Virus record (IMG/VR): IMGVR_UViG_3300030060_005272 | Coordinates: 313-64,312 of that record | DNA: 64,000 nucleotides | From: a virus | Taxonomy: Duplodnaviria; Caudoviricetes | Reading direction: 5' to 3' (one strand) | Shown here: positions 1 through 64,000 of the stretch, piece by piece | Layout: the number at the start of each line of letters is the position of its first letter | Position numbering within the stretch: position 1 is the first letter of the stretch | Made by a program: the position numbers and the translations under genes | The notes under the pieces: generated by a model | The model's input: only the letters and a program-made list of their open reading frames with translations | Database searches by the model: none | Told to the model about the DNA's origin: nothing

Positions 1-297
1 AGTTTCACCGGAATCATTTATGTCATCTACAATCAGTAGTTGGCTACCTCTACCCAAAAGACTATCAGGTACAGGTTCTTTAGTGCATCCATCTCTAGTC
101 TGCCATACAATAGGAACATTCTTAATGTCAAGACTATGTGACAGATATACTCCTGGAACTAATCCACCTCTAGCAATAGATACAACTGTATTAGGTTGCC
201 ATTTAAGATGAGGTGTCTTTACCTCATCCATGCAAGCTATAGTTTGACTTAGCTTTTCTACATCATTACTAAATTGTTTGTATGTATAGTTTATCAT
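1..297 (-). CDS. Type I phosphoribosyltransferase (xanthine/guanine PRT-like), runs off the left edge
   Basis: Not in the ORF track. Manual translation from ATG at 297 gives MINYTYKQF...SIARGGLVPGVYLSHSL...LLIVDDINDSGET, containing the ARGG loop and the VDD..SG.T PRPP-binding motif. ATGA overlap with the upstream gene. Confidence 0.85.
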   Translation of the reverse strand, partial: MINYTYKQFSNDVEKLSQTIACMDEVKTPHLKWQPNTVVSIARGGLVPGVYLSHSLDIKNVPIVWQTRDGCTKEPVPDSLLGRGSQLLIVDDINDSGET

Positions 298-488
298 TGG
301 AAGTGTTTTAATGCGTCCAGTTTATCTTCAGCTTCTGCAAGAATAGCTATCTGAGAATCTATTGCCTCTACTAGATCTGGATGCTCACCTATACCTGTAG
401 GGTTAGATAGATACACTTCAATGTTAGCTTTAGCAGCAGCCATTTCAGCTTGATACTTAGCTTTTAATGCAATGAGAAAACTATTCAT
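294..488 (-). CDS. Small conserved hypothetical protein of marine T4-like phages
   Basis: ORF 294..515, likely start ATG at 488 (MNSFL). The ANIEVYLSNPTGIGEHPD motif is recalled from T4-like cyanophage hypotheticals. Confidence 0.6.
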   Translation of the reverse strand: MNSFLIALKAKYQAEMAAAKANIEVYLSNPTGIGEHPDLVEAIDSQIAILAEAEDKLDALKHFQ

Positions 489-954
489 CAAACTCTCCAT
501 CTGATCTATGACCAATCCTCATAGCCATGTTGCTAGCTGTTTCTCTAACTTCTACTTTACTACACCAAACACGATCACCTTCACCATAGTCTGGTAACAT
601 AATTGTGTTGATATACTCATACAAGAAGTCTGCAATACCTTCACATCCAGTCTTTGCAACTTCAGTAATCTTAGCAAGTCCAAGCTCACCAAGTTTCAAT
701 AGATGTTCTCTATCAGGATCATCTTCTGCAACAAGTAGTGTATGATCAAACCAATCTTCTAGGTTTGCCTTGAGAGGCTTCAAGCCACCAAAGTCCATAC
801 ACCAATTGCGTGCATCCAATGTATCACACTCAAACTCAAAGTGAAATGATAATGCATATCCATGGATAAGATTGCAGTGAGAATCAGCTCTCCATTGCCT
901 ATATGCAACAGGTCCTAGATGCGTATAAGTCTTCGTACTAACATATTTTGCCAT
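481..954 (-). CDS. queD: 6-carboxy-5,6,7,8-tetrahydropterin synthase (QueD/PTPS family)
   Basis: HCNLIHGY, MDFGGLK, FDHTLL, GCE and EVRET motifs of the T-fold PTPS/QueD family; next to queE. Confidence 0.85.
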   Translation of the reverse strand: MAKYVSTKTYTHLGPVAYRQWRADSHCNLIHGYALSFHFEFECDTLDARNWCMDFGGLKPLKANLEDWFDHTLLVAEDDPDREHLLKLGELGLAKITEVAKTGCEGIADFLYEYINTIMLPDYGEGDRVWCSKVEVRETASNMAMRIGHRSDGEFDE

Positions 955-963
955 TGTTATCCC

Positions 964-1554
964 CTAACTATAAAAGTCATGTATTCCAGAAGTTCTATCA
1001 CGCCAAACCTTTTGATAATCATCTTCTTGTATCTTCAGATTACCACTTATTGATATACGAACATCCTCAGACGTGTTTGGAGTTGTATAATGATTCAGCC
1101 ATGATGGAAAGATAACAAGATGACCAACCCGTGGAGTGATCTCATGGTTGTCCATTTTCATATGACTAACCATTTGGAACCTTAGTCTACCACCATACTT
1201 CTCAGAAGGCAACAGTGGATAGTAAACCCAAGACAAGAATAAATTCTTTGTGTCTCTTTCGTTACGGTGACTATGAATCATAGTAGATTGATTCTCTACT
1301 AGAATGTGTGCCCATATCTCAGCTAGATAATATCTATCATCTATATTTGAATGAACAACTGACATTACTTTTTCAGTCAACTTAGTTATCTCAGGATCAT
1401 CTGGTATCCTCGAGTCTTCATAACCAGTAGCATTAGGACTTTCGTCAATCTTTTTATGCTGCCAAGCCATACAAAGCTCACTAATCTTTCGATTGTTAAG
1501 CTCCTTACCAATTTCTGTATGTAAAATTTTGGTACATGATATTGTTTCAAACAC
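964..1554 (-). CDS. Putative 2OG-Fe(II) oxygenase (TIGR02466-like)
   Basis: HSH...LSWVYY...IFPSWLNH...RISISGN pattern typical of phage 2OG-Fe(II) oxygenases. Confidence 0.75.
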   Translation of the reverse strand: MFETISCTKILHTEIGKELNNRKISELCMAWQHKKIDESPNATGYEDSRIPDDPEITKLTEKVMSVVHSNIDDRYYLAEIWAHILVENQSTMIHSHRNERDTKNLFLSWVYYPLLPSEKYGGRLRFQMVSHMKMDNHEITPRVGHLVIFPSWLNHYTTPNTSEDVRISISGNLKIQEDDYQKVWRDRTSGIHDFYS

Positions 1555-2464
1555 CTATCAAATTCCCCCACAAGTAGCAGTGCACTCTAGCACTTACGTT
1601 ATACCCTCTCTTGAATGCCTTTTCAGCCACTTCACCAGCAGTTTCTTCTTGCTGCTCAGCAAGCGCCCCAACAGGCATAATCCAGACAGGATAATCAACA
1701 CCAACACTCCTAAGATCAGATAGAACATCTTCCATCTCCTCCCATTGTCTTTCTTCGGCTCCAAGTACAAACTTTATCTGACCATGAGGCGATAACATTC
1801 TATAGCTCTTGAGAGTGTCAGGCTTGATAGCCTTAGCTTTCTTTTCACCAGATACAGTTTCTAACTTAGGACTTATTGAGAAGAATAACTCTTGATCAAA
1901 TAAACCTCTGTTGGTAAAGAAGTTTATAAAGTCAGGAGTCAACTCTTGTGTACCATTGGTCTCAAATGTAACACTCTCAGGCACATTATATTCATCTTCC
2001 TTGAATGCTCTAAGGAGATCTGGTACAGCTTTCTGTGCATGCCTCATAAGAGGCTCGCCTCCAGTAAAGCACATATGTTGCCATACACCATTAGGATGTT
2101 TAAATCTTCCTTTTGGATTACTTGGCGATACCATCATCTTAGTAAGACGTTGTACAATTTCATCTGGGGTACCTTTACGTTGTAGGTGCTTATACTTCTT
2201 ACTCCAAGAATAAGAACTATCACAGCCTTTATTAAAGACAGGAAGGTCTTCTAAACTTTCAAACTCTTCTGTGTCTATGTTTAAGTATGGTAATTCATAC
2301 GTGTCTGGATTAGTTGGATCTTTCTGCATGAAACCATCACATTGGAGATTACATAAAAAGAATCTAAACCATGCAGTAGGAACGCCAGTATACTTTCCTT
2401 CACCTTGAATAGAATGAAAGATTTCACTATAGGCTACTTGGTAAGCTGAGCTTCGTTCTGCCAT
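1547..2464 (-). CDS. queE: 7-carboxy-7-deazaguanine synthase (radical SAM)
   Basis: SEIFHSIQGEG..TGVP..FR, CNLQC...GCDS, FTGGEPL, FETNGT, SISPKL and the C-terminal RVH.YLWG. Confidence 0.9.
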   Translation of the reverse strand: MAERSSAYQVAYSEIFHSIQGEGKYTGVPTAWFRFFLCNLQCDGFMQKDPTNPDTYELPYLNIDTEEFESLEDLPVFNKGCDSSYSWSKKYKHLQRKGTPDEIVQRLTKMMVSPSNPKGRFKHPNGVWQHMCFTGGEPLMRHAQKAVPDLLRAFKEDEYNVPESVTFETNGTQELTPDFINFFTNRGLFDQELFFSISPKLETVSGEKKAKAIKPDTLKSYRMLSPHGQIKFVLGAEERQWEEMEDVLSDLRSVGVDYPVWIMPVGALAEQQEETAGEVAEKAFKRGYNVSARVHCYLWGNLIGV

Positions 2465-3032
2465 ATTTCTTTGTCCATTTCTTCTTGGCCATTTGCAGTT
2501 TCATTTTACTTACTTTTTGTGTAAAGTCAACACCTTCTGTGTGATCATATTCATGTTGGAATACTCTTGATGAAATACCATCAAACTGTTTGGTGACAAA
2601 GTCACCATATGGATCTTGGAACCTAGCTCTCATGAATCTAGGTCTAGTTATTTTTAGACTCATACCAGGATATGATAAACATCCTTCTTCAAGTAGTATC
2701 TGTTCATCGCCAAAGTATGTTATCCTTGGATTGAATATAGCATATGCTGGTTCTCCTTCAATTACAAACATCCTCAATGGTAATCCTACTTGGTTAGCAG
2801 CAAGACCATATCCACCTAGCTTTCTCATTAGCTTAACCATTGATGCTGCTAAGTTAGGAGCATCAACTTGAGGATCATCAAAGTTAAATTTTTCTAAGTT
2901 TGTGTCATGTAGAAAGTCATGTTTTATTTCAAGGTCCATTGTTCCATCTTTATCATGGATCATTGGCTTGTAGGCATACCAAAACGGAACACCTTTATCT
3001 GATGACTCAGTATTGAATTTAAGTTCTGCCAT
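2427..3032 (-). CDS. def: Peptide deformylase
   Basis: The three PDF motifs GYGLAANQVG, EGCLS and QHEYDH. Confidence 0.92.
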   Translation of the reverse strand: MAELKFNTESSDKGVPFWYAYKPMIHDKDGTMDLEIKHDFLHDTNLEKFNFDDPQVDAPNLAASMVKLMRKLGGYGLAANQVGLPLRMFVIEGEPAYAIFNPRITYFGDEQILLEEGCLSYPGMSLKITRPRFMRARFQDPYGDFVTKQFDGISSRVFQHEYDHTEGVDFTQKVSKMKLQMAKKKWTKKYGRTKLSLPSSL

Positions 3033-3426
3033 GAGTATTTGCCACCACTCTGTTTCTTAATCCTGAAGTACTAAACTGATGCTGTCTTCTATTGTAGTAT
3101 ACTGGTACATCATCTTTTCCTGTGAACTCTTTATCTTTGTAATCCTCTCCAATGATTCTAATATCAACTGGAAGATGACGAAAAAGAGCTAGAAGCTCTT
3201 CTTCAGTTTGATATGGTATAATCTCATCAACATACTTTACTGCATCTAGTTGTATGAATCTTTCCATGTACGTTTGTACTGGTTTATTCTTACTTGGTCT
3301 GTCAACAGTTGGATCAATTTGTAATGCACATATCAAATGATCACATTGTGTCTTTGCCTCTCTTAACATTAAGATATGACCTGCGTGTAGTAAGTCAAAT
3401 GATGAAGCTGTAATTCCAGTAATCAA
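3019..3426 (-). CDS. Cytidylyltransferase (TagD/glycerol-3-phosphate CT-like)
   Basis: FDLLHAGH (HxGH), ER...L.AVKYVDE, IGEDY and STS motifs; TTG start. Confidence 0.85.
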   Translation of the reverse strand: MITGITASSFDLLHAGHILMLREAKTQCDHLICALQIDPTVDRPSKNKPVQTYMERFIQLDAVKYVDEIIPYQTEEELLALFRHLPVDIRIIGEDYKDKEFTGKDDVPVYYNRRQHQFSTSGLRNRVVANTHGRT

Positions 3427-3590
3427 TCTACCAGTTCCTCAGCTATACCAATCATCTCTGCACCCAGAAACAACATCCCTGCACCCCAAAACATACCATT
3501 CATTAATATGAAACATCCTACTATTCTCACTCCACTCTTAACCATACTCAACCAAAAGTGTGCTTTACCAGGGTCTTTACCAACTGCCAT
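3423..3590 (-). CDS. 55-aa hydrophobic, probably membrane, protein
   Basis: Below the ORF-track cutoff. MAVGKDPGKAHFWLSMVKSGVRIVGCFILMNGMFWGAGMLFLGAEMIGIAEELVD fills the gap exactly, with overlapping start and stop codons at both ends. Confidence 0.7.
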   Translation of the reverse strand: MAVGKDPGKAHFWLSMVKSGVRIVGCFILMNGMFWGAGMLFLGAEMIGIAEELVD

Positions 3591-5305
3591 TATGCTACCA
3601 TCCTACTGAAGTTTTTATGTTTTTCAAATCTTATCACGTTTGTAAATTTATCAACTAGTTGATCTGTTTTATGACTAATGATGAATACGTTAGTATCAGA
3701 TACAATGTCCATAATTATCTTCATGAACTCATCTGTACCTGTTGTATCCAGACTACTATCAAACACCTCATCCATTATCAATAGATTAGTATTTGCACTG
3801 TTTTTTAGCTTAGCAATAGCCCGCCAAGCAAATAGAAGAGATAAATCAATCCGCATCTTTTCTCCTTCACTGAAGGAGGCATAACTGAACTCATCACGAT
3901 ATCGTGACTTAATAGTCTCATTGAAGTTCTCATCCAGTTCAAACTGTACAAAGAAATCCATGGCTGCAAGATATTTATTGATGAGCTTATTTATAATTGG
4001 TATATATTGCTTAATGATACGACTCTTGATTCCTGTATCTCTCAATAGCTTTGTACCTACATCCATAACATTCTTCTTCAATATTGCATCAGATGTTTCT
4101 GTATGTAAGTTCTGTAGATTAACATCCTCTTCTGTTATCTCTGCTTCCTTAGCTTTGATTAGTTTATCATTATCAGCAACCTGTGTAACTTGTTCTTGCA
4201 GTTCATTGATTAACATTGTCTTACTGTTGATCAAAGATTGCTTATCAATAACTTGGTGCTGTAATGCATTGATCTCCATCTGTATCTTGTTGATCTCTCC
4301 AAGACGGTTTTCTTTATCTGTTATAACTTTTCTGAGTTCATCCATTCCGTTGCTGAGTTCAAGAAATGCCTCTTCTTCTTCTGCAATGCGTCCTTCTTTG
4401 AACTCTGGATTAATCTCCTGCTGACAAGTTGGACATTCATCTTTGTTATGAAAGAAGTCAATGGTGTGCCTATGACGATCTTGCTTATTGATAAGTCGGT
4501 CAAGAATCTTTTCTCCTTCTTTCTTTTCCTTAGTAACTTTATCTTCATCAGATTTACGTTGTTCAAACTCGCTTATAGTTCCTTGGATTTCTTTAACAGC
4601 AAAGTTCAAAAGATCAATGTCTTTGTTTGCAGCCTCGATAGATTTTTTCTTTCTTGCAATATCATCAGACTGTGCTTGTCTTAGATTCTCAATGTTCTCG
4701 TGGAGTAAAGATATACGAGTTTCAACCAGGCTTTTTTCATACTCAATTTTTTGGAGCTCTTCTCTGTGTCTCGATACCTTATCTTTTAGTATAGATGACA
4801 TTACAGAAAAGATACCAATGTCCAATAGGTCCTCAATAACTTCCTTCCTGTCTTTACTATTCATCTGCATGAATGGAATGAAGTTACTTGAACCAAGAAC
4901 AACTATCTGTTTGAATGACTTGTATGTTACTTTCAGGATTTGCTTTTCGAGAACTTCTTGATAGTCTCTTGCATTAGCTTCTTGATTGAGCAGCTTACCA
5001 TTTTGCCACACTTCAAAATACCTCGGCTTAAGGCCACGAGCAATACGGTATTCCTGCTTACCGATCCTGAACTCACACTCTACCTCCATGTGGTTTGTAT
5101 TGACTGAGTTAATTAGTTGTGTAGTTGCAACATTACGAAAAGCCTTACCATACAATGCATAACAAATAGCATCGATCATAGTCGACTTACCAGCTCCATT
5201 ATCCCCAATGACTAGAGTAGCTTTATTAGTGTTAAAGACTACTTCAGTCTGTGCATCCCCATAAGAAACAAAGTTCTTCCAACGCACACATTTAAACTCA
5301 ATCAT
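3590..5305 (-). CDS. gp46: Recombination endonuclease subunit, SbcC/Rad50-like ATPase
   Basis: Walker A GDNGAGKST, CPTCQQ zinc hook, FSEGEK signature, MDEVFD Walker B, ISHK. Confidence 0.95.
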   Translation of the reverse strand: MIEFKCVRWKNFVSYGDAQTEVVFNTNKATLVIGDNGAGKSTMIDAICYALYGKAFRNVATTQLINSVNTNHMEVECEFRIGKQEYRIARGLKPRYFEVWQNGKLLNQEANARDYQEVLEKQILKVTYKSFKQIVVLGSSNFIPFMQMNSKDRKEVIEDLLDIGIFSVMSSILKDKVSRHREELQKIEYEKSLVETRISLLHENIENLRQAQSDDIARKKKSIEAANKDIDLLNFAVKEIQGTISEFEQRKSDEDKVTKEKKEGEKILDRLINKQDRHRHTIDFFHNKDECPTCQQEINPEFKEGRIAEEEEAFLELSNGMDELRKVITDKENRLGEINKIQMEINALQHQVIDKQSLINSKTMLINELQEQVTQVADNDKLIKAKEAEITEEDVNLQNLHTETSDAILKKNVMDVGTKLLRDTGIKSRIIKQYIPIINKLINKYLAAMDFFVQFELDENFNETIKSRYRDEFSYASFSEGEKMRIDLSLLFAWRAIAKLKNSANTNLLIMDEVFDSSLDTTGTDEFMKIIMDIVSDTNVFIISHKTDQLVDKFTNVIRFEKHKNFSRMVA

Positions 5306-6363
5306 TCAACCGCCAAGGCTTCATTATATAGTCCATGCATAAGATTCTTCAATTCTTTCTTGTTGTGCTTTAGATCCAACCCTTCAATATACCCATCAAG
5401 TATAGTCATTGTATCCTCAGCTTCATCGATGATATCAGCATCATCATCTAAGTCAAGATTCAAATGATCATCCACAACTTGTAGATGGATTGGATTGAAA
5501 TCTTCTAACGAAGAGATCAATGTATCAAACATCACCGGATTATTCTTTTCCTTAATAATCAGTTTGATGTAAGAGTTTTCCAAGCCATTGTGTGTAATCT
5601 CATTCAGATCCTCGTATGTCATATTAGTATCATCATACCAGATCTTATTGAATAGTATACTACTATTTGGTATGAAAGTCAACTCTCTTGTATCAGTATC
5701 ATAGATATGAAATCCTTTTATGTCATCATAACATGACCATGTCATCTCATATGCTGTACCAAGATAAGTTACATTGCCAGATGTACTTCTATGATGGAAG
5801 TGTCCACTATAGACCTGGTCAAACTTCTCAAATGCTTTTGGATTACATCCTTCATAGTTAGGCATACCTCTATACATTTGAAACCCAGTAAGCTCAAGAT
5901 GTCCAAAGCAAACCTGTGCTTTAGTCTTCTCAATCATCTCCCAAGTCTTCTCTTCATTATCTTTACAGATCCATGGAACCAATAGTATATCAAGACCATC
6001 AATATTGATCTCTGCAGGTTCGCTGTACTCAATTATGTTATCATAGCCATCAAGCAATAGATTGATACTATTTACATCCAATGTATTCTTATAGGTGATA
6101 TCATGATTACCTACAATAGTATACATCTTAATGTCACGTTCATACAATGGCTGAAACAACATCTCTTTAGCTGTCTTGAGTGATGTATACGATATGAACT
6201 TTCGTCTATCAAACGTATCACCCAAGTTAACTATTTCTGTTATGTTATTCTCATCCACATAAGGAAAGAATACTTCGTCAAAGAACTTCTTCTGGAATGC
6301 TGCAACCTTTTGATTATCATTGCGAACACCAAAGTGAAGGTCTGTCAATAATGCAATTTTCAT
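5302..6363 (-). CDS. gp47: Recombination endonuclease subunit, SbcD/Mre11-like
   Basis: TDLHFG, LGDTFD, GNHD, FGHLE and SGHFH metallophosphoesterase motifs. Confidence 0.95.
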   Translation of the reverse strand: MKIALLTDLHFGVRNDNQKVAAFQKKFFDEVFFPYVDENNITEIVNLGDTFDRRKFISYTSLKTAKEMLFQPLYERDIKMYTIVGNHDITYKNTLDVNSINLLLDGYDNIIEYSEPAEINIDGLDILLVPWICKDNEEKTWEMIEKTKAQVCFGHLELTGFQMYRGMPNYEGCNPKAFEKFDQVYSGHFHHRSTSGNVTYLGTAYEMTWSCYDDIKGFHIYDTDTRELTFIPNSSILFNKIWYDDTNMTYEDLNEITHNGLENSYIKLIIKEKNNPVMFDTLISSLEDFNPIHLQVVDDHLNLDLDDDADIIDEAEDTMTILDGYIEGLDLKHNKKELKNLMHGLYNEALAVE

Positions 6364-6900
6364 CTAAAAATATTTCTCAACACCTTTGGCTTGTTTACGT
6401 TTTTCCTTTGTCTTTACTTCTTTAGCTTCAAAGTTCTTGACAAAGTCATTCATATAATCACTGCCAATTTCAACATTGTTACCTATACCCATATCATCAC
6501 CCTCAACTAGTGAGTTAAACAGCACAGACTGTTCCAATGACTTATGTTTGATGTATAGCTGCTTCTTCTCCTTTTGTATCCTTCTCAAGAATGCATAGTA
6601 AATAATTTGTGTGAAGTATGCAAAAGGATTATTAGACTTCTCTGGATCAAAGTTATGAATATAACTTACACAGTTCTCAATACCATCACTAATCATATCA
6701 TCCTTGAATGTATAGTTAGCAAAGTTTGGTTTAGTTGCTAACCTATTAGCGATCTGAAGTAAGCAACGCCCAACGTAGTTTGGTATTTGTGGTTTGATAT
6801 CTCCACTTTCTTCTGATTCATTAACAGCTTTTTTATACTCGACCATAACAGCGTACAATTGCTTGTTATCGACATAGTGTGCCTTCTTAGCCTTAGCCAT
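6364..6900 (-). CDS. gp55: Late-transcription sigma factor
   Basis: HYVDNK, PNF.NYT, DMISDGIENC and NPFAYFTQIIYYAFLRRIQKEKKQ. Confidence 0.95.
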   Translation of the reverse strand: MAKAKKAHYVDNKQLYAVMVEYKKAVNESEESGDIKPQIPNYVGRCLLQIANRLATKPNFANYTFKDDMISDGIENCVSYIHNFDPEKSNNPFAYFTQIIYYAFLRRIQKEKKQLYIKHKSLEQSVLFNSLVEGDDMGIGNNVEIGSDYMNDFVKNFEAKEVKTKEKRKQAKGVEKYF

Positions 6901-7283
6901 TAATGATAAGTAGTGTTGGCATCACCAACGCCTAGAGCTTCAACCATTCGTTTGGTTCTCTTGCGTTGCTCCGCAATATCTTCATTCTGTGCTTCCATCT
7001 CTGTGTATCCTTCTTTCAAAAATCTTTCATAATTATCAATAATGTTTTCATGTAGATCATCTGCAATTGCAATGACCTTAGACTTATGGACTGTTATCAA
7101 GTTTGTCTTGTTGAATAGTAACCAATGCGAACATTGGATCCATGTCATTCCATTTGGTGAGATAGATCTGTACATAATGACAGGATCTTCAAATAGAAGA
7201 TACTCTCCATCATCTTCAACCACTCTTGTTAGAATCTCTTCACCATTCATTAGCTTTACTAAGCCATAATACCCTGCTGGCAT
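6900..7283 (-). CDS. Conserved T4-like hypothetical protein (Sm-like, KL.NGEEI motif)
   Basis: VKLMNGEEIL N-terminus; syntenic between uvsW and gp55. Confidence 0.6.
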   Translation of the reverse strand: MPAGYYGLVKLMNGEEILTRVVEDDGEYLLFEDPVIMYRSISPNGMTWIQCSHWLLFNKTNLITVHKSKVIAIADDLHENIIDNYERFLKEGYTEMEAQNEDIAEQRKRTKRMVEALGVGDANTTYH

Positions 7284-7285
7284 AA

Positions 7286-8719
7286 CTACTCCTTTAGTGT
7301 ATACGTGTATACTTTATATGGAAATTGTTCATCATTGTACAGCTTTACTCTATCCGAGTAATGCCTGGCGGTATAGTTAACCCACTTTCCTTTGGAAAGA
7401 TTGTCGACGATGTCGTAAAGTCTAGTTCCCATATTACCTGGGTCTTTCCGCAAGCCTCTACCAATTGATTGCAATACCCGAATCTTACTTTTTGAGGGGC
7501 TAGCGAACACGATGTTATTAAGCCTGCGAATGTTAACACCAGTACTAAATGTACCATACGATGCAATGATGACTGCTCGTTCTTCTTTCTCAACAATTGC
7601 TCTAACTTCATTTCTTTCTTCTCCAGAAACGCCACCATGGATGAAGAATGTTGGTTTATCCAATTCTTGAGCCATGTCATATAACACTTTTCCATGCTTT
7701 TCAACTAGTGCATATAGCAAGAGTGTATTGCCTTTTAGCTCCTTACACAACTCAATTAGAAAGTCATTACGAGCTTTACTTGCTATAATATAGTTAACTT
7801 CATCTCTGTAAGACGCCCTAGCCATCTTTGCCTTGTTCTCACTACTATGGTCTAGGATGCATATATTTATCTTTAACTCAGCTAAATGTTTTTGTTCTAT
7901 CAACTCAGATGTGGTTACTACTTTTTCTACTGGACCAAACAATCCTTCTAACACTAACTTATGTGTCTGTGAGTCGTCTAGTGTACCTGTGAATCCAAAC
8001 TTGTATGGACAGTTAACTAGTTTAGACATTATTGTAGTCAATGACTTAGCTTTGAATAAGTGAGCCTCGTCACCAATAACAACTTGGAATTGCTCAAACC
8101 ATTTTCTTGGTAGCTTGTATATTGACTGCCACGTTGTAATAGTAATCTCTGTATCAATATCTTTACTAGCACCAGCTGTAATCATATGAATGTCATCTGT
8201 GTATCCATACTCATGAAAGTCTGATGCAAGCTGTGCAACAAGACCTGTAGTAGGTACAATGATTAACTTCTTCATAGGATAGTATCTTGCAATCATATAG
8301 ATGATCATAGACTTACCAGAAGCAGTAGGAGATACCAACATAGCTCTCTTATTTGTTATAGCATGAGCTACAGCATTCTTCTGATAGTTTCTTGGTTCCA
8401 TACTTAGTTTCAATGTCTTAGCCAAGTCATCTACATCATCAATTGTGAAAGGAGTTGTGGCAACTAATCTTTCGTCCACTATACAATTATATCCTCGCAC
8501 ACCACAAAAGTCAACAATATAATCTTTCAGTCCTGTGTATACCGTCCTTGTCACAGAATTGAACAATCTTATCTTACCATCCCATACTCTATTGCGTACA
8601 GCTGGCATGAACTTTGCACCAGGTACATCAAACGTAAAGAAGTCTGATAGCTCTTGAGCTACAGAGGAATCACATTTTACTTGGAGGTGGACGTCATCTT
8701 TGTAAACAATTTCTATCAT
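7286..8719 (-). CDS. uvsW: DNA helicase UvsW
   Basis: WDGKIRLF, SPTASGKS, DEAH, GFTGT and QSIGRGLR. Confidence 0.95.
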   Translation of the reverse strand: MIEIVYKDDVHLQVKCDSSVAQELSDFFTFDVPGAKFMPAVRNRVWDGKIRLFNSVTRTVYTGLKDYIVDFCGVRGYNCIVDERLVATTPFTIDDVDDLAKTLKLSMEPRNYQKNAVAHAITNKRAMLVSPTASGKSMIIYMIARYYPMKKLIIVPTTGLVAQLASDFHEYGYTDDIHMITAGASKDIDTEITITTWQSIYKLPRKWFEQFQVVIGDEAHLFKAKSLTTIMSKLVNCPYKFGFTGTLDDSQTHKLVLEGLFGPVEKVVTTSELIEQKHLAELKINICILDHSSENKAKMARASYRDEVNYIIASKARNDFLIELCKELKGNTLLLYALVEKHGKVLYDMAQELDKPTFFIHGGVSGEERNEVRAIVEKEERAVIIASYGTFSTGVNIRRLNNIVFASPSKSKIRVLQSIGRGLRKDPGNMGTRLYDIVDNLSKGKWVNYTARHYSDRVKLYNDEQFPYKVYTYTLKE

Positions 8720-9150
8720 AAACCTACTTTAAACTTTTCCCAATCAACAGCAGTCTTGATCTGGTATCCTCTTACATTCAATGATCTTATTATTGATTCT
8801 AAGAACTCTACCTTTTCTTTTGCATATGCTATTTTTAAGTTATGGTTTGTTATATCTTTATCAGACTCAATGTACATTGGTACGTCTGTTTTGAGAATAC
8901 GTAGAGGGTTAGGTTCCCAACCACGTTCAACAAGATCCTCTTCTGCCATTACACCAGAATAGTAATCATGTTTGTCTTTTTTGAGACTCTTATACTCCTC
9001 TTGAAGTTTAGTTAACTTCAATCTCTCTTCAGCAAAGTACCTATAGTATTTGTGATGGAGTTGAGGTATACGTATAGACTCTTCACCAAGCTCAGTTCTA
9101 TCTATCTTAGAATCTTTTGCCCAGTGATCATAATAATCATTTAAGTTCAT
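8716..9150 (-). CDS. uvsY: Recombination mediator UvsY
   Basis: DSKID..L..ES.RIPQLH.KY...RGYQIK.A.DW; synteny. Confidence 0.88.
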   Translation of the reverse strand: MNLNDYYDHWAKDSKIDRTELGEESIRIPQLHHKYYRYFAEERLKLTKLQEEYKSLKKDKHDYYSGVMAEEDLVERGWEPNPLRILKTDVPMYIESDKDITNHNLKIAYAKEKVEFLESIIRSLNVRGYQIKTAVDWEKFKVGL

Positions 9151-10144
9151 CGATTGCTACCACTAACTTCTGACATCTTTCATTATACTGTCCATTGAAG
9201 TTTTGGTCAACAAGATTAGCTAACTCAATCATCATTAGTCTCTTATCACCACTATTGATAACATTGACGAATCGTGGAGATATTCCATGAGCCATATCAC
9301 CATATGCTTTGATAAGACGTTCTGCTTCTTTACCAATATGCTTCTCAACTATCTTTGGTGTGAACATATTGACATCATGTTTCTTATACACATCACCATA
9401 CACACTATGCCATAACCCTGCCATACACACTGGCTTCTCAGCACCTAACTGTTCTAAGTACATATAGACATTCCATAGATGATGGAAGAATGGTCTTCCT
9501 GTATGTTGAACTTTAGTTGTATTGTCATACAGATACTTTACACCCTCATCACCATAACCTTTTGGAGCAGTGTTGAATACCATAATGGTTTTCTCAAAAG
9601 GAGTTATTCTTGATAGAGGTGATGTTGAATGTAGCTGAGCACTATCAAAGATAAACAATCTATTATACTTTGGCAACATGGCAACTTCTACATCTTGACT
9701 ATCGTCATACAATAGAGTCATACCATAGTACTTAGGATCCCAATCCTTTGTCATATAAAGAATAGCAGTTTCAAATCCAGGATGTGATTGAACTACGTCT
9801 CCATCTCTTGCTTGTTTATCTGTATGTGGATATGCATCTTGTCCAAAGTGATATGTCTTTGTATACGTTCTATATAATGCTCTCTTACCTATAACATCTT
9901 GAAGAACGTCAAATGCATCTAACATTATTGGATGGTTTTGTTCTATGTCTGGTGAGTTTAACATATCCCATTGAAAGAACTTTGGCTGCTTAACAATGTT
10001 ATGTTGACCATGACCAAATTCAAATGTGTTACGATTATGAGACTTCCAACCATGTTGGAACCATGTGCAATATTTTCTTTTGATGTCGAGCAATAGGTCT
10101 TCAGAGAAGGCGCCTTCGACGCACTTCGGTTCAATATAACTCAT
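9137..10144 (-). CDS. 2OG-Fe(II) oxygenase fused to a C-terminal HD-like (DUF6817-like) domain
   Basis: N-terminal PHTD...LFIFDSAQLH; C-terminal HTGRPFFHHL..VY...AGLWHSVYG. Confidence 0.65.
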   Translation of the reverse strand: MSYIEPKCVEGAFSEDLLLDIKRKYCTWFQHGWKSHNRNTFEFGHGQHNIVKQPKFFQWDMLNSPDIEQNHPIMLDAFDVLQDVIGKRALYRTYTKTYHFGQDAYPHTDKQARDGDVVQSHPGFETAILYMTKDWDPKYYGMTLLYDDSQDVEVAMLPKYNRLFIFDSAQLHSTSPLSRITPFEKTIMVFNTAPKGYGDEGVKYLYDNTTKVQHTGRPFFHHLWNVYMYLEQLGAEKPVCMAGLWHSVYGDVYKKHDVNMFTPKIVEKHIGKEAERLIKAYGDMAHGISPRFVNVINSGDKRLMMIELANLVDQNFNGQYNERCQKLVVAIDELK

Positions 10145-10152
10145 AATAAATC

Positions 10153-10740
10153 CTATGCAAAATTAGTAGATTGTGTATCCGTAGTCCCAGATGAGCTCAG
10201 TCTTAGAATCCTGAACAATTTATATCTAAATGTTGCTTGGCACTCTATGTAATCAACTGAAGGTGCCGTGGTTGAAAATTGTAAATCAGACAGTGCTGTT
10301 GGATAACAGTCTTCAAATTGTACTTCTAAGTTAGGGTTCATAGCACTGTTCATTATAGTTAAAGTAGCATCACTATACGGCCCTTCTGCTAAAAAGTCAA
10401 CACTTCTTTGCTTTTCATATATGTTTTTAGCTTGAGCAAAGTCTTCTGGGAATCCTAATTGAACCATCCAATCAAACAATTCAATATAGTTTTTCATATC
10501 CTCATCTACTTTGAAGGATAGTTGAAACTCAGCAAATGCCATACGATCACCAATTGTTGGAATGTTAACAAAAGGTGTTGGTAATACTGCATCACCCATT
10601 TGTACAGTAGGAACATTCACTGCTTGTACAAAGTAGTTTGTGTTTGGTAGCTTCTTAATTGAAAAGTTGAAACCCAGTGGTGATAGGAACTGAGTATTAT
10701 CAGGCTGATCAGTTAGTGCTCCTGCGACTTGAGTAGCCAA
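10153..10740 (-). CDS. gp3: Tail completion / tube terminator protein
   Basis: FLSPLGFNFSIKKLP, F.VDEDMKNY.E...W and YSDATL.I; position downstream of gp23; TTG start. Confidence 0.85.
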   Translation of the reverse strand: MATQVAGALTDQPDNTQFLSPLGFNFSIKKLPNTNYFVQAVNVPTVQMGDAVLPTPFVNIPTIGDRMAFAEFQLSFKVDEDMKNYIELFDWMVQLGFPEDFAQAKNIYEKQRSVDFLAEGPYSDATLTIMNSAMNPNLEVQFEDCYPTALSDLQFSTTAPSVDYIECQATFRYKLFRILRLSSSGTTDTQSTNFA

Positions 10741-10952
10741 TCTACACTCCTAAATTCTCTACTATATGAATCTGCAATCAATACTTCGTTTATCACAGCT
10801 TCAATGTTTAAATGCCAATAATTTAAAAACTTATGTACTCTAGGATACTCTGGTACTATGTCTTCTGTGCCCCAATAGAACTCTTGAAGGATGTTGTTAT
10901 AGTCGGGCATCCAATATCTGACGTTAACCAGTACTTGTTGTTTAACTATCAT
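10713..10952 (-). CDS. usg: Usg-like family protein
   Basis: Y.MPDY..ILQEF.W...D..PEYPR.HKFL.YW...IEA.I..V matches the Usg family typical of Alphaproteobacteria. Confidence 0.75.
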   Translation of the reverse strand: MIVKQQVLVNVRYWMPDYNNILQEFYWGTEDIVPEYPRVHKFLNYWHLNIEAVINEVLIADSYSREFRSVDWLLKSQEH

Positions 10953-10957
10953 ATGTC

Positions 10958-10965
10958 TATTTATA
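10958..10965 (-). promoter_or_regulatory. T4-type late promoter TATAAATA upstream of usg/gp3
   Basis: Exact consensus (plus strand tatttata) immediately after the gp23 terminator. Confidence 0.75.
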
Positions 10966-10966
10966 C

Positions 10967-10994
10967 AAAAAAAGAGGAGGCCGAAGCCTCCTCT
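10967..10994 (-). terminator. Rho-independent terminator after gp23
   Basis: Minus strand AGAGGAGGC-TTCG-GCCTCCTCT followed by a T-run: perfect 9-bp stem with a C(UUCG)G tetraloop. Confidence 0.92.
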
Positions 10995-11015
10995 AAGTTG
11001 GTTATGTAACCTAAA

Positions 11016-12377
11016 TTACATTATGTTATCTACAAGGATCTTTCTGTAGTACTCATTGGAGTCTGCAGAAAGCGTACCAGCAGCTGCTAGAGCTGATGTA
11101 CCTCGTGCAAACGGATTCTCGATCACGCCGTAACGAGTCTTGAAGCCGATTTTAGGTTGGAAAGTATCTTCCCCAACCGCACGAACCATTTGTAATGGAA
11201 CATATGGGCAGTAGAATAGACCGGCATCAAATGCACTAGAGCCTTTATAACCAACTGTCATATAGTTGCCAGTTGTATAAGGGTCAATGTATACTCGAAT
11301 TCGTCCGTTTAGTACACCAGCAAAAGTGTTGCCTGTGTCATCTACTTGCAAATTGTTAGAGTTAAGAGCTGGAGTGTAATCTAATACACCAGCCATTTGT
11401 AGTGCGGATGCAACATCTGAAGAGCAGATCAGCATGTTGCCTTTCCCCCTACGAGTACCCTTCGCAATACTGTTAGCTTCTCGTTCGATCTGGAACATCA
11501 GACCTTTGAACTTCTCAACCATCCAACGACCGTTAGAGTCGGTGTCTAAGTCAAATTTACCTGCTGTAGTCGTGTCATCTTGGGCACCAACCTTAGCGAT
11601 AACATTAACTGTTCGAATCATTTCTCGGTTGATTTCAGCCAAGATTTCAGTCGAAAGAATGTTAGCTAGTTCGGACTCAGCATCCAATCCGTGGATTGCT
11701 TTTAAGTCCTGTGCCAATTCCATGGTGTATTCTGCTTTGAGAGCTCTGGACTTTGCAGTCACAGCAATCTTCTCAATGCTGAATGCCATCTCTGGGAAAG
11801 CGTTAGCGGCACCATCACCCAAGCGCTCTGCTTGAGCTGTTGTCATACCAGCAGCATAGTTGTACAGTTCAATGTTAGAAGCAGAACTGTTTAAGTAACC
11901 GTTACCTACGAATGTACCTAGGTTTTGAGTAGCACCACCAACGTTGGTGTTTGTGGAGCTATCTTTATCCATAGAGAAGCCAGTGTTAACTTCGTTATAG
12001 AATGTCTCATCACCAGTCTGGTTAGTGTAACGTGATCTCATTGCAAAGATCAAACCAGTAGGACCAGTCATAGGCTGAACACCCATGATGTCATATGCTA
12101 CTAAGTTTGGCATTGCACGACGAACCAAGCTGATTAGAACTGGATCGTATATGTCAATGTTACCATCGCCAGCAGTTGAAGAGGAAGCACCCATAGCGTT
12201 TGTTGGGGCTGCTTCAAGCAACGATTGTGGGTTAAAAGAAGCTGACTCGCGAAGAGCAGATTCCGTGTTTTCTAGCATTACAGCTGTGACGTTCCGCTTA
12301 TGAACATCCCCAATTTTGTCTAAGTCGGGGTGCTCAATAATGGGCTGCCATTTCTGCAATAAATCTTCGTTTAACAT
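11016..12377 (-). CDS. gp23: Major capsid protein
   Basis: DPVLISLVRRAMPNL, VQPMTGPTGLIFAMRSRY, SRALKAEYTMELAQDLKAIHGLDAE and FQPKIGFKTRYG. Confidence 0.98.
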   Translation of the reverse strand: MLNEDLLQKWQPIIEHPDLDKIGDVHKRNVTAVMLENTESALRESASFNPQSLLEAAPTNAMGASSSTAGDGNIDIYDPVLISLVRRAMPNLVAYDIMGVQPMTGPTGLIFAMRSRYTNQTGDETFYNEVNTGFSMDKDSSTNTNVGGATQNLGTFVGNGYLNSSASNIELYNYAAGMTTAQAERLGDGAANAFPEMAFSIEKIAVTAKSRALKAEYTMELAQDLKAIHGLDAESELANILSTEILAEINREMIRTVNVIAKVGAQDDTTTAGKFDLDTDSNGRWMVEKFKGLMFQIEREANSIAKGTRRGKGNMLICSSDVASALQMAGVLDYTPALNSNNLQVDDTGNTFAGVLNGRIRVYIDPYTTGNYMTVGYKGSSAFDAGLFYCPYVPLQMVRAVGEDTFQPKIGFKTRYGVIENPFARGTSALAAAGTLSADSNEYYRKILVDNIM

Positions 12378-12399
12378 TTATTTCTCCGTATGTTAAGAT

Positions 12400-13518
12400 T
12401 TATTTTTGAAGGGTTCTTGAAATAGCCTGAGCATAAGCAGCCATTGGCCCGTCAGAGATTCCCGTAGGCTTATCTTCGGTATCAACTTCAACTAGTTCTT
12501 CATTGATCTCAGTTTCTGTTGCGGCTGGTTTCTTGTTAAAGTATGTTTCAAGAATAGTGTCGAGCTTCGATGTGAAGTCTTCTTCACTATCATAGTCTAG
12601 GCCTTCAACTAGATCCTTAAACTCATCTTGTTGTTTAAGGGTCATGCCTCTACTCTTTTCATTGAAAAGGATAGCTGCGTGTTGATCTTTCATGACCTTT
12701 TTGAGGTCAATCTCTTGGTTGACTGCTTCGTCCAACTTCTTCTTCAGTTCTTCAACTTCAGATTCCATTGCAGCAACATGGTCAACCTTGTCTTCAGGAA
12801 TCTCAATGTAAGATTCTTTGAATAGGTCTTTGACGCCATTCATAAAGTTTTCAGCCATTTCTACTTTAAGAGCTGATTCAATGGCGATCTCGTTTTCTTT
12901 CATCCAAGTTTCAGCAACGTACTCTAAGTATTCGTCTAACTTGTTTTCAAGATCTGTTTCGTGTTGAGCTGTAGCTTCTGCTAACTTCTTATCATAGGCT
13001 TCTTTCAATGCTTCTTCTACTACTGTAGCTTTTGCATTCAAAGCTGCTTCAAAGATTGTAGATGCTTGATCAAAGAATTCCTCTGTGAGACTTTCTTTGT
13101 CTTTGAAAAGCAATTCTAAGTCTTCTTTAACTTTGATGTTTGCCATTGTATGAAGTTTAACAGGGCTAGCTGCATTACCTTTTGCAGTGATTGATGCTTT
13201 GTTTCCAGAAGAATCCATCAAGCCTTTGTAAGCCTTAGAGGCTTGGCCTGGTGTCATCTTAGAAAACATATCTACTACGTTTTGTATTACGCCAGTTTTA
13301 CCTAACTTAGGCATTGGCATAGCGTTTGATTTATCCGCCTTCCTACGTGAAGAACCAGTATCGATTGGGTCGGCCACACTAGAGTCCTCACCAGAAGCCT
13401 GGAATTCAACAAGCTCTTCTTCTTGTTCTTCATCGTCGTCAGCGGCTTCAAGAATTTCTTCTTCGTCAGTTAAGGATTCTAAATCCTCAATCTGATCCTG
13501 AGCTTCTTCTCTTGCCAT
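12400..13518 (-). CDS. gp22: Prohead core scaffolding protein
   Basis: Acidic coiled coil with A.TIFEAA, DEYLEYV.E.WM.ENE.AIE and LF.E.YI.IPEDK; synteny. Confidence 0.92.
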   Translation of the reverse strand: MAREEAQDQIEDLESLTDEEEILEAADDDEEQEEELVEFQASGEDSSVADPIDTGSSRRKADKSNAMPMPKLGKTGVIQNVVDMFSKMTPGQASKAYKGLMDSSGNKASITAKGNAASPVKLHTMANIKVKEDLELLFKDKESLTEEFFDQASTIFEAALNAKATVVEEALKEAYDKKLAEATAQHETDLENKLDEYLEYVAETWMKENEIAIESALKVEMAENFMNGVKDLFKESYIEIPEDKVDHVAAMESEVEELKKKLDEAVNQEIDLKKVMKDQHAAILFNEKSRGMTLKQQDEFKDLVEGLDYDSEEDFTSKLDTILETYFNKKPAATETEINEELVEVDTEDKPTGISDGPMAAYAQAISRTLQK

Positions 13519-13547
13519 TATTGACTCCTATAGTTTGTCATTAAACT

Positions 13548-13555
13548 TATTTATA
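13548..13555 (-). promoter_or_regulatory. Late promoter TATAAATA upstream of gp22
   Basis: Exact consensus in the gp21-gp22 intergenic region. Confidence 0.8.
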
Positions 13556-13568
13556 ATTTTACTGTTTT

Positions 13569-14225
13569 TTATAGCGATTTTAGGTATTTATCGAATAGTC
13601 TTAGCGCTGATTCTTGAAGTTCCTTGCTCGACTTCCGTCCTAAATCTTTCGTTTCTTCCACAACTTTCATTGCGTTGAAATGTCCAGATGCAGCGTCATA
13701 TACCCAATCGACCCCTTCCATCACTCCATTAACAAATGCTTGAGGTGCTGAGGGATCAGCCACAATGTCAGCGGCCGTAGAAAGCATAAAGTCATCTTGT
13801 ACTACTTGACATCCTGCCTTCTCTCTTAGAGTACCCATACCGCGGCTTGACACACCTAACTGCGCACCTTCGTCAATCAAGTTCTTGACAATATTACCAT
13901 ACGGGGTATCTAAAACTTTTGCTTTACCAATATAGTTGTTACCTTCTTGGCGCAAATCTTTTATCATATGGGACACTCTTTCGAGGTTAATTGTAGGTCC
14001 ATTAGGATGACCTAGCTCACCATATGCTCTGTTCTTTTGAATATATTCTTCATTGTAACGGTTGACTTCCTTTGACATTGTAGACATAGGATACATTCTA
14101 CCATTACGGTTCTTCATTTCTGCTTGAAGGAATACACCTTCAATGAAATGACTCTTTTGTTTTGTCTCTTCGTTTATTTCTATCTTGACGTCAACTCGTT
14201 CGACAAGTTCTGTTACTAGCTTCAT
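13569..14225 (-). CDS. gp21: Prohead core protease
   Basis: IEGVFLQAE.KNRNGR.Y, GELGHP, GVSSRGMG and DIVADPSAP.AFV; likely start ATG 14225 (MKLVTE). Confidence 0.95.
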   Translation of the reverse strand: MKLVTELVERVDVKIEINEETKQKSHFIEGVFLQAEMKNRNGRMYPMSTMSKEVNRYNEEYIQKNRAYGELGHPNGPTINLERVSHMIKDLRQEGNNYIGKAKVLDTPYGNIVKNLIDEGAQLGVSSRGMGTLREKAGCQVVQDDFMLSTAADIVADPSAPQAFVNGVMEGVDWVYDAASGHFNAMKVVEETKDLGRKSSKELQESALRLFDKYLKSL

Positions 14226-14488
14226 TCTGAGCTTCCTCCAGCTATCGGAGTGATGTAACATGTTGCGACATTAGTGTGCAATGAAACATACATTCCTACT
14301 GCACCAAGATCAAGATTCACTGACTCGCCGCCATCTAAGTTGATTGTCTTAACAACATTACTGTTTGTTGTTCCAATCTCTACGTTGGCAACTGATGTAG
14401 CATGCGTGTTAACAATCCTAACATAGCGGTAAGATTGTTGATCGTGATCAGCATCTAGTACGGCTGTATTAGCAATTACTTTTATCAC
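14222..14488 (-). CDS. Hypothetical protein in the head module
   Basis: 88-aa ORF translationally coupled to both neighbours. Confidence 0.6.
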   Translation of the reverse strand: MIKVIANTAVLDADHDQQSYRYVRIVNTHATSVANVEIGTTNSNVVKTINLDGGESVNLDLGAVGMYVSLHTNVATCYITPIAGGSSE

Positions 14489-15081
14489 GCTACACTCCTA
14501 ACCCAATTCAGCAATGCAGAGTTGGTTTCTCTGTTTTGTAGAAATAAATTTTCAAATTGGTCTTGATGTTCATCTGATAAACTATCGAATACTTCTTCAA
14601 GTTTGGCCATTTCATGTGCTTCAATCTTGACTTCTGAATCATCATCTAACAACCATATGCCATCCTGTTCAGGATCAAAGTCTTCTTGAGACATCTTATT
14701 GGCTGTTGCATACATGACTGACTCTGCATCTTTACCGTATCGGCTAACAAAGTCTGACTTATTCTTTTTCATAGATTGTACGATCTCTTCTGCTTTCTTA
14801 TTGGCAGCAGCTTCATACATCTGTGAATTAGTTTCGTTTTCTTGATCAGCTATTCGTTTCTTTTTAGTTCTTTTGGCTCCGGAGAACAGCTCATCTTTGT
14901 CACCAGAGTTCTTTTCAGGAACAGGGTAATCCGTCTTGGCAATAACATGCTTGTCTTTGAAGTCACGTTCGCCAGGCACACCGGGATTCTTGTAACTGAC
15001 ATTCATTCCTTTGTCCTGTCCAGGAGTAGGAACGATATCAATCTTCTTCGGTTGTTCCGTCAGCTGTTTCAATCTCTTCAT
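14485..15081 (-). CDS. Hypothetical, probable internal head/prohead core protein
   Basis: Charged protein with a K.EEIV.SMKKNK..F..RYGK.A..VMYATA.K motif recalled from T4-like marine phage head-region proteins. Confidence 0.55.
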   Translation of the reverse strand: MKRLKQLTEQPKKIDIVPTPGQDKGMNVSYKNPGVPGERDFKDKHVIAKTDYPVPEKNSGDKDELFSGAKRTKKKRIADQENETNSQMYEAAANKKAEEIVQSMKKNKSDFVSRYGKDAESVMYATANKMSQEDFDPEQDGIWLLDDDSEVKIEAHEMAKLEEVFDSLSDEHQDQFENLFLQNRETNSALLNWVRSVA

Positions 15082-15361
15082 CTGACTGTTCTTCCTCTTC
15101 TTCAGTTGTATCGTCTTCGGCTGATGCCTCTACTTCACCTTCTTGTTCTTCTGGCCCAAGCTCCATAGCAGGAGTACTTGATGGATCTAATCCAGCCAGT
15201 TTGTCCGCAACAACTTGTCTGATCTGGTCAACTTTATCATTAACCTTACCGACCATTGCTCCAGAGAAGTAATCTGCAAATGCAGTTGGTTCTCCACTGT
15301 TTGCGGCCTTAATCATATCGTTCAACGTTTGTCCTGGTGTTTCCACCTCAGGTTCAGCCAT
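15038..15361 (-). CDS. Acidic prohead core protein (gp67-like position)
   Basis: Small, very acidic C-terminus; lies directly downstream of the portal gene. Confidence 0.55.
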   Translation of the reverse strand: MAEPEVETPGQTLNDMIKAANSGEPTAFADYFSGAMVGKVNDKVDQIRQVVADKLAGLDPSSTPAMELGPEEQEGEVEASAEDDTTEEEEEQSDEEIETADGTTEED

Positions 15362-15376
15362 TATTATATCTCCAAT

Positions 15377-15384
15377 TATTTATA
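15377..15384 (-). promoter_or_regulatory. Late promoter TATAAATA
   Basis: Exact consensus between the portal gene and the 15361 ORF. Confidence 0.75.
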
Positions 15385-15385
15385 T

Positions 15386-16954
15386 TTATCCGTCACTAGG
15401 GGGACCATTTTGCCCGTCAATATTGTTAGTACCCATGTCAGGATCCGCTAACGCCGCATCCATTTCTGTGTTTGCGTCATTCTCGTCCTTCATTTGATCT
15501 TCCAATGTAGCAATTTCGTCATCGGACATTCTAAGTACATTACGTTTTACCCATTCTTGTGAGAAGTACTTACCCACATACGGATCAATACTATTCAATG
15601 TATTGACTCGTTCTGTGATTATTTCATTCTCTTTGAGTTCAGTAAAGTAGTTATCTTGTTTGAAGTCATACTTGATATTACGTCTTATATCTTGATACTC
15701 TTCTGGTGTCATATGACCCTTGAGCACTAATTGTTTCTCTAATGCACCATCAAATAGCATTGAGAATCTCATGCGCAATCTTTGTATGAACTTCTGAAAT
15801 TTAACTTCGTCGCGATTGATCTCTGTTGCACGACCCAACGTCATTCCTGTTTCAGGCTCTAAGCGACTGACAGGAACATTGAGAGACTTATACATCTTCT
15901 TTTGGAAGTATATAACATCATCCATCTCACCAAGATTTTGACCGCCCGGTAGAGTGGTAATCTCTGTACCTCTACCACCTTCTCGTCGTGGGAGCCAGTA
16001 GTCTTCAAGCATTGTCATAAACTTACGATCGTCTCTGATCTCACCAGTGGCTGCATCATAGATCAATCTGTTCTTATGCTTGACCATCATATCTCTTAGG
16101 TATTGCTCTGCTTTCATCTTGGGTAGATTACCAACATCAATATAGAATATACGCCTTTCAGGAGCTCTAGCTATTCGGTAGATGACCGTTGCGTCTTCTA
16201 ATATACGAAGTTGGTTGAGAGGCTTGATAGCCTTATGTAAATGAGATAAAACTAATCTGTTATCTTCACTCATCACACCAGAAGTGCAATGGAGTATAGC
16301 ATCCTTGGCAATCTTAACACCTTGGTCTTGACCAGCAGATGAAGGAGTGCCACCAGGATATCCAACAAATCCTTTATTGTTGTATAGAAAGAACTCACTT
16401 CTGGTACGTTCTACTTGAACTTGTGTGCCAGGTATACGTTCTTTTTTGTTTTCTCTAACTTTTTTGATCTTACGTGGATCAATATATCGTAACTCTTGAA
16501 TACCATCAGCTACGTTCTCTGGATCAATGATAACATGATAGAACATACGTCCATCAATATACCAATGTCTGGCTACTTCATAGCCTTTCTCATTGAACTC
16601 TAACAGATCAAGAATGTATTCAAACTCTTCTTGAATGACTTTCTTAGTAGATGCACCTATACCTTTAACGTGGTCAAGGTTTATTTCTACTAGTCTTTGG
16701 TGTTCATCATATACTATAAACTCATGTATGATATCATCAATAGCCATGTCGCACTCAGGCTGCATAGACATTCTACGATATCGTGTAATCATTTCTGCTT
16801 CGGTACGTGTTGCTCCTTCGAGATCAACATATGTGCCATACATGCCTCCAGTAGAGACTTGATGCGCACCGTCATCCAAAGCAAGAGGAGCGAACGAAGC
16901 AGTAGCCTGATCGTCCGCCCTTCTCTTTATTTCAAAACCAAAAAGGGTAGCCAT
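15386..16954 (-). CDS. gp20: Portal vertex protein
   Basis: LFGFEI, WYIDGR, IYRIARAPERRIFYIDVGNLPK.KAEQYL and EDYWLPRREGGRGTEITTLPGGQNLG. Confidence 0.97.
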   Translation of the reverse strand: MATLFGFEIKRRADDQATASFAPLALDDGAHQVSTGGMYGTYVDLEGATRTEAEMITRYRRMSMQPECDMAIDDIIHEFIVYDEHQRLVEINLDHVKGIGASTKKVIQEEFEYILDLLEFNEKGYEVARHWYIDGRMFYHVIIDPENVADGIQELRYIDPRKIKKVRENKKERIPGTQVQVERTRSEFFLYNNKGFVGYPGGTPSSAGQDQGVKIAKDAILHCTSGVMSEDNRLVLSHLHKAIKPLNQLRILEDATVIYRIARAPERRIFYIDVGNLPKMKAEQYLRDMMVKHKNRLIYDAATGEIRDDRKFMTMLEDYWLPRREGGRGTEITTLPGGQNLGEMDDVIYFQKKMYKSLNVPVSRLEPETGMTLGRATEINRDEVKFQKFIQRLRMRFSMLFDGALEKQLVLKGHMTPEEYQDIRRNIKYDFKQDNYFTELKENEIITERVNTLNSIDPYVGKYFSQEWVKRNVLRMSDDEIATLEDQMKDENDANTEMDAALADPDMGTNNIDGQNGPPSDG

Positions 16955-16995
16955 GTAATTATATCACTTTCACATTATGTAGTTAGATTATTCAT

Positions 16996-17547
16996 CTAAT
17001 TGCCGCCAGCGTTACCCGTTGTTCCTCCGTCAACTTCCCACCAGTCATACTGGAAGGTCACACTGAATTCTTCTATAGCATCTGTTGTGTTCCAATCTAA
17101 GTCAATTGAGCTGACTTCAATTGGCCACATACCATTGAAGGTATATTGGCGCAACGGTGTACCAACTTTTGCATATTGGATAACCTGGGCATTTTCTTTG
17201 TATAGAGCTGGAGCCGAAGTTCCAAAGGACCTTACGTTACCAAGATGAGTATTGATGTTTTGCATCCACTCTTCCATTGCGTTTCTGATGAGGAAGTCCT
17301 CATCGTTAACTACCGTAATAGTCCACTCTGCGAATGTTCTGTCACCAGCAATCTTGATCTTTCTACCGAAGTATCCCACTTCGATTGTTCCGATTGTTGA
17401 TGCAGGAATCTGTGCTGCTCTAGCCATAAATGGCAGCTTCGCGTCCCCAGCCGGATTGACTGGGTTGTTCATGATAACCTGAAACAGAGCAGGGCGTGCA
17501 CCACCTAGTGCTAGCTGTGATCTGATTTCGTTTATATTAAAGGCCAT
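16996..17547 (-). CDS. gp19: Tail tube protein
   Basis: GGARP.LF, GRKIKIAGDRTFAEWTITV.NDEDF.IR and IEEF.VTFQY.WW. Confidence 0.95.
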   Translation of the reverse strand: MAFNINEIRSQLALGGARPALFQVIMNNPVNPAGDAKLPFMARAAQIPASTIGTIEVGYFGRKIKIAGDRTFAEWTITVVNDEDFLIRNAMEEWMQNINTHLGNVRSFGTSAPALYKENAQVIQYAKVGTPLRQYTFNGMWPIEVSSIDLDWNTTDAIEEFSVTFQYDWWEVDGGTTGNAGGN

Positions 17548-17570
17548 TGAACTCTCCTATTCCTTATATC

Positions 17571-17578
17571 TATTTAGC
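17571..17578 (-). promoter_or_regulatory. Variant late promoter GCTAAATA upstream of gp19
   Basis: TAAATA core in the gp18-gp19 intergenic region; a variant of the consensus. Confidence 0.45.
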
Positions 17579-19783
17579 TTAGAATTGTCCAACGATTTCA
17601 CTGAACTCAACGTTGGTTCTGACCGCAACAAAGTTTAACTGTATGAAGTTAATTGATCGAGCTGGCTTGATGTATATGTCACCAACAAACTCGTTTCTAT
17701 CAATCACTTCGCCAGTGTTATTTGTTTCGTCACAAACAACCTTAAAGTCAAAAATACCACGTCGACCTTGAACATCCCGTAGGAAAGGCTCGACTAGATT
17801 TCTGAACTGAGCTCTTGTGAATTCGTCGTTGAATTCAAACAAGGTGAATTTAGCTGCTGTAGCTATTGCTTTTTCAAGAACAATGAACAGTCTTCGAACA
17901 TTAATTCTATCAAATGCACTAGGCTTATCTAACAGCGTCTTGTCGCCAAACAAGATAGTTCCTTGACCTGGGAATGTAGTAATTGGATTAACACCATTCT
18001 TGTACAGTACATCTCTATCAGCTTTGTCAGCATTGTAAGAATTTTTAACAACATTCTTAATGATGCCTCTATTGAATCCAGCTGGAGAGTACCATGGGTC
18101 TCTAGTTGTATCTGTTCTAACCATTAGTCCAGCAACGTCTCCGTTGTATGGAACATATCGGTATACGTCATTATATCTATCGTATTGATACTTGAATCCA
18201 CCATCCATGATACCATATGAGGATGATGTCAGAGCATTTCTGAAGTCAACTGTATTAGCAGACTCGTTACCAAAGTTATTAATAACATCAGACTTAGGAG
18301 GAGATACTGTTACAACACAGTCTTTTCTTGCCTCTGCAATGTTATCAATGATATAGTTAGCCCATTGATGATCATGAGTACCACCTCTAGCTTTACCTTG
18401 CATTACAATTGATATATCAATATCTTCTGCATTCTTGAATACATCAACAGCATTAGATAATTGACCAATTGCTATGTTTGCTTCACCACTATCTGAGTCA
18501 CCAGCAATTTGGAAAGCAGTTACGTTTGCTGTACCACCATCACGACCAATTGTAAATGATCTTGTGAAAGGAACAGTATTAGTAACAGCAGAGTTAGACA
18601 TATTTACAGCAGTGTTAGAATAATCAGCTGTAGAGTTTTGTGTCTCAGATCCTGCTCGAACTTTCTTACCACCGTTAAGTACCCATTGTGATTGATTATC
18701 AATCACATTATAGTAGTAAATTGATTCACCAGACTCATCTTTTGCATCAGTTGCACGAGATAGTCCAGCATATTTTTCTATTATTTGTCCTTTGACTCCA
18801 GTGATGTCTCCATCTTCGTCGGCAACAATAATATGAAGCTCGTCAGATGCATCAGAGTTATTAGCAACATTGTTTGTCCACAGTGTTGTACCAGGAGCTT
18901 TATCAAATCTATTATGATATTGCCACTTACGTGTAACACTTTGTGTTGTTAAGTCTAGTGAAAAAGCAGTTGATAATGTAAACTTAGACGTCAATGTTAA
19001 GGTAGCTGTTGCTGAAAAGATTGTGTCGTTATTGTTGTCGTGCAATGCACCAGAAGTAGATGTAGACCCAATAGTAGCAACTTCTAATTCTTGAACTCCA
19101 ATAGAAGAGTTACCCAAACGAATGATGTCTCCAACTGCAAAGCTAGAAGCAACATTTGATACTGTGTTCTGTGCGAGTAAGTACTCTGCAACAGTATTGT
19201 TAGATGTTTGTGTGAAACTTGTTTTAACATCAGCGGCAGTAATTATAACGCTAGTATTACCAACTGCAACATTCAATGCTACGTTAGATATACCAGATAC
19301 GTTATTAGAAACTGTTGATTCGAATGCATCAGAGCTATCACAAATAGATATCTTTAATGAGTTACCAAGAGAACCAGGATACTTTGCTATGAAAGAACTA
19401 TCAGCTGGAACTGTAACATCATTGTCATAGTGCTCTCTATTTTTTATCATGATAGTATGTGATGTGTTACTTGAGTTAACTGCAGTAGCAGGGTTTTGTA
19501 ACACAGTTGCATTCAATGCCGTAGCTGCTACAGCTCGGCTTACGTATAATGCGTTCCCATACGCGAGGAAGTTGGCAGCAGTGAAAAATGATTCAAAATT
19601 GGTACCATCTGGCTTGTGAAATCTAGAAACCAACTCTTCTTCAGATGAAATAAGAGTTGCAACTTCTGCAGGACCCCACTTTAGTGAACCAGCAAATGCA
19701 CCTTCTGTTGTTGAAACAGCAGGTACAATAGTAGTTAAGTCAATTTCTGAAACATTTACACCAGGACTTACTTGGAATGCCAT
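17579..19783 (-). CDS. gp18: Tail sheath protein
   Basis: SPGVNVSEIDLT, PWYSPAGFNRG, GDKTL...SAFDRINVRRLF and KPARSINFIQLNFVA. Confidence 0.97.
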   Translation of the reverse strand: MAFQVSPGVNVSEIDLTTIVPAVSTTEGAFAGSLKWGPAEVATLISSEEELVSRFHKPDGTNFESFFTAANFLAYGNALYVSRAVAATALNATVLQNPATAVNSSNTSHTIMIKNREHYDNDVTVPADSSFIAKYPGSLGNSLKISICDSSDAFESTVSNNVSGISNVALNVAVGNTSVIITAADVKTSFTQTSNNTVAEYLLAQNTVSNVASSFAVGDIIRLGNSSIGVQELEVATIGSTSTSGALHDNNNDTIFSATATLTLTSKFTLSTAFSLDLTTQSVTRKWQYHNRFDKAPGTTLWTNNVANNSDASDELHIIVADEDGDITGVKGQIIEKYAGLSRATDAKDESGESIYYYNVIDNQSQWVLNGGKKVRAGSETQNSTADYSNTAVNMSNSAVTNTVPFTRSFTIGRDGGTANVTAFQIAGDSDSGEANIAIGQLSNAVDVFKNAEDIDISIVMQGKARGGTHDHQWANYIIDNIAEARKDCVVTVSPPKSDVINNFGNESANTVDFRNALTSSSYGIMDGGFKYQYDRYNDVYRYVPYNGDVAGLMVRTDTTRDPWYSPAGFNRGIIKNVVKNSYNADKADRDVLYKNGVNPITTFPGQGTILFGDKTLLDKPSAFDRINVRRLFIVLEKAIATAAKFTLFEFNDEFTRAQFRNLVEPFLRDVQGRRGIFDFKVVCDETNNTGEVIDRNEFVGDIYIKPARSINFIQLNFVAVRTNVEFSEIVGQF

Positions 19784-19833
19784 GGCTTAATTCTCCTTCA
19801 TTAAGGTTTTGAAATGCTTGATTTGCATGTCAT

Positions 19834-19841
19834 TATTTATA
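19834..19841 (-). promoter_or_regulatory. Late promoter TATAAATA upstream of gp18
   Basis: Exact consensus in the gp17-gp18 intergenic region. Confidence 0.8.
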
Positions 19842-19853
19842 AAAAAGCGGCTT

Positions 19854-21506
19854 TCACCACGATCCTTCAATTTCATAAGGCGTAGCTGTTATCCAATCGT
19901 CCGACTTATATTTTTGCATATCATCTTCTGGATCATTTATACCATCTTGGAAGAATCCAAATGGTAACATTTCTTCTTCTATAGCTTTTTCATTTGCTAG
20001 AAGTAAGTTCTTTCTTATATCTATATCAGTCATTTCTTTAAAGTATTCTTGACCTGTTAACCAAGCAAACAATACCAATGACATTACTAGATCATCATTA
20101 TATCCTTCTTCAGCTGCATAGCTTTGACCTCTTACAACAAATGCAGTAAGCTCTTTGAGTATTTCAAAATCATTGATCTTCAAACGATCATTTTCAATAA
20201 TAGTCTTTAGACCTGCACAACCAACTCTCTTCAATTGTTTAGTTGTTCTGACACCCAACTGTTGAGACTTACCACCAAAGCCAGCTGTCAATAATTGACC
20301 AGCTCTACCTTTCCACTCAGCTGTTAGTATACCTTCATACTCCAACTCATGATGTAGTATGTCAGCAACTTGTTGTCCTATGTCATTAATTTCGACAAGT
20401 ACGATAGCATCGTTATACTTACGTGCAGCGTCATAAATAATAGAAGGATATAGCATAGGAGCAATAACATTGGATCTATACGTACAGACAATTTCATAAG
20501 GCACACTAGTACAATCAACAACAGTAAAAGCGCTATAATCATTTCCTATACCTCTTGAAGTATCAACACTAATTGCATATACATGACTTCTTTCTGTTTC
20601 TTTCCATATCTTCATGTTCTCATTTTGTGATATTGGTTCATGGAAAGTTAATGCTGCTAGCTTACTAGGATTGATTAGTGTATTAGATGAACCAATAAAG
20701 TCACATTCAAACTCTTGTCTGAATTGTTCTTCACTAGTATTCTTGATTGTTTGTTCTTTCCACTCTTCATCTCTACCAGGTACAGCAGACCAATGAACTT
20801 GGATAGGAACGTATTCGTTTCTTCCTTCTTCTGCATCTACCCATAACTTGTAGAACAAGTTCATACCTTTTGGTGTAGATGTAATCATAACTCTTGATGT
20901 TCTACCAGATGAAATGGTAGGATAAACTGATGCAAAGAACTCTTCTTGTAGTTGTGAATCTACGAATGCAAACTCATCAAGATATACTAACGAAAATGAA
21001 CCACCTCGTATAGCAGATGATGATGTTGAACTTGCAAGAACCTTACTTCCATTCTCTAACTCAAGACTACCTTTGTTCCATTCAACTAGTCCTTGTTGTA
21101 ACCAATGAGGTAACCATTCATATGCCATTTGCAATCTACTCAATATCTCTCGAGCAGTGCTTGCTTTGTTAGCTAGTATTGCACAGTTGAATGATTCGTT
21201 GAATAAGATAAACCAAAGTATAACAGCAACCATGGTTGTTGTCTTACCAGACTGTCGAGGCATCTTACATATAGAGAAACGATTATGAACAACAGATTTC
21301 ATTATGTCTAATTGGAAATCATATAGATCAAGAGGAACAACACCTTCATCAATGTTGACAATCTTCATATATGTACGACAAAAGTATTCAATATCCTTAG
21401 AGCATCTCACTAACTCTTGGATTTGTTCTTCTGTATAATCTAATGCAACTCCAGCTTTTTTGAGTCTGGGATTACCTAGATAAATTTCATTCGGGGATAA
21501 TGCCAC
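19854..21506 (-). CDS. gp17: Terminase large subunit
   Basis: YLGNP.LK, PRQSGKTT, YLDEFAF, STPKG.N and DDLVMSL; no intein seen. Confidence 0.97.
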   Translation of the reverse strand: MALSPNEIYLGNPRLKKAGVALDYTEEQIQELVRCSKDIEYFCRTYMKIVNIDEGVVPLDLYDFQLDIMKSVVHNRFSICKMPRQSGKTTTMVAVILWFILFNESFNCAILANKASTAREILSRLQMAYEWLPHWLQQGLVEWNKGSLELENGSKVLASSTSSSAIRGGSFSLVYLDEFAFVDSQLQEEFFASVYPTISSGRTSRVMITSTPKGMNLFYKLWVDAEEGRNEYVPIQVHWSAVPGRDEEWKEQTIKNTSEEQFRQEFECDFIGSSNTLINPSKLAALTFHEPISQNENMKIWKETERSHVYAISVDTSRGIGNDYSAFTVVDCTSVPYEIVCTYRSNVIAPMLYPSIIYDAARKYNDAIVLVEINDIGQQVADILHHELEYEGILTAEWKGRAGQLLTAGFGGKSQQLGVRTTKQLKRVGCAGLKTIIENDRLKINDFEILKELTAFVVRGQSYAAEEGYNDDLVMSLVLFAWLTGQEYFKEMTDIDIRKNLLLANEKAIEEEMLPFGFFQDGINDPEDDMQKYKSDDWITATPYEIEGSW

Positions 21507-21915
21507 GTTCTTTCAACTTTGTTCTATTGTTAAGATGTTCAGACACAATCATATCTTTTGATTGTCCATGATACTTAACACCGTAGTTTTCCATGATCAT
21601 AGCTTCTGCCATCATCATCCATTTGTTTGATGTAGAGTGGAACACTTCAAAGTCTCCCAATATTCTACCAAACTTTCCTTTTTCATCCTTGTAAGATTTG
21701 AACTTAGTACAATTAGCAAGATACTTAACTACTTGATCTTTTGCTAATATACCATACTTCTTCTCTACTGGATCAGACGTTCTTGATTCTGGTGTATCAA
21801 TTCCCATTATTCTGATACGTTGGTTTCTTAACCATACACCAAAACCTAAATCAATATCGATGTCAACAGTATCACCGTCAACTACTTTAACTAAATTAAA
21901 ATTATATTCAAACAT
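21487..21915 (-). CDS. Staphylococcal nuclease-like (thermonuclease) protein
   Basis: VVDGDTVD.DIDLGF, RI.GIDTPESRT and GKFGRILG. Confidence 0.85.
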   Translation of the reverse strand: MFEYNFNLVKVVDGDTVDIDIDLGFGVWLRNQRIRIMGIDTPESRTSDPVEKKYGILAKDQVVKYLANCTKFKSYKDEKGKFGRILGDFEVFHSTSNKWMMMAEAMIMENYGVKYHGQSKDMIVSEHLNNRTKLKERGIIPE

Positions 21916-21969
21916 TCGTTGACTTATCCTTATTTTGGTATATAATAAACTATGTGGCCCGGACAGATA

Positions 21970-23010
21970 CTATTGCCATTTACTATCAATACCTTCTACC
22001 GCCCAGTCAGTATATGAATAGAGTTGTCCTTTTAAGTTATTTATAGTCTTTACAGATCGATCATTATTGACAACATCATAGATATCATCTGTTTTGCAAG
22101 AGTTGAATGTTGCATATGGACTAGAATAGTATGTCTCTCCAGTGCCCATATTCATATAATGATTTGTCTTATGGTTGAGTACTTCTCTATCAAACCATAT
22201 CCATGCTTCTTGTGAGCTCTTCTTTGGCAACATCCATCTATCTAATTCTGGAAAATGTTTGACAAAGTATATTGCTTTGAGTATCTTATCCCAAGAGTGA
22301 TTGTATATTCCACTCTCATGCCACATATCCAATTGCTCTTTCATATAATCATCCCACCATGAAGCATGAATGATTGGATTGTCTTCGAAGAACTCAGTAT
22401 CTTCTACTCCAACAACTGAGCATCCCAATCTTCTAAATCTTCTTAGTCCTTGTTCAAAGCATTGTATTGGCCAGTTCTCAACGTATCTGTTTATCACAGG
22501 CACACCAGTGCCCCATACAATAAAGTCATTCTTAGGATCAATTGCTTTATGATTAACTAATTCAGTTTCAGATACTGCATATGCTGGACAAGGAAACATA
22601 TCTTGAAATGTATTTTGATAGTAATCTGACTTGACAAATTTGACAACATCTACATTTTGAATATAGTCACAAGTAATAGGCATGTTGTTTGTTAGATTGT
22701 GTATCTCATCATGATTCAATATCTTATGTCTGAATTGATAAACTTGATTGATCTTTACGTGCTCAATGTTTAACTTATCAAAAACATATGCAATGATAGC
22801 ACTATCACAACCACCACTGACTGGCAACACTAATCTTTTATTTGTTCTTTCTCTTAGTCTCAGCGCTGCATCAAAGCAAGCCTCTCTGAATGTCATCTTG
22901 GTTTTTTCAAACCTCTGCATCCAGTGAAAGCCTTTTTCGTTTATAATATAACTTTTACCTGCGTAGTCTGGATCACCACTATGCCAAATGTACTCATTTT
23001 TTAGGTTCAT
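21970..23010 (-). CDS. PP-loop (adenine nucleotide alpha-hydrolase-like) protein of unknown substrate
   Basis: LVLPVSGGCDSAII, an SGGxDS PP-loop; remainder unrecognised. Confidence 0.55.
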   Translation of the reverse strand: MNLKNEYIWHSGDPDYAGKSYIINEKGFHWMQRFEKTKMTFREACFDAALRLRERTNKRLVLPVSGGCDSAIIAYVFDKLNIEHVKINQVYQFRHKILNHDEIHNLTNNMPITCDYIQNVDVVKFVKSDYYQNTFQDMFPCPAYAVSETELVNHKAIDPKNDFIVWGTGVPVINRYVENWPIQCFEQGLRRFRRLGCSVVGVEDTEFFEDNPIIHASWWDDYMKEQLDMWHESGIYNHSWDKILKAIYFVKHFPELDRWMLPKKSSQEAWIWFDREVLNHKTNHYMNMGTGETYYSSPYATFNSCKTDDIYDVVNNDRSVKTINNLKGQLYSYTDWAVEGIDSKWQ

Positions 23011-23458
23011 CTAACAATTGACTCCTTGCATTCCCACCTAAGAGTTTGGTTAAGTCGGCGTTTGTTCCTACAAATAAATTATTAGTTACTTTATCTGGTC
23101 CAGCTTTTTTAGGATCAGATAGTATATCTTTAGCTTTAGCTTGTATGTCTACAATTTTTTCATTTGTATCTGTAAGTGTTTTTATCAGTTGACCTACAAC
23201 TTCATATGCTCTAGGATGTTGAGATTGATTAGCAAGATCAAGTATTCCATCTAATGCATCTCTACCTCTTTCAGCTAGATGATATAAATTTTCTCTAGCA
23301 TACTCTACATCTTTTTCCGTCGCTTCTGTTCCTGTGGCTGGTACATTGGCGGGTACATCTTTAGATGAGTGTAATGACAAAGGGGCAGTGTTAGGACTGA
23401 TATCCAGAGCATTAGCAATAGGATCAGCATGAGCATTGAAAGGTCTATCCTGTTCCAT
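22994..23458 (-). CDS. gp16: Terminase small subunit
   Basis: D.EYARENLY.L.E.G..AL, HPRAYEV.GQL and TNNLFVG...L.KLL; likely start 23458. Confidence 0.9.
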   Translation of the reverse strand: MEQDRPFNAHADPIANALDISPNTAPLSLHSSKDVPANVPATGTEATEKDVEYARENLYHLAERGRDALDGILDLANQSQHPRAYEVVGQLIKTLTDTNEKIVDIQAKAKDILSDPKKAGPDKVTNNLFVGTNADLTKLLGGNARSQLLDEPKK

Positions 23459-24341
23459 CACCATCGAAGAACTCCTCAAAGTTAGTTATATAATCATAAT
23501 CATCAGTTGACTTTATCGATGATGCGGCTACTGTTAATGATGCATTTGTTGTTGGTGAACCATTAGACAGCAACCCTGGTGTGATTGTTTGGCGAGAGTG
23601 AAGTGTAAACTGAGTACCATTTGAAAGGCCTGTTGCTATAGTCTTCACTGTTGTATTTGATGGGTGTACGTTTGCAAACTTAGTTGTTGTGTCAACATAA
23701 AACATTGTATTAGCTTTCTTGATAACACCAGTCTTACTAACAGGACCAAACAATTGTCCTTTGACTGTAAATGTAAGAGTGTGTATCAAAGCTCGTCTTT
23801 GTTGAAAGTCTGCTTCGTAGGTATCTGATATTGTTACAGCTTCTAGGACAACTGGAATATCAATCTTCCAATCCATCTCTGGAATCAACTCAGCTGTAAC
23901 AGTAAACTCTGGTGTAAAGAATGGCATTATCTGTTCAAGTATCTTTGTTGAGTCTTCAGCATATCTACTGAATATATTCAACTCAATGTTGATATCATAT
24001 GGAACAGGATTGTACATTGTTCTTAGATTAGCATTGTTATTTGAATCATGTATTGCAACATTTCTACGTACGGTATTTAACTTACGCTCTGTTGCATATG
24101 ACATTCCAATCATTTCAAATGACATACGAGGAAGAACTACTGCTGCTTCTCTATCTAAGTCAGGATCTTGTTCTAGTCTTGCGATTGTTTTATCACGAGG
24201 ACCATATGCTAATGGAACTTTGATATCTTGAACACGATTGCCATTATTATCTGTTCTTGTTATTATTATCTCATTGAATAGAGTACCAAAGATGATAATG
24301 TATTTACGTAGAGTACCGTGATAAAAAGTATGTCCAAACAT
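23445..24341 (-). CDS. gp15: Tail sheath stabilizer / terminator
   Basis: MFG.TFYH...RKY...FGTLFN, KVPLAYGP, LPRMSFE and EQI.P.FTP. Confidence 0.93.
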   Translation of the reverse strand: MFGHTFYHGTLRKYIIIFGTLFNEIIITRTDNNGNRVQDIKVPLAYGPRDKTIARLEQDPDLDREAAVVLPRMSFEMIGMSYATERKLNTVRRNVAIHDSNNNANLRTMYNPVPYDINIELNIFSRYAEDSTKILEQIMPFFTPEFTVTAELIPEMDWKIDIPVVLEAVTISDTYEADFQQRRALIHTLTFTVKGQLFGPVSKTGVIKKANTMFYVDTTTKFANVHPSNTTVKTIATGLSNGTQFTLHSRQTITPGLLSNGSPTTNASLTVAASSIKSTDDYDYITNFEEFFDGDGTG

Positions 24342-25111
24342 TAAAACCTACCACCCTCACTGAATGGATCAGCGTCACTAAAGTCTATTATACTATCAGC
24401 TTCTGATTCCAAGAATACATTCTCTGCATCCGTGATTGTATCATAATCTCTATCAGCATCTGCACTAGCATCTTCTGCAGACTCTTCTTCTGATAGAAGT
24501 CTAAAACCATCTTCAGTGAATAATGCTTCTCCATCCTCTGCTAACATCTGAACTTCTTCATAGATGTCAAGAGAGAACTTAGTTTCTAATTCATCTATCT
24601 CAGGTATGCCTGTGTTCATTCTTTCATTAGAATATTCAAACAATTCAACTCTACAATCATAGAATTGTAAAGCACCCATTTGATAGAATACTGGTTCGTG
24701 TTCAACAAACTTGATTTCATATAATTTTTGGTTCAATGGGAAGAATATCAAGTCACCTTCTCTTGGTCTTGATATGTTTTGTGTAGCTTCTACTTCACTT
24801 TCAAATGATCTTCTGGCAACAGACAATGTCATTGAGTCTCTTATCTCTAAACCAAACTTAGATAAGAAGTCACCTTCTCCTTCAAAACCATCAACATTTC
24901 TAACATACATTGCAACATCTGTTACATTATCAAATACAGCCAAGTCTTCTTCTGTGTATAGTTGATCGTATCCTTCTGACGTAAACTTCTTACATAGGTA
25001 TCCAACATCGATTCCATATATTGCAATGGATTCAATAACCAGATCAGCTATTAAGTTTTGTTCACCAAAGTGTTCAAACTTATTGAAATAAAGGCTTGTT
25101 GTACCTACCAT
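24341..25111 (-). CDS. gp14: Neck / head closure protein
   Basis: EQ.LI.DL..ESI..YG, SKFG.EIRD, RP.EGDLI.FP, FVEHE..FYQ.G and the terminal PF. Confidence 0.93.
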   Translation of the reverse strand: MVGTTSLYFNKFEHFGEQNLIADLVIESIAIYGIDVGYLCKKFTSEGYDQLYTEEDLAVFDNVTDVAMYVRNVDGFEGEGDFLSKFGLEIRDSMTLSVARRSFESEVEATQNISRPREGDLIFFPLNQKLYEIKFVEHEPVFYQMGALQFYDCRVELFEYSNERMNTGIPEIDELETKFSLDIYEEVQMLAEDGEALFTEDGFRLLSEEESAEDASADADRDYDTITDAENVFLESEADSIIDFSDADPFSEGGRF

Positions 25112-25112
25112 C

Positions 25113-25853
25113 TTAACCTGTCATATCGTGTACTGGTAAGGAGTATGATGAAAGCATCTCCTGTTCTAATTTATCTTTTTCAATTTGTGCCTGTGAGAGT
25201 ATATCTGCTCCATTGAATTGTACACCTCCAGGAAGTTGCATACCTGTAAACTTAGATAGATTTGAACCCCATTGATATTTTATTAAACATGTTGTATACT
25301 CAGCTAACCATCTATCACCCCAAAGGTCTGTGTATGTATCACCATCAACCTTATTGTATACATGAGCTACAATGAAGTCACCTACATTTAACTTTTCCCA
25401 ATCCATATCAATGTGGAGTTTGTTAACATGTCTGTTATATCTTATTGGTTGTTTACCAACTAATATCTCTTCAATCATTCTAATGTTCATAAAGTTCATA
25501 TAAAAAGGAACAAGATCATATCTTGATAGATCATACAAGTCATTCAATGCAATTTGATATCTAATGTTGAATAAGTTATTAGTACTGGTTGCATCACCAA
25601 TGTCAAATATATTAATGACTCCAATAGTAGTATTGGGTATATCAATATATTGGTTGTCAATGTCTGTCTGTGTGACAACATGTTTTAAGAATGTTTTTTC
25701 AACACCATCAAAATGATAGTCTTGATAATATGCTAGTGCTTGATCAATACGATCTTCTACTTGATCATCATCAACATTAATCTCAATGACTGGTTTACCC
25801 AATCGTCTGAGACACAGTTCTTTGAATGCACTTCTACTACTTGGTACTGCCAT
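25113..25853 (-). CDS. gp13: Neck protein
   Basis: CLRRLG.PVIEINVDDDQ.EDRID.A, HFDG and QWG.NL.KF.G..LPGGV..NG. Confidence 0.93.
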   Translation of the reverse strand: MAVPSSRSAFKELCLRRLGKPVIEINVDDDQVEDRIDQALAYYQDYHFDGVEKTFLKHVVTQTDIDNQYIDIPNTTIGVINIFDIGDATSTNNLFNIRYQIALNDLYDLSRYDLVPFYMNFMNIRMIEEILVGKQPIRYNRHVNKLHIDMDWEKLNVGDFIVAHVYNKVDGDTYTDLWGDRWLAEYTTCLIKYQWGSNLSKFTGMQLPGGVQFNGADILSQAQIEKDKLEQEMLSSYSLPVHDMTG

Positions 25854-25856
25854 TTG

Positions 25857-26483
25857 TTATCCCCAGGCTGCATCGCCATTGGCGTATAAAATTTGTAATC
25901 TATTGCCACTGCCATCTTTCAATGCTGTTGTGACTTGTAAGTTTGCTCCAACTAAGAAGTCTGAAGATGCATTAACACAGTTGAATGTTACTACTGTATC
26001 ATTTGCTGTTGCAGTAACACCTCCAGCTGTTGTTACATTTCTAACATGAGTTGTGTTAGAAGCCATCATAAAATCACTTTGAGCTCTATCTGTTATGGTG
26101 ACATCTGTCAATCCATTGAGTTGTGTTGATCCTCCTGTGACAGCATTCTCATCAACATAATTTTTTAGAGCTTGAGATGTAGCAATGGTTGTTGTATTAG
26201 CTACTTCAACATTAGCAACAATACCTACAACCTTTGTATTAGATGTACCTGATGTTGTAAGAGTTAGTCCACCAACTTTTATTTCATCAAGAAAACTATT
26301 TGCATCAACTACCATTGCTTGGTTAGCTGTCAATGTTCCTGGTGTTCGTACACCAGCTACTGCAACTACTGCAGATCCATTACCAATAAAAACTTGCTGG
26401 CTATTAGTTGACCATGCTAACTCACCAATTTCTAAACTAGTTGGTGTTGCTGTATTAGCACTTCTTTTAATTTGTATGGCCAC
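25857..26483 (-). CDS. Virion fibre/whisker-like structural protein
   Basis: N-terminal IQIKRS...P.SL..GELA...FIG motif common to phage fibre proteins; ALKNYVD and L.GLTDV repeats. Confidence 0.6.
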   Translation of the reverse strand: MAIQIKRSANTATPTSLEIGELAWSTNSQQVFIGNGSAVVAVAGVRTPGTLTANQAMVVDANSFLDEIKVGGLTLTTSGTSNTKVVGIVANVEVANTTTIATSQALKNYVDENAVTGGSTQLNGLTDVTITDRAQSDFMMASNTTHVRNVTTAGGVTATANDTVVTFNCVNASSDFLVGANLQVTTALKDGSGNRLQILYANGDAAWG

Positions 26484-26758
26484 TAGAAACTACCTCCGTC
26501 TACATCGTTTCTATCTGTTGTAATGAATGTATCATTAGCAGATATGTATCTTAGAACTTGTCCGTTACTCACACTACTACTATTTACATCAGCAAAATCT
26601 TCTACTCTTCTTACAATAGAAGTTGGCATTGTTAACTTTATTGTTCCTGTTGTATTAGCTAAATGAATAGTACCAGATGCCACATTTGCTAAAGCTGTAC
26701 CATTAGCATGTAGTGGTGTTGGTTTGGTATTACCAGGTAGCTGAATGCTGAGTCCCAC
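26483..26758 (-). CDS. Small virion-associated hypothetical protein
   Basis: DV....NGQVLRY fibre-type repeat; ends DGGSF; GTG start. Confidence 0.5.
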   Translation of the reverse strand: MGLSIQLPGNTKPTPLHANGTALANVASGTIHLANTTGTIKLTMPTSIVRRVEDFADVNSSSVSNGQVLRYISANDTFITTDRNDVDGGSF

Positions 26759-26952
26759 TAGAACTCACCACCATCGTTTGAATCTTCTTGGAGTATATAC
26801 TTCTTGTCATTAGAACTGTATACAAGTATAGCTCCATTGGCTAATGTTTGTTCTGAAACATCTTCACAAGCAGATAGCTTGTTGGCAGATCCTACTATTG
26901 GATTGCCATAGATTGTTAATGTATCTAAATCATTTCTTAGCATTTTTACCAT
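26758..26952 (-). CDS. Small virion-associated hypothetical protein, paralogous to its neighbour
   Basis: DV....NGAILVY repeat; ends DGGEF. Confidence 0.5.
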   Translation of the reverse strand: MVKMLRNDLDTLTIYGNPIVGSANKLSACEDVSEQTLANGAILVYSSNDKKYILQEDSNDGGEF

Positions 26953-27287
26953 TATGCTGTTACCCTTGGTGTGACAGTTACAATTCCTTCTACAGCTCTC
27001 AACTTTGTGTTAGCAGATGTGTTGTGTAATGATAGATCGTAAACATATCTTCCTTCTGTTATGTTTGCTGTTACTGCATGAGTAAGTGCCATAGTAACTG
27101 TACCATTTGTACCACCAGTAGTACAAGTAAAAGTAGCAGTTGCATTTGTTGAAGAAAAGTGTTTACGTAGCTGAGAGTTTGCTGTATAATTAGATAAGTC
27201 TACTCGGGCGCCAGCTGCGTCTGTAATATCAATATCTGTGGAGAATGATGCCCCTTGATCTATTACAATGTTTGCCTTTGTCGCCAT
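26952..27287 (-). CDS. Conserved virion structural protein of T4-like marine phages
   Basis: NI.IDQGA.F, DL.NYT..SQ.RK, GRYVYD and R.VEGIVTV.P.VT. Confidence 0.75.
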   Translation of the reverse strand: MATKANIVIDQGASFSTDIDITDAAGARVDLSNYTANSQLRKHFSSTNATATFTCTTGGTNGTVTMALTHAVTANITEGRYVYDLSLHNTSANTKLRAVEGIVTVTPRVTA

Positions 27288-27307
27288 TATCTGCTCCTAT
27301 TAACTTA

Positions 27308-27323
27308 GCTAAATATATTTATA
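27308..27323. promoter_or_regulatory. Overlapping opposite-facing late promoters: TATAAATA (minus, 27316-27323) and GCTAAATA (plus, 27308-27315)
   Basis: Sequence GCTAAATATATTTATA lies in the divergent intergenic region. The minus-strand site is exact consensus; the plus-strand site is the variant also seen before gp19. Confidence 0.55.
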
Positions 27324-27345
27324 ATAACAATGATGTGGTCATATT

Positions 27346-27897
27346 ATGAGTAAAATTGACGAATTACGACTTCATGGTCGCAACCGAAAGCTGCCTCCAG
27401 CTATCAAATTGGGGCAACTTACCCCAGAAATTACTGTACACAATTTATTTATATACCATTCTTTAGCGGATGATCCAGAGAATTTGACTGGCGAGAAGAC
27501 TGCACAGCACAGACATGAACATGCTGTAGCAGGAGTTAGTACTGGTGAACGCGTTTATGAATTAGGTGATTTCTACAATCAAATCCATACTGATGAGATT
27601 GTTTTACATTGTCCTTTTGATGTTACTAATACAAGATATGCTATGTTAGATCCAGATAATCATTTAGACTATCATATGGATCCACCCAACACATATAACA
27701 TTATTTGTCCTCTATCAGATCCAATAACAATAAAAACAAAAAAAGAAGAATACAATATAGATATAGGAGAGGTTTGGTTTATCAATCCAAGCTATGCGCA
27801 TGCATCGTTTCATAAATCAAAAGACGTTAGGGTTGCTGTCTTAGCAAACTTCGAGTACACAGAGGAAGTATATGACCACCTTACAAGGCTACTATGA
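27346..27897 (+). CDS. Fe(II)/2OG hydroxylase (aspartyl/asparaginyl beta-hydroxylase-like cupin)
   Basis: L.P...LDYHMD...GEVWFIN....H......R: HxD...H triad plus Arg. Confidence 0.65.
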   Translation: MSKIDELRLHGRNRKLPPAIKLGQLTPEITVHNLFIYHSLADDPENLTGEKTAQHRHEHAVAGVSTGERVYELGDFYNQIHTDEIVLHCPFDVTNTRYAMLDPDNHLDYHMDPPNTYNIICPLSDPITIKTKKEEYNIDIGEVWFINPSYAHASFHKSKDVRVAVLANFEYTEEVYDHLTRLL

Positions 27898-28801
27898 ACT
27901 AGAGCCAGAGGAGAATCACTTTACAGATGTCACTGCAGATGTAACTCACCAATGTAACATGACATGTCAAAATTGTTACATACCAAATAGAGATATTCCT
28001 GACATGGACATCGATCGTCTTATAAATACGATCAGTAGATTCCCAAAAAGAACTATGATCAGAATCATGGGTGCTGAGCCAACCATGAGGAATGATCTAA
28101 CTGATATTATAGTCAGGATCAGAAAGGCAGGGCATAGATGTACCCTGTTGACTAATGGACTGAAATTGGCTAGTATTAGGTATACTCGTAGTCTGCGACA
28201 GTCAAAGCTATCGCACGTCTACTTGTCATTGAACGGTGTTGATAATGATGATTGGTATGAAGCAATTGATGAACTTAGATGTGCTAAACAAAAGATTATG
28301 GCTCTTGAGAATATCAAGGCTTGTAACTTTATTGTTGACACCGGCACTATATTATGTAAAGGAATTAATGATGATGCCCCAAGTAGACTTCGTCATTTGT
28401 TCAAACAAAAGAATATCGACCACGCAATGATACGCTTCAAAAACGTTGGCCAGCATGGTAGGTATTTATTAGAGAGTGTAGACAACTGGAGCATGGATGA
28501 CATGATTCAGATGTGTGCAGATCATTATGGTCTATCTGTAGACTATATCAATTCATGGAAGGAGAAACCAATTTATGGCCAACATATTGAACCGGACACT
28601 TTTATGTTCCCCCTTAACCCGGATTCAATTGGAAGAGCGCTACATCGAAGCGGTATATGGATTAAAATTGCGGATTGGGATAGTCATATGGACTCTAGGC
28701 TTTACCCATTCATGGAGCAAACTCGCAGAGGAAGAATTACGGAGGACTTTAGAGTGGCGCCCCTTCCCGCGCATATCGTTGCTAACGAAGGAGGCTATTA
28801 A
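27872..28801 (+). CDS. Radical SAM enzyme (MoaA-like core, no auxiliary-cluster Cys motif)
   Basis: CNMTCQNC (CX3CX2C), MGAEPT, LTNGLKL and YLSLNG. Confidence 0.85.
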   Translation: MTTLQGYYELEPEENHFTDVTADVTHQCNMTCQNCYIPNRDIPDMDIDRLINTISRFPKRTMIRIMGAEPTMRNDLTDIIVRIRKAGHRCTLLTNGLKLASIRYTRSLRQSKLSHVYLSLNGVDNDDWYEAIDELRCAKQKIMALENIKACNFIVDTGTILCKGINDDAPSRLRHLFKQKNIDHAMIRFKNVGQHGRYLLESVDNWSMDDMIQMCADHYGLSVDYINSWKEKPIYGQHIEPDTFMFPLNPDSIGRALHRSGIWIKIADWDSHMDSRLYPFMEQTRRGRITEDFRVAPLPAHIVANEGGY

Positions 28802-29217
28802 TGAAGAAGTCATTAGTACCAGCGTTCTTCGAGAAACCAAAAGGTGATGAGCTCAACCCTATAAGATTATTGTATAATAATAAGAAGTATAAGTATTATT
28901 ATGTTGCAACTTATAAAGACACATACCAGGCGTACTTAGACCCTCAACAGTTTCATGCGTCTGGTAGACTACCATTTGAATTTGATAAGACTCTAAGAGC
29001 ATTTACAATAGAGAAGTGTTTCAGAGAGTTAAAGAATCATGGTGTCGGTACATGGTTGACTTGGTCAACTATAAGTGACCATCATACAATACATGATTGG
29101 ATAGCATGTAAGGATTGGTTGCCTCTAGCACTTATCAATAGAGATAATAAAGAGAGAGTAACGCAAGTGGATGAATTCTTGAGTATTACAAGAAGGTGGA
29201 TAGATGACACGCATTAA
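28801..29217 (+). CDS. Hypothetical protein
   Basis: 138-aa ORF coupled to its neighbours, GGAGG SD; no recognisable motif. Confidence 0.6.
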   Translation: MKKSLVPAFFEKPKGDELNPIRLLYNNKKYKYYYVATYKDTYQAYLDPQQFHASGRLPFEFDKTLRAFTIEKCFRELKNHGVGTWLTWSTISDHHTIHDWIACKDWLPLALINRDNKERVTQVDEFLSITRRWIDDTH

Positions 29218-30052
29218 TATTTACTGTATCAAAACTGTACACACTGAGACTCCATATCAAATGGAGTTTGATCCTAGTGAGTACTATACAGATGAACACG
29301 TATATCAATTGAAGGCTCAGATAGATGCAAACTTTAGTGAGCCATATAATTTTAACTTACTAACAAATCAAACAACTATAGCAGTACCTGGCATTAATAT
29401 CATTGATGTTAATGAATACAACCTATGGGGTTGGTGGAACAAGATGATGCTGTTTGATGAATCTATATCTGGTGATGGACTCAACATATACTTTGATCTT
29501 GATACAGTCATACAAAGAGACTTTGATCAAATGTGTGACTTTGCTGTTAAAGATAAACTTACTATGTTGTATTGTTATTGGAAACCTATCGATTGGGAAT
29601 CACAAGCATTCAAACAATCAGGGTTTGATCCAGACTTTGAGTTTGCTGCACTAGTTAATTCTTCTATCATGATGTGGCATGGTCACTCAATGAACTTTAT
29701 TACAAAAGAATTCATGCATGATCCAGAAACATATGCATTCAAGTTCAGAGGTAATGATGAATACATTAACCATTACCACAGAGATATAATCAACACACTA
29801 CCAAGAGGTTGGGCATACTCATACTTCTTTGGAGCTGAACAAGGTTCAGAGTTCTTTGCAAAAGATAAACAACCATTCCATCGTAGAGAAGCATATGTGT
29901 TTAGATTGCTCAATGGTATGGGTAAGAAGTATGTTGATCTCAATGCAGAAGATCATAAAGATAATCCATCAATGCATCTTGTACGTCAGCAGAAAGAACA
30001 CATTATTAAGACTGAACGTCAGCATGTGATAAGGAGTATTGAATATTATTAA
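29204..30052 (+). CDS. Glycosyltransferase-like protein (GT-A fold, DxD)
   Basis: GWWNKM.LF, IYFDLDTVI, NSSIMMW, RGNDEYI and YSY motifs of a widespread phage GT family. Confidence 0.75.
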   Translation: MTRINIYCIKTVHTETPYQMEFDPSEYYTDEHVYQLKAQIDANFSEPYNFNLLTNQTTIAVPGINIIDVNEYNLWGWWNKMMLFDESISGDGLNIYFDLDTVIQRDFDQMCDFAVKDKLTMLYCYWKPIDWESQAFKQSGFDPDFEFAALVNSSIMMWHGHSMNFITKEFMHDPETYAFKFRGNDEYINHYHRDIINTLPRGWAYSYFFGAEQGSEFFAKDKQPFHRREAYVFRLLNGMGKKYVDLNAEDHKDNPSMHLVRQQKEHIIKTERQHVIRSIEYY

Positions 30053-30800
30053 CTTGATGACTATGAAGTGGGGTGATAAGTTTGGTCCTGAGTATCCAAA
30101 CTTAATCCACAGAATGGCCAAGAAGCATTTCAATCAAGAGTTCAAATCCTATTGTATGACAGATGATCCAAAAGGATTAGACGAAGACATCAAAGCAGTT
30201 GAATGCACAGAACAATGGCTATGGAGTGATATAGTAAACAACGAACAATGGTACTTCTGGGATGGTATCAAGATGTCATTGTTTGCTCCTAAGTTATGTG
30301 GCATAGAAGGTAAGATACTATTCACTGATCTTGATAACTTATTTCTTGGTCCAATGGATAGAATACTTGAAACACCAACACCAGCAATGATTGCATGTGA
30401 CTGGATGCCACCTTGGCATGTTGGTATGCATGGTGGTAATTATTTTCTAACAATGTTGTTCAATGCCAGTTTGATATACGTAGACAATACTGATCCAGTT
30501 ACAAATGAGATATGGACACACTTTAGTAAGAACTATAAGATGATAAAGCAATCATTGTATAGTGCTGATGCTTACTTGTGGCGTAAGTGGAGACATAAGA
30601 TAAACACTTATCCAAAAGGATCTGTATACTCATTCAATAGAGGTGCTGCATATCCAGACAACTATACTGTGAAAGGTAGCGAGGCTAAATATAAGTATAG
30701 ACCAGATCATGCTGTCTGTGTCTTTATGGAAGATCATGAGCCAGACCCATTAGATATAAAAACTGGATGGGTAGCTAAAGAGTGGAAGCAATACCTATGA
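30039..30800 (+). CDS. Glycosyltransferase-like protein (GT-A fold)
   Basis: MKWGDKFGPEY, C.TDDP.GL, K.SLF, LFTDLD, FNAS and YSFNRGA; TTG start after AAGGAG. Confidence 0.75.
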   Translation: MNIINLMTMKWGDKFGPEYPNLIHRMAKKHFNQEFKSYCMTDDPKGLDEDIKAVECTEQWLWSDIVNNEQWYFWDGIKMSLFAPKLCGIEGKILFTDLDNLFLGPMDRILETPTPAMIACDWMPPWHVGMHGGNYFLTMLFNASLIYVDNTDPVTNEIWTHFSKNYKMIKQSLYSADAYLWRKWRHKINTYPKGSVYSFNRGAAYPDNYTVKGSEAKYKYRPDHAVCVFMEDHEPDPLDIKTGWVAKEWKQYL

Positions 30801-31441
30801 AGTTAGATGTTGTATGTATGAAGGTTGGCACAGGCTACAAACATGAGTTTGTTAACCAATTGTTTCACCAAGTCAAACATCAAGTCAATACCTTTACATG
30901 CTGGACTGATAATCCTAGAGGATTTGATCAGAACATACAAGTCTATGAATACAAATCATTTTGTGTTGATAGATTATGGTGGAACAAAGTAAACTTATTT
31001 GAACCTGGATTGTTTACTAACGATACAATATATCTTGATTTAGATTGTTATGTTCATGGTCAACTAAAAGAGTTTGTTAACAATGGTCAGATACTAAAGA
31101 CAACATGGTTCAGTAATGACATAAACAAATATATCTTTAACTGTGATGTTAACTCATCAATACTATATCTTAAAGATAACAATTTTGAAGAACAATACAA
31201 AGACTTTCAAGACAACAAAGAGAAGGTATATAAGTCATTCTATGGATTGGATGGCTGGATGTATAGAAGACATAGAGATAAGCTAAAGTTTTTTCCAAGT
31301 AAACTTGCATACTCATATAAGTATGGTTCATCGTTTCCAGATGATCTTGATGAGTATAAGAAGAGAGACAATCATGTTGTTGCATGTTTTGATAATGTAG
31401 AAGATAAGGAAGAAACGTTGAAACAATTTTGGGGTGATTGA
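30797..31441 (+). CDS. Glycosyltransferase-like protein (GT-A fold)
   Basis: VVCMKVGTGY, CWTDNP.G, WWNKV.LF, IYLDLD, NSSI and YSYKYG; likely start ATG 30797. Confidence 0.75.
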   Translation: MKLDVVCMKVGTGYKHEFVNQLFHQVKHQVNTFTCWTDNPRGFDQNIQVYEYKSFCVDRLWWNKVNLFEPGLFTNDTIYLDLDCYVHGQLKEFVNNGQILKTTWFSNDINKYIFNCDVNSSILYLKDNNFEEQYKDFQDNKEKVYKSFYGLDGWMYRRHRDKLKFFPSKLAYSYKYGSSFPDDLDEYKKRDNHVVACFDNVEDKEETLKQFWGD

Positions 31442-32076
31442 TGCAACATTATTCATTAGATAGAACATACCAGCTGTTCCATAAAGGGATGGGATATATA
31501 GCTGATAAGCATATATACAAGTTCAAAGATTATAGTGAATGTATATTTGAAACACAAATACAAAGTAAGTGGTGGTTAGTTGAGACACTAGTAGATGAGA
31601 GGTTTCGTGATAGACGAATTAAAGGTATTGATATCTTGGCTAGCTGGTATGGTATTGTCGTTGTTCCTATGCTTGTTAATCGTCTTGGTTATGATGTTCC
31701 TATTAATCTATATGACATTGATGAGTATACTTGCGATATTGCACAGCATATTTACAAAGATGAGTTTCCACAAGTAACAGTCAATCATAAAGATGTTGTA
31801 TTTGATAACTTAGATCTCAAAGGCAATGTTGTTATCAATTGTTCTTGTGAACATATGATGGATATGAAACATATAACAAACCAGTATCCAGATAAGTTAT
31901 ATGTATTACAAAGTAACAACAACAAAAATGTTAAATGGCTACACATCAATTGTGCTGAAGGTGCAGGAGAGTTAGCTACACAAGGACATCTTAGAAAGGT
32001 ATTCTATGGAGAGTCCAGAGAGTTCTTAGGTGCTAAACGTATAATGGTTATTGGAAAGGTCAACAAAGACGAATGA
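31438..32076 (+). CDS. Class I SAM-dependent methyltransferase-like protein
   Basis: Q..SK.WL, ILASWYG (motif I variant), YDIDE, VINCSCEHM, LQSNN, HINC and R.MVIG. Confidence 0.65.
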   Translation: MMQHYSLDRTYQLFHKGMGYIADKHIYKFKDYSECIFETQIQSKWWLVETLVDERFRDRRIKGIDILASWYGIVVVPMLVNRLGYDVPINLYDIDEYTCDIAQHIYKDEFPQVTVNHKDVVFDNLDLKGNVVINCSCEHMMDMKHITNQYPDKLYVLQSNNNKNVKWLHINCAEGAGELATQGHLRKVFYGESREFLGAKRIMVIGKVNKDE

Positions 32077-32159
32077 TATTAAAACTTTAATATAATGGTA
32101 ATATTACACTGAGTCCTAGAAGATATATAAAAGCTGATGAAGGTGTTGAGGAATGAAAG

Positions 32160-32639
32160 ATGAGTAAGACAGATAAACTTATAAAGAAAGTGACAAAAAT
32201 GGACCTAGGTAACCCAGTGATTACAGCTCTTGTTGGACTTGTAGTCTTCTATATTGGATTGAAGATGTTTTCTGGTGGGATGAAATCAATGGGCAACCTT
32301 AATCATCTGAGTTTCTTTATCCACAATCCATATTATATGTTTGTTGGTGGTATAGTAATGACACTATTGTGGCAGTCATCATCGCTATCAACAACAGCTA
32401 TTATTGCATTAGTAGCATCAGGAGCAGTGCCACTACCAGCTGCAGTTGCAGCTGTACTAGGAGCTAATATTGGTACAACAGGTACTATATGGTTAGCTGG
32501 ATTACTTGTATCAGATGGAATGCCTAAAGGTGATACATTACGTATAGCAATGGCACATACAGGAGTGAATCTGCTTATGGCAGTAACACTACTACCATTT
32601 GTACACCACATTGCGAGATTCTTAACAAGGTTTACATAA
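32160..32639 (+). CDS. Na+/phosphate cotransporter family protein, single repeat
   Basis: F..GL..FS.GMK, G...T.L.QSSS.ST, LGANIGTT.T and A.AH...N motifs of the SLC34/NptA family. Confidence 0.85.
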   Translation: MSKTDKLIKKVTKMDLGNPVITALVGLVVFYIGLKMFSGGMKSMGNLNHLSFFIHNPYYMFVGGIVMTLLWQSSSLSTTAIIALVASGAVPLPAAVAAVLGANIGTTGTIWLAGLLVSDGMPKGDTLRIAMAHTGVNLLMAVTLLPFVHHIARFLTRFT

Positions 32640-32640
32640 A

Positions 32641-33030
32641 ATGAAAATGATGATTGATAGCCAAATATATGGCTTTGTTATGTTACTATACAGTCAGCAA
32701 CTGTTCAATCAAATGTTTGTTGCTGAGCAAGATGCAGAATGGAAAAAGATCCAGCCTATTGTAAAAGAGCTTCATGAGTCTATGACTCCAGAGCATCAAT
32801 GGCAAGGTTATGTAAAAGCTATTGCATACAATGGGTTGGACAATATAACTTTCACAGGCCCTAAAGACCTGTGGTTTATAATGTATGCTATGTGTAACTA
32901 TAGAGTACCAGGTATAGATTTAGCTGACTCAGTAACAGCCAAGCACGAGAAGATATTATACTACGTGCTAGTGAACGTATGCAAAAAGTCTCATAAAAAC
33001 TATAATAAATTTGGATCGAGGTTTATTTAG
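32641..33030 (+). CDS. Hypothetical protein
   Basis: 129-aa ORF directly after the transporter; converges with the minus-strand operon. Confidence 0.55.
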   Translation: MKMMIDSQIYGFVMLLYSQQLFNQMFVAEQDAEWKKIQPIVKELHESMTPEHQWQGYVKAIAYNGLDNITFTGPKDLWFIMYAMCNYRVPGIDLADSVTAKHEKILYYVLVNVCKKSHKNYNKFGSRFI

Positions 33031-33796
33031 TAAAGGATGTTTGTACAGCTTCTGGTTCATATGGAGCTAGAGGCCATACTAATTCTTTACCAGCAATCTC
33101 TTCAACTGTATTCTTCCAAATACTTTCTTCAAAGATAACATAACCTAATGTGATTCTTGGCTCCTTAGTATAAGCTGTATGCCAAACAATCCTGTCATGT
33201 TCTTCTTTACGTCCGTAGTAACCAACCTTACATGACCAACCTGGCTTGTCAGGAATAGTAACTACATTCTCTTCATTCTCTCCTATGTTAGGTTTATGTG
33301 ATGTTGAACCAGTAGGATTGATATGTCTCCAGAATCCATTACCAGTAGGATTATATGTAAACAAAATATTGTAGCTTGGTACGTTCCAGTTAGTATGCCA
33401 AGAGATATATCCTTCTGGAGGATAGAACATCTTCAATGCACAGAACCTATATCCAAGATAAGCACCAAGATTGTCATCTAACCATTTGCTCTTCTCTGCT
33501 AATGGCTCACCTATTTCTTTACTGATAGATCCTGACTTAACCCATTGTGGTATTTGATTGAAGTCATATCCATAAGAGTCTGGTGGAAAGCCATCGTGCT
33601 CATCATGTTTCAATGATTGCAAACACTCTATAGAACTTGCATACTCTGATCGGTTCTCGTTATAGAACTTACCGCCTCGAGCTTTGAACTTCTTATCTTT
33701 ACCAAAGTTTTCATGGAGCTCAAGTCCCCATATGAATTCTTGCCACTCATTTAAGTATGTCAAAATTTCCGATTGTATTTGATATATTGGGGTCAT
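33023..33796 (-). CDS. Putative Fe(II)/2OG-oxygenase-like cupin with an HxN motif
   Basis: FYPPEGYISWHTN...WH.A....RITLG resembles the DSBH oxygenase layout. Confidence 0.55.
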   Translation of the reverse strand: MTPIYQIQSEILTYLNEWQEFIWGLELHENFGKDKKFKARGGKFYNENRSEYASSIECLQSLKHDEHDGFPPDSYGYDFNQIPQWVKSGSISKEIGEPLAEKSKWLDDNLGAYLGYRFCALKMFYPPEGYISWHTNWNVPSYNILFTYNPTGNGFWRHINPTGSTSHKPNIGENEENVVTIPDKPGWSCKVGYYGRKEEHDRIVWHTAYTKEPRITLGYVIFEESIWKNTVEEIAGKELVWPLAPYEPEAVQTSFTK

Positions 33797-34634
33797 CTAT
33801 TAATCCTTCATCCTGTGGTCGGGCTGGTACTGTGTAGTGGTGAATAACTTTTGGGTGTTTTTCACTTAACTCAAAATCTCTGTATCCATTTACAAAGTTC
33901 CACTTTGGATGGATCTCTCGAATCTTGACTTCATAATTAGTATAAAAGTTTGTTCGCCAGAAAGCATACGTATCCCAGAACCATAGTGATCTTGGATGTT
34001 CAAATCTTTCGTGCCATGTTTTCTTGTTCTCAATTTGCTCCCTATAATTAGTATACCATGCATGCAACATTTTTAACGTATGCGGCTTATTATTATATAT
34101 AAACATTCCACAATGCCATAACATTCTGTATACTTCATTCTTAGCATTCTCTTCCCAAGAGTGAACTGCATACAATGGTTTACCATCTGGATCCCCATTT
34201 TCCCAGATTAGTTTCTTATCTTCTTCTTCGTAATGAGTAAGCTCTCTATCTTTCTTAAAGTAGACAACCTTAGCATTATATGGTCTATTAGTAGTCATAG
34301 CCATATCATAGTTATCAGGTAGATCATCAAAGATATACTTTATGTCTTCATGCTCACAATATGTGTCAGCATCCATATAGCATGTCTTATCAAATATAGT
34401 CTGATCTAATGCCCATAGCTTAGCTCGACAATGTGCTGGAACTCCAGTAACTATCTTATCAAAGATTCTTGAGTCTCTTGGTTCTTGTACCCAATCTTCA
34501 TGAGTAAACAACATTATCTTAGCTTCTGGCCAGTAGTCCTTTATGGACTGAGCTGACATTACAGCAGCATCATAATATGGTTTAGTCAGAGATCCTACAT
34601 ACAGAAAACCATTATTCGGCTGCTGCTGGGACAT
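33747..34634 (-). CDS. Glycosyltransferase-like protein (GT8-like, DxD)
   Basis: GFLYV, A..SA.S.KDY.P, RAKLWAL..T.FDKT.YMDAD, WNF and I.HY; likely start 34634 (MSQQ). Confidence 0.75.
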   Translation of the reverse strand: MSQQQPNNGFLYVGSLTKPYYDAAVMSAQSIKDYWPEAKIMLFTHEDWVQEPRDSRIFDKIVTGVPAHCRAKLWALDQTIFDKTCYMDADTYCEHEDIKYIFDDLPDNYDMAMTTNRPYNAKVVYFKKDRELTHYEEEDKKLIWENGDPDGKPLYAVHSWEENAKNEVYRMLWHCGMFIYNNKPHTLKMLHAWYTNYREQIENKKTWHERFEHPRSLWFWDTYAFWRTNFYTNYEVKIREIHPKWNFVNGYRDFELSEKHPKVIHHYTVPARPQDEGLIDDPNISNTIGNFDILK

Positions 34635-35409
34635 CTTCTTTTTTAGACTCCAAATGATCAAGAGCAATGAGAGCACCTACAGTGGCAATAACTTCCATAG
34701 TAGATTTTGATTTACGGATGGCTGATTTCAAATCTCTGTTAGTAGACTTGCTAACAACATCCAGTTCAAATGCTTCAACTTTAGCACCGAACAACCCTTC
34801 TTGCTTCATCTTACTTTCACGTTCTTTTTCTTCATCTTCTTCTTTGGAACGCAGTCTATGAATCTTATTGATCTCTCGACTAGTATTCTTATTCAACATT
34901 TCTTCTGTGAAGATTTTTCGTAGATGATGCCATGCAGCTTCATGCATAGGAGCTGAGTCAATAGTATGATTCTCAACTCTATCATCTGGCATTCTTAGAA
35001 AGAATGTAAGTACTGTTCTTGCATCATTACTAAAGAATGCATATATTGGTTCACCATCACCAAAAGGCCATTCAGGTTCCCTAGCTTTTTCTTCTGCCAA
35101 TTTGATCTCCTCCATATCATCTGCCTCGACAGGATCACGCATCCATGATGTTTTCATATTTTTATCTGGAGGTCTGACCAACCCTAGTCGGTCTGAACGA
35201 TCTTTACTGAGACTTTCTTTGTAAACTTCTTCAACCACTTCTTCCTTGTCATGAGGAATGTCATGATCTATTTCTTCTTCAAACTCTGGAATTTTTGAAT
35301 CTATTCTTTTGTTTGCTAGCTCAGCTTCTGAGCTGGCGACCTTACCGGCCGTATCAATCTTAAAGCCATGGGCTCTAGGATCAATATCCATTACTTCTTC
35401 ACTACTCAT
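34612..35409 (-). CDS. Hypothetical acidic/coiled-coil protein co-transcribed with the repeat proteins
   Basis: Likely start 35409 after AAGGAG; C-terminal LF.AK.EAFE...V..S.NR.LKS.IRKSK. Confidence 0.6.
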   Translation of the reverse strand: MSSEEVMDIDPRAHGFKIDTAGKVASSEAELANKRIDSKIPEFEEEIDHDIPHDKEEVVEEVYKESLSKDRSDRLGLVRPPDKNMKTSWMRDPVEADDMEEIKLAEEKAREPEWPFGDGEPIYAFFSNDARTVLTFFLRMPDDRVENHTIDSAPMHEAAWHHLRKIFTEEMLNKNTSREINKIHRLRSKEEDEEKERESKMKQEGLFGAKVEAFELDVVSKSTNRDLKSAIRKSKSTMEVIATVGALIALDHLESKKEDVPAAAE

Positions 35410-35420
35410 AATATAACTCC

Positions 35421-38400
35421 TTAAGCAACCCTCACCCATAATTTAAGTGTAGATGCGGTCCCCACATAGTTGGTTGTATCTACATATGTATTTATATAAC
35501 TCTTTATATAGTCGTTTGAATAATCTATTGAATAAGTCTTGATAAAGTCTGTCTCAAAGTATCCTGTGAAAGTTCCTTCGTAAGCCTTATTGTAGTCTTG
35601 TGTATAGTCTATATATCCTTCGTAGTTCTTAGCATATTCTGCATCATAGAATTTGGCAAAGTTCTTAGTCCAAGCCTTTTCAAAATTAAGCGTTGCAGAA
35701 AAGTTAATGCTACCAAAGTTACTATTATATACAGCTTCATATTCTTTATCGTAGTCCTTAGCATAGTCTGTTTCATTACTATATGTCTTTTCGTATGCGC
35801 CTTCAAATCCTTGAGAGCGCGTAGCAGTATATGTCTTGACATATGTTATGTCAGCTGCGTACTCTTTTGTATAATCTGCTGTATATGTTTTGACATAAGC
35901 AGAAGTTCTCGACCCCTCATATGTATGAATAGATGAGTATGTTTTAGTATACACACCTAAGTATTCTTTAGCAAAATCTTTTTCAAAGTCTTTTTGGAAG
36001 TTTTGAACCTTGGCCCATTCGTTAACATATTCTTTATTATACATCCGACCCCAGCTCTTAGTAAACAGTTTATTGTAATTAATAAAGCCAGAAAATGTTC
36101 TTGTTACTTGTCCAACGTAGTCTTTGAGGTAGTTTGAAATAAATTGTCCAGTGTAATTGATGAAACCAGTATAATTGCCTTCATAATCCCGTGACCATAC
36201 CTTGGTATAGTCTTTGAGGTATGTTGCGGAGTAGTTGCGAGTATATGCTTTCTCCCAAATTTTTGTCCATATTCTTTCATAAGTTTTTGCGTAGGACTTC
36301 TCGTATGCTTTCTCATAAGCCTTTACCCAATCTTTAAGATATCTTCCAACGTAGTTTTTAACATAGTCTTTTTCATAATCAGTCTCATATGTTTTAGTCC
36401 ATAGCTTAGTGTAAGTCTTGGTGTATACTTTATTCCAATCCTTAGTGTATGTCTTAACCCAATTCTTTGTATAAGTTTTTACCCAGTCAGCATCAAATGA
36501 ACCTTCGTAGTCTTTGACATAGTTCTTCTCATATTGTGTTACCCAGTTCTTTGTGTAAGCTGCTTCATAGTCTTTCTCATAACTAGCTTCATAAGCCTTG
36601 ACCCAGTTCTTTGCATACTGTGCAACATATGCAGCATCGAAAGATCCTTCATACTCTTTATCATAATCCTTAGCCCACAACTTAGCATAGTCTTTTAGAT
36701 AATCTTTATTCCATATCTTAGTGTAGGTTGCATCAAAGGAACCTTCATATGCTTTAACATAGTCCTTGTCATATGTCTTAACCCAGTTCTTTTGATATAC
36801 TGCAACATAATCAATGTTCCAGTCTTTAGACCAATCTTTGTTGTATACTTTATCATAGTTTTTAGTATAAGTCTTTACATAGTTTTTAGTATAAGCTGCT
36901 TCATATGCTTTGTTCCAATCCTTATTGTAAACACCAACATATGCTTTAGTATAAGTTTTGACCCAAGACTTTTCATATATCTTATCATATGCCTTTACAT
37001 AATCTGCATCGTAGTTCTTTATCCAGTTCTTGGTATATGCTTTGTTCCAATCTTTTGTATATGTTTTCGTCCATATCTTTGTATAGTTGGCACCAAAGCT
37101 ACCTTCCCAAACTTTTGTATAGTTTGTAGTTTGAGATCCAGAAGCAAAACCTCCATAGAACACAGGCCCAACATATATTTTAGTATACTCACCTAACCAG
37201 GCCTTAGCATAAACTTTATCGTAGTCTTTGTTGTAGTCTGTTGTATACGTCTTGTCATAATCTGTGACGTAGTCTTTTGACCAGATCTTAGTGTAAGTCT
37301 TGTTCCATATTTTTGTATATGCAGCTACATAATCTTTATCGTAGTTTTCATTAAACGAACCTTCATATGCAGCATCATATGTCTTGACCCAATCCTTATT
37401 CCATATCTTTACGTAATCTTTTTCCCAGTCCTTGGCCCAGATCTTTGTGTATGCTGCATCATAGATTTTTGTGTACGTTTGTGACCAGATGCGATCGTAG
37501 TCCTTAACATAATCTTTGTCATAAGACTTGACATAATTTTTTTCATACTCACCAACCCATTGTTTTGCGTAGTCTGCATCATATGATTTTACCCAATTCT
37601 TTACATATATTTTTTCATAGTCTTTTGACCAGTCTTTAGTATAGATACCTAACCATACTTTGTTCCATGGAATCTCATAACCTTTGACATAGTCTTTGTT
37701 CCATACCTTTAGATATGATTTTACCCAGTTATGAGTGTAGTCTGTAACCCAATCTTTCTCATATGCTTTGACATAATCTTTGCTGTACACACCAACATAT
37801 GCCTTGACATAAGTTTTTTCGTAGTTAGTGATATAGTCTTTATTGTAATCAGTAGTATATGTCTTGCCATAATCTTTTAGATAGTCAGCAGAATAATCTT
37901 TGTTCCAAACTTTGGTATAAGCCTTGACCCAGTTTTTGACCCAGTCTTTATCGTATGCGGCTTCATAGTCTTTCTCGTAAGCCTTGACCCAGTCTTCCAA
38001 CCAACTCTTTTCATATAACTTTTCATACTGAACAGTATATTGCTTTACCCAATCTTTTGTCCAAAGTTTTGCATAAGCCTTTTGATAGTTGACTGTATAG
38101 TTTTTAGTCCATTCAGATTGGAATACACCAGGACCAGAAAACTCAACTGTCCATGCTCTACCATAATCTTTTGTATATGTTCTATTGAATGTACCAGAAT
38201 AGTTTGCAGCAGCTGAGAATGAAGCTGCATAATCATTTCCAAAATCTTTTACGTATGCTTTAACATATGTTGCAGCTGAAGTTATTTCACCTTCGTAGAA
38301 AGCAGAGAAAGATGCATTGTAGTTTACAACTCTCTCACCTTCATAGTTAACTTCAAAGTTTTCAGTCTTTTGATATTCACCAGTATAAGTCTTAGTATAA

Positions 38401-39512
38401 GTTTTATTCCAGTCTCTTGCATACTCTGCTAGATAGTTTCTTTCACCAACATATCCTTTGAGATAATCTTTATGAAAGTTTCCTGTGAATGTTTGATCAT
38501 ACTCTTTTGCATATAGTATAAAGCCAGTGTATGCTTTACTGTAAGACTTGATCCAATCTTTTGCAAAGTCACCTTCAAATGTTCTATTGAAGTTTACTAC
38601 ACCTTGATACACACCAATAAAGTCTTTACTGTACGTCTTAGTCCAAACTGTAGTGTATAACTTCTCATAGTTTATTGCACTGGTATATGCTTTTTGATAA
38701 TCTTTTTCATATGTACCAACAAACTGTCCAACAAATGTTCCAGTGTATGTTTTGAGATAATTTTTAGCAAATGCTTTAGTATATGTTTTTAAGTATTCCC
38801 TTGAATAGGAATCACTATCAGAATCAATGATCTTTGTATCAAGTATAGTTCCTTGGTCAACCCATGTACCAGTAGATGGTGCAGCTGCTTGAATAGCATA
38901 CTTACCAATTCCTGTATCAATAATTCTATTTCTTAGTCTTGCTGTGAGAGTTTTGATCTCTGTATTAGTCATCTGTTTTATTGTGCTACCAGTAACCTTC
39001 ATTGGTATAACTTGAGCTGGTGCAGTTGCAACAGATGTTTTTCTGTATAGATTATAACTTGTAGAAGTACTCGTTGTGTTATCAGTTAGCGCTGGTGTTA
39101 TAGCAGCGTATCTATTTGAGTCAGGATTTGTTGTTGACAGGACATAAGACCCAATTCCGTTAGACACAAGATTAGAAAGAGCAGTGCTAATGATAAACGA
39201 ATTAATATTTGCATCAGATGCCTCTTGTATAGTTGAACCGAACTCCACGGGGCGGATCATACTTGATTCTGACACGGATGTTAAATTTTGATAAACTGTA
39301 GTTGTGGAACTTGTTGATGAATTGGTATCTGTAAATGTACCAATACTTGTTCCAGTATCTGTTCCAACAGATAGAGTTCCAGTACCAGAAGTACTAGATG
39401 CAAACTCTGTAAGAACTTGATGGACTATGTGGGTTATTTCTGTATCTGGAATCTCTTGTAGAGCTATCCATGTTCCACCTCCAGAGGTTTTGATTTTAAG
39501 GGGCCGTCCCAT
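35421..39512 (-). CDS. 1363-aa [Y/W]-x-K-x tetrapeptide-repeat protein, putative virion fibre
   Basis: Thr/Ser-rich N-terminal domain (about residues 1-235), a ~1100-aa repeat tract and a short C-terminal strand TLKLWVRVA; lies in the virion module. Confidence 0.8.
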   Translation of the reverse strand: MGRPLKIKTSGGGTWIALQEIPDTEITHIVHQVLTEFASSTSGTGTLSVGTDTGTSIGTFTDTNSSTSSTTTVYQNLTSVSESSMIRPVEFGSTIQEASDANINSFIISTALSNLVSNGIGSYVLSTTNPDSNRYAAITPALTDNTTSTSTSYNLYRKTSVATAPAQVIPMKVTGSTIKQMTNTEIKTLTARLRNRIIDTGIGKYAIQAAAPSTGTWVDQGTILDTKIIDSDSDSYSREYLKTYTKAFAKNYLKTYTGTFVGQFVGTYEKDYQKAYTSAINYEKLYTTVWTKTYSKDFIGVYQGVVNFNRTFEGDFAKDWIKSYSKAYTGFILYAKEYDQTFTGNFHKDYLKGYVGERNYLAEYARDWNKTYTKTYTGEYQKTENFEVNYEGERVVNYNASFSAFYEGEITSAATYVKAYVKDFGNDYAASFSAAANYSGTFNRTYTKDYGRAWTVEFSGPGVFQSEWTKNYTVNYQKAYAKLWTKDWVKQYTVQYEKLYEKSWLEDWVKAYEKDYEAAYDKDWVKNWVKAYTKVWNKDYSADYLKDYGKTYTTDYNKDYITNYEKTYVKAYVGVYSKDYVKAYEKDWVTDYTHNWVKSYLKVWNKDYVKGYEIPWNKVWLGIYTKDWSKDYEKIYVKNWVKSYDADYAKQWVGEYEKNYVKSYDKDYVKDYDRIWSQTYTKIYDAAYTKIWAKDWEKDYVKIWNKDWVKTYDAAYEGSFNENYDKDYVAAYTKIWNKTYTKIWSKDYVTDYDKTYTTDYNKDYDKVYAKAWLGEYTKIYVGPVFYGGFASGSQTTNYTKVWEGSFGANYTKIWTKTYTKDWNKAYTKNWIKNYDADYVKAYDKIYEKSWVKTYTKAYVGVYNKDWNKAYEAAYTKNYVKTYTKNYDKVYNKDWSKDWNIDYVAVYQKNWVKTYDKDYVKAYEGSFDATYTKIWNKDYLKDYAKLWAKDYDKEYEGSFDAAYVAQYAKNWVKAYEASYEKDYEAAYTKNWVTQYEKNYVKDYEGSFDADWVKTYTKNWVKTYTKDWNKVYTKTYTKLWTKTYETDYEKDYVKNYVGRYLKDWVKAYEKAYEKSYAKTYERIWTKIWEKAYTRNYSATYLKDYTKVWSRDYEGNYTGFINYTGQFISNYLKDYVGQVTRTFSGFINYNKLFTKSWGRMYNKEYVNEWAKVQNFQKDFEKDFAKEYLGVYTKTYSSIHTYEGSRTSAYVKTYTADYTKEYAADITYVKTYTATRSQGFEGAYEKTYSNETDYAKDYDKEYEAVYNSNFGSINFSATLNFEKAWTKNFAKFYDAEYAKNYEGYIDYTQDYNKAYEGTFTGYFETDFIKTYSIDYSNDYIKSYINTYVDTTNYVGTASTLKLWVRVA
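35484..38807 (-). repeat. Degenerate 12-bp-periodic coding repeat ([Y/W]-x-K-x)n
   Basis: Residues 236-1343 of the 1363-aa ORF, e.g. YTKIWNKDYVKDYEKNW. Confidence 0.9.
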
Positions 39513-39518
39513 GACACC

Positions 39519-42500
39519 TTAACCTTGGAACATGTAGTTGGGGTCACCTAAAATATTACCCTGGTAGATCATGTTTACATAATCAGAGTCATAACCTTTA
39601 ATGGCTGCACCAGGTTTACCACCATCACCAGATCTTGCAAGTCTTGATTTCCTCAAGAATCTTTCACCACCACCGGTACCAACATTACCTAAGTCTCCAC
39701 CTTTACCACCAATGGCTCTTGAGTTACCATATTCCCAATCAGGAACACCACGGCTACCACCATTGATTAGATTACCTTCTTGTGGTAGGAATAACATATG
39801 ACTGTGATCAGCTTCAGTAGTACCTTCTTCACCAATGTTCCAACCAGCTCCACCAGAACCAGCTACACCAGTTGTCTCTGCAAATCCAAGATATGAAATG
39901 TTCACTTCTCTTGAATATGCTGTATCTTCAAATGTCTTAACATAGTCTTTTGTCCAAGACTTAGTATAGTCACCAGTATAAGTCTTCTCATAATCTTTAG
40001 TAAAGATACCTGTGTAAGTCTTGATCCAGTTCTTCTCATAACCTTTAACATATGCTTTGTTGTATGTTGTTGTTTGTGAGCCAGAAGCAAAACCACCGTA
40101 GAAGACAGGTCCAACATATGCCTTAGCATAATCTTTATTGTATATTACTAGATAGTCTTGGTTGAATGTACCTTCATATGCTTTTTGATATGCTTTTGTA
40201 TATACACCTTGATACAATTGATCATAGTTCTTGGTATATGTTTTGAGATATGTACCAATGAATGAACCTTTGGTGTTGTATACTCTAACAAATGTATCTG
40301 TGTACTCTTTGAGGAATGCACCATACACACCACCAGGTCTGCTATAGTTACCAAGATATTCTTTTATCCAAGTTGTAGCATAGTCTGCTGTGTAGTCTTT
40401 ATTGTACTCTGCCTCATAAGCCTTAACCCAATCTTTTGAATATGTCTTAACATATGTTGCAGTGTATGTTCCTGTGTACGATGCTTCATATTCTGCAGTG
40501 TAGTCTCTATCGTATGAGCCACCAAAGTCTTTCTGATATTGTTTTGTAAAGTCAGCAAGATATGTTGCAGAGTATTCACCAATGTATGTGGTAGAACCAA
40601 AACCCTTAGTCCATATTTTTGACCATGCTTTTTCATACTCTTTGTCATATGATCCTTCGTATTCTGCATCGTATGATCTTGAGAATGTTGCAGTGTATGA
40701 TCCAACATAATCTGCATCATATGCTTTAACATAGTCTTTTGTATATATTTTTGTATACGCTTTAGTGTAATCTTTATCATATGCTTTTGTATATGCTTTC
40801 GTCCACTCTTTAGCGTAATCAGCTGAATAGTCTTTAGTATACGTTTTGGTGTATGCTTTTGTAAATGCACCAGTGTAATCTTTTACATAATCCTTCTCAT
40901 ATGACTTAGTCCAATCACTTGAGTATGTCTTCTCATAACTCTTAGTGTATGCTTTTGTATATGTTGCAGCAGAGCTGTTCCATAACTTAGCATAGTCTTT
41001 GGAATAATCCTTATCGTAGTTCTTAGTATAGTCGCCAACATATACACGATCGTAGTTCTTAACATAACTCTTAGAGAAAGTTCCTTCGTAGTCTTTTTCA
41101 TAATCTTTGTTGTAATCTTTGGACCATGCTTTTGTATATGCAGCTTCATATGCTTTTTCATAATCTTTTTCATATGACTTGGTGTATGCTTTTTCCCAAT
41201 CAGTTGAGTAATCAACAGAGTATGCTTTTTCCCAACTCTTAGTATATGTTGCACCATCATAAGTAGGTCCTACATATGCATCGTCTGCACTCTCGTATGT
41301 CTTAGTATAGATACCAATGTATGTCTTAACATATGTTGCAAGATAATCTGCTTCATATTCTTTATCATATGCTCCACCCCACTCATCAACATAACTTCCT
41401 TGCCATACTTTGTCATATGCTTTTTGATATGTCTTTTCATATATGCCACCATATATTGTACCATCATATGTTTTGGTATATGTCTTAGTCCAATCTTTAG
41501 CAAATGCAGCACCATCATATGCTTTGTTGTAATCTTTTTCGTATACTTTAGTATATGTTTTTTCCCAAGCCTTGGTGTATGCTTTAGTCCATATCTTAGT
41601 ATATGTTTTGGAGTATGCTTTTGCGTATGATCCAACTGATGTAATAAATCCAGCAGACTCAAATCCACCATACGTACGACCAAATCTTACATTTGTATAT
41701 TCTTTTGCATAAAGAGCAACACCAGAGTCTGGAAGATAAGTCTTCATAAAGTTTGTTGGTGTCATTGCATCTTGCTGACCACCATGGAAAGATCCAGCCC
41801 AGTTTGAAGCCCAATCTTCTACCCAAGCCTTCTCCCAGTTAACTGTATAGTTAGCAGCAGATGAATCCCAAGCCTTAGCATATACCTTATCGTATGCTTT
41901 AGTATATGGAGATGCATATAGTTTAGTATAATCAACATCATAGTTCTCTGCTTGTGAGAATGATCCAAGCTCACCTCTTGATCCTGGTACTCCTGCAGTG
42001 TAAGCTGTCTGGCCAGTAAATCCAGAAACATATTCTTTGTTAAAGTCTTTAATGAAGCTAACTTCACCATCTCCATATGCTCTAGCAGATGTGAATTGTC
42101 CAGCTGCTCCAGTATAAGATGCTACGTCTTCATCAATCCAATACAATTGTCCAGTGTATGCTTTCTGGTATGCTTCAGTATAACTTGCATCGTATTGTTT
42201 ATTATATACTTTTTGGTAGTTTTTGAGATAGTCTTTCTCGTATGCGCCTTGCCAGATCTTAGTATATGTCTTGGACCAAATCTTAGTCCAGTTTGCATCA
42301 AAAGATCCTTCATATGCTTTTGCCCATACCTTAGCATAATCTTTTAGATAGTTACCAGTCCATACTTTAGTATAGTCTTTGGAATAAGCCTTGACCCAGT
42401 CTTTATTATATACTCCAACCCAAGCCTTTGCATAGTCTTTATTATAATCTTTAGTGTATGCTCCAACATACTCTTTATTGTATACCTTTTCCCAAGATTT

Positions 42501-45500
42501 AGTATAGTCAGCACTGAAATCTGTAGACCACACTTTAGTGTAGTCACCGGTGTATACAACCTCATATCCTTTGGCGTAATCTTTTGAGAAGATTCTTAGA
42601 TAGTCTGTACCGCCACCATTGAATGCTGCTTCAAAGTCTCTTGCATATCCTTTAGACCATACTTTTGTATACTCTCCTTGATATACTGTGCTGAAGTCTT
42701 TGGCCCATACTTTTGTGTAAACTTTATCATAGTTTTTAGTATATGTTTTGGTATAGTTACCTTCCCAGATCTTAGTATATGTCTTAGTATAGGTTGCATC
42801 AAATGAACCTTCATATGCTTTGGTATATGTCTTCTCCCAATCCTTAGCATATATTTTAGTGTAGTCTGCTGCATACTCTTTAACGTATACTTTTTCCCAA
42901 TCTTTATTGTATACACCAACATATGCTTTAGTATAGTCTGTAGAATAATCTTTGACATAGTCTGTTGAGTAGTCGCCAACATATACTTTAACGTAATTCT
43001 TGACCCAGTCTTTTGTATATGCTTTACTCCATGTAGCACCATATTCAGTAAGTACTCCAGAACCATGATATGTGTCACCAAGATATGTGGTTGTGTATAC
43101 ACCAGATTCTTTACTGTATGGATCAGAGATACCAGATGCACCTCCACCACCACCGCCACCACCAATGGTACCATAGTTCTCTATAAACAGATGTACGTTA
43201 GCTCCAGACTCAATAGCATGTCCACCATCACTACCATGACTACCTAGACCTCTTGTACTTCCATTTGCATCGCCACCATCTCCACCTTTACCTACAATGA
43301 ATCCAGTTGTGTAATTTACAATTCGTACAAGGTGTTTGATCTCTGCTTGTGTATCTCCTGAAACATTAGCTGTAACAGAATCCATATTCAAGTTTACAGC
43401 AGGAATATTATTTGCTGTAGAACCAAATACAAAGTTCTTAGTATAGTCATCTTTTACACCAACAAATATGTTCACTAATTGTGGAACAGTATCTGGTGTC
43501 TTACCTTTAGCTTCAAGATATGATTTTAAGTTGAAGTCATTTACATAGTAAGTGATCTTGCCCATATGAAGATCGTGACCTCGAGCTGAACCTGCATCAC
43601 TATCGCTAGTAAGAACTTCACCTTCATCTAAGAAGATATCAGTTGTATCGTAACCAATGTATGCTAGCTTCCATGTATCATCTTGCTTAGTATTTAAGTA
43701 CTTGACTTTCTTCCACTGACCAGATGCATGTACAAACAATTGCTTGACATTCTTCCAAGTATTGTCTTGCATGATATGAAGTTTAGGTTGACCAGCCAGG
43801 TTAGAATCAAGCTGACCACCAGAAGGACCTACGAAACTTGTTGTACCTTCGTAAGGAACATTCCTTGTTAGTGCACCAGTATATCTTTGTGTGAAGTCAC
43901 TATCACCAGTATATGATGGTGCAAAGCTGGCTATGTATGGACCTTCCCAAGTCTTAGTATAGTTAACAGGACCAGAATAATCAGTTGTTCCAGCATATGC
44001 TTTTAGATAGGCTGCTGCACCTCCATACGATCCGGTATAGTTAGCAACATACTCTTTTGCATAATCTTTAAGGTAACCTTTTGTCCAAGCCTTAGTATAG
44101 ACTTTATCATAGTCTTTGTCGTATGTTTTCTCGTAATCTTTGTTCCAACCTTTAGTATAGTCTGCAGCATAATCTGCTGACCATATCTTAGTATAGGTAT
44201 CACCAGACCCATCAACATAAGCCTTGGTCCAATCTTTAGTCCATACTTTGGTGTATACTTTATCATAGTTCTTGACATATGCTTTAGTATATGTCTTAGT
44301 CCAAACTTTTGTATAGTCTGCTGAGTAATCTTTTTCATACTCTTTTTCATAATTGTGACTATAGTTACCAGTCCAAGTTTTAGCATACTCAGTACCCCAA
44401 GCCTTACCATAAAATCTTAGGCCAGTATAGTTCTTGGTGTAGTGTATATTACCTTCCCAGTTCTTAGCACCGAGATAGTATTTGATGAATGTTGCAAAGA
44501 TACCTTCATAGGCTTTGGTGTAAGTACCTTGATACTCTTGAGTGTAGTCAGTCTCGTAATCTTTGACCCAGTTTTTAGTATACGTTTTGACATAGTCTTT
44601 TAAGTAGTCTTTGTCATAGTTCTTAGTATACTCACCCTGCCATAATTTGAGATAGTCTCTTGTATAGTGAGCTTCATATAATTTTGAATATGTCTTGCCG
44701 TAATCAACTGAGTAATCTGTTTCGTAATTTTTAACCCAGTTCTTAGTATACGTCTTAACATATACTTTGTTCCAGTCTTTGGTATAAGTCTTGACCCAGT
44801 TTTTATCGTAACTCTTAACCCAAGCTCTATCCCAAATCTTGGTGTACGCAGCTTCATAGTCTTTAGCCCACAGCTTTGTATAAACTTTATCGTAGTCTTT
44901 GACCCAATCTTTATTGTAGACTGCATCCCAGTTTTTGTCATAAGCAGCTACATAATCTTTCTCATATGCTTTGATCCAGTCTTTATCATACTGCTTTTCA
45001 TATTCAGTATCATAATTCTTGACCCAGTTCTTAGTCCATACCTTAGTATAGTCTTTTTCATATGTTTCAATATACTCTTTGTTCCAATCTGTTTCATAGA
45101 CCTTATCATAGTCTTTAGAGTATGCCTTCTCATATGTGGCATCAAAGGAACCTTCATATACTTTATCATAATCTTTAGAATATGCTTTTACCCAATCTTT
45201 GTTGTATGTTGCATCAAAAGAACCTTCGTAATCTTTAACCCAGTTCTTGACCCATTCACCAACCCAAACATTGACGTAATCTTTTACGTAGTCTTTGTTC
45301 CAAATTTTAGTGTAGACTTTATCGTAATCTTTTGTCCATATCTTAGTATACACACCAGTCCAAGTTTTGTCATATGCCTTGACCCAGTCTTTAGTGTATG
45401 TCTTATCGTATCCTTTTACCCAGTTTTTGGTATAGATTTTATCGTATGCTTTTTCATAATCTTTGTTCCAAACTTTAGTATAGTTTGCATCAAAGCTACC

Positions 45501-48500
45501 TTCCCAAACTTTGGTATAGTTTGTTGTCTGTGATCCTGATGCAAAACCACCATAGAAAACTGGACCTACATATATCTTGTCGTAGTTGCCTAACCATACC
45601 TTAGCATAAACTTTATCGTATGTCTTTTCCCAGTTCTTATTCCAGACCTTGGTATAATCTACGACGTAGTCTTTTTCCCATACCTTTGTATATACTTTAT
45701 CATATGCTTTTTCATACGTAGCATTAAACACACCTTCGTATGTCTTGTCATAATCCTTTGCCCAGATCTTAGTATAGTCTGCACTGTATGTTTTAACATA
45801 TGCTTTTTGGAATGATGTCCAATCAGCAGAATTTATTTGTTCTTGAGCTGTCTCGTTATCAGTAACATTGAAGTTACCAGTATACTTACCATTGGTTTTG
45901 TCTATTCTTAGATCATCAATGTAACCACCAATAGATGCATCTAACTGTCTTCTGTTACCAATTACTAATCTATTGGCTCCAGTTAAGTTAGCAGCTGAAG
46001 TATACGTTGCTGCATCAGCTGTACCATTAATGTATACTTTGATTGCGTTGCTTATTCTTACAATTGCAACATGAATCCAAGTATCAGTTGACCAAGGACT
46101 ATTGTCGTCTGCTGTAACTCTAGCTGTTGTTCCTTCGTAGAATATTATCTGACTAGGACTAGATGCATCGTTACCTCTGATAGCCCATTTAACACTATTG
46201 TCAGAAGAATCATATGCTTCCAAGATTGTAGCATTGTTTGTACCAACAGCTCTTAACCAAAACTCAATTGTAAAGTCTTCATTTTGAAAGTTAAAGTCAT
46301 CATCTGCAAAGTTAATTGTTAGACCACTAGATCCGGTACTTGGTACTTCTATAGATGCAGAACCAAATTTATTTTGATCTGTACTCTTAGCAGCATTTCC
46401 ATGTACAGTTGTAACATGGTTACCATTATCAGACGCGTCAATAAACTCTACATCACCATCGGTTGCATTTGGTATTTCAGCATTTAGTAATAGAACTGTC
46501 GTATCAAAGTTATCATATGGAACGTGATAAGATGTGACATAGTCTTTGCTGTATACACCAACCCATGCTTTTTCATATGCCTTGGAATAGTCTTTTTCCC
46601 AATTTCTATCCCAAATTTTTGTATACTCACCAAGCCAAACCTTATCATATGCTTTGACCCAATCTTTGGCCCAGATCTTAGTATATGCAGCAGTGTATGC
46701 TTTGATATAACCTTTGTTGTATGCTTTCGTATAGACTTTATCATAATCTGTTACATAGTCTTTTTCCCAAGTCTTACCATATGCTTTTATGTAAGCCTTG
46801 ACATAATTTTTCTCGTATGCTTTGACCCAGTTTTTCTCATACCTGCCAACCCATATCTTAGTATAAGCAGCATCGTATGTTTTTTGCCATACTTTTGTAT
46901 AGTCTTCAGCATAGTCTTTAGACCAATTTTTAAGATATATTTGATCATAGTTTGCAACATAATCTTTGTTATATGTTGCAACATAGTCTTTTAGATAGTC
47001 AGTGGTATATGTCTTACCATAATCTTTTTCATAATCTGTAACATAATCTTTCTGCCAAATCTTAGTCCAGATTTTTGTATATGTCTTGCCCCAATCTCTT
47101 TCCCAATCTTTGGCATAAGATAGATCGTAGTTCTTAGTCCATATCTTGGTATAGTCGGCACCATAATCTTTTTCGTAAGTAGCATTCCAAACTTTATCGT
47201 AGTCTTTAGCATATGCTTTGACCCAATCTTTGGAATAATCTGCTGCATAATCTGTTAACCAGTTTTTGGTATAGGTTGCATCGAAGCTACCTTCGTAAGA
47301 CTTGACCCAAGCCTTTTCCCAATCTTTTGTATAATCAGCTGTATATGCTTTCTGCCAAACTTTACCGTACGAAGTTGTTTGAGAACCAGAAGCAAATCCT
47401 CCATAGAAGACTGGACCAACATATGCTTTATCGTAATCTTTAACCCAATCTTTGGAATATACTTTGTTGTATAGTTTGATATAATCTTTGTTGTATATGC
47501 CAAGCCATGCTTTGCCATAATCTTCAAGGTAGTCTTTTGTCCAAACCTTTGTATAGATTTTGGTATATGTCTTTTCCCAATCTTTGGAATAGATTTTGGT
47601 ATATGGAACTTCATATGCTTTTGTCCATACTTTAGAATATACCTTATCATAATCTTTGTGATATGATGTACGATATGCAGCAACGTAATCACCAACATAT
47701 AATTTTTCATATCTTTTGGTATAAGTTTTTACATAATTTTTTTCGTAATCTGTGACGTAGTCTTTTGACCAGATCTTAGTATAAATTCTAAAGTAGTTAC
47801 CAATGTAATCTTTTTCATATACACCAACAAATGCAGAACCAAGATATGAGTTATCAGCCAGACCTTCATACGTACCAACATAGTCAGATGTTCCAACATA
47901 GTATACAAGAGTTTGATAATTTGTATCACCAGCATATGTACCTGTATAAGTTAGTCCATCGTAGTTTACGTTACCAAGATAAGACAGGCCACCAGACCAT
48001 ACTCTTGTAAAGTCTGCTACTGTTGTGTATGCTTTTGAATAGTTTTTGTTGAAGTTCTCTTCAGCCATGTATGATGCACGGCCAGTGTATGCTTTGATGT
48101 AATCAGCAGCACCAACATAGTTCTTATTGTAATCTACTGTACCAACATATGTCTTTGTATAGAATTGTGTAGCTTGATATCCTTTAGTGTAGTTCACAAA
48201 CCCTGTGAAACCAGCACCAGTAGAATCAAGATATGTTATTGCACCACCGTAGTCTTTACTGTAAACTATAAAGCTAGTTGCTCCTACCCATGCACCAGCA
48301 GAATAGTCTTTGTCGTAGTTTACATCAACTGTATATGATTTTGTATATGTTGCAGTACCACCATATGCTTTTAAGTAGTCTCTCTGCCACTCAGCTTGGT
48401 ATATTGTGTTACCAACATATGTTTTAGAATATGTTTTAGTATAAGTTGTTGAACCTTCATATGTTTTTGTATATGATGCAAAGCCAACAAATCCACTATA

Positions 48501-48998
48501 TGTTGGTGTGTATGCTAGTTCTCCAACCCATGTTGCTGTATATGCAGCACCATCATAGTTTCCATCACCAACATAACCAACAACACGACTGTATGCAATA
48601 TCAGTACTATATGTACCACTATAGTTGGCACTAATATTCATTTTAGCCCAGATATTGTCCGGTTGGTTACCTGTGGCTGAATAGTCTTTTCTGTATCCTA
48701 ATTGACCAGTAAAGTTCTTTAGTGATGTATATGCTTTTGAATAAGTATCAGTATCGTCTGAATTGTAGTTTACAAAGCCTTCATATGAAGCTGTGTATAC
48801 TCCAGCAAAGTTTGTTTGCCATGCAAGAGTTGATGTCCTACTATTAGTATAGACTCCCTCAAATCCATTATAGAATCCATGGAACGCATTTGTGTATACG
48901 ATGTAAGGAACTCTGGTACCTTGACCAGTGTACGAAACCTCAAAGGTCCGTTCCCCTCCAGCATATTCTTTTGCGTAAAGTCGATTCGAGTAAGACAT
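39519..48998 (-). CDS. 3159-aa repeat fibre/adhesin with [Y/W]-x-K-x tracts, a LamG-like domain and a split gp38-like Gly-rich domain
   Basis: Two long repeat tracts. LamG-like segment (DFTIEFW, W.HVAIVR, YING, GYIDDLRI) at about 45850-46515. Gly-rich gp38-like motifs at about 43130-43335 and 39519-39880. Confidence 0.8.
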   Translation of the reverse strand: MSYSNRLYAKEYAGGERTFEVSYTGQGTRVPYIVYTNAFHGFYNGFEGVYTNSRTSTLAWQTNFAGVYTASYEGFVNYNSDDTDTYSKAYTSLKNFTGQLGYRKDYSATGNQPDNIWAKMNISANYSGTYSTDIAYSRVVGYVGDGNYDGAAYTATWVGELAYTPTYSGFVGFASYTKTYEGSTTYTKTYSKTYVGNTIYQAEWQRDYLKAYGGTATYTKSYTVDVNYDKDYSAGAWVGATSFIVYSKDYGGAITYLDSTGAGFTGFVNYTKGYQATQFYTKTYVGTVDYNKNYVGAADYIKAYTGRASYMAEENFNKNYSKAYTTVADFTRVWSGGLSYLGNVNYDGLTYTGTYAGDTNYQTLVYYVGTSDYVGTYEGLADNSYLGSAFVGVYEKDYIGNYFRIYTKIWSKDYVTDYEKNYVKTYTKRYEKLYVGDYVAAYRTSYHKDYDKVYSKVWTKAYEVPYTKIYSKDWEKTYTKIYTKVWTKDYLEDYGKAWLGIYNKDYIKLYNKVYSKDWVKDYDKAYVGPVFYGGFASGSQTTSYGKVWQKAYTADYTKDWEKAWVKSYEGSFDATYTKNWLTDYAADYSKDWVKAYAKDYDKVWNATYEKDYGADYTKIWTKNYDLSYAKDWERDWGKTYTKIWTKIWQKDYVTDYEKDYGKTYTTDYLKDYVATYNKDYVANYDQIYLKNWSKDYAEDYTKVWQKTYDAAYTKIWVGRYEKNWVKAYEKNYVKAYIKAYGKTWEKDYVTDYDKVYTKAYNKGYIKAYTAAYTKIWAKDWVKAYDKVWLGEYTKIWDRNWEKDYSKAYEKAWVGVYSKDYVTSYHVPYDNFDTTVLLLNAEIPNATDGDVEFIDASDNGNHVTTVHGNAAKSTDQNKFGSASIEVPSTGSSGLTINFADDDFNFQNEDFTIEFWLRAVGTNNATILEAYDSSDNSVKWAIRGNDASSPSQIIFYEGTTARVTADDNSPWSTDTWIHVAIVRISNAIKVYINGTADAATYTSAANLTGANRLVIGNRRQLDASIGGYIDDLRIDKTNGKYTGNFNVTDNETAQEQINSADWTSFQKAYVKTYSADYTKIWAKDYDKTYEGVFNATYEKAYDKVYTKVWEKDYVVDYTKVWNKNWEKTYDKVYAKVWLGNYDKIYVGPVFYGGFASGSQTTNYTKVWEGSFDANYTKVWNKDYEKAYDKIYTKNWVKGYDKTYTKDWVKAYDKTWTGVYTKIWTKDYDKVYTKIWNKDYVKDYVNVWVGEWVKNWVKDYEGSFDATYNKDWVKAYSKDYDKVYEGSFDATYEKAYSKDYDKVYETDWNKEYIETYEKDYTKVWTKNWVKNYDTEYEKQYDKDWIKAYEKDYVAAYDKNWDAVYNKDWVKDYDKVYTKLWAKDYEAAYTKIWDRAWVKSYDKNWVKTYTKDWNKVYVKTYTKNWVKNYETDYSVDYGKTYSKLYEAHYTRDYLKLWQGEYTKNYDKDYLKDYVKTYTKNWVKDYETDYTQEYQGTYTKAYEGIFATFIKYYLGAKNWEGNIHYTKNYTGLRFYGKAWGTEYAKTWTGNYSHNYEKEYEKDYSADYTKVWTKTYTKAYVKNYDKVYTKVWTKDWTKAYVDGSGDTYTKIWSADYAADYTKGWNKDYEKTYDKDYDKVYTKAWTKGYLKDYAKEYVANYTGSYGGAAAYLKAYAGTTDYSGPVNYTKTWEGPYIASFAPSYTGDSDFTQRYTGALTRNVPYEGTTSFVGPSGGQLDSNLAGQPKLHIMQDNTWKNVKQLFVHASGQWKKVKYLNTKQDDTWKLAYIGYDTTDIFLDEGEVLTSDSDAGSARGHDLHMGKITYYVNDFNLKSYLEAKGKTPDTVPQLVNIFVGVKDDYTKNFVFGSTANNIPAVNLNMDSVTANVSGDTQAEIKHLVRIVNYTTGFIVGKGGDGGDANGSTRGLGSHGSDGGHAIESGANVHLFIENYGTIGGGGGGGGASGISDPYSKESGVYTTTYLGDTYHGSGVLTEYGATWSKAYTKDWVKNYVKVYVGDYSTDYVKDYSTDYTKAYVGVYNKDWEKVYVKEYAADYTKIYAKDWEKTYTKAYEGSFDATYTKTYTKIWEGNYTKTYTKNYDKVYTKVWAKDFSTVYQGEYTKVWSKGYARDFEAAFNGGGTDYLRIFSKDYAKGYEVVYTGDYTKVWSTDFSADYTKSWEKVYNKEYVGAYTKDYNKDYAKAWVGVYNKDWVKAYSKDYTKVWTGNYLKDYAKVWAKAYEGSFDANWTKIWSKTYTKIWQGAYEKDYLKNYQKVYNKQYDASYTEAYQKAYTGQLYWIDEDVASYTGAAGQFTSARAYGDGEVSFIKDFNKEYVSGFTGQTAYTAGVPGSRGELGSFSQAENYDVDYTKLYASPYTKAYDKVYAKAWDSSAANYTVNWEKAWVEDWASNWAGSFHGGQQDAMTPTNFMKTYLPDSGVALYAKEYTNVRFGRTYGGFESAGFITSVGSYAKAYSKTYTKIWTKAYTKAWEKTYTKVYEKDYNKAYDGAAFAKDWTKTYTKTYDGTIYGGIYEKTYQKAYDKVWQGSYVDEWGGAYDKEYEADYLATYVKTYIGIYTKTYESADDAYVGPTYDGATYTKSWEKAYSVDYSTDWEKAYTKSYEKDYEKAYEAAYTKAWSKDYNKDYEKDYEGTFSKSYVKNYDRVYVGDYTKNYDKDYSKDYAKLWNSSAATYTKAYTKSYEKTYSSDWTKSYEKDYVKDYTGAFTKAYTKTYTKDYSADYAKEWTKAYTKAYDKDYTKAYTKIYTKDYVKAYDADYVGSYTATFSRSYDAEYEGSYDKEYEKAWSKIWTKGFGSTTYIGEYSATYLADFTKQYQKDFGGSYDRDYTAEYEASYTGTYTATYVKTYSKDWVKAYEAEYNKDYTADYATTWIKEYLGNYSRPGGVYGAFLKEYTDTFVRVYNTKGSFIGTYLKTYTKNYDQLYQGVYTKAYQKAYEGTFNQDYLVIYNKDYAKAYVGPVFYGGFASGSQTTTYNKAYVKGYEKNWIKTYTGIFTKDYEKTYTGDYTKSWTKDYVKTFEDTAYSREVNISYLGFAETTGVAGSGGAGWNIGEEGTTEADHSHMLFLPQEGNLINGGSRGVPDWEYGNSRAIGGKGGDLGNVGTGGGERFLRKSRLARSGDGGKPGAAIKGYDSDYVNMIYQGNILGDPNYMFQG
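39910..43110 (-). repeat. Second [Y/W]-x-K-x repeat tract of the 3159-aa protein
   Basis: About 1070 residues of 4-residue periodicity between the two halves of the Gly-rich domain. Confidence 0.85.
43850..48990 (-). repeat. First [Y/W]-x-K-x repeat tract of the 3159-aa protein, interrupted by the LamG-like domain
   Basis: 4-residue periodic aromatic/Lys pattern, more irregular and Gly-rich at both ends. Confidence 0.85.
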
Positions 48999-49011
48999 AC
49001 TTTATATATGC

Positions 49012-49305
49012 CTAACTAAATGTCTGGTACCAGATATCTCCATTAGCGCCACCAGAAGGTGTCGATGTACTAACGTAGACAACATACTCGGAATCATTAT
49101 TAGATGCAGCTTCAAAGTTACGAGATGTCTTTGAGATGGCTGCTACACTTATAGCATTTACAAGTCCTCTACTAGTTACATTTGCCGTGACAGCAAAAGT
49201 TGTATTTCCAAAGTTGCCTGTTGATATGCCTGTATCCGGCAGTGTAGATGTTTGCACATTGGCTGTGCTGTTAACAATCGTAACACCGTTAACTTTTAAT
49301 GGCAT
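49012..49305 (-). CDS. Small tail-fibre-associated protein
   Basis: C-terminal YVSTSTPSGGANGDIWY, a motif common in phage fibre proteins. Confidence 0.55.
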   Translation of the reverse strand: MPLKVNGVTIVNSTANVQTSTLPDTGISTGNFGNTTFAVTANVTSRGLVNAISVAAISKTSRNFEAASNNDSEYVVYVSTSTPSGGANGDIWYQTFS

Positions 49306-49964
49306 TAGTCTTTCTCCAATTCTTCAACTCTCTTGTCAAGCTCTTTTACAGCTTCTATTAACAGAGGAATGAGCGACTGGTATTTAACAGCCTTGTTTCC
49401 ATTTCCATTTGTTGATACAAGAAATGGTAATTCAGCTTCTATCTCTTGAGCAATAACACCTAGATCAGTCTGACCATTCTTTTGATCATCTGTCTTCCAT
49501 TTAAACATATAGCCATTGAGGTTTCTACATACCTCTACTGCATTTTCCATTTTTTGTAGATCAGTTTTCAATGCAATGTCAGAAGAATAACTAGCTTCAA
49601 CATCGCCTGATGCTAACACGTTCTTGAAGTATCCATTTCCAAACTGCATAGTTGGTGTGCCAATATCATGAGTGATATTTGCAGATGCATGAAGATTAGA
49701 AGCAAATGTTATAGCAGCAGCAGTTTGTACTGTACCACCTCTTATATTGTCTTTTGCAACTAATGTATTTGCAGAAAAGATACCGTTGACATGACCATTG
49801 CCTGATGTAATAGTATGGTTTGTTGAGTTTGGTAAAGCTACTGCACCAGCTGTAATAACAATAGTTCCTTGATCGTATACGAGCTGGTTAGTTCTCTCTA
49901 CCCATTCTCTAAACGTATCAGTAGCTACTGCTATGTTAGCTCCTAAGTAAGATGTTTTTGCCAT
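49305..49964 (-). CDS. Fibre protein with C-terminal intramolecular chaperone (peptidase S74-like) domain
   Basis: N-terminal DTF.EW..RTN; C-terminal SD..LKT, L.GY.F.W, GVIAQEIE..LP.LV and V.Y..LIPLLIEAVKEL. Confidence 0.8.
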   Translation of the reverse strand: MAKTSYLGANIAVATDTFREWVERTNQLVYDQGTIVITAGAVALPNSTNHTITSGNGHVNGIFSANTLVAKDNIRGGTVQTAAAITFASNLHASANITHDIGTPTMQFGNGYFKNVLASGDVEASYSSDIALKTDLQKMENAVEVCRNLNGYMFKWKTDDQKNGQTDLGVIAQEIEAELPFLVSTNGNGNKAVKYQSLIPLLIEAVKELDKRVEELEKD

Positions 49965-49965
49965 A

Positions 49966-50181
49966 CTATCCTCTAGCTAAATTCTGTAACATTCGTTTGA
50001 TCTCACCAATATCAGACTTGAGTTCTTCTACATCATTATGTAGTTGTTTTGCTGCAAGCGCGTCTTTCCTACGACTCTTATAGAGTGAGTAGGCATTCCT
50101 ATCTGTATTTATAAGAGCCATGGAGTTAGGATCCCGATCAAAAGAATCGTTATCTGTTTCATATCGTATTTGATCTGGCAT
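49966..50181 (-). CDS. Small conserved coiled-coil protein
   Basis: RDPNS.ALINTD...Y and LKSDI.EIK.ML; recalled as lying next to VrlC-like genes in T4-like phages. Confidence 0.65.
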   Translation of the reverse strand: MPDQIRYETDNDSFDRDPNSMALINTDRNAYSLYKSRRKDALAAKQLHNDVEELKSDIGEIKRMLQNLARG

Positions 50182-50182
50182 C

Positions 50183-53100
50183 TTATATACTCAATGCCAG
50201 AGCTCTGAAGTCCCTTACCCTTGGTGCTAAAGCAGCATTGCTACTCTTCAATACAATCTTAATCTGGAAGTTTTTGAATGTATCAAATTTATTCTGACTA
50301 CTATTGTAGTATGTTGCAATGAACTCGTTCTGAGGGTCTTTAAACGCTGTCTGAGGCGTATCTACCTTCAGTATATCTGCTTGTGTGTTATCAAAGCTGA
50401 TTGCATTACCAACTGTAACAACTGTAGAGTTAACTGCAGTTACTGTTTCAATTTGATAATCTATTGATGCATCTGTGTTAACTATCTTAATCAAGTCTCC
50501 TACAGATAGTGCACTAGACTGATCATCTGTTGTTGCAATCAACGCATTAGCATTATCAGCAAGACCTTTACCAACAAGTAATGTTGATGGAGGTGTATCA
50601 GGTATTCTATATTCATACTCAGCAAAGTCGTCTAATGAACCTGGAGCTGATTGTTTGTTGAATCCTTCAAGTTGTAACCTTGTCCAATGTCTGTCTTCAA
50701 AGTCATCAACTTCTAGTTCATTAGATATTCTTGCATATATTTCTACATCAGATGAACCAGGTTTGGTAGCTGTAACAAACACTCTCAAGTCTTCAGCATC
50801 AAGTCCCTCATCCAATGTAACTGACTTGGAAAGATACTTAGCAGATGCACTACCAGTTAGTGGTAGATGTTCATTTGTATTACTGTTGTTAATTATATTT
50901 TCAACTCGTAGTATATTACTAATACCATCATCAATAACAGGAGACAAATGAGACTTAGCTGAGTTAAACAAGAAAGTATGTTTCAATGACTTACCTGTTC
51001 CATCAACTATTTCATTTGATCTACTCTTGATTATAGCAACTTCTGTCAATCTATTCCTGTTGTTGATTGGGAATTGTGTATTAGCAGTTTGTCCAGTTGT
51101 TGTGTTAGATTGATGAAATTGAGTTAATGCTGTATCTGCTGGTGTGATTTGATATATCATATTATCAAATGCAGTCATGTTAATATTTTCAACTTCTGTG
51201 ATTGTAGCATTTGCACCAGATTCACTACCAACAATACTATTTGTGTTAGCAAATTTGAATGTAGCATTAGCAGCAGTAGACTTGATTAGATGCATCTCTC
51301 TAAGCTGGTTAGTACTTTCGTAATAGAATATTTCACCAGTTGGTGTCAATTGAACGTCAGCTTGAGCTGATGTAAAGTCTGGAAATCCTCGGACAGTAAG
51401 TATGGTGTTGTTTGTTATTGCCGTCACCTCTCTGACTGAGTGAGATGTACCATTAGTCAGAGCAACGAACTGTCCTACTGCAAGGTCTGACGTAAATGTC
51501 GAACCTGTGCCAGTAACTGTTTCGCTGGTTGTTGAAAATGCAACGTTACCAGTAATGTTTGCAGCATTGTTGTATATAAATGCTCTCTCACCTTGTTCAA
51601 ATGTACCATTGACACTTTCCAATGTAAAGAATTCATGATCAGCATTTTGATAATCAACACTACCATCAGATGCATTGAACTCAGCTCTATAGATTGTGAA
51701 CTTAACATCTTCTTGTTGGTATGGTCTCCATGCTCTGTTGTTTGTAGACAAGAACATAAGACCTTCAAAGTTATCTTGGTTTATGATAGTATTTGTAGTG
51801 ATGTCTGTATCACCAGTCTTTCTAACATAGATGTTGTAGTTTGGATTATTTGCATCAGGTTTCAATACAAAGCAATACTCTAATCCACTTCTCAAGAATA
51901 CTGGAGCGGGGAATGTAAATGTTGTTGCAGTTGTACCATCAGAACTTATATTAACATCAGCTGACCTTAGATGTACTTCACCATTAGGCATAACGTGAGA
52001 TGATGGAAAACCATTCTCAACAGTTCTAATTTGTAACAACACACCAAGTACTGGATCTTTACTTTCAAAGAAGATATCCATCTTAGTAATAAATTGACCA
52101 GTGGTTGTACTAGTATTCTTAACAATAAATGTCTGTGCTAAAGGATCACCGTCTCCATCACCATCACCGTCTCCATCATCTTCTGGAGCAGCAGCAGGAG
52201 GAGGTGTTGTAATGATTGCAGGAGGAACAGCAGCAGCAGGAGGATTAGCAACAAATGTACCTGGACCAGGTACTGTAATTGCTTCTGTCCTTCTTGATCT
52301 AGTAGCTTGTGTCTCAACTGTTTCACCAGTTATAACTCTTGATCTTGTCACACCTAGTTGTCTTGTTGTTAATTGTATGCTAGCCTTATCGATACCAAAG
52401 TTATATGCATTGAATACTCCACCAGCCTGTGATCCAGTATCAAATGCAGCAGCAACTGTTGCCTGATCAGAAACGTTGACTTGTCTTTCACCAACTGGAT
52501 ATGTTTCAGCTGGAAGGTGGAATACTGCAAACACCTCACCAGAATCATTTGATCTGATTGCATCGCCTACAGCACCAGTTGTTCTAAAGTTTGCTTCGTT
52601 TATAGCATCACCAACATTTACAGTAGCTGGTTGACATTGAGCACTAACTGCTTTAGAATCAAAGTATATGTAGTGTCTTGTATTTGGTTTCAATCCAAAT
52701 GCATGTAGATATAACAACTGTTGTCTGATGAATGGGTTGAAAGATATATCTCTTACGAACTCACCAACAGTTTGTGTGTTAACAATGTCTTGTGTTTGAA
52801 ACTGGTTTTCACTTTGTTGTCGTCTGATAGTTCTAATAGTTTCAAAGTTATTGACTGTTGTGGTAGTTGTATCATTCCTTGTAGTTGTTCCACCAGGAGC
52901 AGGACTTCTTACTTGGTTAACTACAGAACTTTGTGTAGATCCAAGAAAGTTAGTTGCAGATGTATCACCAATGACTTCACTACGAGGTTCTTGAATTGCT
53001 TCAAGGTCTCGTATACTATTCAACAATGATCGTGTACCTTGAGTTAAGTCTAACTCAACATGGAAGTCATTTGAAGGTGGATGTCTAATGTCATGGAAGT

Positions 53101-56100
53101 TATCGTAGTTTGGAAATACGTTTACAATACCAGAATAGTTCCAGAACAATTCAGCTAGGTTTCTTGTTCTTGTAGCTGACCTTTGATCATATTCAGCTAC
53201 AGCATCATAAGTAAGAGTAATCAGATCACCAGTCTTAACTGTATTGGAGTAAGCGTTTGGTGTGATATCAATCACATTATTCTTTTGTCTTGAAGTCAAT
53301 ACAGAGTTAACTTTATCGTAACCAGCTTTGAATTCTCTGTTTCCAATATCAGCTACTGTTTGATCAACAAAGTTATCAACAAGTATTCCGTTTTTGAATC
53401 TCTCTAATGAAGCATTTGCAGATGATGGAATAGTAAGATCAATAGCTTGTTTCTCTAGTAAGTTAAGAGATGTATAATATTGAATCTTTCTAACTTCATT
53501 CTTGATCTGACCAATGTCTTTCATTGTGAAGTTACGTTGCTGTTTACTCAAGATTTGATATGCATAGTCTGGTCGACCTGCTCGAGCAGCTGGTAGACTT
53601 GCTAGAGATGGAAACACTGGTACAGTAATCAACCCAACAGTCATAGCTGTTGCAGAGTCTTGAGGAGGCACAGGCCTTATGTTTGATGCACCTTCAGTTG
53701 TACTGAACACTCCTTGAGTGTCCATCATAAGTTTATCAATCCTTGGTAAATAATGTTCGTAGTCAACAGCCATTGACTTGCCAGGAGCAGCTAGATATTG
53801 CTCACCACTAAACGAAACTGTCTTAGCTGGGTTTGTAGTTGCAGCTCCAGCGGTCAATGCATTAGTTGTATTAGCTGTGTTAGCAGCATGAGGTCTAAAG
53901 TCTACAGCATCTCTTAGATCAATTGATTGACCATCTTGTGGAGATGTATATATTGGAATTCTTTCTGTTCTAATCTTATCAGCTGGTAATGTTGATGAAT
54001 CATCATCAACAGGATAACTATCTACAGTAGCGTAACCAAAACCACTACCACTTTCTACAAAGTGATTGAACACTGCAAGTATTCTTGCTGTACTATTGAT
54101 TGTAGGTGCACCAAGAGTATCTGTTCTTAGTTTCAATTTAGATAGATCGTAGAATCCATCTTTCTGGTTTGGTAACAACTCAAAGTGTTCTGTCTTATCG
54201 TTACCAGCAGCTTCAATGCTTGTAAAGTTATTATATTGAACATATACTTTTTGTAGATTAAGAACGTCTGGAGCTCCTAAGCACCAAGGTCCTACAGATG
54301 TATCTGCGTTAGTTGCACAGTTAATTTTTACATAAGTGTTAGCTGATAGAAGTTTATTCTTCTGAGCTGATTGTCTCTTTGTAATGTTATGTGATATATG
54401 TAAAGCAAATGTAGACTCAAGAGTTGAACCTCTTGACATATTGATAGTAGCAGACTTCTGGTCTGTACTGATTGTAACATTTGAACCTGTGTTACCAGAT
54501 ACATCATCCAGATGAATAACTTTGTCCGCAACATATAATCGTCTATATGCAGCACCACTAACAGCAGTAGAGAAAGCTGCTCGTGTTGTTAAGTGTGTAG
54601 AGTTTGTAATACCTGTGATAACTTCATCTTCTGATCCAGTAACTCTTATTGTATCACCAACTTGAAAGTCTGTGGTAAATGTAGTACTACTACCAGTAAC
54701 AACATTAGAAGTAGTTGTAGTAACAGTTCCAGTCAATGCTGCTGTCTGAGCAGATGTGTTGTTAGCTACAATTACAAAGTCTTTTTCTTGGTCTGTAGAT
54801 AGAGTTGAACCACCAGTATAATCAAAGACTTGGTTACCTGTTAATGTGATAACTATGGTACCATTAGTTGCAGCAGTACCTGTTGATATTGTTCTATATG
54901 TGTATGATGACTCAGCTAATGTCTTATGATTGAAAGTCTTAATACCTTTGACACCAGTAGGTACCACAAACTTTCTTAGGTTTGTATCATTAAGTACAGC
55001 TCTACCATTTGTTAGTACCACATCAGCAAAACCTACACCAGCATCTGCACCGGTAAAATAAGAAGCAGCTCTTACGTCTGCAAAGTTTTTACCTTGGTTC
55101 ATTACAATATCAAATAGATATAACCTATACTTTCCGTCTTCTTTACCACCAACACCATCGTGATAAACAACAGATCTTACTCTAGCATTACCAATGATGG
55201 TACCAGAATATGTTGGAGCTGATGCTGAAACAGTTGTTGCAGTATTTGTAGATGGAACAGTTTCTGCAGAACCTGCTGGACATGTTGATATTCTGTTACC
55301 AGCTGTATCAAGCAATTTAATTTGAGCACCAGTATTGAAATCAAAGCTACCTAAGTATTCATCAACAATAATATAGTTACCATAGTTTTGACTTATTGTA
55401 GCATTCTCAACATTAGCAGTTGTTGTGCCTTTTCTTATTTGAGTTCTTGAAGCACCAATTGTTTCGTTTCTGAATCCTTTGACAAATGCTTTACCAGCAC
55501 CAATAACAATAGTATCAAATGTTGTATTGCCAGTGTCGTCTTCTGTGTGAAAAGAGAATGGCTTAACAACATAGTCGCCACTTTCTTCAAAAGTACGTTT
55601 AGCTAACTCCTCACCAATCTCTGAAAACTGTGTTTCTTCTTTGAGTGTAATTGGATCACCATTCTCAAACTTAATGAGAGCTAAGAAGTTATTTGAACTA
55701 ACACCTTCTGCTTTTGTTTTACTGATTAAAGTTGGTGTTAATTTAAGTCTGTCTGCACCAGGAGCATTCTCGTTATTAAAACCAGAGGAGTTGTCTAATA
55801 ATGATGTGTTAGATGAGCTGTTAATTATAGATTCTGAAGTAATAAATCCAACTGACATATCGTTTGGATTAGAATTATATCTTAGTACATTGACACCTTG
55901 TTGGTTTACCTCAACAAAATGACCTTTTTGATATATTGTACCATCAGAGACATTGACACGTTTTGTTTGTCCAACTGTATCAAACTCTGTGTTACCAGAT
56001 ACATTGAATCCCAATCCAGCAATCTCAAACGAAGCTGTTGAGTTAATTGTACAAGTAACATTAGCACCAGTACCACCAGCTGTGTTGAATGTAATAACAG

Positions 56101-56758
56101 GTACATCATTAATCTTAAAATCTTGTCCTGCTTTAATTAATGATACTGCTGTAATACCACCAGTACTATTTGTTGTTACATTAGCACTAGCGTTAATACC
56201 ACGAGTAGCTGTAAAGATAAGAGTGTCACCATTAGTAAAAGCCGATCCACCATCATTGATAGTAAATGTATTTGATATTTGACCATTGGCTGGATAGAAC
56301 TTTAATGTCTCACCAGCAACAAATTTAACTTTGTCTGTACCACCAGAGTTACCACTATTAACATATCTACCATACAATGTATTGAGATCAGGGTTTGTTA
56401 TTTCAAAGCCAGAAGCTGAATCAATAGTTTGCATGATTAAGTTAGAAGATTCGTGCTGTAAGAATCCATTTGCAAATTCAGAAACAGTATACAACGCTGC
56501 ACCAGTGTCTCTGTCTAGTAGTTTAACATATTCTGTGTTTCTTATGTTAAAAGAACAACCCTCAACAATTGATCCTTCTTTAACAACAACATCACCAAAT
56601 TTTTCAATTTGGTTTTGTAGTATACTTTGAAGCTGTGTTAACTCTCTTGCCTGAATAGGAACAGAAGGTTTGAACAATACTCTGTGATGTTGTGAATCAA
56701 CATCGTAGTCGTCAAAGTACGGACTTACGTTTAAGTTAGTATCAAGGGTTTTAGACAT
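50183..56758 (-). CDS. Large virion structural protein (VrlC/DUF4815-like)
   Basis: NVSPYFDD, VLFKP..P.QARELTQLQ..LQNQ, APGADRLK, LAKRTFEESGDY, RFKNG..VDNF, DPLAQTF and F.IKIV......P...DFRA.AL. Confidence 0.88.
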   Translation of the reverse strand: MSKTLDTNLNVSPYFDDYDVDSQHHRVLFKPSVPIQARELTQLQSILQNQIEKFGDVVVKEGSIVEGCSFNIRNTEYVKLLDRDTGAALYTVSEFANGFLQHESSNLIMQTIDSASGFEITNPDLNTLYGRYVNSGNSGGTDKVKFVAGETLKFYPANGQISNTFTINDGGSAFTNGDTLIFTATRGINASANVTTNSTGGITAVSLIKAGQDFKINDVPVITFNTAGGTGANVTCTINSTASFEIAGLGFNVSGNTEFDTVGQTKRVNVSDGTIYQKGHFVEVNQQGVNVLRYNSNPNDMSVGFITSESIINSSSNTSLLDNSSGFNNENAPGADRLKLTPTLISKTKAEGVSSNNFLALIKFENGDPITLKEETQFSEIGEELAKRTFEESGDYVVKPFSFHTEDDTGNTTFDTIVIGAGKAFVKGFRNETIGASRTQIRKGTTTANVENATISQNYGNYIIVDEYLGSFDFNTGAQIKLLDTAGNRISTCPAGSAETVPSTNTATTVSASAPTYSGTIIGNARVRSVVYHDGVGGKEDGKYRLYLFDIVMNQGKNFADVRAASYFTGADAGVGFADVVLTNGRAVLNDTNLRKFVVPTGVKGIKTFNHKTLAESSYTYRTISTGTAATNGTIVITLTGNQVFDYTGGSTLSTDQEKDFVIVANNTSAQTAALTGTVTTTTSNVVTGSSTTFTTDFQVGDTIRVTGSEDEVITGITNSTHLTTRAAFSTAVSGAAYRRLYVADKVIHLDDVSGNTGSNVTISTDQKSATINMSRGSTLESTFALHISHNITKRQSAQKNKLLSANTYVKINCATNADTSVGPWCLGAPDVLNLQKVYVQYNNFTSIEAAGNDKTEHFELLPNQKDGFYDLSKLKLRTDTLGAPTINSTARILAVFNHFVESGSGFGYATVDSYPVDDDSSTLPADKIRTERIPIYTSPQDGQSIDLRDAVDFRPHAANTANTTNALTAGAATTNPAKTVSFSGEQYLAAPGKSMAVDYEHYLPRIDKLMMDTQGVFSTTEGASNIRPVPPQDSATAMTVGLITVPVFPSLASLPAARAGRPDYAYQILSKQQRNFTMKDIGQIKNEVRKIQYYTSLNLLEKQAIDLTIPSSANASLERFKNGILVDNFVDQTVADIGNREFKAGYDKVNSVLTSRQKNNVIDITPNAYSNTVKTGDLITLTYDAVAEYDQRSATRTRNLAELFWNYSGIVNVFPNYDNFHDIRHPPSNDFHVELDLTQGTRSLLNSIRDLEAIQEPRSEVIGDTSATNFLGSTQSSVVNQVRSPAPGGTTTRNDTTTTTVNNFETIRTIRRQQSENQFQTQDIVNTQTVGEFVRDISFNPFIRQQLLYLHAFGLKPNTRHYIYFDSKAVSAQCQPATVNVGDAINEANFRTTGAVGDAIRSNDSGEVFAVFHLPAETYPVGERQVNVSDQATVAAAFDTGSQAGGVFNAYNFGIDKASIQLTTRQLGVTRSRVITGETVETQATRSRRTEAITVPGPGTFVANPPAAAVPPAIITTPPPAAAPEDDGDGDGDGDGDPLAQTFIVKNTSTTTGQFITKMDIFFESKDPVLGVLLQIRTVENGFPSSHVMPNGEVHLRSADVNISSDGTTATTFTFPAPVFLRSGLEYCFVLKPDANNPNYNIYVRKTGDTDITTNTIINQDNFEGLMFLSTNNRAWRPYQQEDVKFTIYRAEFNASDGSVDYQNADHEFFTLESVNGTFEQGERAFIYNNAANITGNVAFSTTSETVTGTGSTFTSDLAVGQFVALTNGTSHSVREVTAITNNTILTVRGFPDFTSAQADVQLTPTGEIFYYESTNQLREMHLIKSTAANATFKFANTNSIVGSESGANATITEVENINMTAFDNMIYQITPADTALTQFHQSNTTTGQTANTQFPINNRNRLTEVAIIKSRSNEIVDGTGKSLKHTFLFNSAKSHLSPVIDDGISNILRVENIINNSNTNEHLPLTGSASAKYLSKSVTLDEGLDAEDLRVFVTATKPGSSDVEIYARISNELEVDDFEDRHWTRLQLEGFNKQSAPGSLDDFAEYEYRIPDTPPSTLLVGKGLADNANALIATTDDQSSALSVGDLIKIVNTDASIDYQIETVTAVNSTVVTVGNAISFDNTQADILKVDTPQTAFKDPQNEFIATYYNSSQNKFDTFKNFQIKIVLKSSNAALAPRVRDFRALALSI

Positions 56759-56767
56759 CTCGTTCCT

Positions 56768-58537
56768 CTAAAATTTTAACACGAGTTTGACTGTTTCGGT
56801 TAAAGTGTTTGATCTCGACACAGCTTCTATATTCTTGAGAAATAATACCTCTCCAGATCCTCTCACAAGATCACCAGGTATTGTAGACTTGAATCTAGCT
56901 GTTTGCGATGAAGTACCTCCAGTAACTATATAGGCATTTGCTGCTTCAAAGTCTCCGCGTACTGTTGTCAAAGAAGTGTGTGTAGTGTTACTTTGATATA
57001 CAACTCCATTTGCTCCACTGGTAGCTTGTGATACAGCTTCGTCTTCAGTGAATACAGAACCAGATACTAAGTTGTGTTCAAATTTAGTTGTTTGTTGAAA
57101 GTAATGATAGTTGGCTCTGGCAGAGTCTGAATCATTTACTCTTACAGCAGTTACGTTTGCAGTTGCTCCTGTTATACTTCCAGTGACATTAGATGACAAT
57201 AAGAAGATACCTGATGCATTAGTTAAGTTAACTGTTGTGGTGTTTGATGCAACTAATGTACCAGTAGCTCCTGTACCAGAATCAGTTACTGTTTCGTTTA
57301 CTTGGAAGTTAGCTGTAGGAGCATCAATTGTAATTCTTGTATTAGCATAGAAAGGATCTTTTATAAGACCTATTGTTCTAAAGTCATTGTCTGTTTGAAT
57401 ATTAGTTGATTCATTGTTTGCAAAGTTTGTAGATATAATAACATACCTTGCATCTAACTCTGATGCTGGATTATGTGCATGTCCACCAAATGGACCTATC
57501 ACTGCTCTAACAACTGCAAGATTTGCTGCAGCCATATTGTTTGCTTCAATGGTTACATCAGCATATGTATACTTAGAACCTCGTTGCAATACTTGAATGT
57601 TTGCAACTGTATTTGTACTTGTATTGATTAATGCTCTAGCAATTGCATTTGAACCATCACCTTTTATTCTTACAGTAGGTGTTATCTCAAACTTAGAAGT
57701 ACTATCTGGTGTAGATGAAAATGCTGTGTTAACTGTTACAAATTTACCAGTAGAGTTAGAAACATAATCTGTAATCTCTCTTATCTCACCATTTGAAACA
57801 CCAGCTGTAAAGTATATTGAACAATTGTTGTAAAAGTCATTGTTACCTGATAGAGTAAATGAACTAGAGTTAATGGAAAACAAACTAGCATTAGTACCTA
57901 AAACAACTGATCCATTTGCAAATTCATTATAGTTATTACCACTGTTGGATACAACGAACGCATCCAATGCACCATTTATTGCATTACCAGATGCATTTGC
58001 ATGAGCTACTACAGGAATATAATTGTTTGATGTAAATTTAGTATATGTAGCAGATGGTATTGTATACATAAACCTCCACTGATATCCATCAGTAGCAGTC
58101 TTTAGATATAGTGAATCTAATGTAGATGACACATCAGAAAATAATGGTTGTGAGTTTGAAACACTATTTCCATTGTTGTCTATACATTTCCATACATGAA
58201 AATCAGAACCTTCTTGTGTTGATACATAATAAACTTTATCATTTAATGTTGTATCTTGATCGTCATATGCGTAGTATATTGTACCATTAGACCATGCATT
58301 ATTGTATATTGCTGTTGTAATATCATTGGATGTAACAAGTTTACCAAATAACATTTCATCATATGTTTGGAATAATGAATTAGCAATAGATGCATTAGGA
58401 GTTGGTGTACTGCTTTCACTAAATGCTGTATGCTTTGTACTAAACACATAGTACATTGTGTTAGAGGCTTCTGTAATAGACTCAGTAAGCTGCTCTGCGC
58501 TATGAACATTAAACTCTTTGTATACTCTTTCTGTCAT
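56768..58537 (-). CDS. gp8: Baseplate wedge subunit
   Basis: W..GT.Y..YD, VWKCIDN, DGYQW.FMYTI, GGH..NP..EL, NDFR.IGLIKDP, SGE.L...N and E.VKLV..F. Confidence 0.88.
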   Translation of the reverse strand: MTERVYKEFNVHSAEQLTESITEASNTMYYVFSTKHTAFSESSTPTPNASIANSLFQTYDEMLFGKLVTSNDITTAIYNNAWSNGTIYYAYDDQDTTLNDKVYYVSTQEGSDFHVWKCIDNNGNSVSNSQPLFSDVSSTLDSLYLKTATDGYQWRFMYTIPSATYTKFTSNNYIPVVAHANASGNAINGALDAFVVSNSGNNYNEFANGSVVLGTNASLFSINSSSFTLSGNNDFYNNCSIYFTAGVSNGEIREITDYVSNSTGKFVTVNTAFSSTPDSTSKFEITPTVRIKGDGSNAIARALINTSTNTVANIQVLQRGSKYTYADVTIEANNMAAANLAVVRAVIGPFGGHAHNPASELDARYVIISTNFANNESTNIQTDNDFRTIGLIKDPFYANTRITIDAPTANFQVNETVTDSGTGATGTLVASNTTTVNLTNASGIFLLSSNVTGSITGATANVTAVRVNDSDSARANYHYFQQTTKFEHNLVSGSVFTEDEAVSQATSGANGVVYQSNTTHTSLTTVRGDFEAANAYIVTGGTSSQTARFKSTIPGDLVRGSGEVLFLKNIEAVSRSNTLTETVKLVLKF

Positions 58538-58540
58538 ACC

Positions 58541-61207
58541 CTACGCCTGACTTACAGCTGAATTAGCAACTGAAATTGCTGTATTGTTGAACGACTCTAC
58601 AACAGGTCGACCAAATAGTTTGTATCCAGCTGTATGGATTACTTCTTTAAGAATTCTTTCATACTTATTTAGTTCAAACTCAGACAAGACCTCGTATGAG
58701 AACTGTTGGAAGAAGTTGTTATCATGTAGGAAAAACTCTTCTCCAAGTACACCACTATCGAGCTTAACATACCCTACACCAATACCGGTACCATTGGCAA
58801 CAGCTGTTCCAACAACTGCTTGAGCATTTGATCCTAATGTAAAGTCTAATATTTCACCGTCTTTGAATCCTAAACCTGATGTTACAACTTCTGCCTGTTG
58901 TATCAATCCTTGGCCAATAGTAACATTTGCAAATGTATTTGCATTGACACCAGCTTTAACAAACCTGTTGTAATTGTTTGTATCTTCATCTATAGTATTG
59001 ATTTGGAATGATTTGTTGTTATTGTTTGATTGTAATCTCTCTGAGGTAACACCAGATACTTTGAAATCATGTTCAATAGAATGCATTCTCATCTTCAAGT
59101 AGTTATTTGATGTGTTTGATTCTAATACTTTACCAACAGCAACTGTATTCTCACTAGTGTTAGAAGATGCAGTAACAGTGTTTATTGTTGCACCAGATAA
59201 CAATCCAGTTATGTTTATAGTTGCATTGATTGTTGCATTATCACCAATTAACCTCTCAGCACCAGCTGTTGTATTAGATGTATACAGTCCACCAACTACC
59301 ATATGTGTTGTATTAGTAATTGATCTTACTTGCATATATGTGTTTGTACTGCTATTGATTACTTGTTTGAGACCTTCACCAACTGAGAACTGATTAGCTG
59401 TATTAGTTGAAAATGTTAATGTTCTTGTATCATGAGCAAAGTATTGGCGATACATATCACCTACAGCTGGAGTGTCACCAGCTCTGTTTAAATATGTTAT
59501 CTCTAAGTCTTTTTGAAAGAAACTATCTACAAATCTATTTTGAGTCATGACTATAGGATCAGCAGTAAATGAATTACCACTACTAACAACTGTAAATGAT
59601 GTCACCTCACCAAGTAGTTCACTAGTTTCAAATTTTAATGCTTTGTCAATAACATTGTCAATACCAGCAGACGTGTCTTTAGAGAACCCATATCCAGCAG
59701 CAGCTACATTACTATTTGAACCACTAATGATCATATCTAATGAAAGTACATTACCAGAGTTAGTAAACTCAATCATATCAGTGTAAACATTTGTAGCAAC
59801 AGCATTACCAACTGCATTGATCAAAACATTTGCATTGAGTCCTGATCTATTTGCAACAATATCAGCATATGTATTTGTTGATTCACCTTTGACAAACCCT
59901 TGAGGTTCTACTGGAAACACCATATTGTTGTCGGTTATTCCTATATTGTTTGCTCTCTTACCTATGAATCTACCTGTTGAATATACATTTGTAAATGTAC
60001 CAAAGTCAGCGTTTACATCTGCATTGCCACCAAATTTTAGTTTAACAACACCATTATCTGCTGCAAATGATCCAGAGGTTTCATATATTAGCAACGTACC
60101 ATTTGTTGCTCCTTCAGCAGCATCATTGATTGCTACATGTCCATTAGCTATAACACCGGCTGTAGAATTTATTCCTTGTACAAAACTTGAGGTGTTAGCT
60201 GTAGAAGCAAATATATTATCTTCAGATGTATATGTTACTTCAACTCTTGGAGCAAATACATTTTCAAATATCTGAAACGTGTTTGCTGGTGTAGTATTAG
60301 CACCACCATATGGATTTGTAAAGGTATTGGATATGTTATTTACTTGTAGTATTGTGTTACTTACAATAACATTTGACAATGCAACATTAGAACTGTAACC
60401 AGATCCACCAACTTGCAATACTAATTCAGGAACACCAGTACCATCTGCTACTGCAGTGACTCTTATCTGACCAACAGTAGATGTGTTAGATTGAGATTTG
60501 ACTGTAAGTTCTTGACCAACAGTATAACTGTTACCACCATCTGTTATAGTAACAGCAGAAAGTGAACCATTTGTTCTTGCAAAGTGTATACCAGTTGGAT
60601 CAAAAACTAACTCATCTCTTATAAATTCACCAACAAGATTCTCAAGGTAAACTATCTGTAATGCTTTTCCTTGTACGCTAGTATCAACAATAGAAGTAAC
60701 AAAAGCTGTTGCTCCAGATAGTTGACCACTAATTTTATTTCCTAAGAATGCTTGTATAACTGTAGAGTCAGCAAAGATTTCAATATATCTTGGTGTCACA
60801 AATGTAGCATCAGATGCTTTAGCTAGATGTTCATTTGGAATATAAAGATCAGCACTCTTACCATATATCAACTTGAAGAATAACTCAAGAGCTCTCTTAG
60901 ATCCTTTTGATCTATACAAGTCTAATATATGTTTAATGACATATGGAGCATCCACTGTCATTGTCATTGGAATACTAAACAAATATGTTTCTCTAAAGTG
61001 ATTCAAGAACTCTGTTGTTGTTTGATCAACATCAAGTTGAGAAGCGAGATCTCGTGATTGAGCTAATGGTTTGTCTGATTGCTCAAGGAATTCATAGTAT
61101 GCTTTTACAAACAAAGTCATAAGATTCCCATCTTCTTTGTAGACGTCTGGGAACTGCTCTTGTATTAGAGGAGATATCTTATCCTGAATTGTGTTGAGCA
61201 ATGACAT
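58541..61207 (-). CDS. gp7: Baseplate wedge initiator (gp7-like)
   Basis: QFP..Y, F.KAYYEFLE, LYRSKGS....LFF, HDN.F.Q.FSY and H.AG.K.FG. Confidence 0.78.
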   Translation of the reverse strand: MSLLNTIQDKISPLIQEQFPDVYKEDGNLMTLFVKAYYEFLEQSDKPLAQSRDLASQLDVDQTTTEFLNHFRETYLFSIPMTMTVDAPYVIKHILDLYRSKGSKRALELFFKLIYGKSADLYIPNEHLAKASDATFVTPRYIEIFADSTVIQAFLGNKISGQLSGATAFVTSIVDTSVQGKALQIVYLENLVGEFIRDELVFDPTGIHFARTNGSLSAVTITDGGNSYTVGQELTVKSQSNTSTVGQIRVTAVADGTGVPELVLQVGGSGYSSNVALSNVIVSNTILQVNNISNTFTNPYGGANTTPANTFQIFENVFAPRVEVTYTSEDNIFASTANTSSFVQGINSTAGVIANGHVAINDAAEGATNGTLLIYETSGSFAADNGVVKLKFGGNADVNADFGTFTNVYSTGRFIGKRANNIGITDNNMVFPVEPQGFVKGESTNTYADIVANRSGLNANVLINAVGNAVATNVYTDMIEFTNSGNVLSLDMIISGSNSNVAAAGYGFSKDTSAGIDNVIDKALKFETSELLGEVTSFTVVSSGNSFTADPIVMTQNRFVDSFFQKDLEITYLNRAGDTPAVGDMYRQYFAHDTRTLTFSTNTANQFSVGEGLKQVINSSTNTYMQVRSITNTTHMVVGGLYTSNTTAGAERLIGDNATINATINITGLLSGATINTVTASSNTSENTVAVGKVLESNTSNNYLKMRMHSIEHDFKVSGVTSERLQSNNNNKSFQINTIDEDTNNYNRFVKAGVNANTFANVTIGQGLIQQAEVVTSGLGFKDGEILDFTLGSNAQAVVGTAVANGTGIGVGYVKLDSGVLGEEFFLHDNNFFQQFSYEVLSEFELNKYERILKEVIHTAGYKLFGRPVVESFNNTAISVANSAVSQA

Positions 61208-61208
61208 A

Positions 61209-63026
61209 CTATTCTCTTAATTCAATAACGGTCACGTTAGTTTCGTTTGTTCTAATCCTGATCACATCGTTTCGTTTTCCTTCGATGTCTTGATCTCTGG
61301 GTCTTGCAAATATTTTGAGTGTACCAGCTGATGCTCCAGATGAATAAGAATTTATGACCAAGTTGGATACTACAATCTGACCTAACTCATAGTCAACAGT
61401 ACCAACATTTGAACTCAATACTTCTATACTTGATAAGTTAGCAGTGACAACTTGTAGTGCTCCAGCTCCATTGTCTCTTATTGATGCACCAGTAATATTT
61501 TGGAATACAAATGGTTCAGATTCAACAGATGGAGTAGAAAATGATACAAATTCACCTTGATCAACAGGTTCTACAGGGTTGTCTCTTTTGAATGGTTGAT
61601 TGTATATCAATGTTTCATCAAATGCAACATTAGCAATTGGACTAATTAATTTCATCATTCTGACAGTAACATCACAACTTAGAATAGATGTTTTGGTTTC
61701 ATTGATCTTTTCAATCAACTTACTCTTTCTGAATGTCTTGAAGAAGTCATCTAAGTTATCAGTATTGAATGTGTCAATTGTTGTCTCTACAGCTGTTTGA
61801 ATAGTAGCTACATTATCGTCTGTTGCATTTCTATTGTACTTAACATCTGCATGTACGTCAATATTGATAAATGTAGGATCAACTATATCTGTTCTGATAC
61901 CAATAGGTGTTTTATCTTTCAAGAAGTTAGTTATTTGTGTCTTCAATGTTGTTGGAAGAACATCAAATGAATCACTTCGTATTGCTAATTTAACCACACC
62001 CATTTGAGGAACCGGTTCATCTGCACCATCATATACATTCAAGGATGATATATCATTGAACTCATTTACAACTAATGTCTTATAGTCTTCTTTTGTAACA
62101 GCTCTCTCTTGAACAGCCAATGCTCTTGGTGCTGAAAATCTAATGTCATCTAAGTTTTGAGAACCAGATCCTCCAGTTGCTCTTGTTACTAACGAAATAG
62201 CAGCGCTGTGGCCAGCGATACTATCAGCAGAAAAACTATTAGCTCCATTTGGTTCTTCTCCGTTTGATCTTCTGTAAGATATTTCCAATAAGTTATTATT
62301 AGAAGGTTGTCTACCAAATGTTCCATTACCAAGTACTATAGTATAACTACCATTTGTTGATGGCTCTACAAAGTATACATTACTTGTTGCAGTTAAACCA
62401 AACAATGAATTTGCTCTTGTATATTCACTATTAGTACTATCAGTATTAGATGTTCTTATCTTAACAGCAAGACTAGACAAGTCAATATCTGAGTTGTTAA
62501 TATAGAATGAAGAAGTATTAGGTGATGTATTTGTAACTAAGAATGCTTCTTGAACAAGATCACCTTCATATATTGCAACATTAGAAGCAAGATAACTGTT
62601 GTTTGAATATACAATTATATCTGAGTTAGTCGAGAATGTATATGTATTGTCGCCAATAGTAGATGTTAATTTTGTAAGTCTTGGAATAGTAATCTGATGT
62701 GGATTACTAGATGGATTAACATTGATGTTTACATATGCAACTGCAGATCTATGTGATCTTGGAAGATAGTTTAGTGATTTTGATATTGAATAAACACTGT
62801 CTCTCAACTGTGCACTATCAAGAAACATCTCTGTTGCAACGTGATTAAGATAGATTCCATTGTAGTATGTGTTATATGCTAACAGATCCATCAATACATT
62901 TAAGTTTGAACCTGTGAAGTCATAATCAGCAAAAACATCTTGGCCTTGCATGAACGTGATTAGGTTAGACTTAATTGTGCTAAAGTCCAAATTGGCGACC
63001 GAGAATTCTGTATTGGTCGTAGCCAT
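61209..63026 (-). CDS. gp6: Baseplate wedge subunit
   Basis: LDF..IK.NL..F, DYDF.GS.L.VL.DLLAYNTYYN, E.FLDSA.LR.SV and Q.RAVT..DY. Confidence 0.93.
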   Translation of the reverse strand: MATTNTEFSVANLDFSTIKSNLITFMQGQDVFADYDFTGSNLNVLMDLLAYNTYYNGIYLNHVATEMFLDSAQLRDSVYSISKSLNYLPRSHRSAVAYVNINVNPSSNPHQITIPRLTKLTSTIGDNTYTFSTNSDIIVYSNNSYLASNVAIYEGDLVQEAFLVTNTSPNTSSFYINNSDIDLSSLAVKIRTSNTDSTNSEYTRANSLFGLTATSNVYFVEPSTNGSYTIVLGNGTFGRQPSNNNLLEISYRRSNGEEPNGANSFSADSIAGHSAAISLVTRATGGSGSQNLDDIRFSAPRALAVQERAVTKEDYKTLVVNEFNDISSLNVYDGADEPVPQMGVVKLAIRSDSFDVLPTTLKTQITNFLKDKTPIGIRTDIVDPTFINIDVHADVKYNRNATDDNVATIQTAVETTIDTFNTDNLDDFFKTFRKSKLIEKINETKTSILSCDVTVRMMKLISPIANVAFDETLIYNQPFKRDNPVEPVDQGEFVSFSTPSVESEPFVFQNITGASIRDNGAGALQVVTANLSSIEVLSSNVGTVDYELGQIVVSNLVINSYSSGASAGTLKIFARPRDQDIEGKRNDVIRIRTNETNVTVIELRE

Positions 63027-63448
63027 TATCTAGTCCTTTCTAGGCCTAAAGTAAAAGTAACTGGGTCTTCAATATTTATAATACCAAAAGTAATTGTTAT
63101 TCTAGCCTCATTCTTGTCATTTTTAAACTCAAGCTCTGTTGCTAATAACTCAGCTCTTGGTTCAAAGTTAATTATTGTTTCATTGATATATGCTTGTACT
63201 TGCATTTGTGTAAATGGAGTAGCATTTTCAAACAACAATCCTCTCAATCCACCACCAACATTAGGTTGAAAAACTCTTTCAAGTTTATCTGTTAACAATA
63301 AATTTCTTACAGATTGCTTTACTGCTTCAGCATTAGTCTTCTTATTGAGTTGACCTGTGACAGCATTCCTTGAAAAGTCAGTAAAGAAGTCTGAATATAC
63401 AGTAGTCGTTGCAGCTCTATTTTGTGTTACTACTGCTACTTTACTCAC
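63026..63448 (-). CDS. gp25: Baseplate wedge subunit
   Basis: YSDF, N..AVKQSVRNLLLT...ER.FQP..G and I.NFEPR; ends LERTR. Confidence 0.9.
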   Translation of the reverse strand: MSKVAVVTQNRAATTTVYSDFFTDFSRNAVTGQLNKKTNAEAVKQSVRNLLLTDKLERVFQPNVGGGLRGLLFENATPFTQMQVQAYINETIINFEPRAELLATELEFKNDKNEARITITFGIINIEDPVTFTLGLERTR

Positions 63449-64000
63449 TCTGCGCCCTCCTCAGGATCCACAAAAGGCTCTGGTTTTTGCCCTGGTGGTA
63501 GTTCTTTACCCAATTGAGTAAAGAAGTTTTTAAAGTTACTATCCAACACCTTCAAGTTAGCTTCCACTCCAGGAGCAGCTTTCTTAGCTGACTCAATAGT
63601 TGGACCAAAAGCATTCATTATATTATCTAAGTTTACTGCAAGACCTGTAGTTGGATCTTTAACAAATTCATTTATTGCACCTTCAGATATATTTTCTGAG
63701 GTTGGTATTGTAATATCAATCTCACTTAGTCTTCTAAATGTATCCTTGCTGGAATGACTCTTCCCAATCTTCTTTTGATGGAAAGCCAAATGGTATTAGT
63801 ATCTCAGCTCCATCTTCATCTAAAGTCTTCTGAAAAACAAAATTCTCTCCAGTAGAAGGATCAAACTTAACTTCAGTTGCAAGCCTTTCCTTAAATTTAT
63901 TTATAACAGGACCTAGGGTAGCAATAGATACTCCTTTGTCTTCTAACAACTCATTCTTTATTGTAGCAGCCATTTCTTCTATTTCATATGGCTCTGGAAC
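63445..64000 (-). CDS. Hypothetical protein, partial and split by a +1 frame change near 63735
   Basis: One frame is open from the window edge to TAG at 63734 (VPEPYEIEEMAAT...QQGYI*). The +1 frame continues RRLSEIDITIP... to 63445. Confidence 0.55.

What the first reader, a model, noticed from the sequence alone, without database searches (positions are those of the whole stretch)
27346..48998. Candidate new system: giant aromatic-Lys repeat fibres plus a dedicated modifying-enzyme cassette inside the virion module
Seen: two genes totalling about 13.6 kb encode hundreds of [Y/W]-x-K-x tetrapeptides and sit between the baseplate and neck genes. On the same strand, directly downstream, are an unknown protein, a DxD glycosyltransferase and an oxygenase-like cupin. 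Converging on them is a plus-strand block of a hydroxylase, a radical SAM enzyme, three more GT-like genes and a methyltransferase. Established: Fe/2OG lysyl hydroxylation followed by glycosylation occurs on collagen, and some phages glycosylate their virions. Inference: the phage builds very long Tyr/Trp/Lys fibres and decorates or cross-links them, for adhesion, host capture in dilute water, or shielding. I do not recognise this repeat family or gene association as described.
Basis: partly seen in the sequence, partly recalled or inferred. Interest (0 to 1): 0.9.

Follow-up and report, generated by a model that had tools for sequence, protein, structure and literature searches.

The report
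Giant hairpin phage fibres with enzymes
An uncultured marine T4-like phage encodes very long tyrosine/tryptophan-lysine repeat fibres that probably fold as one enormous beta-hairpin, and this undescribed fibre family always travels with a sugar-transferase-like and an oxygenase-like gene, which hints that the fibre is chemically modified.

Summary
Genes 39519-48998 (3159 aa) and 35421-39512 (1363 aa) carry 312 and 143 [YW]xK units, against about 63 and 28 in shuffles. They lie between baseplate and neck genes of a T4-like marine myovirus fragment.

The 1363-aa protein belongs to a large undescribed family (488 clusters at 50% identity). Members have a ~235-aa N-terminal domain, period-4 aromatic repeats, a central Gly-rich turn and a conserved C-terminus. 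Most are 314-480 aa. AlphaFold2 folds a short member as one long beta-hairpin, and the giants show mirror-symmetric repeat breaks (7 of 8 here). Arms of ~545 aa would give about 180 nm.

A coiled-coil protein, a DxD GT-A (GT8-like) transferase and a prolyl-hydroxylase-like fold with invariant HxN...H follow the fibre gene. Both enzymes were present in 64 of 64 usable loci and in phage C48C1.

The convergent block (hydroxylase, radical SAM, three GT-like genes, MT-like gene) is accessory. It is absent from 19 of 19 loci of a sister clade that also has giant fibres. Lysine is replaced by Gly or Arg in relatives, so lysyl modification is not the shared chemistry.

No modification is shown. A pelagimyophage paper describes the fibre/GT/radical-SAM island in general terms. 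All earlier scan notes concern this same window.

The parts
50106..50113 (-). TATAAATA, T4-type late-promoter-like motif 142 nt upstream of the 219-aa fibre-tip gene that heads the fibre gene run
   Evidence: 13 matches in the window against 7.4 expected; the reading rests on its position before a gene start and is an inference
49305..49964 (-). 219-aa protein with a tail-fibre C-terminus and an endosialidase-chaperone (Peptidase_S74) domain
   Evidence: PF13884 E 4.5e-13; many tail-fibre PHROGs
49012..49305 (-). 97-aa protein of unknown function, conserved just upstream of the giant genes in related loci
   Evidence: 31-97% identical matches in that position
39519..48998 (-). P0001, 3159-aa repeat protein without the family's N-terminal domain. 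It has three repeat tracts, a LamG lectin domain and a gp38-like Gly-rich adhesin segment, and shows no single mirror symmetry.
45903..46307 (-). Laminin_G_3 / concanavalin-A-like lectin domain (P0001 residues ~898-1032)
   Evidence: PF13385 E 6.9e-19, above cut-off
43122..43397 (-). gp38 adhesin-like Gly-rich segment (P0001 residues 1868-1959)
   Evidence: PF05268 E 1.3e-8 / 2.8e-10; phrog_2056 E 7e-11
38808..39512 (-). P0002 N-terminal domain (residues 1-235), the family-defining alpha/beta domain
37173..38807 (-). P0002 hairpin arm 1 (residues 236-780). Eight phase breaks are followed by 317 aa of unbroken period-4 repeat (464-780).
37122..37172 (-). P0002 central Gly-rich turn motif (residues 781-797). 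The same 15-residue motif occurs three more times in P0001 (residues 528, 1145, 2963).
35484..37121 (-). P0002 hairpin arm 2 (residues 798-1343). It has 317 aa of unbroken repeat (798-1114) and then eight breaks mirroring arm 1. The conserved C-terminus follows (35421-35483).
35489..35496 (-). TATAAATA late-promoter-like motif 50 nt upstream of the coiled-coil gene
   Evidence: the same motif lies within -78..+11 nt of the fibre stop codon in 17 of 74 related loci
34612..35439 (-). Acidic, Lys/Glu-rich 275-aa protein, called coiled-coil from its composition only (no coiled-coil predictor was run). Only its C-terminal ~40 residues are conserved. Candidate fibre chaperone (inferred).
   Evidence: 59 of 64 loci
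33747..34634 (-). GT-A fold, GT8-like nucleotide-sugar transferase with invariant Y-x-D-x-D. The ORF is open to 34676, but homologues start at the ATG at 34634.
33023..33796 (-). Double-stranded beta-helix protein, closest to prolyl hydroxylases, with invariant H134-x-N136 ... H206 ... R214
27346..33030 (+). Convergent accessory block: Asp/Asn-hydroxylase-family protein (27346-27897), radical SAM (27872-28801), unknown (28801-29217), three phrog_1962-like GT genes (29204-30052, 30039-30800, 30782-31441), MT-like (31438-32076), half Na/Pi cotransporter (32160-32639), unknown (32641-33030)
26952..27287 (-). 111-aa homologue of an L-shaped tail fibre assembly protein. It follows the oxygenase-fold gene directly in relatives that lack the block.

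Best explanation
This is the host-recognition region of an uncultured Cyano-T4-group marine myovirus of unknown host. P0002 is a greatly expanded member of a widespread, undescribed fibre family. Its N-terminal domain is followed by a period-4 aromatic repeat tract that runs out, reverses at a central Gly-rich turn and pairs with itself antiparallel. The result is one two-stranded beta-hairpin whose conserved C-terminus returns to the N-terminal domain. In most relatives the whole repeat tract is 52-223 residues, that is arms of roughly 25-110. Here the arms are ~545 residues, about 180 nm if extended, and Gly at the third repeat position has become Lys. P0001 is a second protein built from the same repeats. 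It carries a LamG lectin domain and a gp38-like adhesin segment and is probably the receptor-binding part (inferred). The three genes that always follow the fibre gene serve the fibre late in infection. They are the acidic coiled-coil protein, the GT8-like DxD transferase and the prolyl-hydroxylase-like HxN protein. The most likely roles are a chaperone plus hydroxylation and glycosylation of a conserved feature of the fibre: the aromatic or Thr positions, or invariant prolines of the N-terminal domain. The target is not lysine. The convergent block of hydroxylase, radical SAM, three GT-like genes and an MT-like gene is a clade-specific accessory island. It may elaborate the same glycan or act on the host envelope. 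What is shown: the family, the synteny, the folds and the mirror symmetry. What is inferred: the oligomeric state, presence in the virion, catalysis and the substrate.
For: It also finds 488 clusters at E<=1e-3 and 370 at E<=1e-10 among 1.84 billion representatives. The best 150 listed are 92-1578 aa; complete ORFs in the fetched loci run from 314 to 3134 aa. Hairpin: (i) AlphaFold2 on a 314-aa member with a 39-row alignment (pLDDT 87) gives an N-domain 1-235 and then strands 236-268 and 271-312. (ii) A GG turn sits at 0.45-0.50 of the tract in 17 of 21 short proteins that have a GG, while tract length varies from 68 to 223 aa. (iii) P0002 has 317-aa unbroken arms on either side of the turn, and 7 of 8 phase breaks are mirrored within 4 residues (null mean 0.91; 0 of 2000 reach it). 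The same test gives L044 8/8, L050 15/16, L046 3/5, L045 3/7 and L049 3/7 (each 0 of 2000), L048 3/6 (2 of 2000) and L102 3/7 (10 of 2000). Outer segments are equal, 213/213 or 445/445, in different phages. Linkage: 64 of 80 loci have a complete fibre ORF and at least 2.5 kb downstream. Of these, the GT8-like gene is present in 64/64, the oxygenase-fold gene in 64/64 (both on the same strand) and the coiled-coil gene in 59/64. All 25 cupin-seeded loci that reach upstream of these genes have the fibre. In 50,697 phage records the fibre, the transferase and the oxygenase-fold protein each match only C48C1, which shows the same gene order. There is one oxygenase-fold copy per genome in four IMG/VR records, one of them 99% complete. 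Enzymes: the DxD is invariant in 16 sequences, and the 19 solved-structure profile matches listed at E<=10 are all GT8, weak. Language-model neighbours are nucleotide-diphospho-sugar transferases. The oxygenase model (pLDDT 81.7) gives Z 9.3 to PHD2, 9.1 to P. putida P4H, 8.8 to a Dictyostelium prolyl hydroxylase and 8.4 to the PBCV-1 collagen prolyl hydroxylase; 66 chains reach Z>=8. Timing: a late-promoter-like TATAAATA lies before the coiled-coil gene here, and in 17 of 74 loci it lies within -78..+11 nt of the fibre stop.
Against: No experiment shows that the proteins are in virions or modified. The transferase has no significant family match: Pfam and NCBIfam give nothing and the GT8 matches are E 0.095-1.8. 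The oxygenase-fold protein lacks the canonical carboxylate: it has HxN in 16 of 16 aligned and 51 of 51 further distinct homologues, so it may not be an oxygenase at all. Conserved synteny within one phage lineage can reflect inheritance rather than function. C48C1 has two further oxygenase-fold copies away from the fibre, one in the replication module. Mirror symmetry failed in L043 (0/10, although its central arms are 317/317), L112 (0/3) and C48C1 (1/13), was marginal in L064 (4/13; 168 of 2000), and is absent from P0001 (0/10). The loci are not independent: several are near-identical, and the two sets share contigs. The tip of the model hairpin has pLDDT below 50 (residues 261-283).
Confidence: 0.55

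Rival explanations
1. The enzymes act on the host, not on the fibre. The GT8-like transferase, the phrog_1962-like transferases, the LpxO/OlsC-family hydroxylase and the others remodel LPS or other envelope lipids of the infected cell, to block superinfection or change recognition. They sit beside the fibres only because this is the hypervariable host-recognition island.
For: Pelagimyophage genomes carry such an island between VrlC and gp14, with tail fibres, many glycosyltransferases (GT8 the commonest) and radical SAM cassettes. The authors favour host O-chain modification (PMC7029224, passages read). The window has the same layout. The plus-strand hydroxylase's only NCBIfam match is the lipid hydroxylase OlsC (E 0.0034, 16.6 bits against a cut-off of 450). 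The block holds a moron-like half Na/Pi transporter that comes and goes between near-identical loci. It has no TATAAATA at its start, only a TATAAT-like hexamer. It is absent from 19 of 19 sister-clade loci.
Against: The GT8-like and oxygenase-fold genes are not variable. They follow the fibre gene in 64 of 64 usable loci, on the same strand and often overlapping it, with a late-promoter-like motif in front. They match no cultured phage except the one that also has the fibre. This argument does not protect the convergent block, for which the rival remains fully open.
Confidence: 0.22
2. One reading: the whole cassette decorates or cross-links the [YW]xKx units themselves. This would be collagen-like lysyl hydroxylation followed by glycosylation, and/or radical SAM aromatic-to-Lys cyclophane links.
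For: The window's clade combines Lys/Trp-rich repeats with hydroxylase plus radical SAM (11 of the 12 clade loci that reach that far). One NCBIfam row is the peptide maturase WgkB (E 1.2e-6, 27.8 bits against a cut-off of 650).
Against: Lys is not conserved where the core enzymes are (Gly or Arg in relatives). L018 keeps Lys-type repeats (K 202, G 51) without radical SAM or hydroxylase. L020/L050 has both enzymes but Gly>Lys. The 309-aa radical SAM protein has no SPASM or other C-terminal match. Its best rows (TrsS, MoaA, Tes) all lie far below their cut-offs.
Confidence: 0.1
3. The transferase-like and oxygenase-like proteins are not catalysts. They would be structural or assembly partners of the fibre (adaptors, chaperones or lectin-like modules) that kept an enzyme fold.
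For: The metal-binding carboxylate is replaced by Asn throughout the family. No enzyme family model matches either protein.
Against: The residues that would form an active site are the invariant ones: H134, N136, H206 and R214 in the oxygenase fold, and Y-x-D-x-D plus a C-terminal H-Y-T in the transferase. That is the pattern expected of working sites.
Confidence: 0.1
4. The repeats do not form an intramolecular hairpin. They would form another fibrous fold (a solenoid, or parallel in-register strands of several chains), and the palindromic layout would have another cause.
For: P0001 uses the same repeats without mirror symmetry. The model's hairpin tip has low confidence. A lone two-stranded ribbon 180 nm long is physically implausible without oligomerisation.
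Against: Equal arms and mirrored breaks recur in eight proteins over tracts of 1,100 to 2,860 residues, and the turn stays central as length varies three-fold in the short forms. A solenoid imposes no such constraint.
Confidence: 0.1

Closest known systems
Phage T4 long tail fibre tip (gp37 needle) and T2/S16-type gp38 adhesin
   Same: It is a T4-like distal fibre. The gp37 needle is a thin trimeric beta structure with metal sites along its length (PMC6957217, passage read). That each gp37 chain runs out and back as a hairpin is recalled, not checked. P0001 carries a segment matching the gp38 adhesin family above cut-off.
   Different: There is no HxH iron motif. The unit is a strict tetrapeptide with an aromatic residue every fourth position. 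The arms are ten-fold or more longer. The N-terminal domain has no significant structural match (Foldseek none at E<=1e-3; best VIA Z 6.8). The oligomeric state is unknown.
Pelagimyophage 'host recognition cluster' (PMC7029224)
   Same: The position is the same, between the VrlC-type baseplate gene and the neck gene. It mixes tail fibres, concanavalin-A-type domains, GT8-type transferases and radical SAM cassettes (passages read).
   Different: In the passages read, the paper treats the island as non-syntenic and reads the transferases as host O-chain modifiers. They do not mention the repeat family, its hairpin layout or the invariant fibre / coiled-coil / transferase / HxN-protein unit. Its figures and supplements were not seen.
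Hydroxylation-then-glycosylation of proteins: Skp1 (prolyl hydroxylase PhyA plus glycogenin-like Gat1), collagen, mimivirus and chlorovirus collagen-modifying enzymes
   Same: The best fold matches of the HxN protein are prolyl hydroxylases, including a Dictyostelium one and the PBCV-1 viral collagen prolyl hydroxylase. The best solved-structure match of the transferase is the Skp1 alpha-galactosyltransferase, followed by glycogenin.
   Different: The pathway assignments are recalled, not checked. The matches are at fold level or non-significant. The facial triad is HxN, not HxD. The repeats contain almost no proline. No chemistry is shown.
Virion glycosylation in mycobacteriophages (Freeman et al. 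2023)
   Same: Phage-encoded transferases lie next to structural genes and modify virion proteins (content recalled; the paper was seen only as an entry in a reference list, and is not held).
   Different: The phage lineage and the transferase family differ. Here the presumed substrate is a fibre, and an oxygenase-fold partner is always present.

Membership tests
Hairpin-fibre family defined here (no published name found) | N-terminal ~235-aa domain at residue 1 | tested here: met
   P0002 residues 1-240 align with six relatives at 42-84% identity. The profile finds 488 clusters. P0001 lacks this domain.
Hairpin-fibre family defined here (no published name found) | Period-4 aromatic tract with a central turn, mirrored arms and a conserved L-W-x-R C-terminus | tested here: met
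   P0002: arms 317/317 and 7 of 8 breaks mirrored; its C-terminus is conserved. P0001: not met (0 of 10).
GT-A fold glycosyltransferase, CAZy GT8-like | DxD metal/nucleotide-sugar motif | tested here: met
   Y86-x-D88-x-D90 is invariant in 16 sequences.
GT-A fold glycosyltransferase, CAZy GT8-like | Significant match to the Glyco_transf_8 model or to a solved GT8 enzyme | tested here: inconclusive
   Pfam lists only DUF1647 (E 0.041) and Glycos_transf_2 (E 0.3). NCBIfam gives nothing. The PDB profile search listed 19 matches at E<=10, all GT8, at E 0.095-1.8. Language-model neighbours include Glyco_transf_8 in 30% of one cluster at score 0.95. No structure was predicted.
Fe(II)/2-oxoglutarate oxygenase (prolyl-hydroxylase-like) | Double-stranded beta-helix fold | tested here: met
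   The model has pLDDT 81.7. Foldseek finds 51 matches at E<=1e-3, and those listed are all 2OG oxygenases. VIA gives Z 9.3 (rmsd 3.9, 151 aligned) to PHD2, and 66 chains reach Z>=8.
Fe(II)/2-oxoglutarate oxygenase (prolyl-hydroxylase-like) | HxD/E...H facial triad | tested here: not met
   HxN...H in 16 of 16 aligned sequences and in 51 of 51 distinct homologues from the second locus set. It is therefore not filed as a member; it may still work like one.
Fe(II)/2-oxoglutarate oxygenase (prolyl-hydroxylase-like) | Basic residue for the 2OG C5 carboxylate after the distal His | tested here: inconclusive
   R214 is invariant, eight residues after H206, on the following strand of the model. Its role is inferred from position only.
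Radical SAM superfamily | CX3CX2C cluster motif and a match to the family model | tested here: met
   C28-x3-C32-x2-C35; PF04055 E 2.4e-14, 54.3 bits against a cut-off of 29.5.
SPASM-type peptide-modifying radical SAM maturases (including cyclophane formers) | C-terminal auxiliary-cluster (SPASM/twitch) domain and a match above a family cut-off | tested here: inconclusive
   No match covers residues beyond ~220. Every NCBIfam row lies far below its cut-off, for example WgkB at 27.8 against 650.
gp38-type tail fibre adhesin | Match to PF05268 above its cut-off | tested here: met
   P0001 residues 1868-1959, 35.4-40.8 bits against a cut-off of 25. Only profile positions 38-120 of 218 are covered.
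Class I SAM methyltransferase (ORF 31438-32076) | Match to a methyltransferase model | tested here: inconclusive
   No Pfam or NCBIfam match. The language-model lead is a 0.96 score to a viral cluster with Methyltransf_31 in 21% of members.

The most novel reading that the evidence does not exclude
These phages build a new kind of protein fibre. It would be a single chain folded as one antiparallel beta-hairpin hundreds of nanometres long: about 180 nm here and about 450 nm for the 2965-aa relative. Its length would be tuned by matched repeat expansions in both arms. It would be matured by a dedicated pair of enzymes, a GT8-like transferase and an oxygenase-fold protein with an unprecedented His-x-Asn metal site, which install a modification not yet known on phage proteins, such as O-glycosylated tyrosine or hydroxyproline-linked sugar.
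Probability: 0.25. Interest if true: 0.9.

Novelty: new variant of a known kind. Interest (0 to 1): 0.75.

Why it matters
Tail fibres decide which cells a phage can infect, and the fibres of the abundant uncultured marine T4-like phages are almost unknown. This family is large (hundreds of sequence clusters). It varies ten-fold in length through matched expansions of two arms, and it has no solved relative.

If the hairpin model holds, it would be among the longest regular beta structures made by one chain. It would also be a natural system for studying how repeat number sets fibre length, and so reach, in dilute water.

The fixed partnership with a transferase and an HxN oxygenase-fold protein gives a concrete, testable case of fibre modification. 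It also offers an alternative to the published view that such transferases remodel the host surface. An HxN site conserved in every homologue examined (16 aligned and 51 further distinct sequences) is itself a question for metalloenzyme chemistry.

Tried and rejected
Homotrimer test: complex prediction with three copies of the 314-aa family member gave no verdict (scores 0.02 and 0.17, mark 0.42; controls were not run). It says nothing for or against oligomerisation.

Nucleotide search of the whole region against the 50,697 phage records found no match.

Sequence-profile search of the oxygenase-fold family against solved structures gave only chance-level rows (GST, PrgX). The fold came from the model instead.

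Whole-model fold searches for the short fibre:
- Foldseek found nothing at E<=1e-3. The weak rows were the long stem hairpins of pore-forming proteins.
- VIA wide gave a best Z of 6.8 to a MACPF C-terminal domain, below the level at which such matches can be trusted.
- The N-domain was not folded alone, so I do not claim a new fold.

Profile-profile comparison of the GT8-like family with the three phrog_1962-like ORFs aligned only 21 columns around the DxD (probability 1.4%). Common ancestry is not shown.

I looked in P0001 for a single mirror centre, and for local centres at its three turn-motif copies. None was found. Only the last copy has arms of similar length (49 and 45 aa).

Host clues: no psbA in five related records. 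The capsid protein is 62-70% identical to phages of Stenotrophomonas, Pelagibacter, Methylophilales, Synechococcus and Sinorhizobium alike. The host stays unknown.

Literature searches for C48C1, for virion glycosylation with fibres, and for tyrosine/glycine repeat or hairpin fibres found no description of this family. These cover only the held open-access library. Figures and supplements of PMC7029224 were not seen and may show these genes.

A lysine-centred mechanism and a single nine-gene cassette were considered and set aside, for the reasons given under the rival explanations.

Full report
WHAT IS THERE. The window is nearly all of a 64,312-base IMG/VR virus record that CheckV rates 36% complete. 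On the minus strand it carries a T4-like structural module:
- baseplate wedge genes and a 2191-aa DUF4815 protein at 50183-63448;
- a 219-aa fibre-tip protein with an endosialidase-chaperone domain;
- a 97-aa ORF;
- the two giant genes;
- three smaller genes;
- after a plus-strand insert, a tail-fibre-assembly homologue, then neck, sheath-stabiliser, terminase, sheath, portal and capsid genes.

The capsid protein is 62-70% identical to those of Stenotrophomonas, Pelagibacter, Methylophilales, Synechococcus and Sinorhizobium myoviruses. This is the 'Cyano-T4' group as described in PMC7029224 (passage read). Five related records carry no psbA, one of them 99% complete. The host is unknown.

THE REPEATS ARE REAL. 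P0001 (3159 aa) and P0002 (1363 aa) contain 312 and 143 [YW]xK units, against 62.9 +/- 6.9 and 28.1 +/- 4.6 in shuffles. Aromatic residues recur almost only at multiples of four. Within the repeats:
- position 1 is Y>W>F;
- position 3 is Lys in 322 of 504 units in P0001 and 150 of 239 in P0002;
- position 2 is mostly T, E, V or D, and position 4 mostly D, A, T or N.

P0001 also holds a Laminin_G_3 lectin domain (E 6.9e-19) and a gp38-adhesin-like Gly-rich segment (E 2.8e-10).

THE FAMILY. By tblastn, P0002 matches one record among 50,697 phage genomes: a 3347-aa 'hypothetical protein' of phage C48C1 (Kyanoviridae). Its N- and C-termini are homologous and its repeats are [YF]xRx.

A profile of the first 240 residues finds at least 261 relatives in IMG/VR. 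It also finds 488 clusters among 1.84 billion representatives. Most members are short, 314-480 aa. They consist of the N-domain, Y-[TS]-G-x repeats, a central Gly-rich motif, more repeats, and a C-terminus ending L-W-x-R-T-A. The window's proteins are therefore an expanded, Lys-substituted form of a common but unannotated fibre protein.

THE HAIRPIN.
- Model. AlphaFold2 on a 314-aa member (39-row alignment, pLDDT 87) gives an alpha/beta domain and then two strands, 236-268 and 271-312, that pair along their whole length. The tip has low confidence.
- Turn position. In 17 of 21 short proteins that have a GG in the tract, it lies at 0.45-0.50 of the tract, although tract length ranges from 68 to 223 residues.
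- Mirrored breaks. In P0002 the repeat phase is unbroken for exactly 317 residues (80 aromatics) on each side of the central motif. It then breaks eight times per arm at mirrored positions (i+j = 1578-1579). Seven of eight pairs lie within 4 residues, against a null mean of 0.91 that reached this in 0 of 2000 trials.

The same holds in L044 (8/8), L050 (15/16), L046, L045 and L049 (each 0 of 2000), L048 (2 of 2000) and L102 (10 of 2000). Outer segments are equal in different phages, 213/213 or 445/445, so expansions have been matched in both arms.

The test failed in L043, L112 and C48C1, was marginal in L064, and failed in P0001. I conclude that P0002 most likely folds as one hairpin with arms of ~545 residues. 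That is about 180 nm at 3.3 A per residue (my arithmetic; the rise per residue is textbook knowledge). P0001 has another, unresolved topology. The oligomeric state is open.

THE CORE PARTNERS. Three genes lie directly downstream of the fibre gene on the same strand.
- Coiled-coil protein. It is acidic and Lys/Glu-rich, and only its C-terminus is conserved.
- Transferase. A ~295-aa protein with invariant Y-x-D-x-D. The 19 solved-structure matches listed at E<=10 are all GT8 enzymes: the Skp1 alpha-galactosyltransferase at E 0.095 and glycogenins at E 0.16-1.8, which is not significant. Its language-model neighbours are nucleotide-diphospho-sugar transferases.
- HxN protein. A ~257-aa protein without any family match. 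Its model is a double-stranded beta-helix closest to prolyl hydroxylases: Z 9.3 to PHD2, 9.1 to P4H, 8.8 to a Dictyostelium PHD and 8.4 to the PBCV-1 collagen prolyl hydroxylase. The expected HxD...H...R is HxN...H...R in all 16 aligned sequences and in 51 further distinct homologues.

Of 80 loci found with the fibre's N-domain, 64 have a complete fibre ORF and at least 2.5 kb downstream. All 64 have both enzymes and 59 have the coiled-coil gene. Starting from the HxN protein instead, all 25 loci that reach upstream have the fibre. C48C1 shows the same order. Among cultured phages each of the three proteins matches only C48C1.

A TATAAATA motif sits 50 nt before the coiled-coil gene here. In 17 of 74 related loci it lies within -78..+11 nt of the fibre stop codon, where about one is expected by chance.

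This is strong evidence for a functional unit. It is not evidence for a particular chemistry.

THE CONVERGENT BLOCK. The plus-strand genes comprise the hydroxylase, radical SAM, an unknown ORF, three phrog_1962-like GTs, the MT-like ORF, a half Na/Pi transporter and another unknown ORF.
- They are conserved as a block in the window's own clade: GTs and MT in 12 of 13 loci, with the thirteenth cut.
- Radical SAM plus hydroxylase are present in 11 of the 12 loci that reach that far. L018 lacks both.
- No block gene is found in the 19 sister-clade loci, which have 1,700-3,100-aa fibres and go straight from the HxN gene to the fibre-assembly gene.
- In the short-fibre loci, GT-like and MT-like genes again lie a few kilobases downstream (53 and 34 of 64), mostly on the opposite strand.
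- The best-conserved of the three GTs matches no cultured phage.

The block is thus accessory. Giant fibres exist without it, and Lys-type repeats exist without radical SAM and hydroxylase. Its start lacks the late motif. Its hydroxylase belongs to the family that includes lipid hydroxylases (weak OlsC row). It may extend a fibre glycan or act on the host envelope; I cannot decide between these.

COMPARISON WITH THE LITERATURE. PMC7029224 (passages read) describes a 'host recognition cluster' in pelagimyophages between VrlC and gp14. It holds tail fibres, lectin-type domains, many glycosyltransferases (GT8 the commonest) and radical SAM cassettes, and the authors favour modification of the host O-chain. 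So the broad gene association is in print. My five searches found no paper that describes the repeat family, its palindromic layout or the invariant four-gene unit.

Virion glycosylation by phage transferases is known from mycobacteriophages. That paper was seen only in a reference list, and its content is recalled. The T4 gp37 needle is the nearest structural idea (PMC6957217, passage read). Its hairpin topology is recalled.

VERDICT.
- a dedicated enzyme pair exists;
- lysine chemistry and a single nine-gene cassette are not supported;
- no modification is demonstrated.

I rate it a new variant of a known kind (phage fibre with linked modifying enzymes), interest 0.75. A bolder reading, a new fibre architecture plus a new modification, stands at about 0.25.

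Noticed in passing
window 32160-32639 (+): A 159-aa half-size Na/Pi cotransporter (PF02690 E 1e-15) lies inside the convergent block. It is present in L011 and L012 but absent from the near-identical L010 and from L013, so it comes and goes between close relatives.
   Followed up: partly
window 37122-37172 and three sites in 39519-48998 (P0001 residues 528, 1145, 2963): The same 15-residue Gly-rich motif occurs four times. In P0002 it is the centre of the mirror. In P0001 it is not central to any tract, and only the last copy has arms of similar length (49 and 45 aa).
   Followed up: partly
window 21487-21915 (-): A 142-aa endonuclease-like ORF (phrog_452, E 1.2e-26) lies directly upstream of the large terminase gene and overlaps its start. 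It may be a homing endonuclease.
   Followed up: no
window 25857-26483 (-): A 208-aa protein has a weak match to the N-terminal domain of the major tropism determinant (PF18454, E 0.001, below cut-off). Homologues lie beside the fibre-assembly gene in many related loci.
   Followed up: no
L009 / L122 (phage C48C1, OQ984149.1): C48C1 has three copies of the HxN oxygenase-fold gene. One is beside the fibre, one is between a DnaB-like helicase and a NifU-like gene, and one contains a TAA stop. The four IMG/VR genomes checked have a single copy each.
   Followed up: partly
L050 (IMG/VR locus), 10001-18896: A 2965-aa family member has arms of about 1,360 residues and 15 of 16 mirrored breaks. It would be about 450 nm if extended. 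Roughly 9.7 kb lies upstream between the 97-aa gene homologue and this fibre gene, and its content was not examined.
   Followed up: partly
window 33023-33030: The last plus-strand ORF of the block and the minus-strand oxygenase-fold gene overlap by 8 bases at their 3' ends, so there is no room for a terminator between the convergent units.
   Followed up: no

What the first reader, a model, noticed from the sequence alone, without database searches (positions are those of the whole stretch)
35421..39512. 1363-aa protein is mirror-symmetric about a central motif: predicted giant beta-hairpin of roughly 180 nm
Seen: the repeat tract spans residues 236-1343 and the motif YVGPVFYGGFASGSQTT occupies 780-796, leaving 544 residues before it and 547 after. 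Both arms are most regular near the centre and become irregular (GFINY, GVVNF-type bulges) toward their bases. The aromatic (i) and Lys (i+2) residues would fall on one face of a beta-strand. Inference: the chain runs out, turns at the motif and returns as a two-stranded antiparallel ribbon stabilised by cation-pi pairs, with the C-terminal strand completing the N-terminal domain. At about 0.33 nm per residue this is roughly 180 nm. A beta-solenoid is the alternative.
Basis: partly seen in the sequence, partly recalled or inferred. Interest (0 to 1): 0.85.

Follow-up and report, generated by a model that had tools for sequence, protein, structure and literature searches.

The report
Giant fold-back beta-hairpin phage fibre
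A 1363-residue protein in the tail-fibre gene cluster of an uncultured marine T4-like phage most likely runs out about 570 residues, turns at a small conserved motif and runs back beside itself as one very long two-stranded ribbon, a way of building a virus fibre that I could not find described.

Summary
The motif sits at 780-796. Exactly 79 perfect [YWF]-x-K-x tetrads flank it on each side, in this protein and in 3 of 3 orthologues.

The two arms match in mirror order:
- Gly at repeat position 3 falls at tetrads 2, 16, 32, 40 and 52 in both arms (P = 9e-7).
- Trp on one arm faces a non-Lys residue on the other only at one mirror shift (p = 7e-8).
- Eight bulges lie at equal distances from the centre.

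The N-domain is three homologous repeats. The conserved C-terminal strand is predicted to dock back onto repeat 3 (score 0.81, best control 0.00), in the same register, i+j = 1578, as the distal covariation.

The giant insert is therefore an extended beta-hairpin of repeat 3. Of 24 relatives with an aromatic-aromatic-Gly-Gly turn, 18 keep it at the midpoint.

Oligomeric state, straightness and the roughly 180 nm length remain untested. AlphaFold2 on the centre was uninformative (pLDDT 31).

The family (304 cluster representatives) matches no Pfam or PHROG family and no solved fold at the thresholds used.

The scan reached the same reading before on other DNA (e1-6156877, e1-6156884 and others). 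That is not independent evidence.

The parts
35421..39512 (-). Whole gene, 1363 aa (P0001): base domain, fold-back stalk and closing strand
   Evidence: orthologues of 1363, 1363 and 1452 aa in L003-L005
39267..39512 (-). N-domain repeat 1 (residues 1-82), with its own short beta-hairpin
   Evidence: hhalign rep1-rep2 98.1 %, rep1-rep3 97.6 %; AF2 of homologue P0163 gives pLDDT above 90 for the N-domain
39003..39266 (-). N-domain repeat 2 (residues 83-170), with its own short beta-hairpin whose return strand resembles the C-terminal strand
   Evidence: hhalign rep2-rep3 99.6 %; C-terminal profile aligns to its return strand, E 6.9e-4, probability 27 %
38808..39002 (-). N-domain repeat 3, N-terminal part (residues 171-235), ending in the invariant G-T-W217 strand from which arm 1 departs
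   Evidence: G215 and W217 invariant; 215-233 contact 1346-1363
38124..38807 (-). Arm 1, proximal part (residues 236-463): tetrads with a hexad about every 26 residues
   Evidence: hexads face the hexads of arm 2 at i+j = 1578
37176..38123 (-). Arm 1, distal part (residues 464-779): 79 perfect tetrads
37122..37175 (-). Turn or tip motif YVGPVFYGGFASGSQTT(N), residues 780-797
36174..37121 (-). Arm 2, distal part (residues 798-1113): 79 perfect tetrads, in mirror register with arm 1
35469..36173 (-). Arm 2, proximal part (residues 1114-1348): tetrads with hexads at mirrored positions
35424..35468 (-). Conserved C-terminal strand (residues 1349-1363, ...LKLWVRVA): the displaced last strand of repeat 3
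   Evidence: 85 complete family members end this way; L1358 and R1361 invariant
39519..48998 (-). Neighbouring 3159-aa protein (P0002) built from the same repeat and three copies of the same motif, with LamG-like and gp38-like parts. Context, not part of the gene.

Best explanation
P0001 is a virion fibre built from a single chain that folds back on itself.

Its first roughly 235 residues are three homologous repeats of about 75 residues, each helix plus strands ending in a beta-hairpin. They form one compact base with a possibly beta-prism-like, pseudo-threefold fold.

In repeat 3 that terminal hairpin is stretched about fifty-fold. The chain leaves at the G-T-W217 strand and runs out about 570 residues as [Tyr/Trp]-x-Lys-x tetrads. 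It reverses at the Gly/Pro-rich motif 780-797, then returns antiparallel and in register (i+j about 1578). It ends as the LKLWVRVA strand, which closes repeat 3.

The stalk is a two-stranded beta ribbon. One face is an aromatic-lysine ladder: Tyr/Trp across from Tyr, Lys across from Lys, and Trp next to a small residue on the partner strand. The other face is acidic, polar and aliphatic.

If straight, the stalk would be roughly 170-190 nm long.

The gene lies at the end of the baseplate-fibre module. I infer that the base domain attaches to the virion and that the stalk holds the conserved tip loop far from it, for first contact with the host surface. In relatives a LamG-like or other globular domain sits at that tip.

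Status of each step:
- Shown by sequence statistics: mirror-register pairing of the arms.
- Supported by prediction only: closure at the base.
- Inferred: beta conformation, length, attachment and function.
- Open: whether the ribbon stands alone or bundles.
For: Arm pairing:
- Exactly 79 tetrads flank the motif on each side in 4 of 4 orthologues.
- Gly at position 3 falls at tetrads 2, 16, 32, 40 and 52 in both arms; arm 2 also has 65 and 79. Hypergeometric P = 9.3e-7.
- Trp versus non-Lys/Arg on the partner arm gives [[27,18],[17,94]], odds ratio 8.3, p = 7.5e-8 at one mirror shift only. The eight other shifts give p >= 0.17, and own-strand controls p >= 0.009.
- Trp:Trp cross pairs are 1 of 79 against 6.4 expected.
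- A blind scan of 13,520 tract/orientation/offset combinations ranks arm1/arm2 antiparallel at offset 0 first, z = 5.47 (99.9th percentile 2.75).
- Between P0001 and L005, 4 of 9 Trp changes coincide with a Lys/small change at the predicted partner, against 12 of 147 elsewhere (p = 0.007). All four go in the expected direction.
- There are no DNA inverted repeats of at least 24 nt in the gene.

Base closure:
- 85 complete family members of 287-2316 aa keep both the N-domain and the C-terminal x[YWF]xRx[AS].
- AF2 of the 551-aa homologue P0163 gives pLDDT above 90 for residues 1-260 and 93-98 for 530-551, with strands 249-273 and 517-549.
- ESMFold2 complex of P0001 1-300 with 1276-1363: ipSAE 0.81 (runs 0.84, 0.81, 0.81), best of 3 controls 0.00. 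That mark was reached by 58 of 80 solved complexes and 2 of 110 mismatched pairs. The runs agree in at least 39 % of contacts, and partner pLDDT is 38-43.
- The three repeats are homologous: hhalign 98.1, 97.6 and 99.6 %.

Turn at the midpoint: 18 of 24 motif-bearing relatives have it within 5.5 residues of the midpoint.

Beta rather than helix or solenoid: only periods 2.0 and 4.0 in the distal arms, with 1 Pro and 15 Gly in 632 residues. Relatives have Gly/Ser/Thr-rich arms.

Fibre role: the family gene follows gp8-like (phrog_438) and phrog_358 genes here and in L009 and L010.
Against: - No structure prediction shows the long stalk. AF2 of residues 638-938 gave pLDDT 31 and all helices. In P0163 the middle of the insert has pLDDT below 50. 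In the complex run only 1346-1363 made confident contacts, and the partner's own fold is uncertain.
- Six of the 24 motif-bearing relatives have the motif off-centre: P0003, P0004 and P0015 by 245-363 residues, P0136 by 21.5, P0042 by 10.5-16.5, and P0017 by 11.5.
- Orthologue L005 has 89 extra residues at the base of arm 1 with no counterpart in arm 2.
- Automated arm measures were noisy. Only 11 of 36 relatives have the mirror centre within 2 % of the midpoint. A longest-gap measure failed on P0001 itself.
- Lys facing Lys along 40 of 79 rungs looks electrostatically unfavourable.
- A lone two-stranded ribbon of this length has no precedent.
- Phage fibres are normally trimers.
- No isolate phage, proteome or micrograph links the protein to a virion. 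The host is unknown: gp6 is only about 35 % identical to its best-covering isolate matches.
Confidence: 0.72

Rival explanations
1. Same fold-back hairpin, but it does not stand alone. Several hairpins, for example three, or P0001 together with the repeat tracts of P0002, pack edge to edge or face to face into a thicker multi-stranded fibre, as the six-stranded needle of T4 gp37 does.
For: Both strands have a free edge. One face is strongly basic and aromatic (K109, Y107, W45) and the other acidic and polar (D62, E32, 1 R), so faces could stack. Phage fibres are typically trimers (abstract of PMC12143355, seen in the listing). P0002 uses the same repeat and tip.
Against: Neither face looks like a buried core: one is Lys-rich and the other Asp/Glu-rich. 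The base is three repeats within one chain, which could stand in for a trimer. The blind scan found no P0001-P0002 pairing signal above z = 3.2. No oligomer prediction was run.
Confidence: 0.25
2. The arms pair as shown, but the ribbon is wound or folded into a compact superhelix or solenoid-like body, so the object is far shorter than 180 nm.
For: Two-stranded ribbons twist strongly (own knowledge). The proximal parts have a 26-residue super-period in both arms.
Against: The 316-residue distal tracts show no period other than 2.0 and 4.0 and have almost no turn-formers, 1 Pro and 15 Gly in 632 aa. The Gly rungs are unevenly spaced, 14, 16, 8 and 12 tetrads apart.
Confidence: 0.08
3. Domain-swapped antiparallel dimer. 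The chain does not turn at the motif; arm 1 of one chain pairs with arm 2 of another, and each C-terminal strand closes the other chain's base.
For: Mirror covariation cannot tell intra-chain from inter-chain antiparallel pairing.
Against: The centre is a conserved Gly/Pro-rich turn-like motif under strong purifying selection. Short relatives have arms of about 25 residues, which can only form an ordinary hairpin. AF2 closes the base within one chain in P0163.
Confidence: 0.04
4. Antiparallel alpha-helical hairpin, a Rad50/SMC-like coiled-coil arm, as in the AlphaFold2 model of the centre.
For: AF2 of residues 638-938 drew helices 2-143 and 158-300 with a break at the motif. Mirror covariation would also arise in a helical hairpin.
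Against: That model has pLDDT 31 and is meaningless. An exact period of 4.0 over 79 units without stutters, and period 2.0 for polar and aliphatic residues, do not fit 3.5-3.6 residues per turn. Homologous arms in relatives are Tyr/Gly/Ser/Thr/Asn-rich. AF2 draws long strands at the base of P0163's arms, with pLDDT above 90 only at their base ends. The covarying contacts sit at even sums, i+j = 1578 and 1580, as expected for one face of a beta ladder.
Confidence: 0.03
5. A low-complexity, largely disordered linker with no fixed structure, the symmetry being accidental.
For: Low pLDDT everywhere in the repeat.
Against: Mirror-register statistics of P about 1e-6 to 1e-7, the same tetrad counts in 4 of 4 orthologues, and compensatory changes between orthologues.
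Confidence: 0.02

Closest known systems
Distal tip of the phage T4 long tail fibre protein gp37 (collar D10 plus needle D11)
   Same: Out-and-back topology in a phage fibre. The D10 domain is made of residues 811-881 and 1010-1026, that is, of the segments before and after the needle (passage of PMC6957217). The receptor-binding tip therefore lies in mid-sequence and the chain returns to a base domain.
   Different: gp37 is a trimer whose needle holds seven iron ions bound by His residues (same passage). The excursion is about 130 residues, not 1142. P0001 has 0 HxH and 3 His in its arms and no Pfam or PHROG match. It has a 4-residue repeat and a base made of three repeats within one chain.
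Tryptophan-zipper (Trpzip) beta-hairpin peptides
   Same: Hairpins stabilised by cross-strand aromatic pairs lined up on one face (abstract start of PMC12271999, seen in the listing; further details from my own knowledge). P0001 has 79 aromatic-aromatic rungs per distal tract at i+j = 1578.
   Different: Trpzips are designed peptides of 12-16 residues that use Trp:Trp pairs. Here Trp:Trp is avoided (1 of 79), Tyr:Tyr and Trp:Tyr dominate, Lys rungs alternate with the aromatic rungs, and the hairpin is about 40 times longer.
Rad50/SMC-type antiparallel coiled-coil arms (own knowledge, not tested here)
   Same: The N- and C-terminal parts form one head, a very long antiparallel two-stranded arm extends from it, and a small conserved motif sits at the apex.
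   Different: Those arms are alpha-helical with heptad-type periodicity. Here the periodicity is 2.0 and 4.0, with beta-type composition.
gp38-type adhesins with Gly-rich motifs (PF05268)
   Same: Found in the neighbouring P0002 at residues 1868-1959 and in P0002-like relatives that use the same tetrad repeat and an aromatic-aromatic-Gly-Gly turn.
   Different: P0001 itself has no PF05268 match at E <= 0.01. Its ends are the three-repeat base and the closing strand instead.
Beta-prism domains (C-terminal domain of Plu-MACPF 2qp2_A, MABP domain 3tow_A)
   Same: Best structural matches of the P0163 model: Z 6.5 (rmsd 3.6, 119 aligned) for 2qp2_A and Z 5.7 (rmsd 3.9, 117 aligned) for 3tow_A. The base has three internal repeats, as a pseudo-threefold prism would.
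   Different: Z below 8 is within the range the tool calls common. Foldseek found nothing at E <= 0.001 in the PDB or BFVD. The resemblance is a lead, not a family assignment.

Membership tests
Uncharacterised phage family defined here: three-repeat base + insert + closing strand | N-terminal domain of about 240 aa homologous to the query domain | tested here: met
   phmmer with residues 1-240 found 304 representatives at E <= 0.001, 203 at <= 1e-10 and 17 at <= 1e-30
Uncharacterised phage family defined here: three-repeat base + insert + closing strand | C-terminal strand x[YWF]xRx[AS] at the very end of the protein | tested here: met
   P0001 ends LKLWVRVA. Of the 177 proteins in hand, 85 end this way, at lengths of 287-2316 aa. 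L1358 and R1361 are invariant in 82 sequences.
Uncharacterised phage family defined here: three-repeat base + insert + closing strand | Insert with two equal arms around a central turn or tip domain | tested here: met
   P0001: FYGG centre at 786.5 against a W217-W1359 midpoint of 788.0. 18 of 24 motif-bearing members lie within 5.5 aa of the midpoint and 6 do not.
T4 gp37-type fibre tip (collar + iron-binding needle) | Sequence similarity to gp37 or known tail-fibre families | tested here: not met
   0 Pfam families at E <= 0.01 and 0 PHROGs at E <= 0.001 for P0001
T4 gp37-type fibre tip (collar + iron-binding needle) | His-x-His metal-binding motifs along the needle | tested here: not met
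   0 HxH and 3 His in the 1113 arm residues
T4 gp37-type fibre tip (collar + iron-binding needle) | Base domain formed by the segments before and after the excursion | tested here: met
   By prediction only: ipSAE 0.81 against a best control of 0.00, with contacts between 215-233 and 1346-1363. AF2 of P0163 agrees.
T4 gp37-type fibre tip (collar + iron-binding needle) | Homotrimer | not tested
No oligomer prediction or experiment was made.
gp38 adhesin (PF05268) | Gly-rich motif domain | tested here: not met
   No PF05268 hit in P0001. The hit is in P0002, residues 1868-1959, E 1.3e-8.
Beta-solenoid repeat proteins | A constant coil-length super-period with turn residues at the corners | tested here: not met
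   The distal tracts show only periods 2.0 and 4.0, with 1 Pro and 15 Gly in 632 aa. Gly rungs are 14, 16, 8 and 12 tetrads apart. The proximal parts do have a 26-residue period.
Antiparallel alpha-helical coiled coil | Heptad or hendecad periodicity of core residues | tested here: not met
   Aromatic spacing is exactly 4 over 79+79 units, and polar and aliphatic residues show period 2.0. The only helical model has pLDDT 31.
Beta-prism fold (base domain) | Three-sheet pseudo-threefold prism | tested here: inconclusive
   VIA-align Z 6.5, 6.3, 5.7 and 5.3 to 2qp2_A, 8b6v_A, 3tow_A and 6sb1_A, with rmsd 3.6-5.2 and 117-122 aligned. Three homologous repeats. Model coordinates could not be inspected.

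The most novel reading that the evidence does not exclude
The tetrad repeat is a protein analogue of nucleic-acid base pairing. A size-complementarity code on one face of the ribbon sets the register of very long antiparallel strands: Gly with Gly, Trp beside a small residue, Tyr beside Lys, and Trp never facing Trp. Phages would then build length-tunable, single-chain fibres as 'stem-loops', and even branched ones.

In the neighbouring 3159-aa protein the same code predicts a 64-tetrad stem (544-827 with 1245-1500). Its tip carries a LamG-like domain plus a 20-tetrad side hairpin, like a multi-branch RNA junction.

The three-repeat base would be a one-chain substitute for the usual fibre trimer.
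Probability: 0.45. Interest if true: 0.92.

Novelty: categorically new. Interest (0 to 1): 0.82.

Why it matters
If the structure is as inferred, this is a new way to build a long biological fibre. A single polypeptide is zipped to itself over more than 500 residue pairs, and a simple, readable sequence code fixes its length and register.

That would:
- explain a family of hundreds of unannotated proteins in the tail modules of marine T4-like phages;
- relocate the expected receptor-binding site of such fibres to the middle of the gene rather than the C-terminus, which matters for predicting host range from metagenomes;
- offer a natural template for designing rigid or semi-flexible beta ribbons of programmable length and branching.

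It also makes a concrete question about how far a two-stranded beta ribbon can extend without a hydrophobic core directly testable on a natural protein.

Tried and rejected
- **AlphaFold2 on the centre of P0001** (residues 638-938, with a 4-row alignment of the window's own motif regions). Mean pLDDT 31, all helices. I treat it as uninformative, not as evidence for helices.
- **Foldseek of the P0163 model** against the PDB and BFVD. Nothing at E <= 0.001.
- **VIA-align wide search**. Only middling Z values, at most 6.5.
- **Family libraries on the base domain and short relatives.** Pfam at E <= 10 and PHROGs at E <= 1 gave nothing meaningful.
- **ESM Atlas**. The nearest clusters are uncharacterised viral proteins with no common Pfam family.
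- **tblastn against 50,697 phage records.** Full P0001 matched only a repeat protein of Phage C48C1 at 22 % identity. The base domain and the 296-aa relative P0104 gave no match at E <= 0.001.
- **First shuffle test of mirror symmetry**. Weak: 8 of 200 shuffles reached the observed maximum, and that maximum lay at a local centre.
- **Family-wide mirror-centre scan**. 11 of 36 within 2 % of the midpoint, the others up to 20 % off.
- **Longest-gap arm measure**. 19 of 56 within 10 %, r = 0.32. It picked the wrong gap in P0001, L003, L004 and L005. It is crude, and I do not lean on it.
- **Base-proximal aromatic register test**. 21 of 66 relatives have their best offset within +/-2 of the prediction, but only 2 at exactly 0. 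The modal offset was -1, and P0001 itself scored best at +1.
- **Co-substitution between orthologues**. Confounded by both arms varying mostly on the same face: all odd shifts were enriched, with +1 the strongest. I used the Trp/Lys-specific test instead.
- **Complex prediction**. It says nothing confident about the 70 arm residues 1276-1345.
- **Motif as the sole organiser of equal arms.** Rejected, because the three copies in P0002 have flanking tetrad runs of 34/72, 20/86 and 12/12. A nested pairing accounts for the motif 2 imbalance and for most of the longer run after motif 1.
- **Literature.** Five searches found no description of such a fibre (plus for gp37). This covers only the held library.

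Full report
**Setting.**
The window is an IMG/VR viral record of 64,312 bases, estimated 36 % complete, with about 35-40 % G+C. On the minus strand it carries a T4-type baseplate module:
- gp6-like, 61209-63026;
- a gp7-like wedge protein, 58541-61207;
- gp8-like (phrog_438), 56768-58537;
- a 2191-aa DUF4815/phrog_358 protein, 50183-56758;
- a 219-aa protein with an endosialidase-chaperone domain, 49305-49964;
- a 3159-aa repeat protein, P0002, 39519-48998;
- the 1363-aa target, P0001, 35421-39512.

The best-covering isolate matches to the gp6 homologue are only about 35 % identical: Stenotrophomonas DLP_6, Caulobacter Cr30, Sinorhizobium phiM12 and Pelagibacter HTVC008M. I therefore call the phage an uncultured marine T4-like myovirus of unknown host, not a cyanophage.

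**The observation.**
P0001 has 271 aromatic-started units between residues 236 and 1343, and 235 of them are exact tetrads. Position 1 is Y157/W51/F27. Position 3 is Lys in 149 of 235. Positions 2 and 4 are mostly T, V, E, N, D and A.

The regular core is exactly 79 tetrads on each side (464-779 and 798-1113). The same count is found in three orthologues from other viral contigs whose base domains are 97, 92 and 85 % identical (L003, L004, L005).

Outside the core, both arms carry a hexad about every 26 residues. The bulges lie roughly 328, 354, 380, 406, 432, 458, 484 and 510 residues from position 788.5 in both arms.

The mirror correlation of this irregularity pattern peaks at 788.5 with r = 0.64. 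With the motif masked it is 0.615, with side peaks of 0.58-0.59 at +/-13 and +26 that reflect the 26-residue period. An earlier shuffle test was weak: 8 of 200 shuffles reached a maximum that lay at a local centre.

**Direct evidence that the arms touch, in mirror order.**
I counted tetrads outward from the motif.
- Gly replaces Lys at position 3 at tetrads 2, 16, 32, 40 and 52 of arm 1, and at 2, 16, 32, 40, 52, 65 and 79 of arm 2. The chance that all five arm-1 sites fall on arm-2 sites is 9.3e-7. The three orthologues share the five common sites.
- Trp at position 1 on one arm goes with a non-Lys/Arg residue at position 3 of the other arm at exactly one mirror shift: table [[27,18],[17,94]], odds ratio 8.3, p = 7.5e-8. 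The eight neighbouring shifts give p >= 0.17, and own-strand controls p >= 0.009.
- At the register i+j = 1578, the 79 position-1 pairs are YY 32, WY 20, YW 20 and WW 1, against 6.4 WW expected. The position-3 pairs include KK 40 and GG 5.
- A blind scan of all long tetrad tracts of P0001 and P0002, in both orientations and at all offsets (13,520 combinations), ranks arm1/arm2 antiparallel at offset 0 first. Its z is 5.47, and the 99.9th percentile is 2.75.
- Between P0001 and L005, 4 of 9 Trp/non-Trp changes are accompanied by a Lys/non-Lys change at the predicted partner, against 12 of 147 sites without a Trp change (p = 0.007). The four are W-to-Y with A-to-K twice, W-to-Y with G-to-K, and Y-to-W with K-to-A. 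L004 gives 2 of 4 against 5 of 152 (p = 0.01). L003 gives 1 of 3 against 3 of 153 (p = 0.075).

A DNA inverted repeat cannot produce a mirror-image protein, and there is none of at least 24 nt in the gene. The mirror pattern must therefore be maintained by selection on contacts.

**The two ends meet.**
Searching 1.84 billion representatives with residues 1-240 found 304 proteins at E <= 0.001. Among the 177 proteins in hand, 85 are complete in the sense that they end in x[YWF]xRx[AS]. They range from 287 to 2316 aa. A conserved base and a conserved last strand thus bracket an insert of about 40 to 2000 residues.

The base consists of three homologous repeats: profile-profile probabilities 98.1, 97.6 and 99.6 %. 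Repeats 1 and 2 each end in a short hairpin whose return strand has the consensus t-Y-x-L-W-r-k-T. Repeat 3 lacks that strand in place. The family's C-terminal profile aligns to exactly this strand of repeat 2, although weakly (E 6.9e-4, probability 27 %).

AlphaFold2 on the 551-aa relative P0163, with a 73-row alignment, gives pLDDT above 90 for residues 1-260 and 93-98 for 530-551. It draws long strands at 249-273 and 517-549, and below 50 in the middle of the insert.

For P0001 itself I gave residues 1-300 and 1276-1363 to the complex predictor as two chains, with the family alignment.
- The score was 0.81 (runs 0.84, 0.81, 0.81), and the best of three controls was 0.00. That mark was reached by 58 of 80 solved complexes and 2 of 110 mismatched pairs.
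- The runs agree in at least 39 % of contacts, and the partner's pLDDT is 38-43.
- Confident contacts join 1346-1363 to 201-212 and 215-233, with pairs 217:1361, 220:1358 and 222:1356, that is, i+j about 1578.
- The tool warns that such a pass supports binding but does not show it, and that my own alignment was used.

No similar solved complex was found, so memory of a known structure is unlikely to explain the pass.

Three independent markers agree within two residues:
- the midpoint of the invariant Trp217 and Trp1359, at 788.0;
- the FYGG turn centre, at 786.5;
- the covariation register, 1578/2 = 789.

**Do relatives keep equal arms?**
Twenty-four of the 85 complete proteins carry an aromatic-aromatic-Gly-Gly motif between the two conserved Trp. 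In 18 of them its centre lies within 5.5 residues of the midpoint, for spans of 54 to 1142 residues.

The six exceptions are P0003, P0004 and P0015 (245-363 residues off, inside large irregular central regions), P0136 (21.5), P0042 (10.5 and 16.5) and P0017 (11.5).

Orthologue L005 (1452 aa) keeps 79+79 tetrads but has 89 extra residues at the base of arm 1 only, which puts its motif 43 residues off-centre. I cannot explain this beyond guessing at a small side branch.

Other relatives carry a globular domain at the centre. P0154 has a LamG-like segment at about residues 690-860 by my reading of its sequence (it has no Pfam match at E <= 10). Its best mirror centre, 787.5, lies close to the insert midpoint, 791.5.

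Four relatives (P0091, P0094, P0097, P0121) have the FYGGF-type motif early in the chain, at residues 84-130, where repeat 1's hairpin would lie. The repeat assignment is my inference from the matched ranges.

Automated family-wide measures were noisier, and I report them as such.

**Beta, not helix or solenoid.**
The distal tracts have power only at periods 4.0 and 2.0. Polar and aliphatic residues alternate with period 2.0. There is 1 Pro and 15 Gly in 632 residues, no HxH and no Cys. Relatives replace Lys by Gly, Ser or Thr in the same repeat.

The only helical model has pLDDT 31.

One face of the ribbon holds K109, Y107 and W45. The other holds D62, T49, V46, N36, E32 and A30, with a single Arg. 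Neither face looks like a buried core, which leans towards a solvent-exposed two-faced ribbon. The oligomeric state was not tested.

The length follows from (1361-217)/2 = 572 residue pairs at about 0.33 nm each, which gives about 189 nm. After allowing for bulges I estimate roughly 170-190 nm if the ribbon is straight. This is arithmetic, not a measurement.

**The motif and P0002.**
The 17-residue motif occurs four times in the two genes. The copies are identical in amino acids, with 7-10 synonymous differences per 51 nt, so it is under strong purifying selection.

In P0002 the perfect-tetrad runs on either side of the motifs are 34/72, 20/86 and 12/12, which at first looks like evidence against the hairpin idea.
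- The Gly rungs match within the short arms: 2 and 14 for motif 2, 5 and 8 for motif 3, and 7 for motif 1.
- The blind scan's second-best hit pairs tract 544-827 antiparallel with tetrads 22-85 of tract 1161-1500, z = 4.23.
- At that offset the Trp/non-Lys table is [[23,13],[14,76]], p = 2.2e-7, while the 12 neighbouring offsets give p >= 0.21.

The LamG-like domain (828-1062) and the 20-tetrad hairpin of motif 2 therefore appear to sit at the end of a 64-tetrad stem. P0002 looks like a branched set of stems, not a counter-example.

**Function.**
In two distant viral contigs (L009 and L010, base domains 37 and 35 % identical) the family gene also lies one to three genes after the gp8-like and phrog_358 genes. 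It is thus a conserved member of the baseplate-fibre module.

I infer that the base attaches to the virion and that the stalk presents its mid-sequence tip to the host surface. Nothing here tests binding, copy number or presence in virions.

**What is known.**
P0001 and its base domain match no Pfam or PHROG family at the thresholds used. No solved or predicted viral fold matched at Foldseek E <= 0.001. There was no tblastn match in 50,697 phage records for the base domain. The only ESM Atlas neighbours are unnamed viral clusters.

The closest described analogue is the gp37 tip of T4, whose collar is built from residues 811-881 and 1010-1026 around the needle (passage of PMC6957217).

My literature searches found no paper describing a tetrad-repeat fold-back fibre. 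They cover only the held library.

Earlier agents of this scan reached the same reading on an orthologous 1363-aa protein in another genome and on other family members. I list these notes but do not count them as evidence.

**Verdict.**
- The fold-back, register-matched pairing of the arms is strongly supported by sequence statistics.
- The closure at the base is supported by two predictions.
- The beta-ribbon geometry, the length, a stand-alone state and the fibre function remain inferences that simple experiments can test.

Noticed in passing
window 39519-48998 (P0002), residues 544-827 with 1245-1500: The same Trp/small pairing rule predicts a long-range antiparallel stem of 64 tetrads in the neighbouring 3159-aa protein. 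The LamG-like domain (828-1062) and a 20-tetrad side hairpin sit at its tip, so the chain would be branched like an RNA junction (z 4.23 in a blind scan; p = 2.2e-7 at one offset only).
   Followed up: partly
window 39519-48998 (P0002), residues about 1722-1985 and 3024-3159: By eye, these two parts resemble the two halves of the C-terminal gp38-like Gly-rich domain of shorter relatives (P0005, P0006, P0019). They are separated here by about 1040 residues of repeats, so a second globular domain would be split by an out-and-back insert. PF05268 hits only 1868-1959. Not formally tested.
   Followed up: no
window 37122-37175, 47370-47420, 45519-45569, 40065-40115 (the four motif copies): Four amino-acid-identical copies of the 17-residue motif differ by 7-10 synonymous changes per 51 nt. 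This indicates purifying selection on the tip, not recent gene conversion. In orthologues L003 and L004 the Phe is Tyr.
   Followed up: yes
L005 (IMG/VR contig), protein residues 236-364: The 1452-aa orthologue has 89 extra repeat residues at the base of arm 1 with no counterpart in arm 2, while its 79+79 core is unchanged. This may be a small side branch. It remains unexplained.
   Followed up: no
P0091, P0094, P0097, P0121 (relatives): These short relatives carry the FYGGF-type motif early in the chain, at residues 84-130. That would be an extension of repeat 1's hairpin, suggesting that more than one hairpin of the base can be elongated. The repeat assignment is inferred from matched ranges.
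   Followed up: no
P0081 (relative, 2393 aa): phmmer reports 19 matched stretches of the base-domain repeat in one protein. This would be a long tandem array of the roughly 75-aa repeat.
   Followed up: no
window 27346-28801 (+ strand): An Asp/Asn beta-hydroxylase-like gene (PF05118, E 5e-6) and a radical SAM gene (PF04055, E 2e-14) lie about 7 kb from the two Tyr/Trp-x-Lys repeat genes. Four ORFs without Pfam hits follow them. Whether any of these modifies the fibres was not tested.
   Followed up: no
window 49305-49964 (-): A 219-aa protein with a C-terminal endosialidase-chaperone domain (PF13884, E 4.5e-13) lies between the phrog_358 protein and P0002. It is probably a short trimeric fibre with a self-cleaving chaperone.
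   Followed up: no
window 32160-32639 (+): A 159-aa ORF with a single Na+/Pi-cotransporter repeat (PF02690, E 1e-15).
   Followed up: no
P0001 residues 236-463 and 1114-1348; P0002 residues 1-405: The proximal arms of P0001 have a 26-residue super-period, five tetrads plus one Y-x-G-x-x-N-type hexad. The N-terminal 400 residues of P0002 alternate tetrad and hexad with a period of about 10. The structural meaning is unknown.
   Followed up: partly

Follow-up and report, generated by a model that had tools for sequence, protein, structure and literature searches.

A conserved 17-residue motif as the probable apex of a giant fold-back hairpin in two tail-fibre-like phage proteins

In the needle and tip of T4 gp37, each chain extends to the distal tip and comes back antiparallel, so that it turns at the far end of the fibre; this homotrimer carries His-x-His iron sites along the needle, has a variable tip and is built without a four-residue repeat. 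Staphylococcal SasG/Aap G5-E repeats and Borrelia OspA form single-layer beta-sheet rods without a conventional hydrophobic core, in the stalk of streptococcal antigen I/II an alpha helix lies against a polyproline helix, and tryptophan-zipper peptides and hairpin peptides with Asn-Gly or Gly-Gly turns are about 12–16 residues long.

The two proteins analysed here, A and B, are encoded in a 64,000-nucleotide stretch of an IMG/VR virus record (IMGVR_UViG_3300030060_005272), hereafter the window. Like T4 gp37 they appear to reverse the chain, with antiparallel outgoing and returning segments, as judged from register-specific mirror covariation, but gp37 is far shorter, and the arms of A and B run for hundreds of residues, with an invariant tip and a four-residue repeat. 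Histidine makes up only 0.4% of A and 0.7% of B, there are no His-x-His arrays in either translation, and neither protein matches a gp37 family in Pfam or PHROG. B shares a glycine-rich segment with the Gp38-type adhesins of T2- and S16-like phages (PF05268), but the 17-residue motif considered here lies in the shaft, outside the Gp38 domain, and we know of no described Gp38 protein with a tetrad-repeat shaft. Like SasG/Aap and OspA, A and B would be long, thin, mostly antiparallel beta structures; those proteins, however, are not from phages and have domains of tens of residues and three strands, whereas A and B would use a four-residue unit up to 86 times and two strands. The proposed rules for aromatic pairing across strands, and a tight glycine turn that sets the register, recall the hairpin peptides, but with arms of 300–550 residues and a loop of 19. 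An out-and-back chain forming a long stalk, with a lectin-like domain mounted on it, resembles antigen I/II, although there is no sequence relation and the pairing in antigen I/II is between helices. The very long two-stranded rods that A and B most likely form from their four-residue repeat would be of a kind not described before.

Both genes are read on the minus strand, plus-strand translations of the region being meaningless, and the motif, YVGPVFYGGFASGSQTT, occurs once in A and three times in B (window positions):

35421..39512, minus strand: gene A, 1363 amino acids (open reading frame and translation)
39519..48998, minus strand: gene B, 3159 amino acids (open reading frame and translation)
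37125..37175, minus strand: motif copy A, A residues 780-796, proposed hairpin apex with closing pair Y780:K800
47373..47423, minus strand: motif copy B1, B residues 526-542, with arrays of 35 and 72 tetrads alongside
45522..45572, minus strand: motif copy B2, B residues 1143-1159, proposed hairpin apex
40068..40118, minus strand: motif copy B3, B residues 2961-2977, arms of 13 and 12 tetrads, preceding the glycine-rich C-terminal domain
41649..41672, minus strand: degenerate motif-like YGGFESAG, B 2443-2450, in a 54-residue gap between arrays
44193..44219, minus strand: short turn YVDGSGDTY, B 1594-1602, between arrays of 17 and 15 tetrads

The four copies lie exactly where the first-pass annotation had placed them, with the Gly-Pro-Val codons that it quoted, and no fifth copy was found on searching the whole 64,312-base record from end to end. 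Its proposal of strong protein-level selection is borne out by a Nei-Gojobori count over the six copy pairs, in which pS is 0.51–0.73 (mean 0.62) and pN is 0, every pair differing synonymously at 7–10 of 17 codons with no amino-acid change, against pS 0.78 and pN 0.44 in 40 codons of flank to either side; had the motif diverged as its flanks have, each pair of copies should show about 16 non-synonymous differences. The motif is also retained in related phage contigs. The surrounding repeats had been called degenerate, rightly, since identity between copies at more than about 60 residues from the motif equals the background for any two in-phase repeat stretches (0.34 +/- 0.07), and the looser YGGFESAG that had been noticed near 41660 is the B 2443-2450 site listed above, kept in orthologues as YGGYESAG. 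An alternative explanation could be recent duplication, gene conversion or a nucleotide-level signal rather than protein function, to which the 22 identical bases just downstream of the motif in A and B2 and the patchy, parallel synonymous changes at codon 11 in two copies might be attributed, but this would not account for the synonymous differences in every pair, nor for the synonymous signatures that each paralogue keeps stably across lineages, and it is almost certainly wrong.

Both proteins are built from a strict tetrad, [Y/W/F]-x-K-x, with a period of exactly four and an aromatic residue at every fourth position, uninterrupted in runs of as many as 86 repeats. Among 607 tetrads, Y occupies position 0 in 71%, W in 23% and F in 5%, and position 2 is K in 67%. 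With this period and no Pfam repeat family matched, the arrays differ from pentapeptide and hexapeptide beta-solenoids. Uninterrupted tetrads on the two sides of the motif number 80 and 80 in A, and 35 and 72, 21 and 86, and 13 and 12 at B1, B2 and B3. The main arrays are as follows:

37176..38123, minus strand: A left arm, an 80-tetrad run at residues 464-780 (coordinates are for 464-779, Y780 being in the motif)
36162..37121, minus strand: A right arm, residues 798-1117, 80 uninterrupted tetrads
46506..47369, minus strand: B array b, residues 544-831, 72 tetrads
45573..45812, minus strand: B array c, a 21-tetrad run at residues 1063-1143 (coordinates are for 1063-1142, Y1143 being in the motif)
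44487..45518, minus strand: B array d, residues 1161-1504, 86 tetrads, the proposed return strand, pairing with c and then b

Protein A has an N-terminal domain without repeats (residues 1 to about 235), tetrads from 236 to 1345 and its single motif copy in the centre. The symmetry extends beyond the uninterrupted runs: outer run boundaries in both arms lie equidistant from the tip, at 316, 348, 452, 478/479, 504/505 and 544/545 residues, and the phase of aromatic to position 2 is kept as far as 236 and 1345, where no two aromatic residues clash in the register that each stretch follows.

Among the functions that the first-pass annotation had listed for the motif, a hairpin tip is the one picked out by the arrays on its two sides, whose residues covary as mirror images, with the register closing at the motif. 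The arms of A pair antiparallel at i+j=1580, closing exactly there. At this register Trp faces a non-Lys residue 27 times and Lys 18 times, while Tyr or Phe faces non-Lys 19 times and Lys 95 times (odds ratio 7.5, p=1.7e-7, for Trp against facing non-Lys). The count of 27 compares with 9–15 in 12 neighbouring in-phase registers and was reached by none of 200,000 tetrad permutations, and i+j=1580 tops 6501 antiparallel array registers with z=5.35. Adding a third statistic raises A to z=6.44, the next best value beyond the two real signals, those of A and B, being 3.75 (6150 registers). Independently of the Trp/Lys test, hydrophobic residues at position 1, on the other face, pair up most strongly at the motif-predicted register in all four tests, ranking first of 13 registers each time: A (odds ratio 7.3, p=5e-4), B arrays b and d (3.9, p=0.05), the B1 arms (8.75, p=0.024) and the B2 arms (15, p=0.09). 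On these statistics the 17-mer is probably the apex of a giant fold-back hairpin in both tail-fibre-like proteins.

In B an unbiased scan paired residues 544-831 with 1244-1504 antiparallel at i+j=2075 (z=5.16, or 5.53 with the third statistic; odds ratio 7.4, p=2e-6, reached by 0 of 200,000 permutations), the part of array b that pairs with array d being residues 571-831. The register expected for B2 is 2306, and the difference of 231 is the exact length of a Laminin_G_3 insert, after removal of which array c is collinear with array b. The pairing thus points to the second B copy as a hairpin tip with a lectin-like domain inserted into one arm, in phase, 21 tetrads from the tip; the arms would be 93 tetrads (b and c) and 86 tetrads plus a 29-residue linker (d). 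B further contains its three exact motif copies and one degenerate copy, a Gp38-like glycine-rich domain and a glycine-rich C-terminus. Its recognisable domains and an upstream neighbour are these:

45813..46505, minus strand: Laminin_G_3 (ConA-like lectin) domain, B 832-1062, 231 residues
43122..43397, minus strand: Gp38-like glycine-rich adhesin segment, B 1868-1959 (Pfam PF05268, PHROG 2056)
50183..56758, minus strand: DUF4815 protein, 2191 amino acids, upstream neighbour (Pfam PF16075, E=2.5e-52)

The lectin-like domain matches Pfam PF13385 at B 825-1065 with 69 bits against a cut-off of 27.6 (E=6.5e-19). PF05268 scores 35.4 bits on B 1868-1959, and 40.4 as a fragment, against a cut-off of 25; in PHROG, B matched only GP38 (PHROG 2056, annotated as tail fibre host specificity) and an unnamed PHROG, and A matched no family in Pfam or PHROG. 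All copies of the 17-mer (A 780; B 526, 1143 and 2961) lie outside the Gp38 domain.

Elsewhere in B the Trp test was not significant: odds ratio 1.8, p=0.37 for the B1 arms, 2.4, p=0.41 for the short c-d stretch at B2, and p=0.15 for the B3 arms, which at 13 and 12 tetrads are too short for covariation. Register scans found no pairing partner for B 1986-2284 or the C-terminal arrays. Pairing of the unequal B1 arms is at best weakly suggested, and array b pairing with both a and d would require a three-stranded region. Phage fibres are commonly parallel trimers, and a bulge, hinge or trimer clamp in a parallel, unreversed shaft could accommodate the unequal arms of B1 and B2 and also the 107 tetrads found in each of the segments on either side of the lectin domain. 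However, the best of 5199 parallel registers reaches only z=3.79, against 5.35 and 5.16 for the antiparallel ones, the antiparallel register closes at the motif in B2 and in four A-type proteins (that of the window and those of relatives G001, G002 and L054), and arm lengths change together among relatives, so that such a shaft is very improbable.

The register-specific covariation recurs in these relatives. For the A orthologues the odds ratio is 5.9 in G002 and 6.5 in G001. In the A-type protein of the metagenome contig L054, whose arms are only 34% and 41% identical to those of the window, equal to background, there are 79 tetrads on each side where A of the window has 80, and the odds ratio reaches 10.2 (p=1.8e-8) at the register expected for this protein and at no other, with 7.0 for position 1. 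Between A of the window and of G001, four of nine changes between W and Y/F coincide with a change between K and non-K at the mirrored site, some 400–530 residues away (0.91 expected, p=0.0065), and all four run between W:small and Y:K. More distant relatives (at most 50% mutual identity) have linkers of the form [YWF]xGxxxY[GN][GA]...G between arrays of 14 and 14, 20 and 20, 25 and 28, 12 and 15, 19 and 25, 16 and 26, and 25 and 14 tetrads. When seven of them are pooled, position 0 and the position 2 opposite it are most strongly associated at this closing register too (chi2=33.2, p=1e-6, best of 16), with secondary peaks at other registers (chi2 24.6 and 18.5) in this 3x3 test; the simple Trp test in the wider family was not significant (odds ratio 1.68, p=0.23). 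There were 16 motif-like linkers in 151 family members under a filter requiring Y followed by [G/N][G/A/N], so that a YGG-like core is present by construction. The family forms 148 clusters at 50% identity in public metagenomes, among which essentially no cultured or annotated member was found.

These patterns are best explained by a chain that would extend along the shaft, reverse at the motif and come back antiparallel, its two strands most likely forming a beta ribbon. Tyr would lie opposite Lys on one face, where the bulkier Trp would be met by Gly, Ala, Thr or Ser in place of Lys; on the other, hydrophobic residues would face hydrophobic residues. The hairpin of A would span roughly residues 236-1345, and B2 would close a hairpin 93 tetrads long with the lectin-like domain as a side insertion and B1 at the opposite end. 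The 17-mer and the next two residues would form the closing loop (Y780:K800 in A), with the Tyr-Gly-Gly ... Gly core as the turn; its YGG resembles the Gly-Gly or Asn-Gly at the loop centre of tight beta-turn hairpins. Degenerate arms of this kind would allow pairing in many shifted registers, and the unique loop may therefore act as the nucleus for folding, set the register and close off the exposed end. A beta conformation is suggested by the four-residue period and the composition; AlphaFold2 returned no usable model (pLDDT was 32 over A 700-879, and a second construct stayed under 30 in its repeats). Pairing is presumably within one chain, although the covariation would fit antiparallel pairing of identical chains equally well.

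There were two observations on the loop that bear on further roles. First is that in the G001/G004 lineage a full motif copy, with arms of 18 and 16 tetrads, stands where the window has YVDGSGDTY, which suggests that a simple turn does not need all 17 residues. Secondly, the F6/Y state switches jointly across the copies of one genome while each paralogue retains its synonymous signature, which hints at a shared partner. Receptor binding, recognition by a chaperone or enzyme, and cleavage could all be additional roles of the same tip. The motif could serve chiefly for binding, as an aromatic, glycine-rich tip loop that contacts an invariant component of the host envelope or anchors the fibre to the virion; this agrees with the hairpin, the apex position following from covariation, and would account for the fixation of all 17 residues where a short turn can suffice; the loop presents Phe, Tyr and Phe flanked by glycines, the proteins carry lectin-like and Gp38-like adhesin domains, and concerted F6/Y switching is expected if one partner faces all copies. 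Receptor-contacting loops of phage fibres are usually variable, however, whereas this motif is invariant, and very short gene conversion could also give the F/Y pattern, as the parallel change at codon 11 illustrates, so we consider binding as the main function rather unlikely. A single trans-acting reader would likewise fit the identical copies and their concerted switching, and 307 bases upstream of B there is a gene encoding a Peptidase_S74 chaperone domain, with Asp/Asn hydroxylase-like and radical SAM genes in the region. Recognition by such a nearby-encoded assembly chaperone, modifying enzyme or protease is nonetheless improbable: none of these genes has a direct link to the motif, the sequence bears no mark of a cleavage site, cleavage in the loop would halve every hairpin, and mirror covariation already supplies a structural reason for the motif.

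The PF05268-type glycine-rich segment is common to B and five of six homologues, which places proteins of the A/B type with fibre adhesins, and A and B, which are encoded in the region of a T4-like marine myophage that serves host recognition, are best explained as tail-fibre-like proteins. PMC7029224 puts a gene named VrlC at one border of the host-recognition cluster, and we take the 2191-residue DUF4815 protein to be VrlC from its position and Pfam match; according to the same paper, the tail-fibre proteins of marine T4-like phages could not be identified. Tentatively, and with some doubt, the proteins may represent a new class of phage fibre: a single-chain beta-hairpin zipper of 100–180 nm, with a four-residue code in which a Tyr:Lys checkerboard and Trp:small knobs-into-holes encode register, closed and nucleated by an invariant Phe/Tyr-Gly loop that would double as a conserved site of contact with the host envelope or of docking on the virion, with F replaced by Y together in every copy that a genome carries.

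Tail fibres decide which cells a phage infects, and those of the abundant marine T4-like phages are almost uncharacterised. The statistics given here provide, from sequence, a residue-level topology for two giant proteins beyond the reach of structure predictors, and a simple repeat code that is testable and reusable in protein design. The proposed hairpin would explain why arm lengths are conserved to a single repeat, would show how adhesin domains are mounted on a rod, and singles out one short invariant loop for probing folding, assembly or host contact.

The peptide YVGPVFYGGFASGSQTT, 17 residues long and here called the motif, occurs four times in two giant tail-fibre-like proteins, A and B:

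35421-39512, minus strand: gene A, 1363 aa
39519-48998, minus strand: gene B, 3159 aa
A residues 780-796, minus strand: motif copy of A
B residues 526-542, minus strand: motif copy B1
B residues 1143-1159, minus strand: motif copy B2
B residues 2961-2977, minus strand: motif copy B3

The viral record has 64,312 bases, is estimated to be 36% complete and is covered nearly whole by the window; no fifth copy occurs anywhere in it. The first-pass annotation had placed the copies at 37125-37175, 40068-40118, 45522-45572 and 47373-47423, and all four pairs of coordinates map exactly; the Gly-Pro-Val codons it quoted are correct. Across the six copy pairs 7-10 of the 17 codons differ, all synonymously, with pS 0.62 and pN 0 in the motif against pS 0.78 and pN 0.44 in the flanks (40 codons on each side), bearing out the protein-level selection proposed there. 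The surroundings are as degenerate as had been described, copy-to-copy identity beyond about 60 residues from the motif falling to 0.34 ± 0.07, no more than is shared by any two repeat stretches taken in phase. On this codon evidence complete purifying selection on the motif is demonstrated, and its identity cannot be accounted for by chance or recent duplication. An alternative source of the identity could be recent gene conversion, which is ruled out by the pS of 0.62.

The composition of A and B is about 14% Tyr, 11-12% Lys and 4% Trp, and an aromatic residue recurs at every fourth position, unbroken for up to 86 repeats. Over 607 of these tetrads position 0 is Tyr (71%), Trp (23%) or Phe (5%), position 2 is mostly Lys (67%) with Gly (11%) and Ala (10%), and positions 1 and 3 are mixed, mainly T, V, E, D, A and N. 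Each motif copy is flanked by two tetrad runs, and the aromatic-to-aromatic spacing across it is 18 residues, not a multiple of four. Counted as uninterrupted tetrads to the left and right of the motif, the runs are 80 and 80 in A and, in B, 35 and 72 (B1), 21 and 86 (B2) and 13 and 12 (B3). A one-residue-short linker, FNGGGTDY (B 2126-2133, window 42620-42643, minus strand), divides 36 from 38 tetrads; related contigs G001 and G004 have a single unbroken run of 74 tetrads at this site.

If the motif reverses the chain, residue i should face residue c-i, and mirror covariation should appear at one register c only. At c=1580 in A (Y780 opposite K800), Trp faced a residue other than Lys 27 times and Lys 18 times, and Tyr or Phe did so 19 and 95 times (odds ratio 7.5, p=1.7e-7). 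The 12 neighbouring in-phase registers gave 9-15 pairs of Trp with non-Lys, and in 200,000 random reorderings of the tetrads the count never reached 27. When all arrays of A and B that have 10 or more tetrads were compared in pairs at each register, ignoring self-pairs because they count the same data twice, this register was top of 6501 antiparallel tests (z=5.35), the top of 5199 parallel tests being 3.79; with a position-1 statistic added and self-pairs dropped, it scored 6.44. Hydrophobic residues at position 1, which would lie on the opposite side of the presumed strands, also faced each other at c=1580 (odds ratio 7.3, p=5e-4, best of 13 registers). Run boundaries lie 316, 348, 452, 478/479, 504/505 and 544/545 residues from the tip in both arms, the phase of aromatic against position 2 is kept out to residues 236 and 1345 with no aromatic:aromatic clash when the register applying to each stretch is used, and the C-terminus of A (1363) maps to residue 217 across the proposed hairpin.

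The signal recurs in relatives. At their own expected registers the A orthologues of contigs G002 and G001 gave odds ratios of 5.9 and 6.5, although with arms 93% and 73% identical to those of A they are not independent samples. The A-type protein of a further locus, L054, has arms 34% and 41% identical to those of A, the background level, and is effectively an independent replicate; with 79 and 79 tetrads against 80 and 80 in the window, it showed the Trp association at no register but the one expected for it (odds ratio 10.2, p=1.8e-8), and its position-1 statistic had an odds ratio of 7.0. Between A and its G001 counterpart, four of nine changes between Trp and Tyr or Phe pair with a change between Lys and non-Lys at the mirrored site, some 400-530 residues away (expected 0.91, p=0.0065), and all four exchange Trp:small for Tyr:Lys or the reverse; one of three such changes in G002 is compensated likewise. 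When seven distant motif-like modules were pooled, the 3x3 association of aromatic type with facing residue peaked at the closing register (chi2=33.2, best of 16), with secondary peaks of 24.6 and 18.5 at other registers. The simple Trp test over these modules was not significant, because Trp accounts for just 4% of position-0 residues across the wider family. Of the functions suggested in the first-pass annotation, that of a hairpin tip thus has strong, replicated statistical backing, the covariation closing at the motif.

The topology of B is more elaborate and involves two recognizable domains:

B residues about 832-1062: Laminin_G_3 lectin-like domain (PF13385, 69 bits)
B residues 1868-1959: Gp38-type glycine-rich adhesin segment (PF05268, above cut-off)

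The second-best signal of the scan pairs B 571-831 antiparallel with B 1244-1504 at i+j=2075 (odds ratio 7.4, p=2e-6; 0 of 200,000 permutations reached the observed count) and peaks at 684-760; after these two real signals the highest score among 6150 registers was 3.75. A hairpin closed by B2 would have register 2306, which differs from 2075 by 231, the length of the stretch 832-1062. With that stretch removed, array b (544-831) and array c (1063-1143) join in phase as one arm of 93 tetrads, and the return arm, at 86 tetrads with a linker of 29 residues, also comes to about 93. From this offset and the in-phase junction B2 is proposed as the apex of a hairpin, and on the same arithmetic the lectin-like domain is inserted cleanly at the side of one arm, 21 tetrads from the putative tip. 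B1 lies at the opposite end of the B2-closed rod. For its short arm against array b the position-1 statistic was in favour of pairing (odds ratio 8.75; p=0.024; top of 13 registers), and the Trp test for its arms was not significant (p=0.37); if the two really pair, this region would be three-stranded. B3, with its arms of 13 and 12 tetrads, stands directly before the glycine-rich C-terminus. Register scans found nothing significant as partner for array a, for B 1986-2284 or for the C-terminal arrays.

Two simpler arrangements did not hold. An equal-arm hairpin at every motif copy fails for B1 and B2 taken alone. A fold-back at the lectin-like domain is suggested by the equal segments that flank it, and its register was outside the best 14 of 6150, where the pairing of arrays b and d (1161-1504) was second. 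These segments, B 390-828 and 1063-1501, each hold 107 tetrads and one motif in 439 aa; the equality is kept in the window and the four relatives that hold the region (G001-G004), and the hairpin model leaves it unexplained. In locus L046 the B1-type copy before the lectin-like domain has 35 and 59 tetrads, not 35 and 72, and the contig ends ahead of the c and d arrays, which would be expected to be shorter as well. As a whole, B reads like two fused adhesin-tipped fibre proteins.

A peptide search among viruses, the check proposed for the motif, was positive: the exact-peptide DNA pattern occurs at 14 loci in five other viral contigs. In G001-G004 the readable run lengths equal those of all four copies in the window, even where the A fragment is 73% identical, and G005 has a broken copy. 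A looser pattern, GPV[F/Y]YGGFA[S/T]G, was found in metagenome contigs at 30 loci with 32 distinct contexts; outside it the residues are YV in 31 and WV in one, and SQTT in all 32, pattern scans being blind to variants beyond the pattern. Among 1.84 billion representative proteins, 148 relatives were retrieved by a profile-free search at E <= 0.001, and 149 of 151 collected proteins have runs of at least five tetrads. Closer members carry graded variants (WVGPTYYGGFASGADTT, WVGPTYYGGYASGSDET, WVGPVYYGGFASGSDTV) and distant ones a less strict linker, [YWF]-x-G-x3-Y-[G/N]-[G/A]...G, whose flanking arrays are often alike in size (14 and 14, 20 and 20, 25 and 28, 12 and 15 tetrads; also 19 and 25, 16 and 26, 25 and 14). 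The Tyr-Gly-Gly...Gly core is the part of the motif common to distant relatives. Glycine-rich C-terminal motifs of the Gp38-like type were found in 16 of 151 by a regular-expression screen, and PF05268 was precomputed in five of six homologues from a separate homologue search. Megablast of the A and B genes against named phages gave no match, and tblastn against 50,697 phage records gave one, at 23% identity, to Phage C48C1 (Kyanoviridae; OQ984149.1, 141011-151054), a hypothetical protein of 3347 aa encoded next to genes for tail fibres and chaperones. Statements on arm length exclude L032, where the repeat runs into an unrelated enzyme-like gene, L031, frameshifted where array d ends, and the broken G005 copy, an A orthologue split over three frames with masked bases; all three breaks are probably assembly artefacts.

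A plain turn does not explain the fixation of all 17 residues. At B 1594-1602 the window has a short turn, YVDGSGDTY, and the G001 lineage has the full motif at the same place. Residue 6 is Phe in all copies of some genomes, Tyr in A, B1 and B2 and Phe in B3 in others, and Tyr in each of the four copies of a third lineage, and throughout this switching the synonymous signature stays paralogue-specific. This pattern hints at an extra role of the motif, and a partner common to all copies would produce it. Very short conversion tracts would produce it as well, and a parallel synonymous change at codon 11 is compatible with them. Close to the motif there are other local similarities. A few residues downstream, 22 bases coding KVWEGSF are identical between A and B2 (37050-37124 and 45447-45521, minus strand) in the window and in G002, though 10 of 17 motif codons differ synonymously between the two. 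Upstream, KAWVGAYTKI precedes the motif in both A and B2 of G002, with five of ten codons differing, and the window has KAWLGEYTKI and KVWLGNYDKI; in G002 either the amino-acid sequences have converged or there has been patchy exchange involving some third source.

The neighbouring genes are a T4-like myophage set in which the major capsid gene shares 70.8% DNA identity, across 81% of its length, with its counterpart in Methylophilales phage Melnitz and the remaining DNA matches are mostly to cyanophages:

upstream of B: baseplate wedge genes (gp6-, gp7- and gp8-like)
upstream of B: DUF4815 protein, 2191 aa
49305-49964, minus strand, just upstream of B: fibre-like protein, 219 aa, with a C-terminal Peptidase_S74 intramolecular chaperone domain

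A 97-aa ORF with no assignment follows the Peptidase_S74 gene. Downstream are three unassigned genes, a plus-strand block that takes in a hydroxylase-like and a radical SAM gene, and then the neck genes gp14 and gp15. In that block the radical SAM gene (PF04055, E=2e-14) begins within an Asp/Asn beta-hydroxylase-like gene (PF05118, E=5e-6; the two at 27346-28801, plus strand), and the pair is in the host-recognition region between fibre and neck genes. A 159-aa ORF (32160-32639, plus strand) matches the Na+/Pi cotransporter family (PF02690, E=1e-15) and may be a fragment of an auxiliary metabolic gene. The same layout is described for pelagimyophages and cyanomyophages, with tail fibres directly downstream of VrlC and a hypervariable stretch, called the 'host recognition cluster', separating VrlC from gp14 (PMC7029224).

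Structure prediction was uninformative for the repeat. For A 700-879, modelled by AlphaFold2 from 14 aligned copies, mean pLDDT was 32.4 and no usable model resulted, and three copies of this segment as a complex scored 0.00 in two runs, without a verdict. A fragment of G001 B (18 tetrads, motif, 16 tetrads and adhesin domain; 16 rows) reached a mean of 47.5, below 30 in the repeat and 60-85 in the adhesin part; Foldseek of this model against the PDB gave no match at E <= 0.001, a gp38 receptor-binding domain being listed only at E=0.16. In PDB sequence searches the motif-region profile had one marginal match (E=0.063) and the last 1493 residues of B had none, and nothing usable came from the ESM Atlas. 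The repeat shaft and motif had no counterpart among Pfam, PHROG or PDB entries, and no Pfam or PHROG family matched A. The first half of B ends in the Gp38-like domain and the second in the glycine-rich C-terminus, to which no Pfam family matched. Literature searches at the level of listings did not find the peptide, repeat or motif described.

Taken as statistics of sequence, these results establish the motif as a loop joining two long arrays that pair antiparallel. The arms would be beta strands, since a period of four residues brings Tyr and Lys to the same face and the composition is one that suits strands. As the register closes at the loop, pairing would be within a single chain. This loop may nucleate folding and set the register of arms otherwise free to slip by multiples of four, with Trp:small pairs possibly a second register code. 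A strand advances 3.3-3.4 Å per residue, a rise that would give a length of about 105 nm for the regular part of A and of at most about 180 nm for the hairpin as a whole. In the needle and tip of T4 gp37, defined by His-x-His iron sites, the chain returns from the distal end, and this chain return makes it probably the closest case in working principle; such sites and any sequence relation are, however, absent from A and B, which are therefore not members of the gp37 family. By their C-terminal or internal domains, these proteins belong with the Gp38-tipped fibre adhesins.
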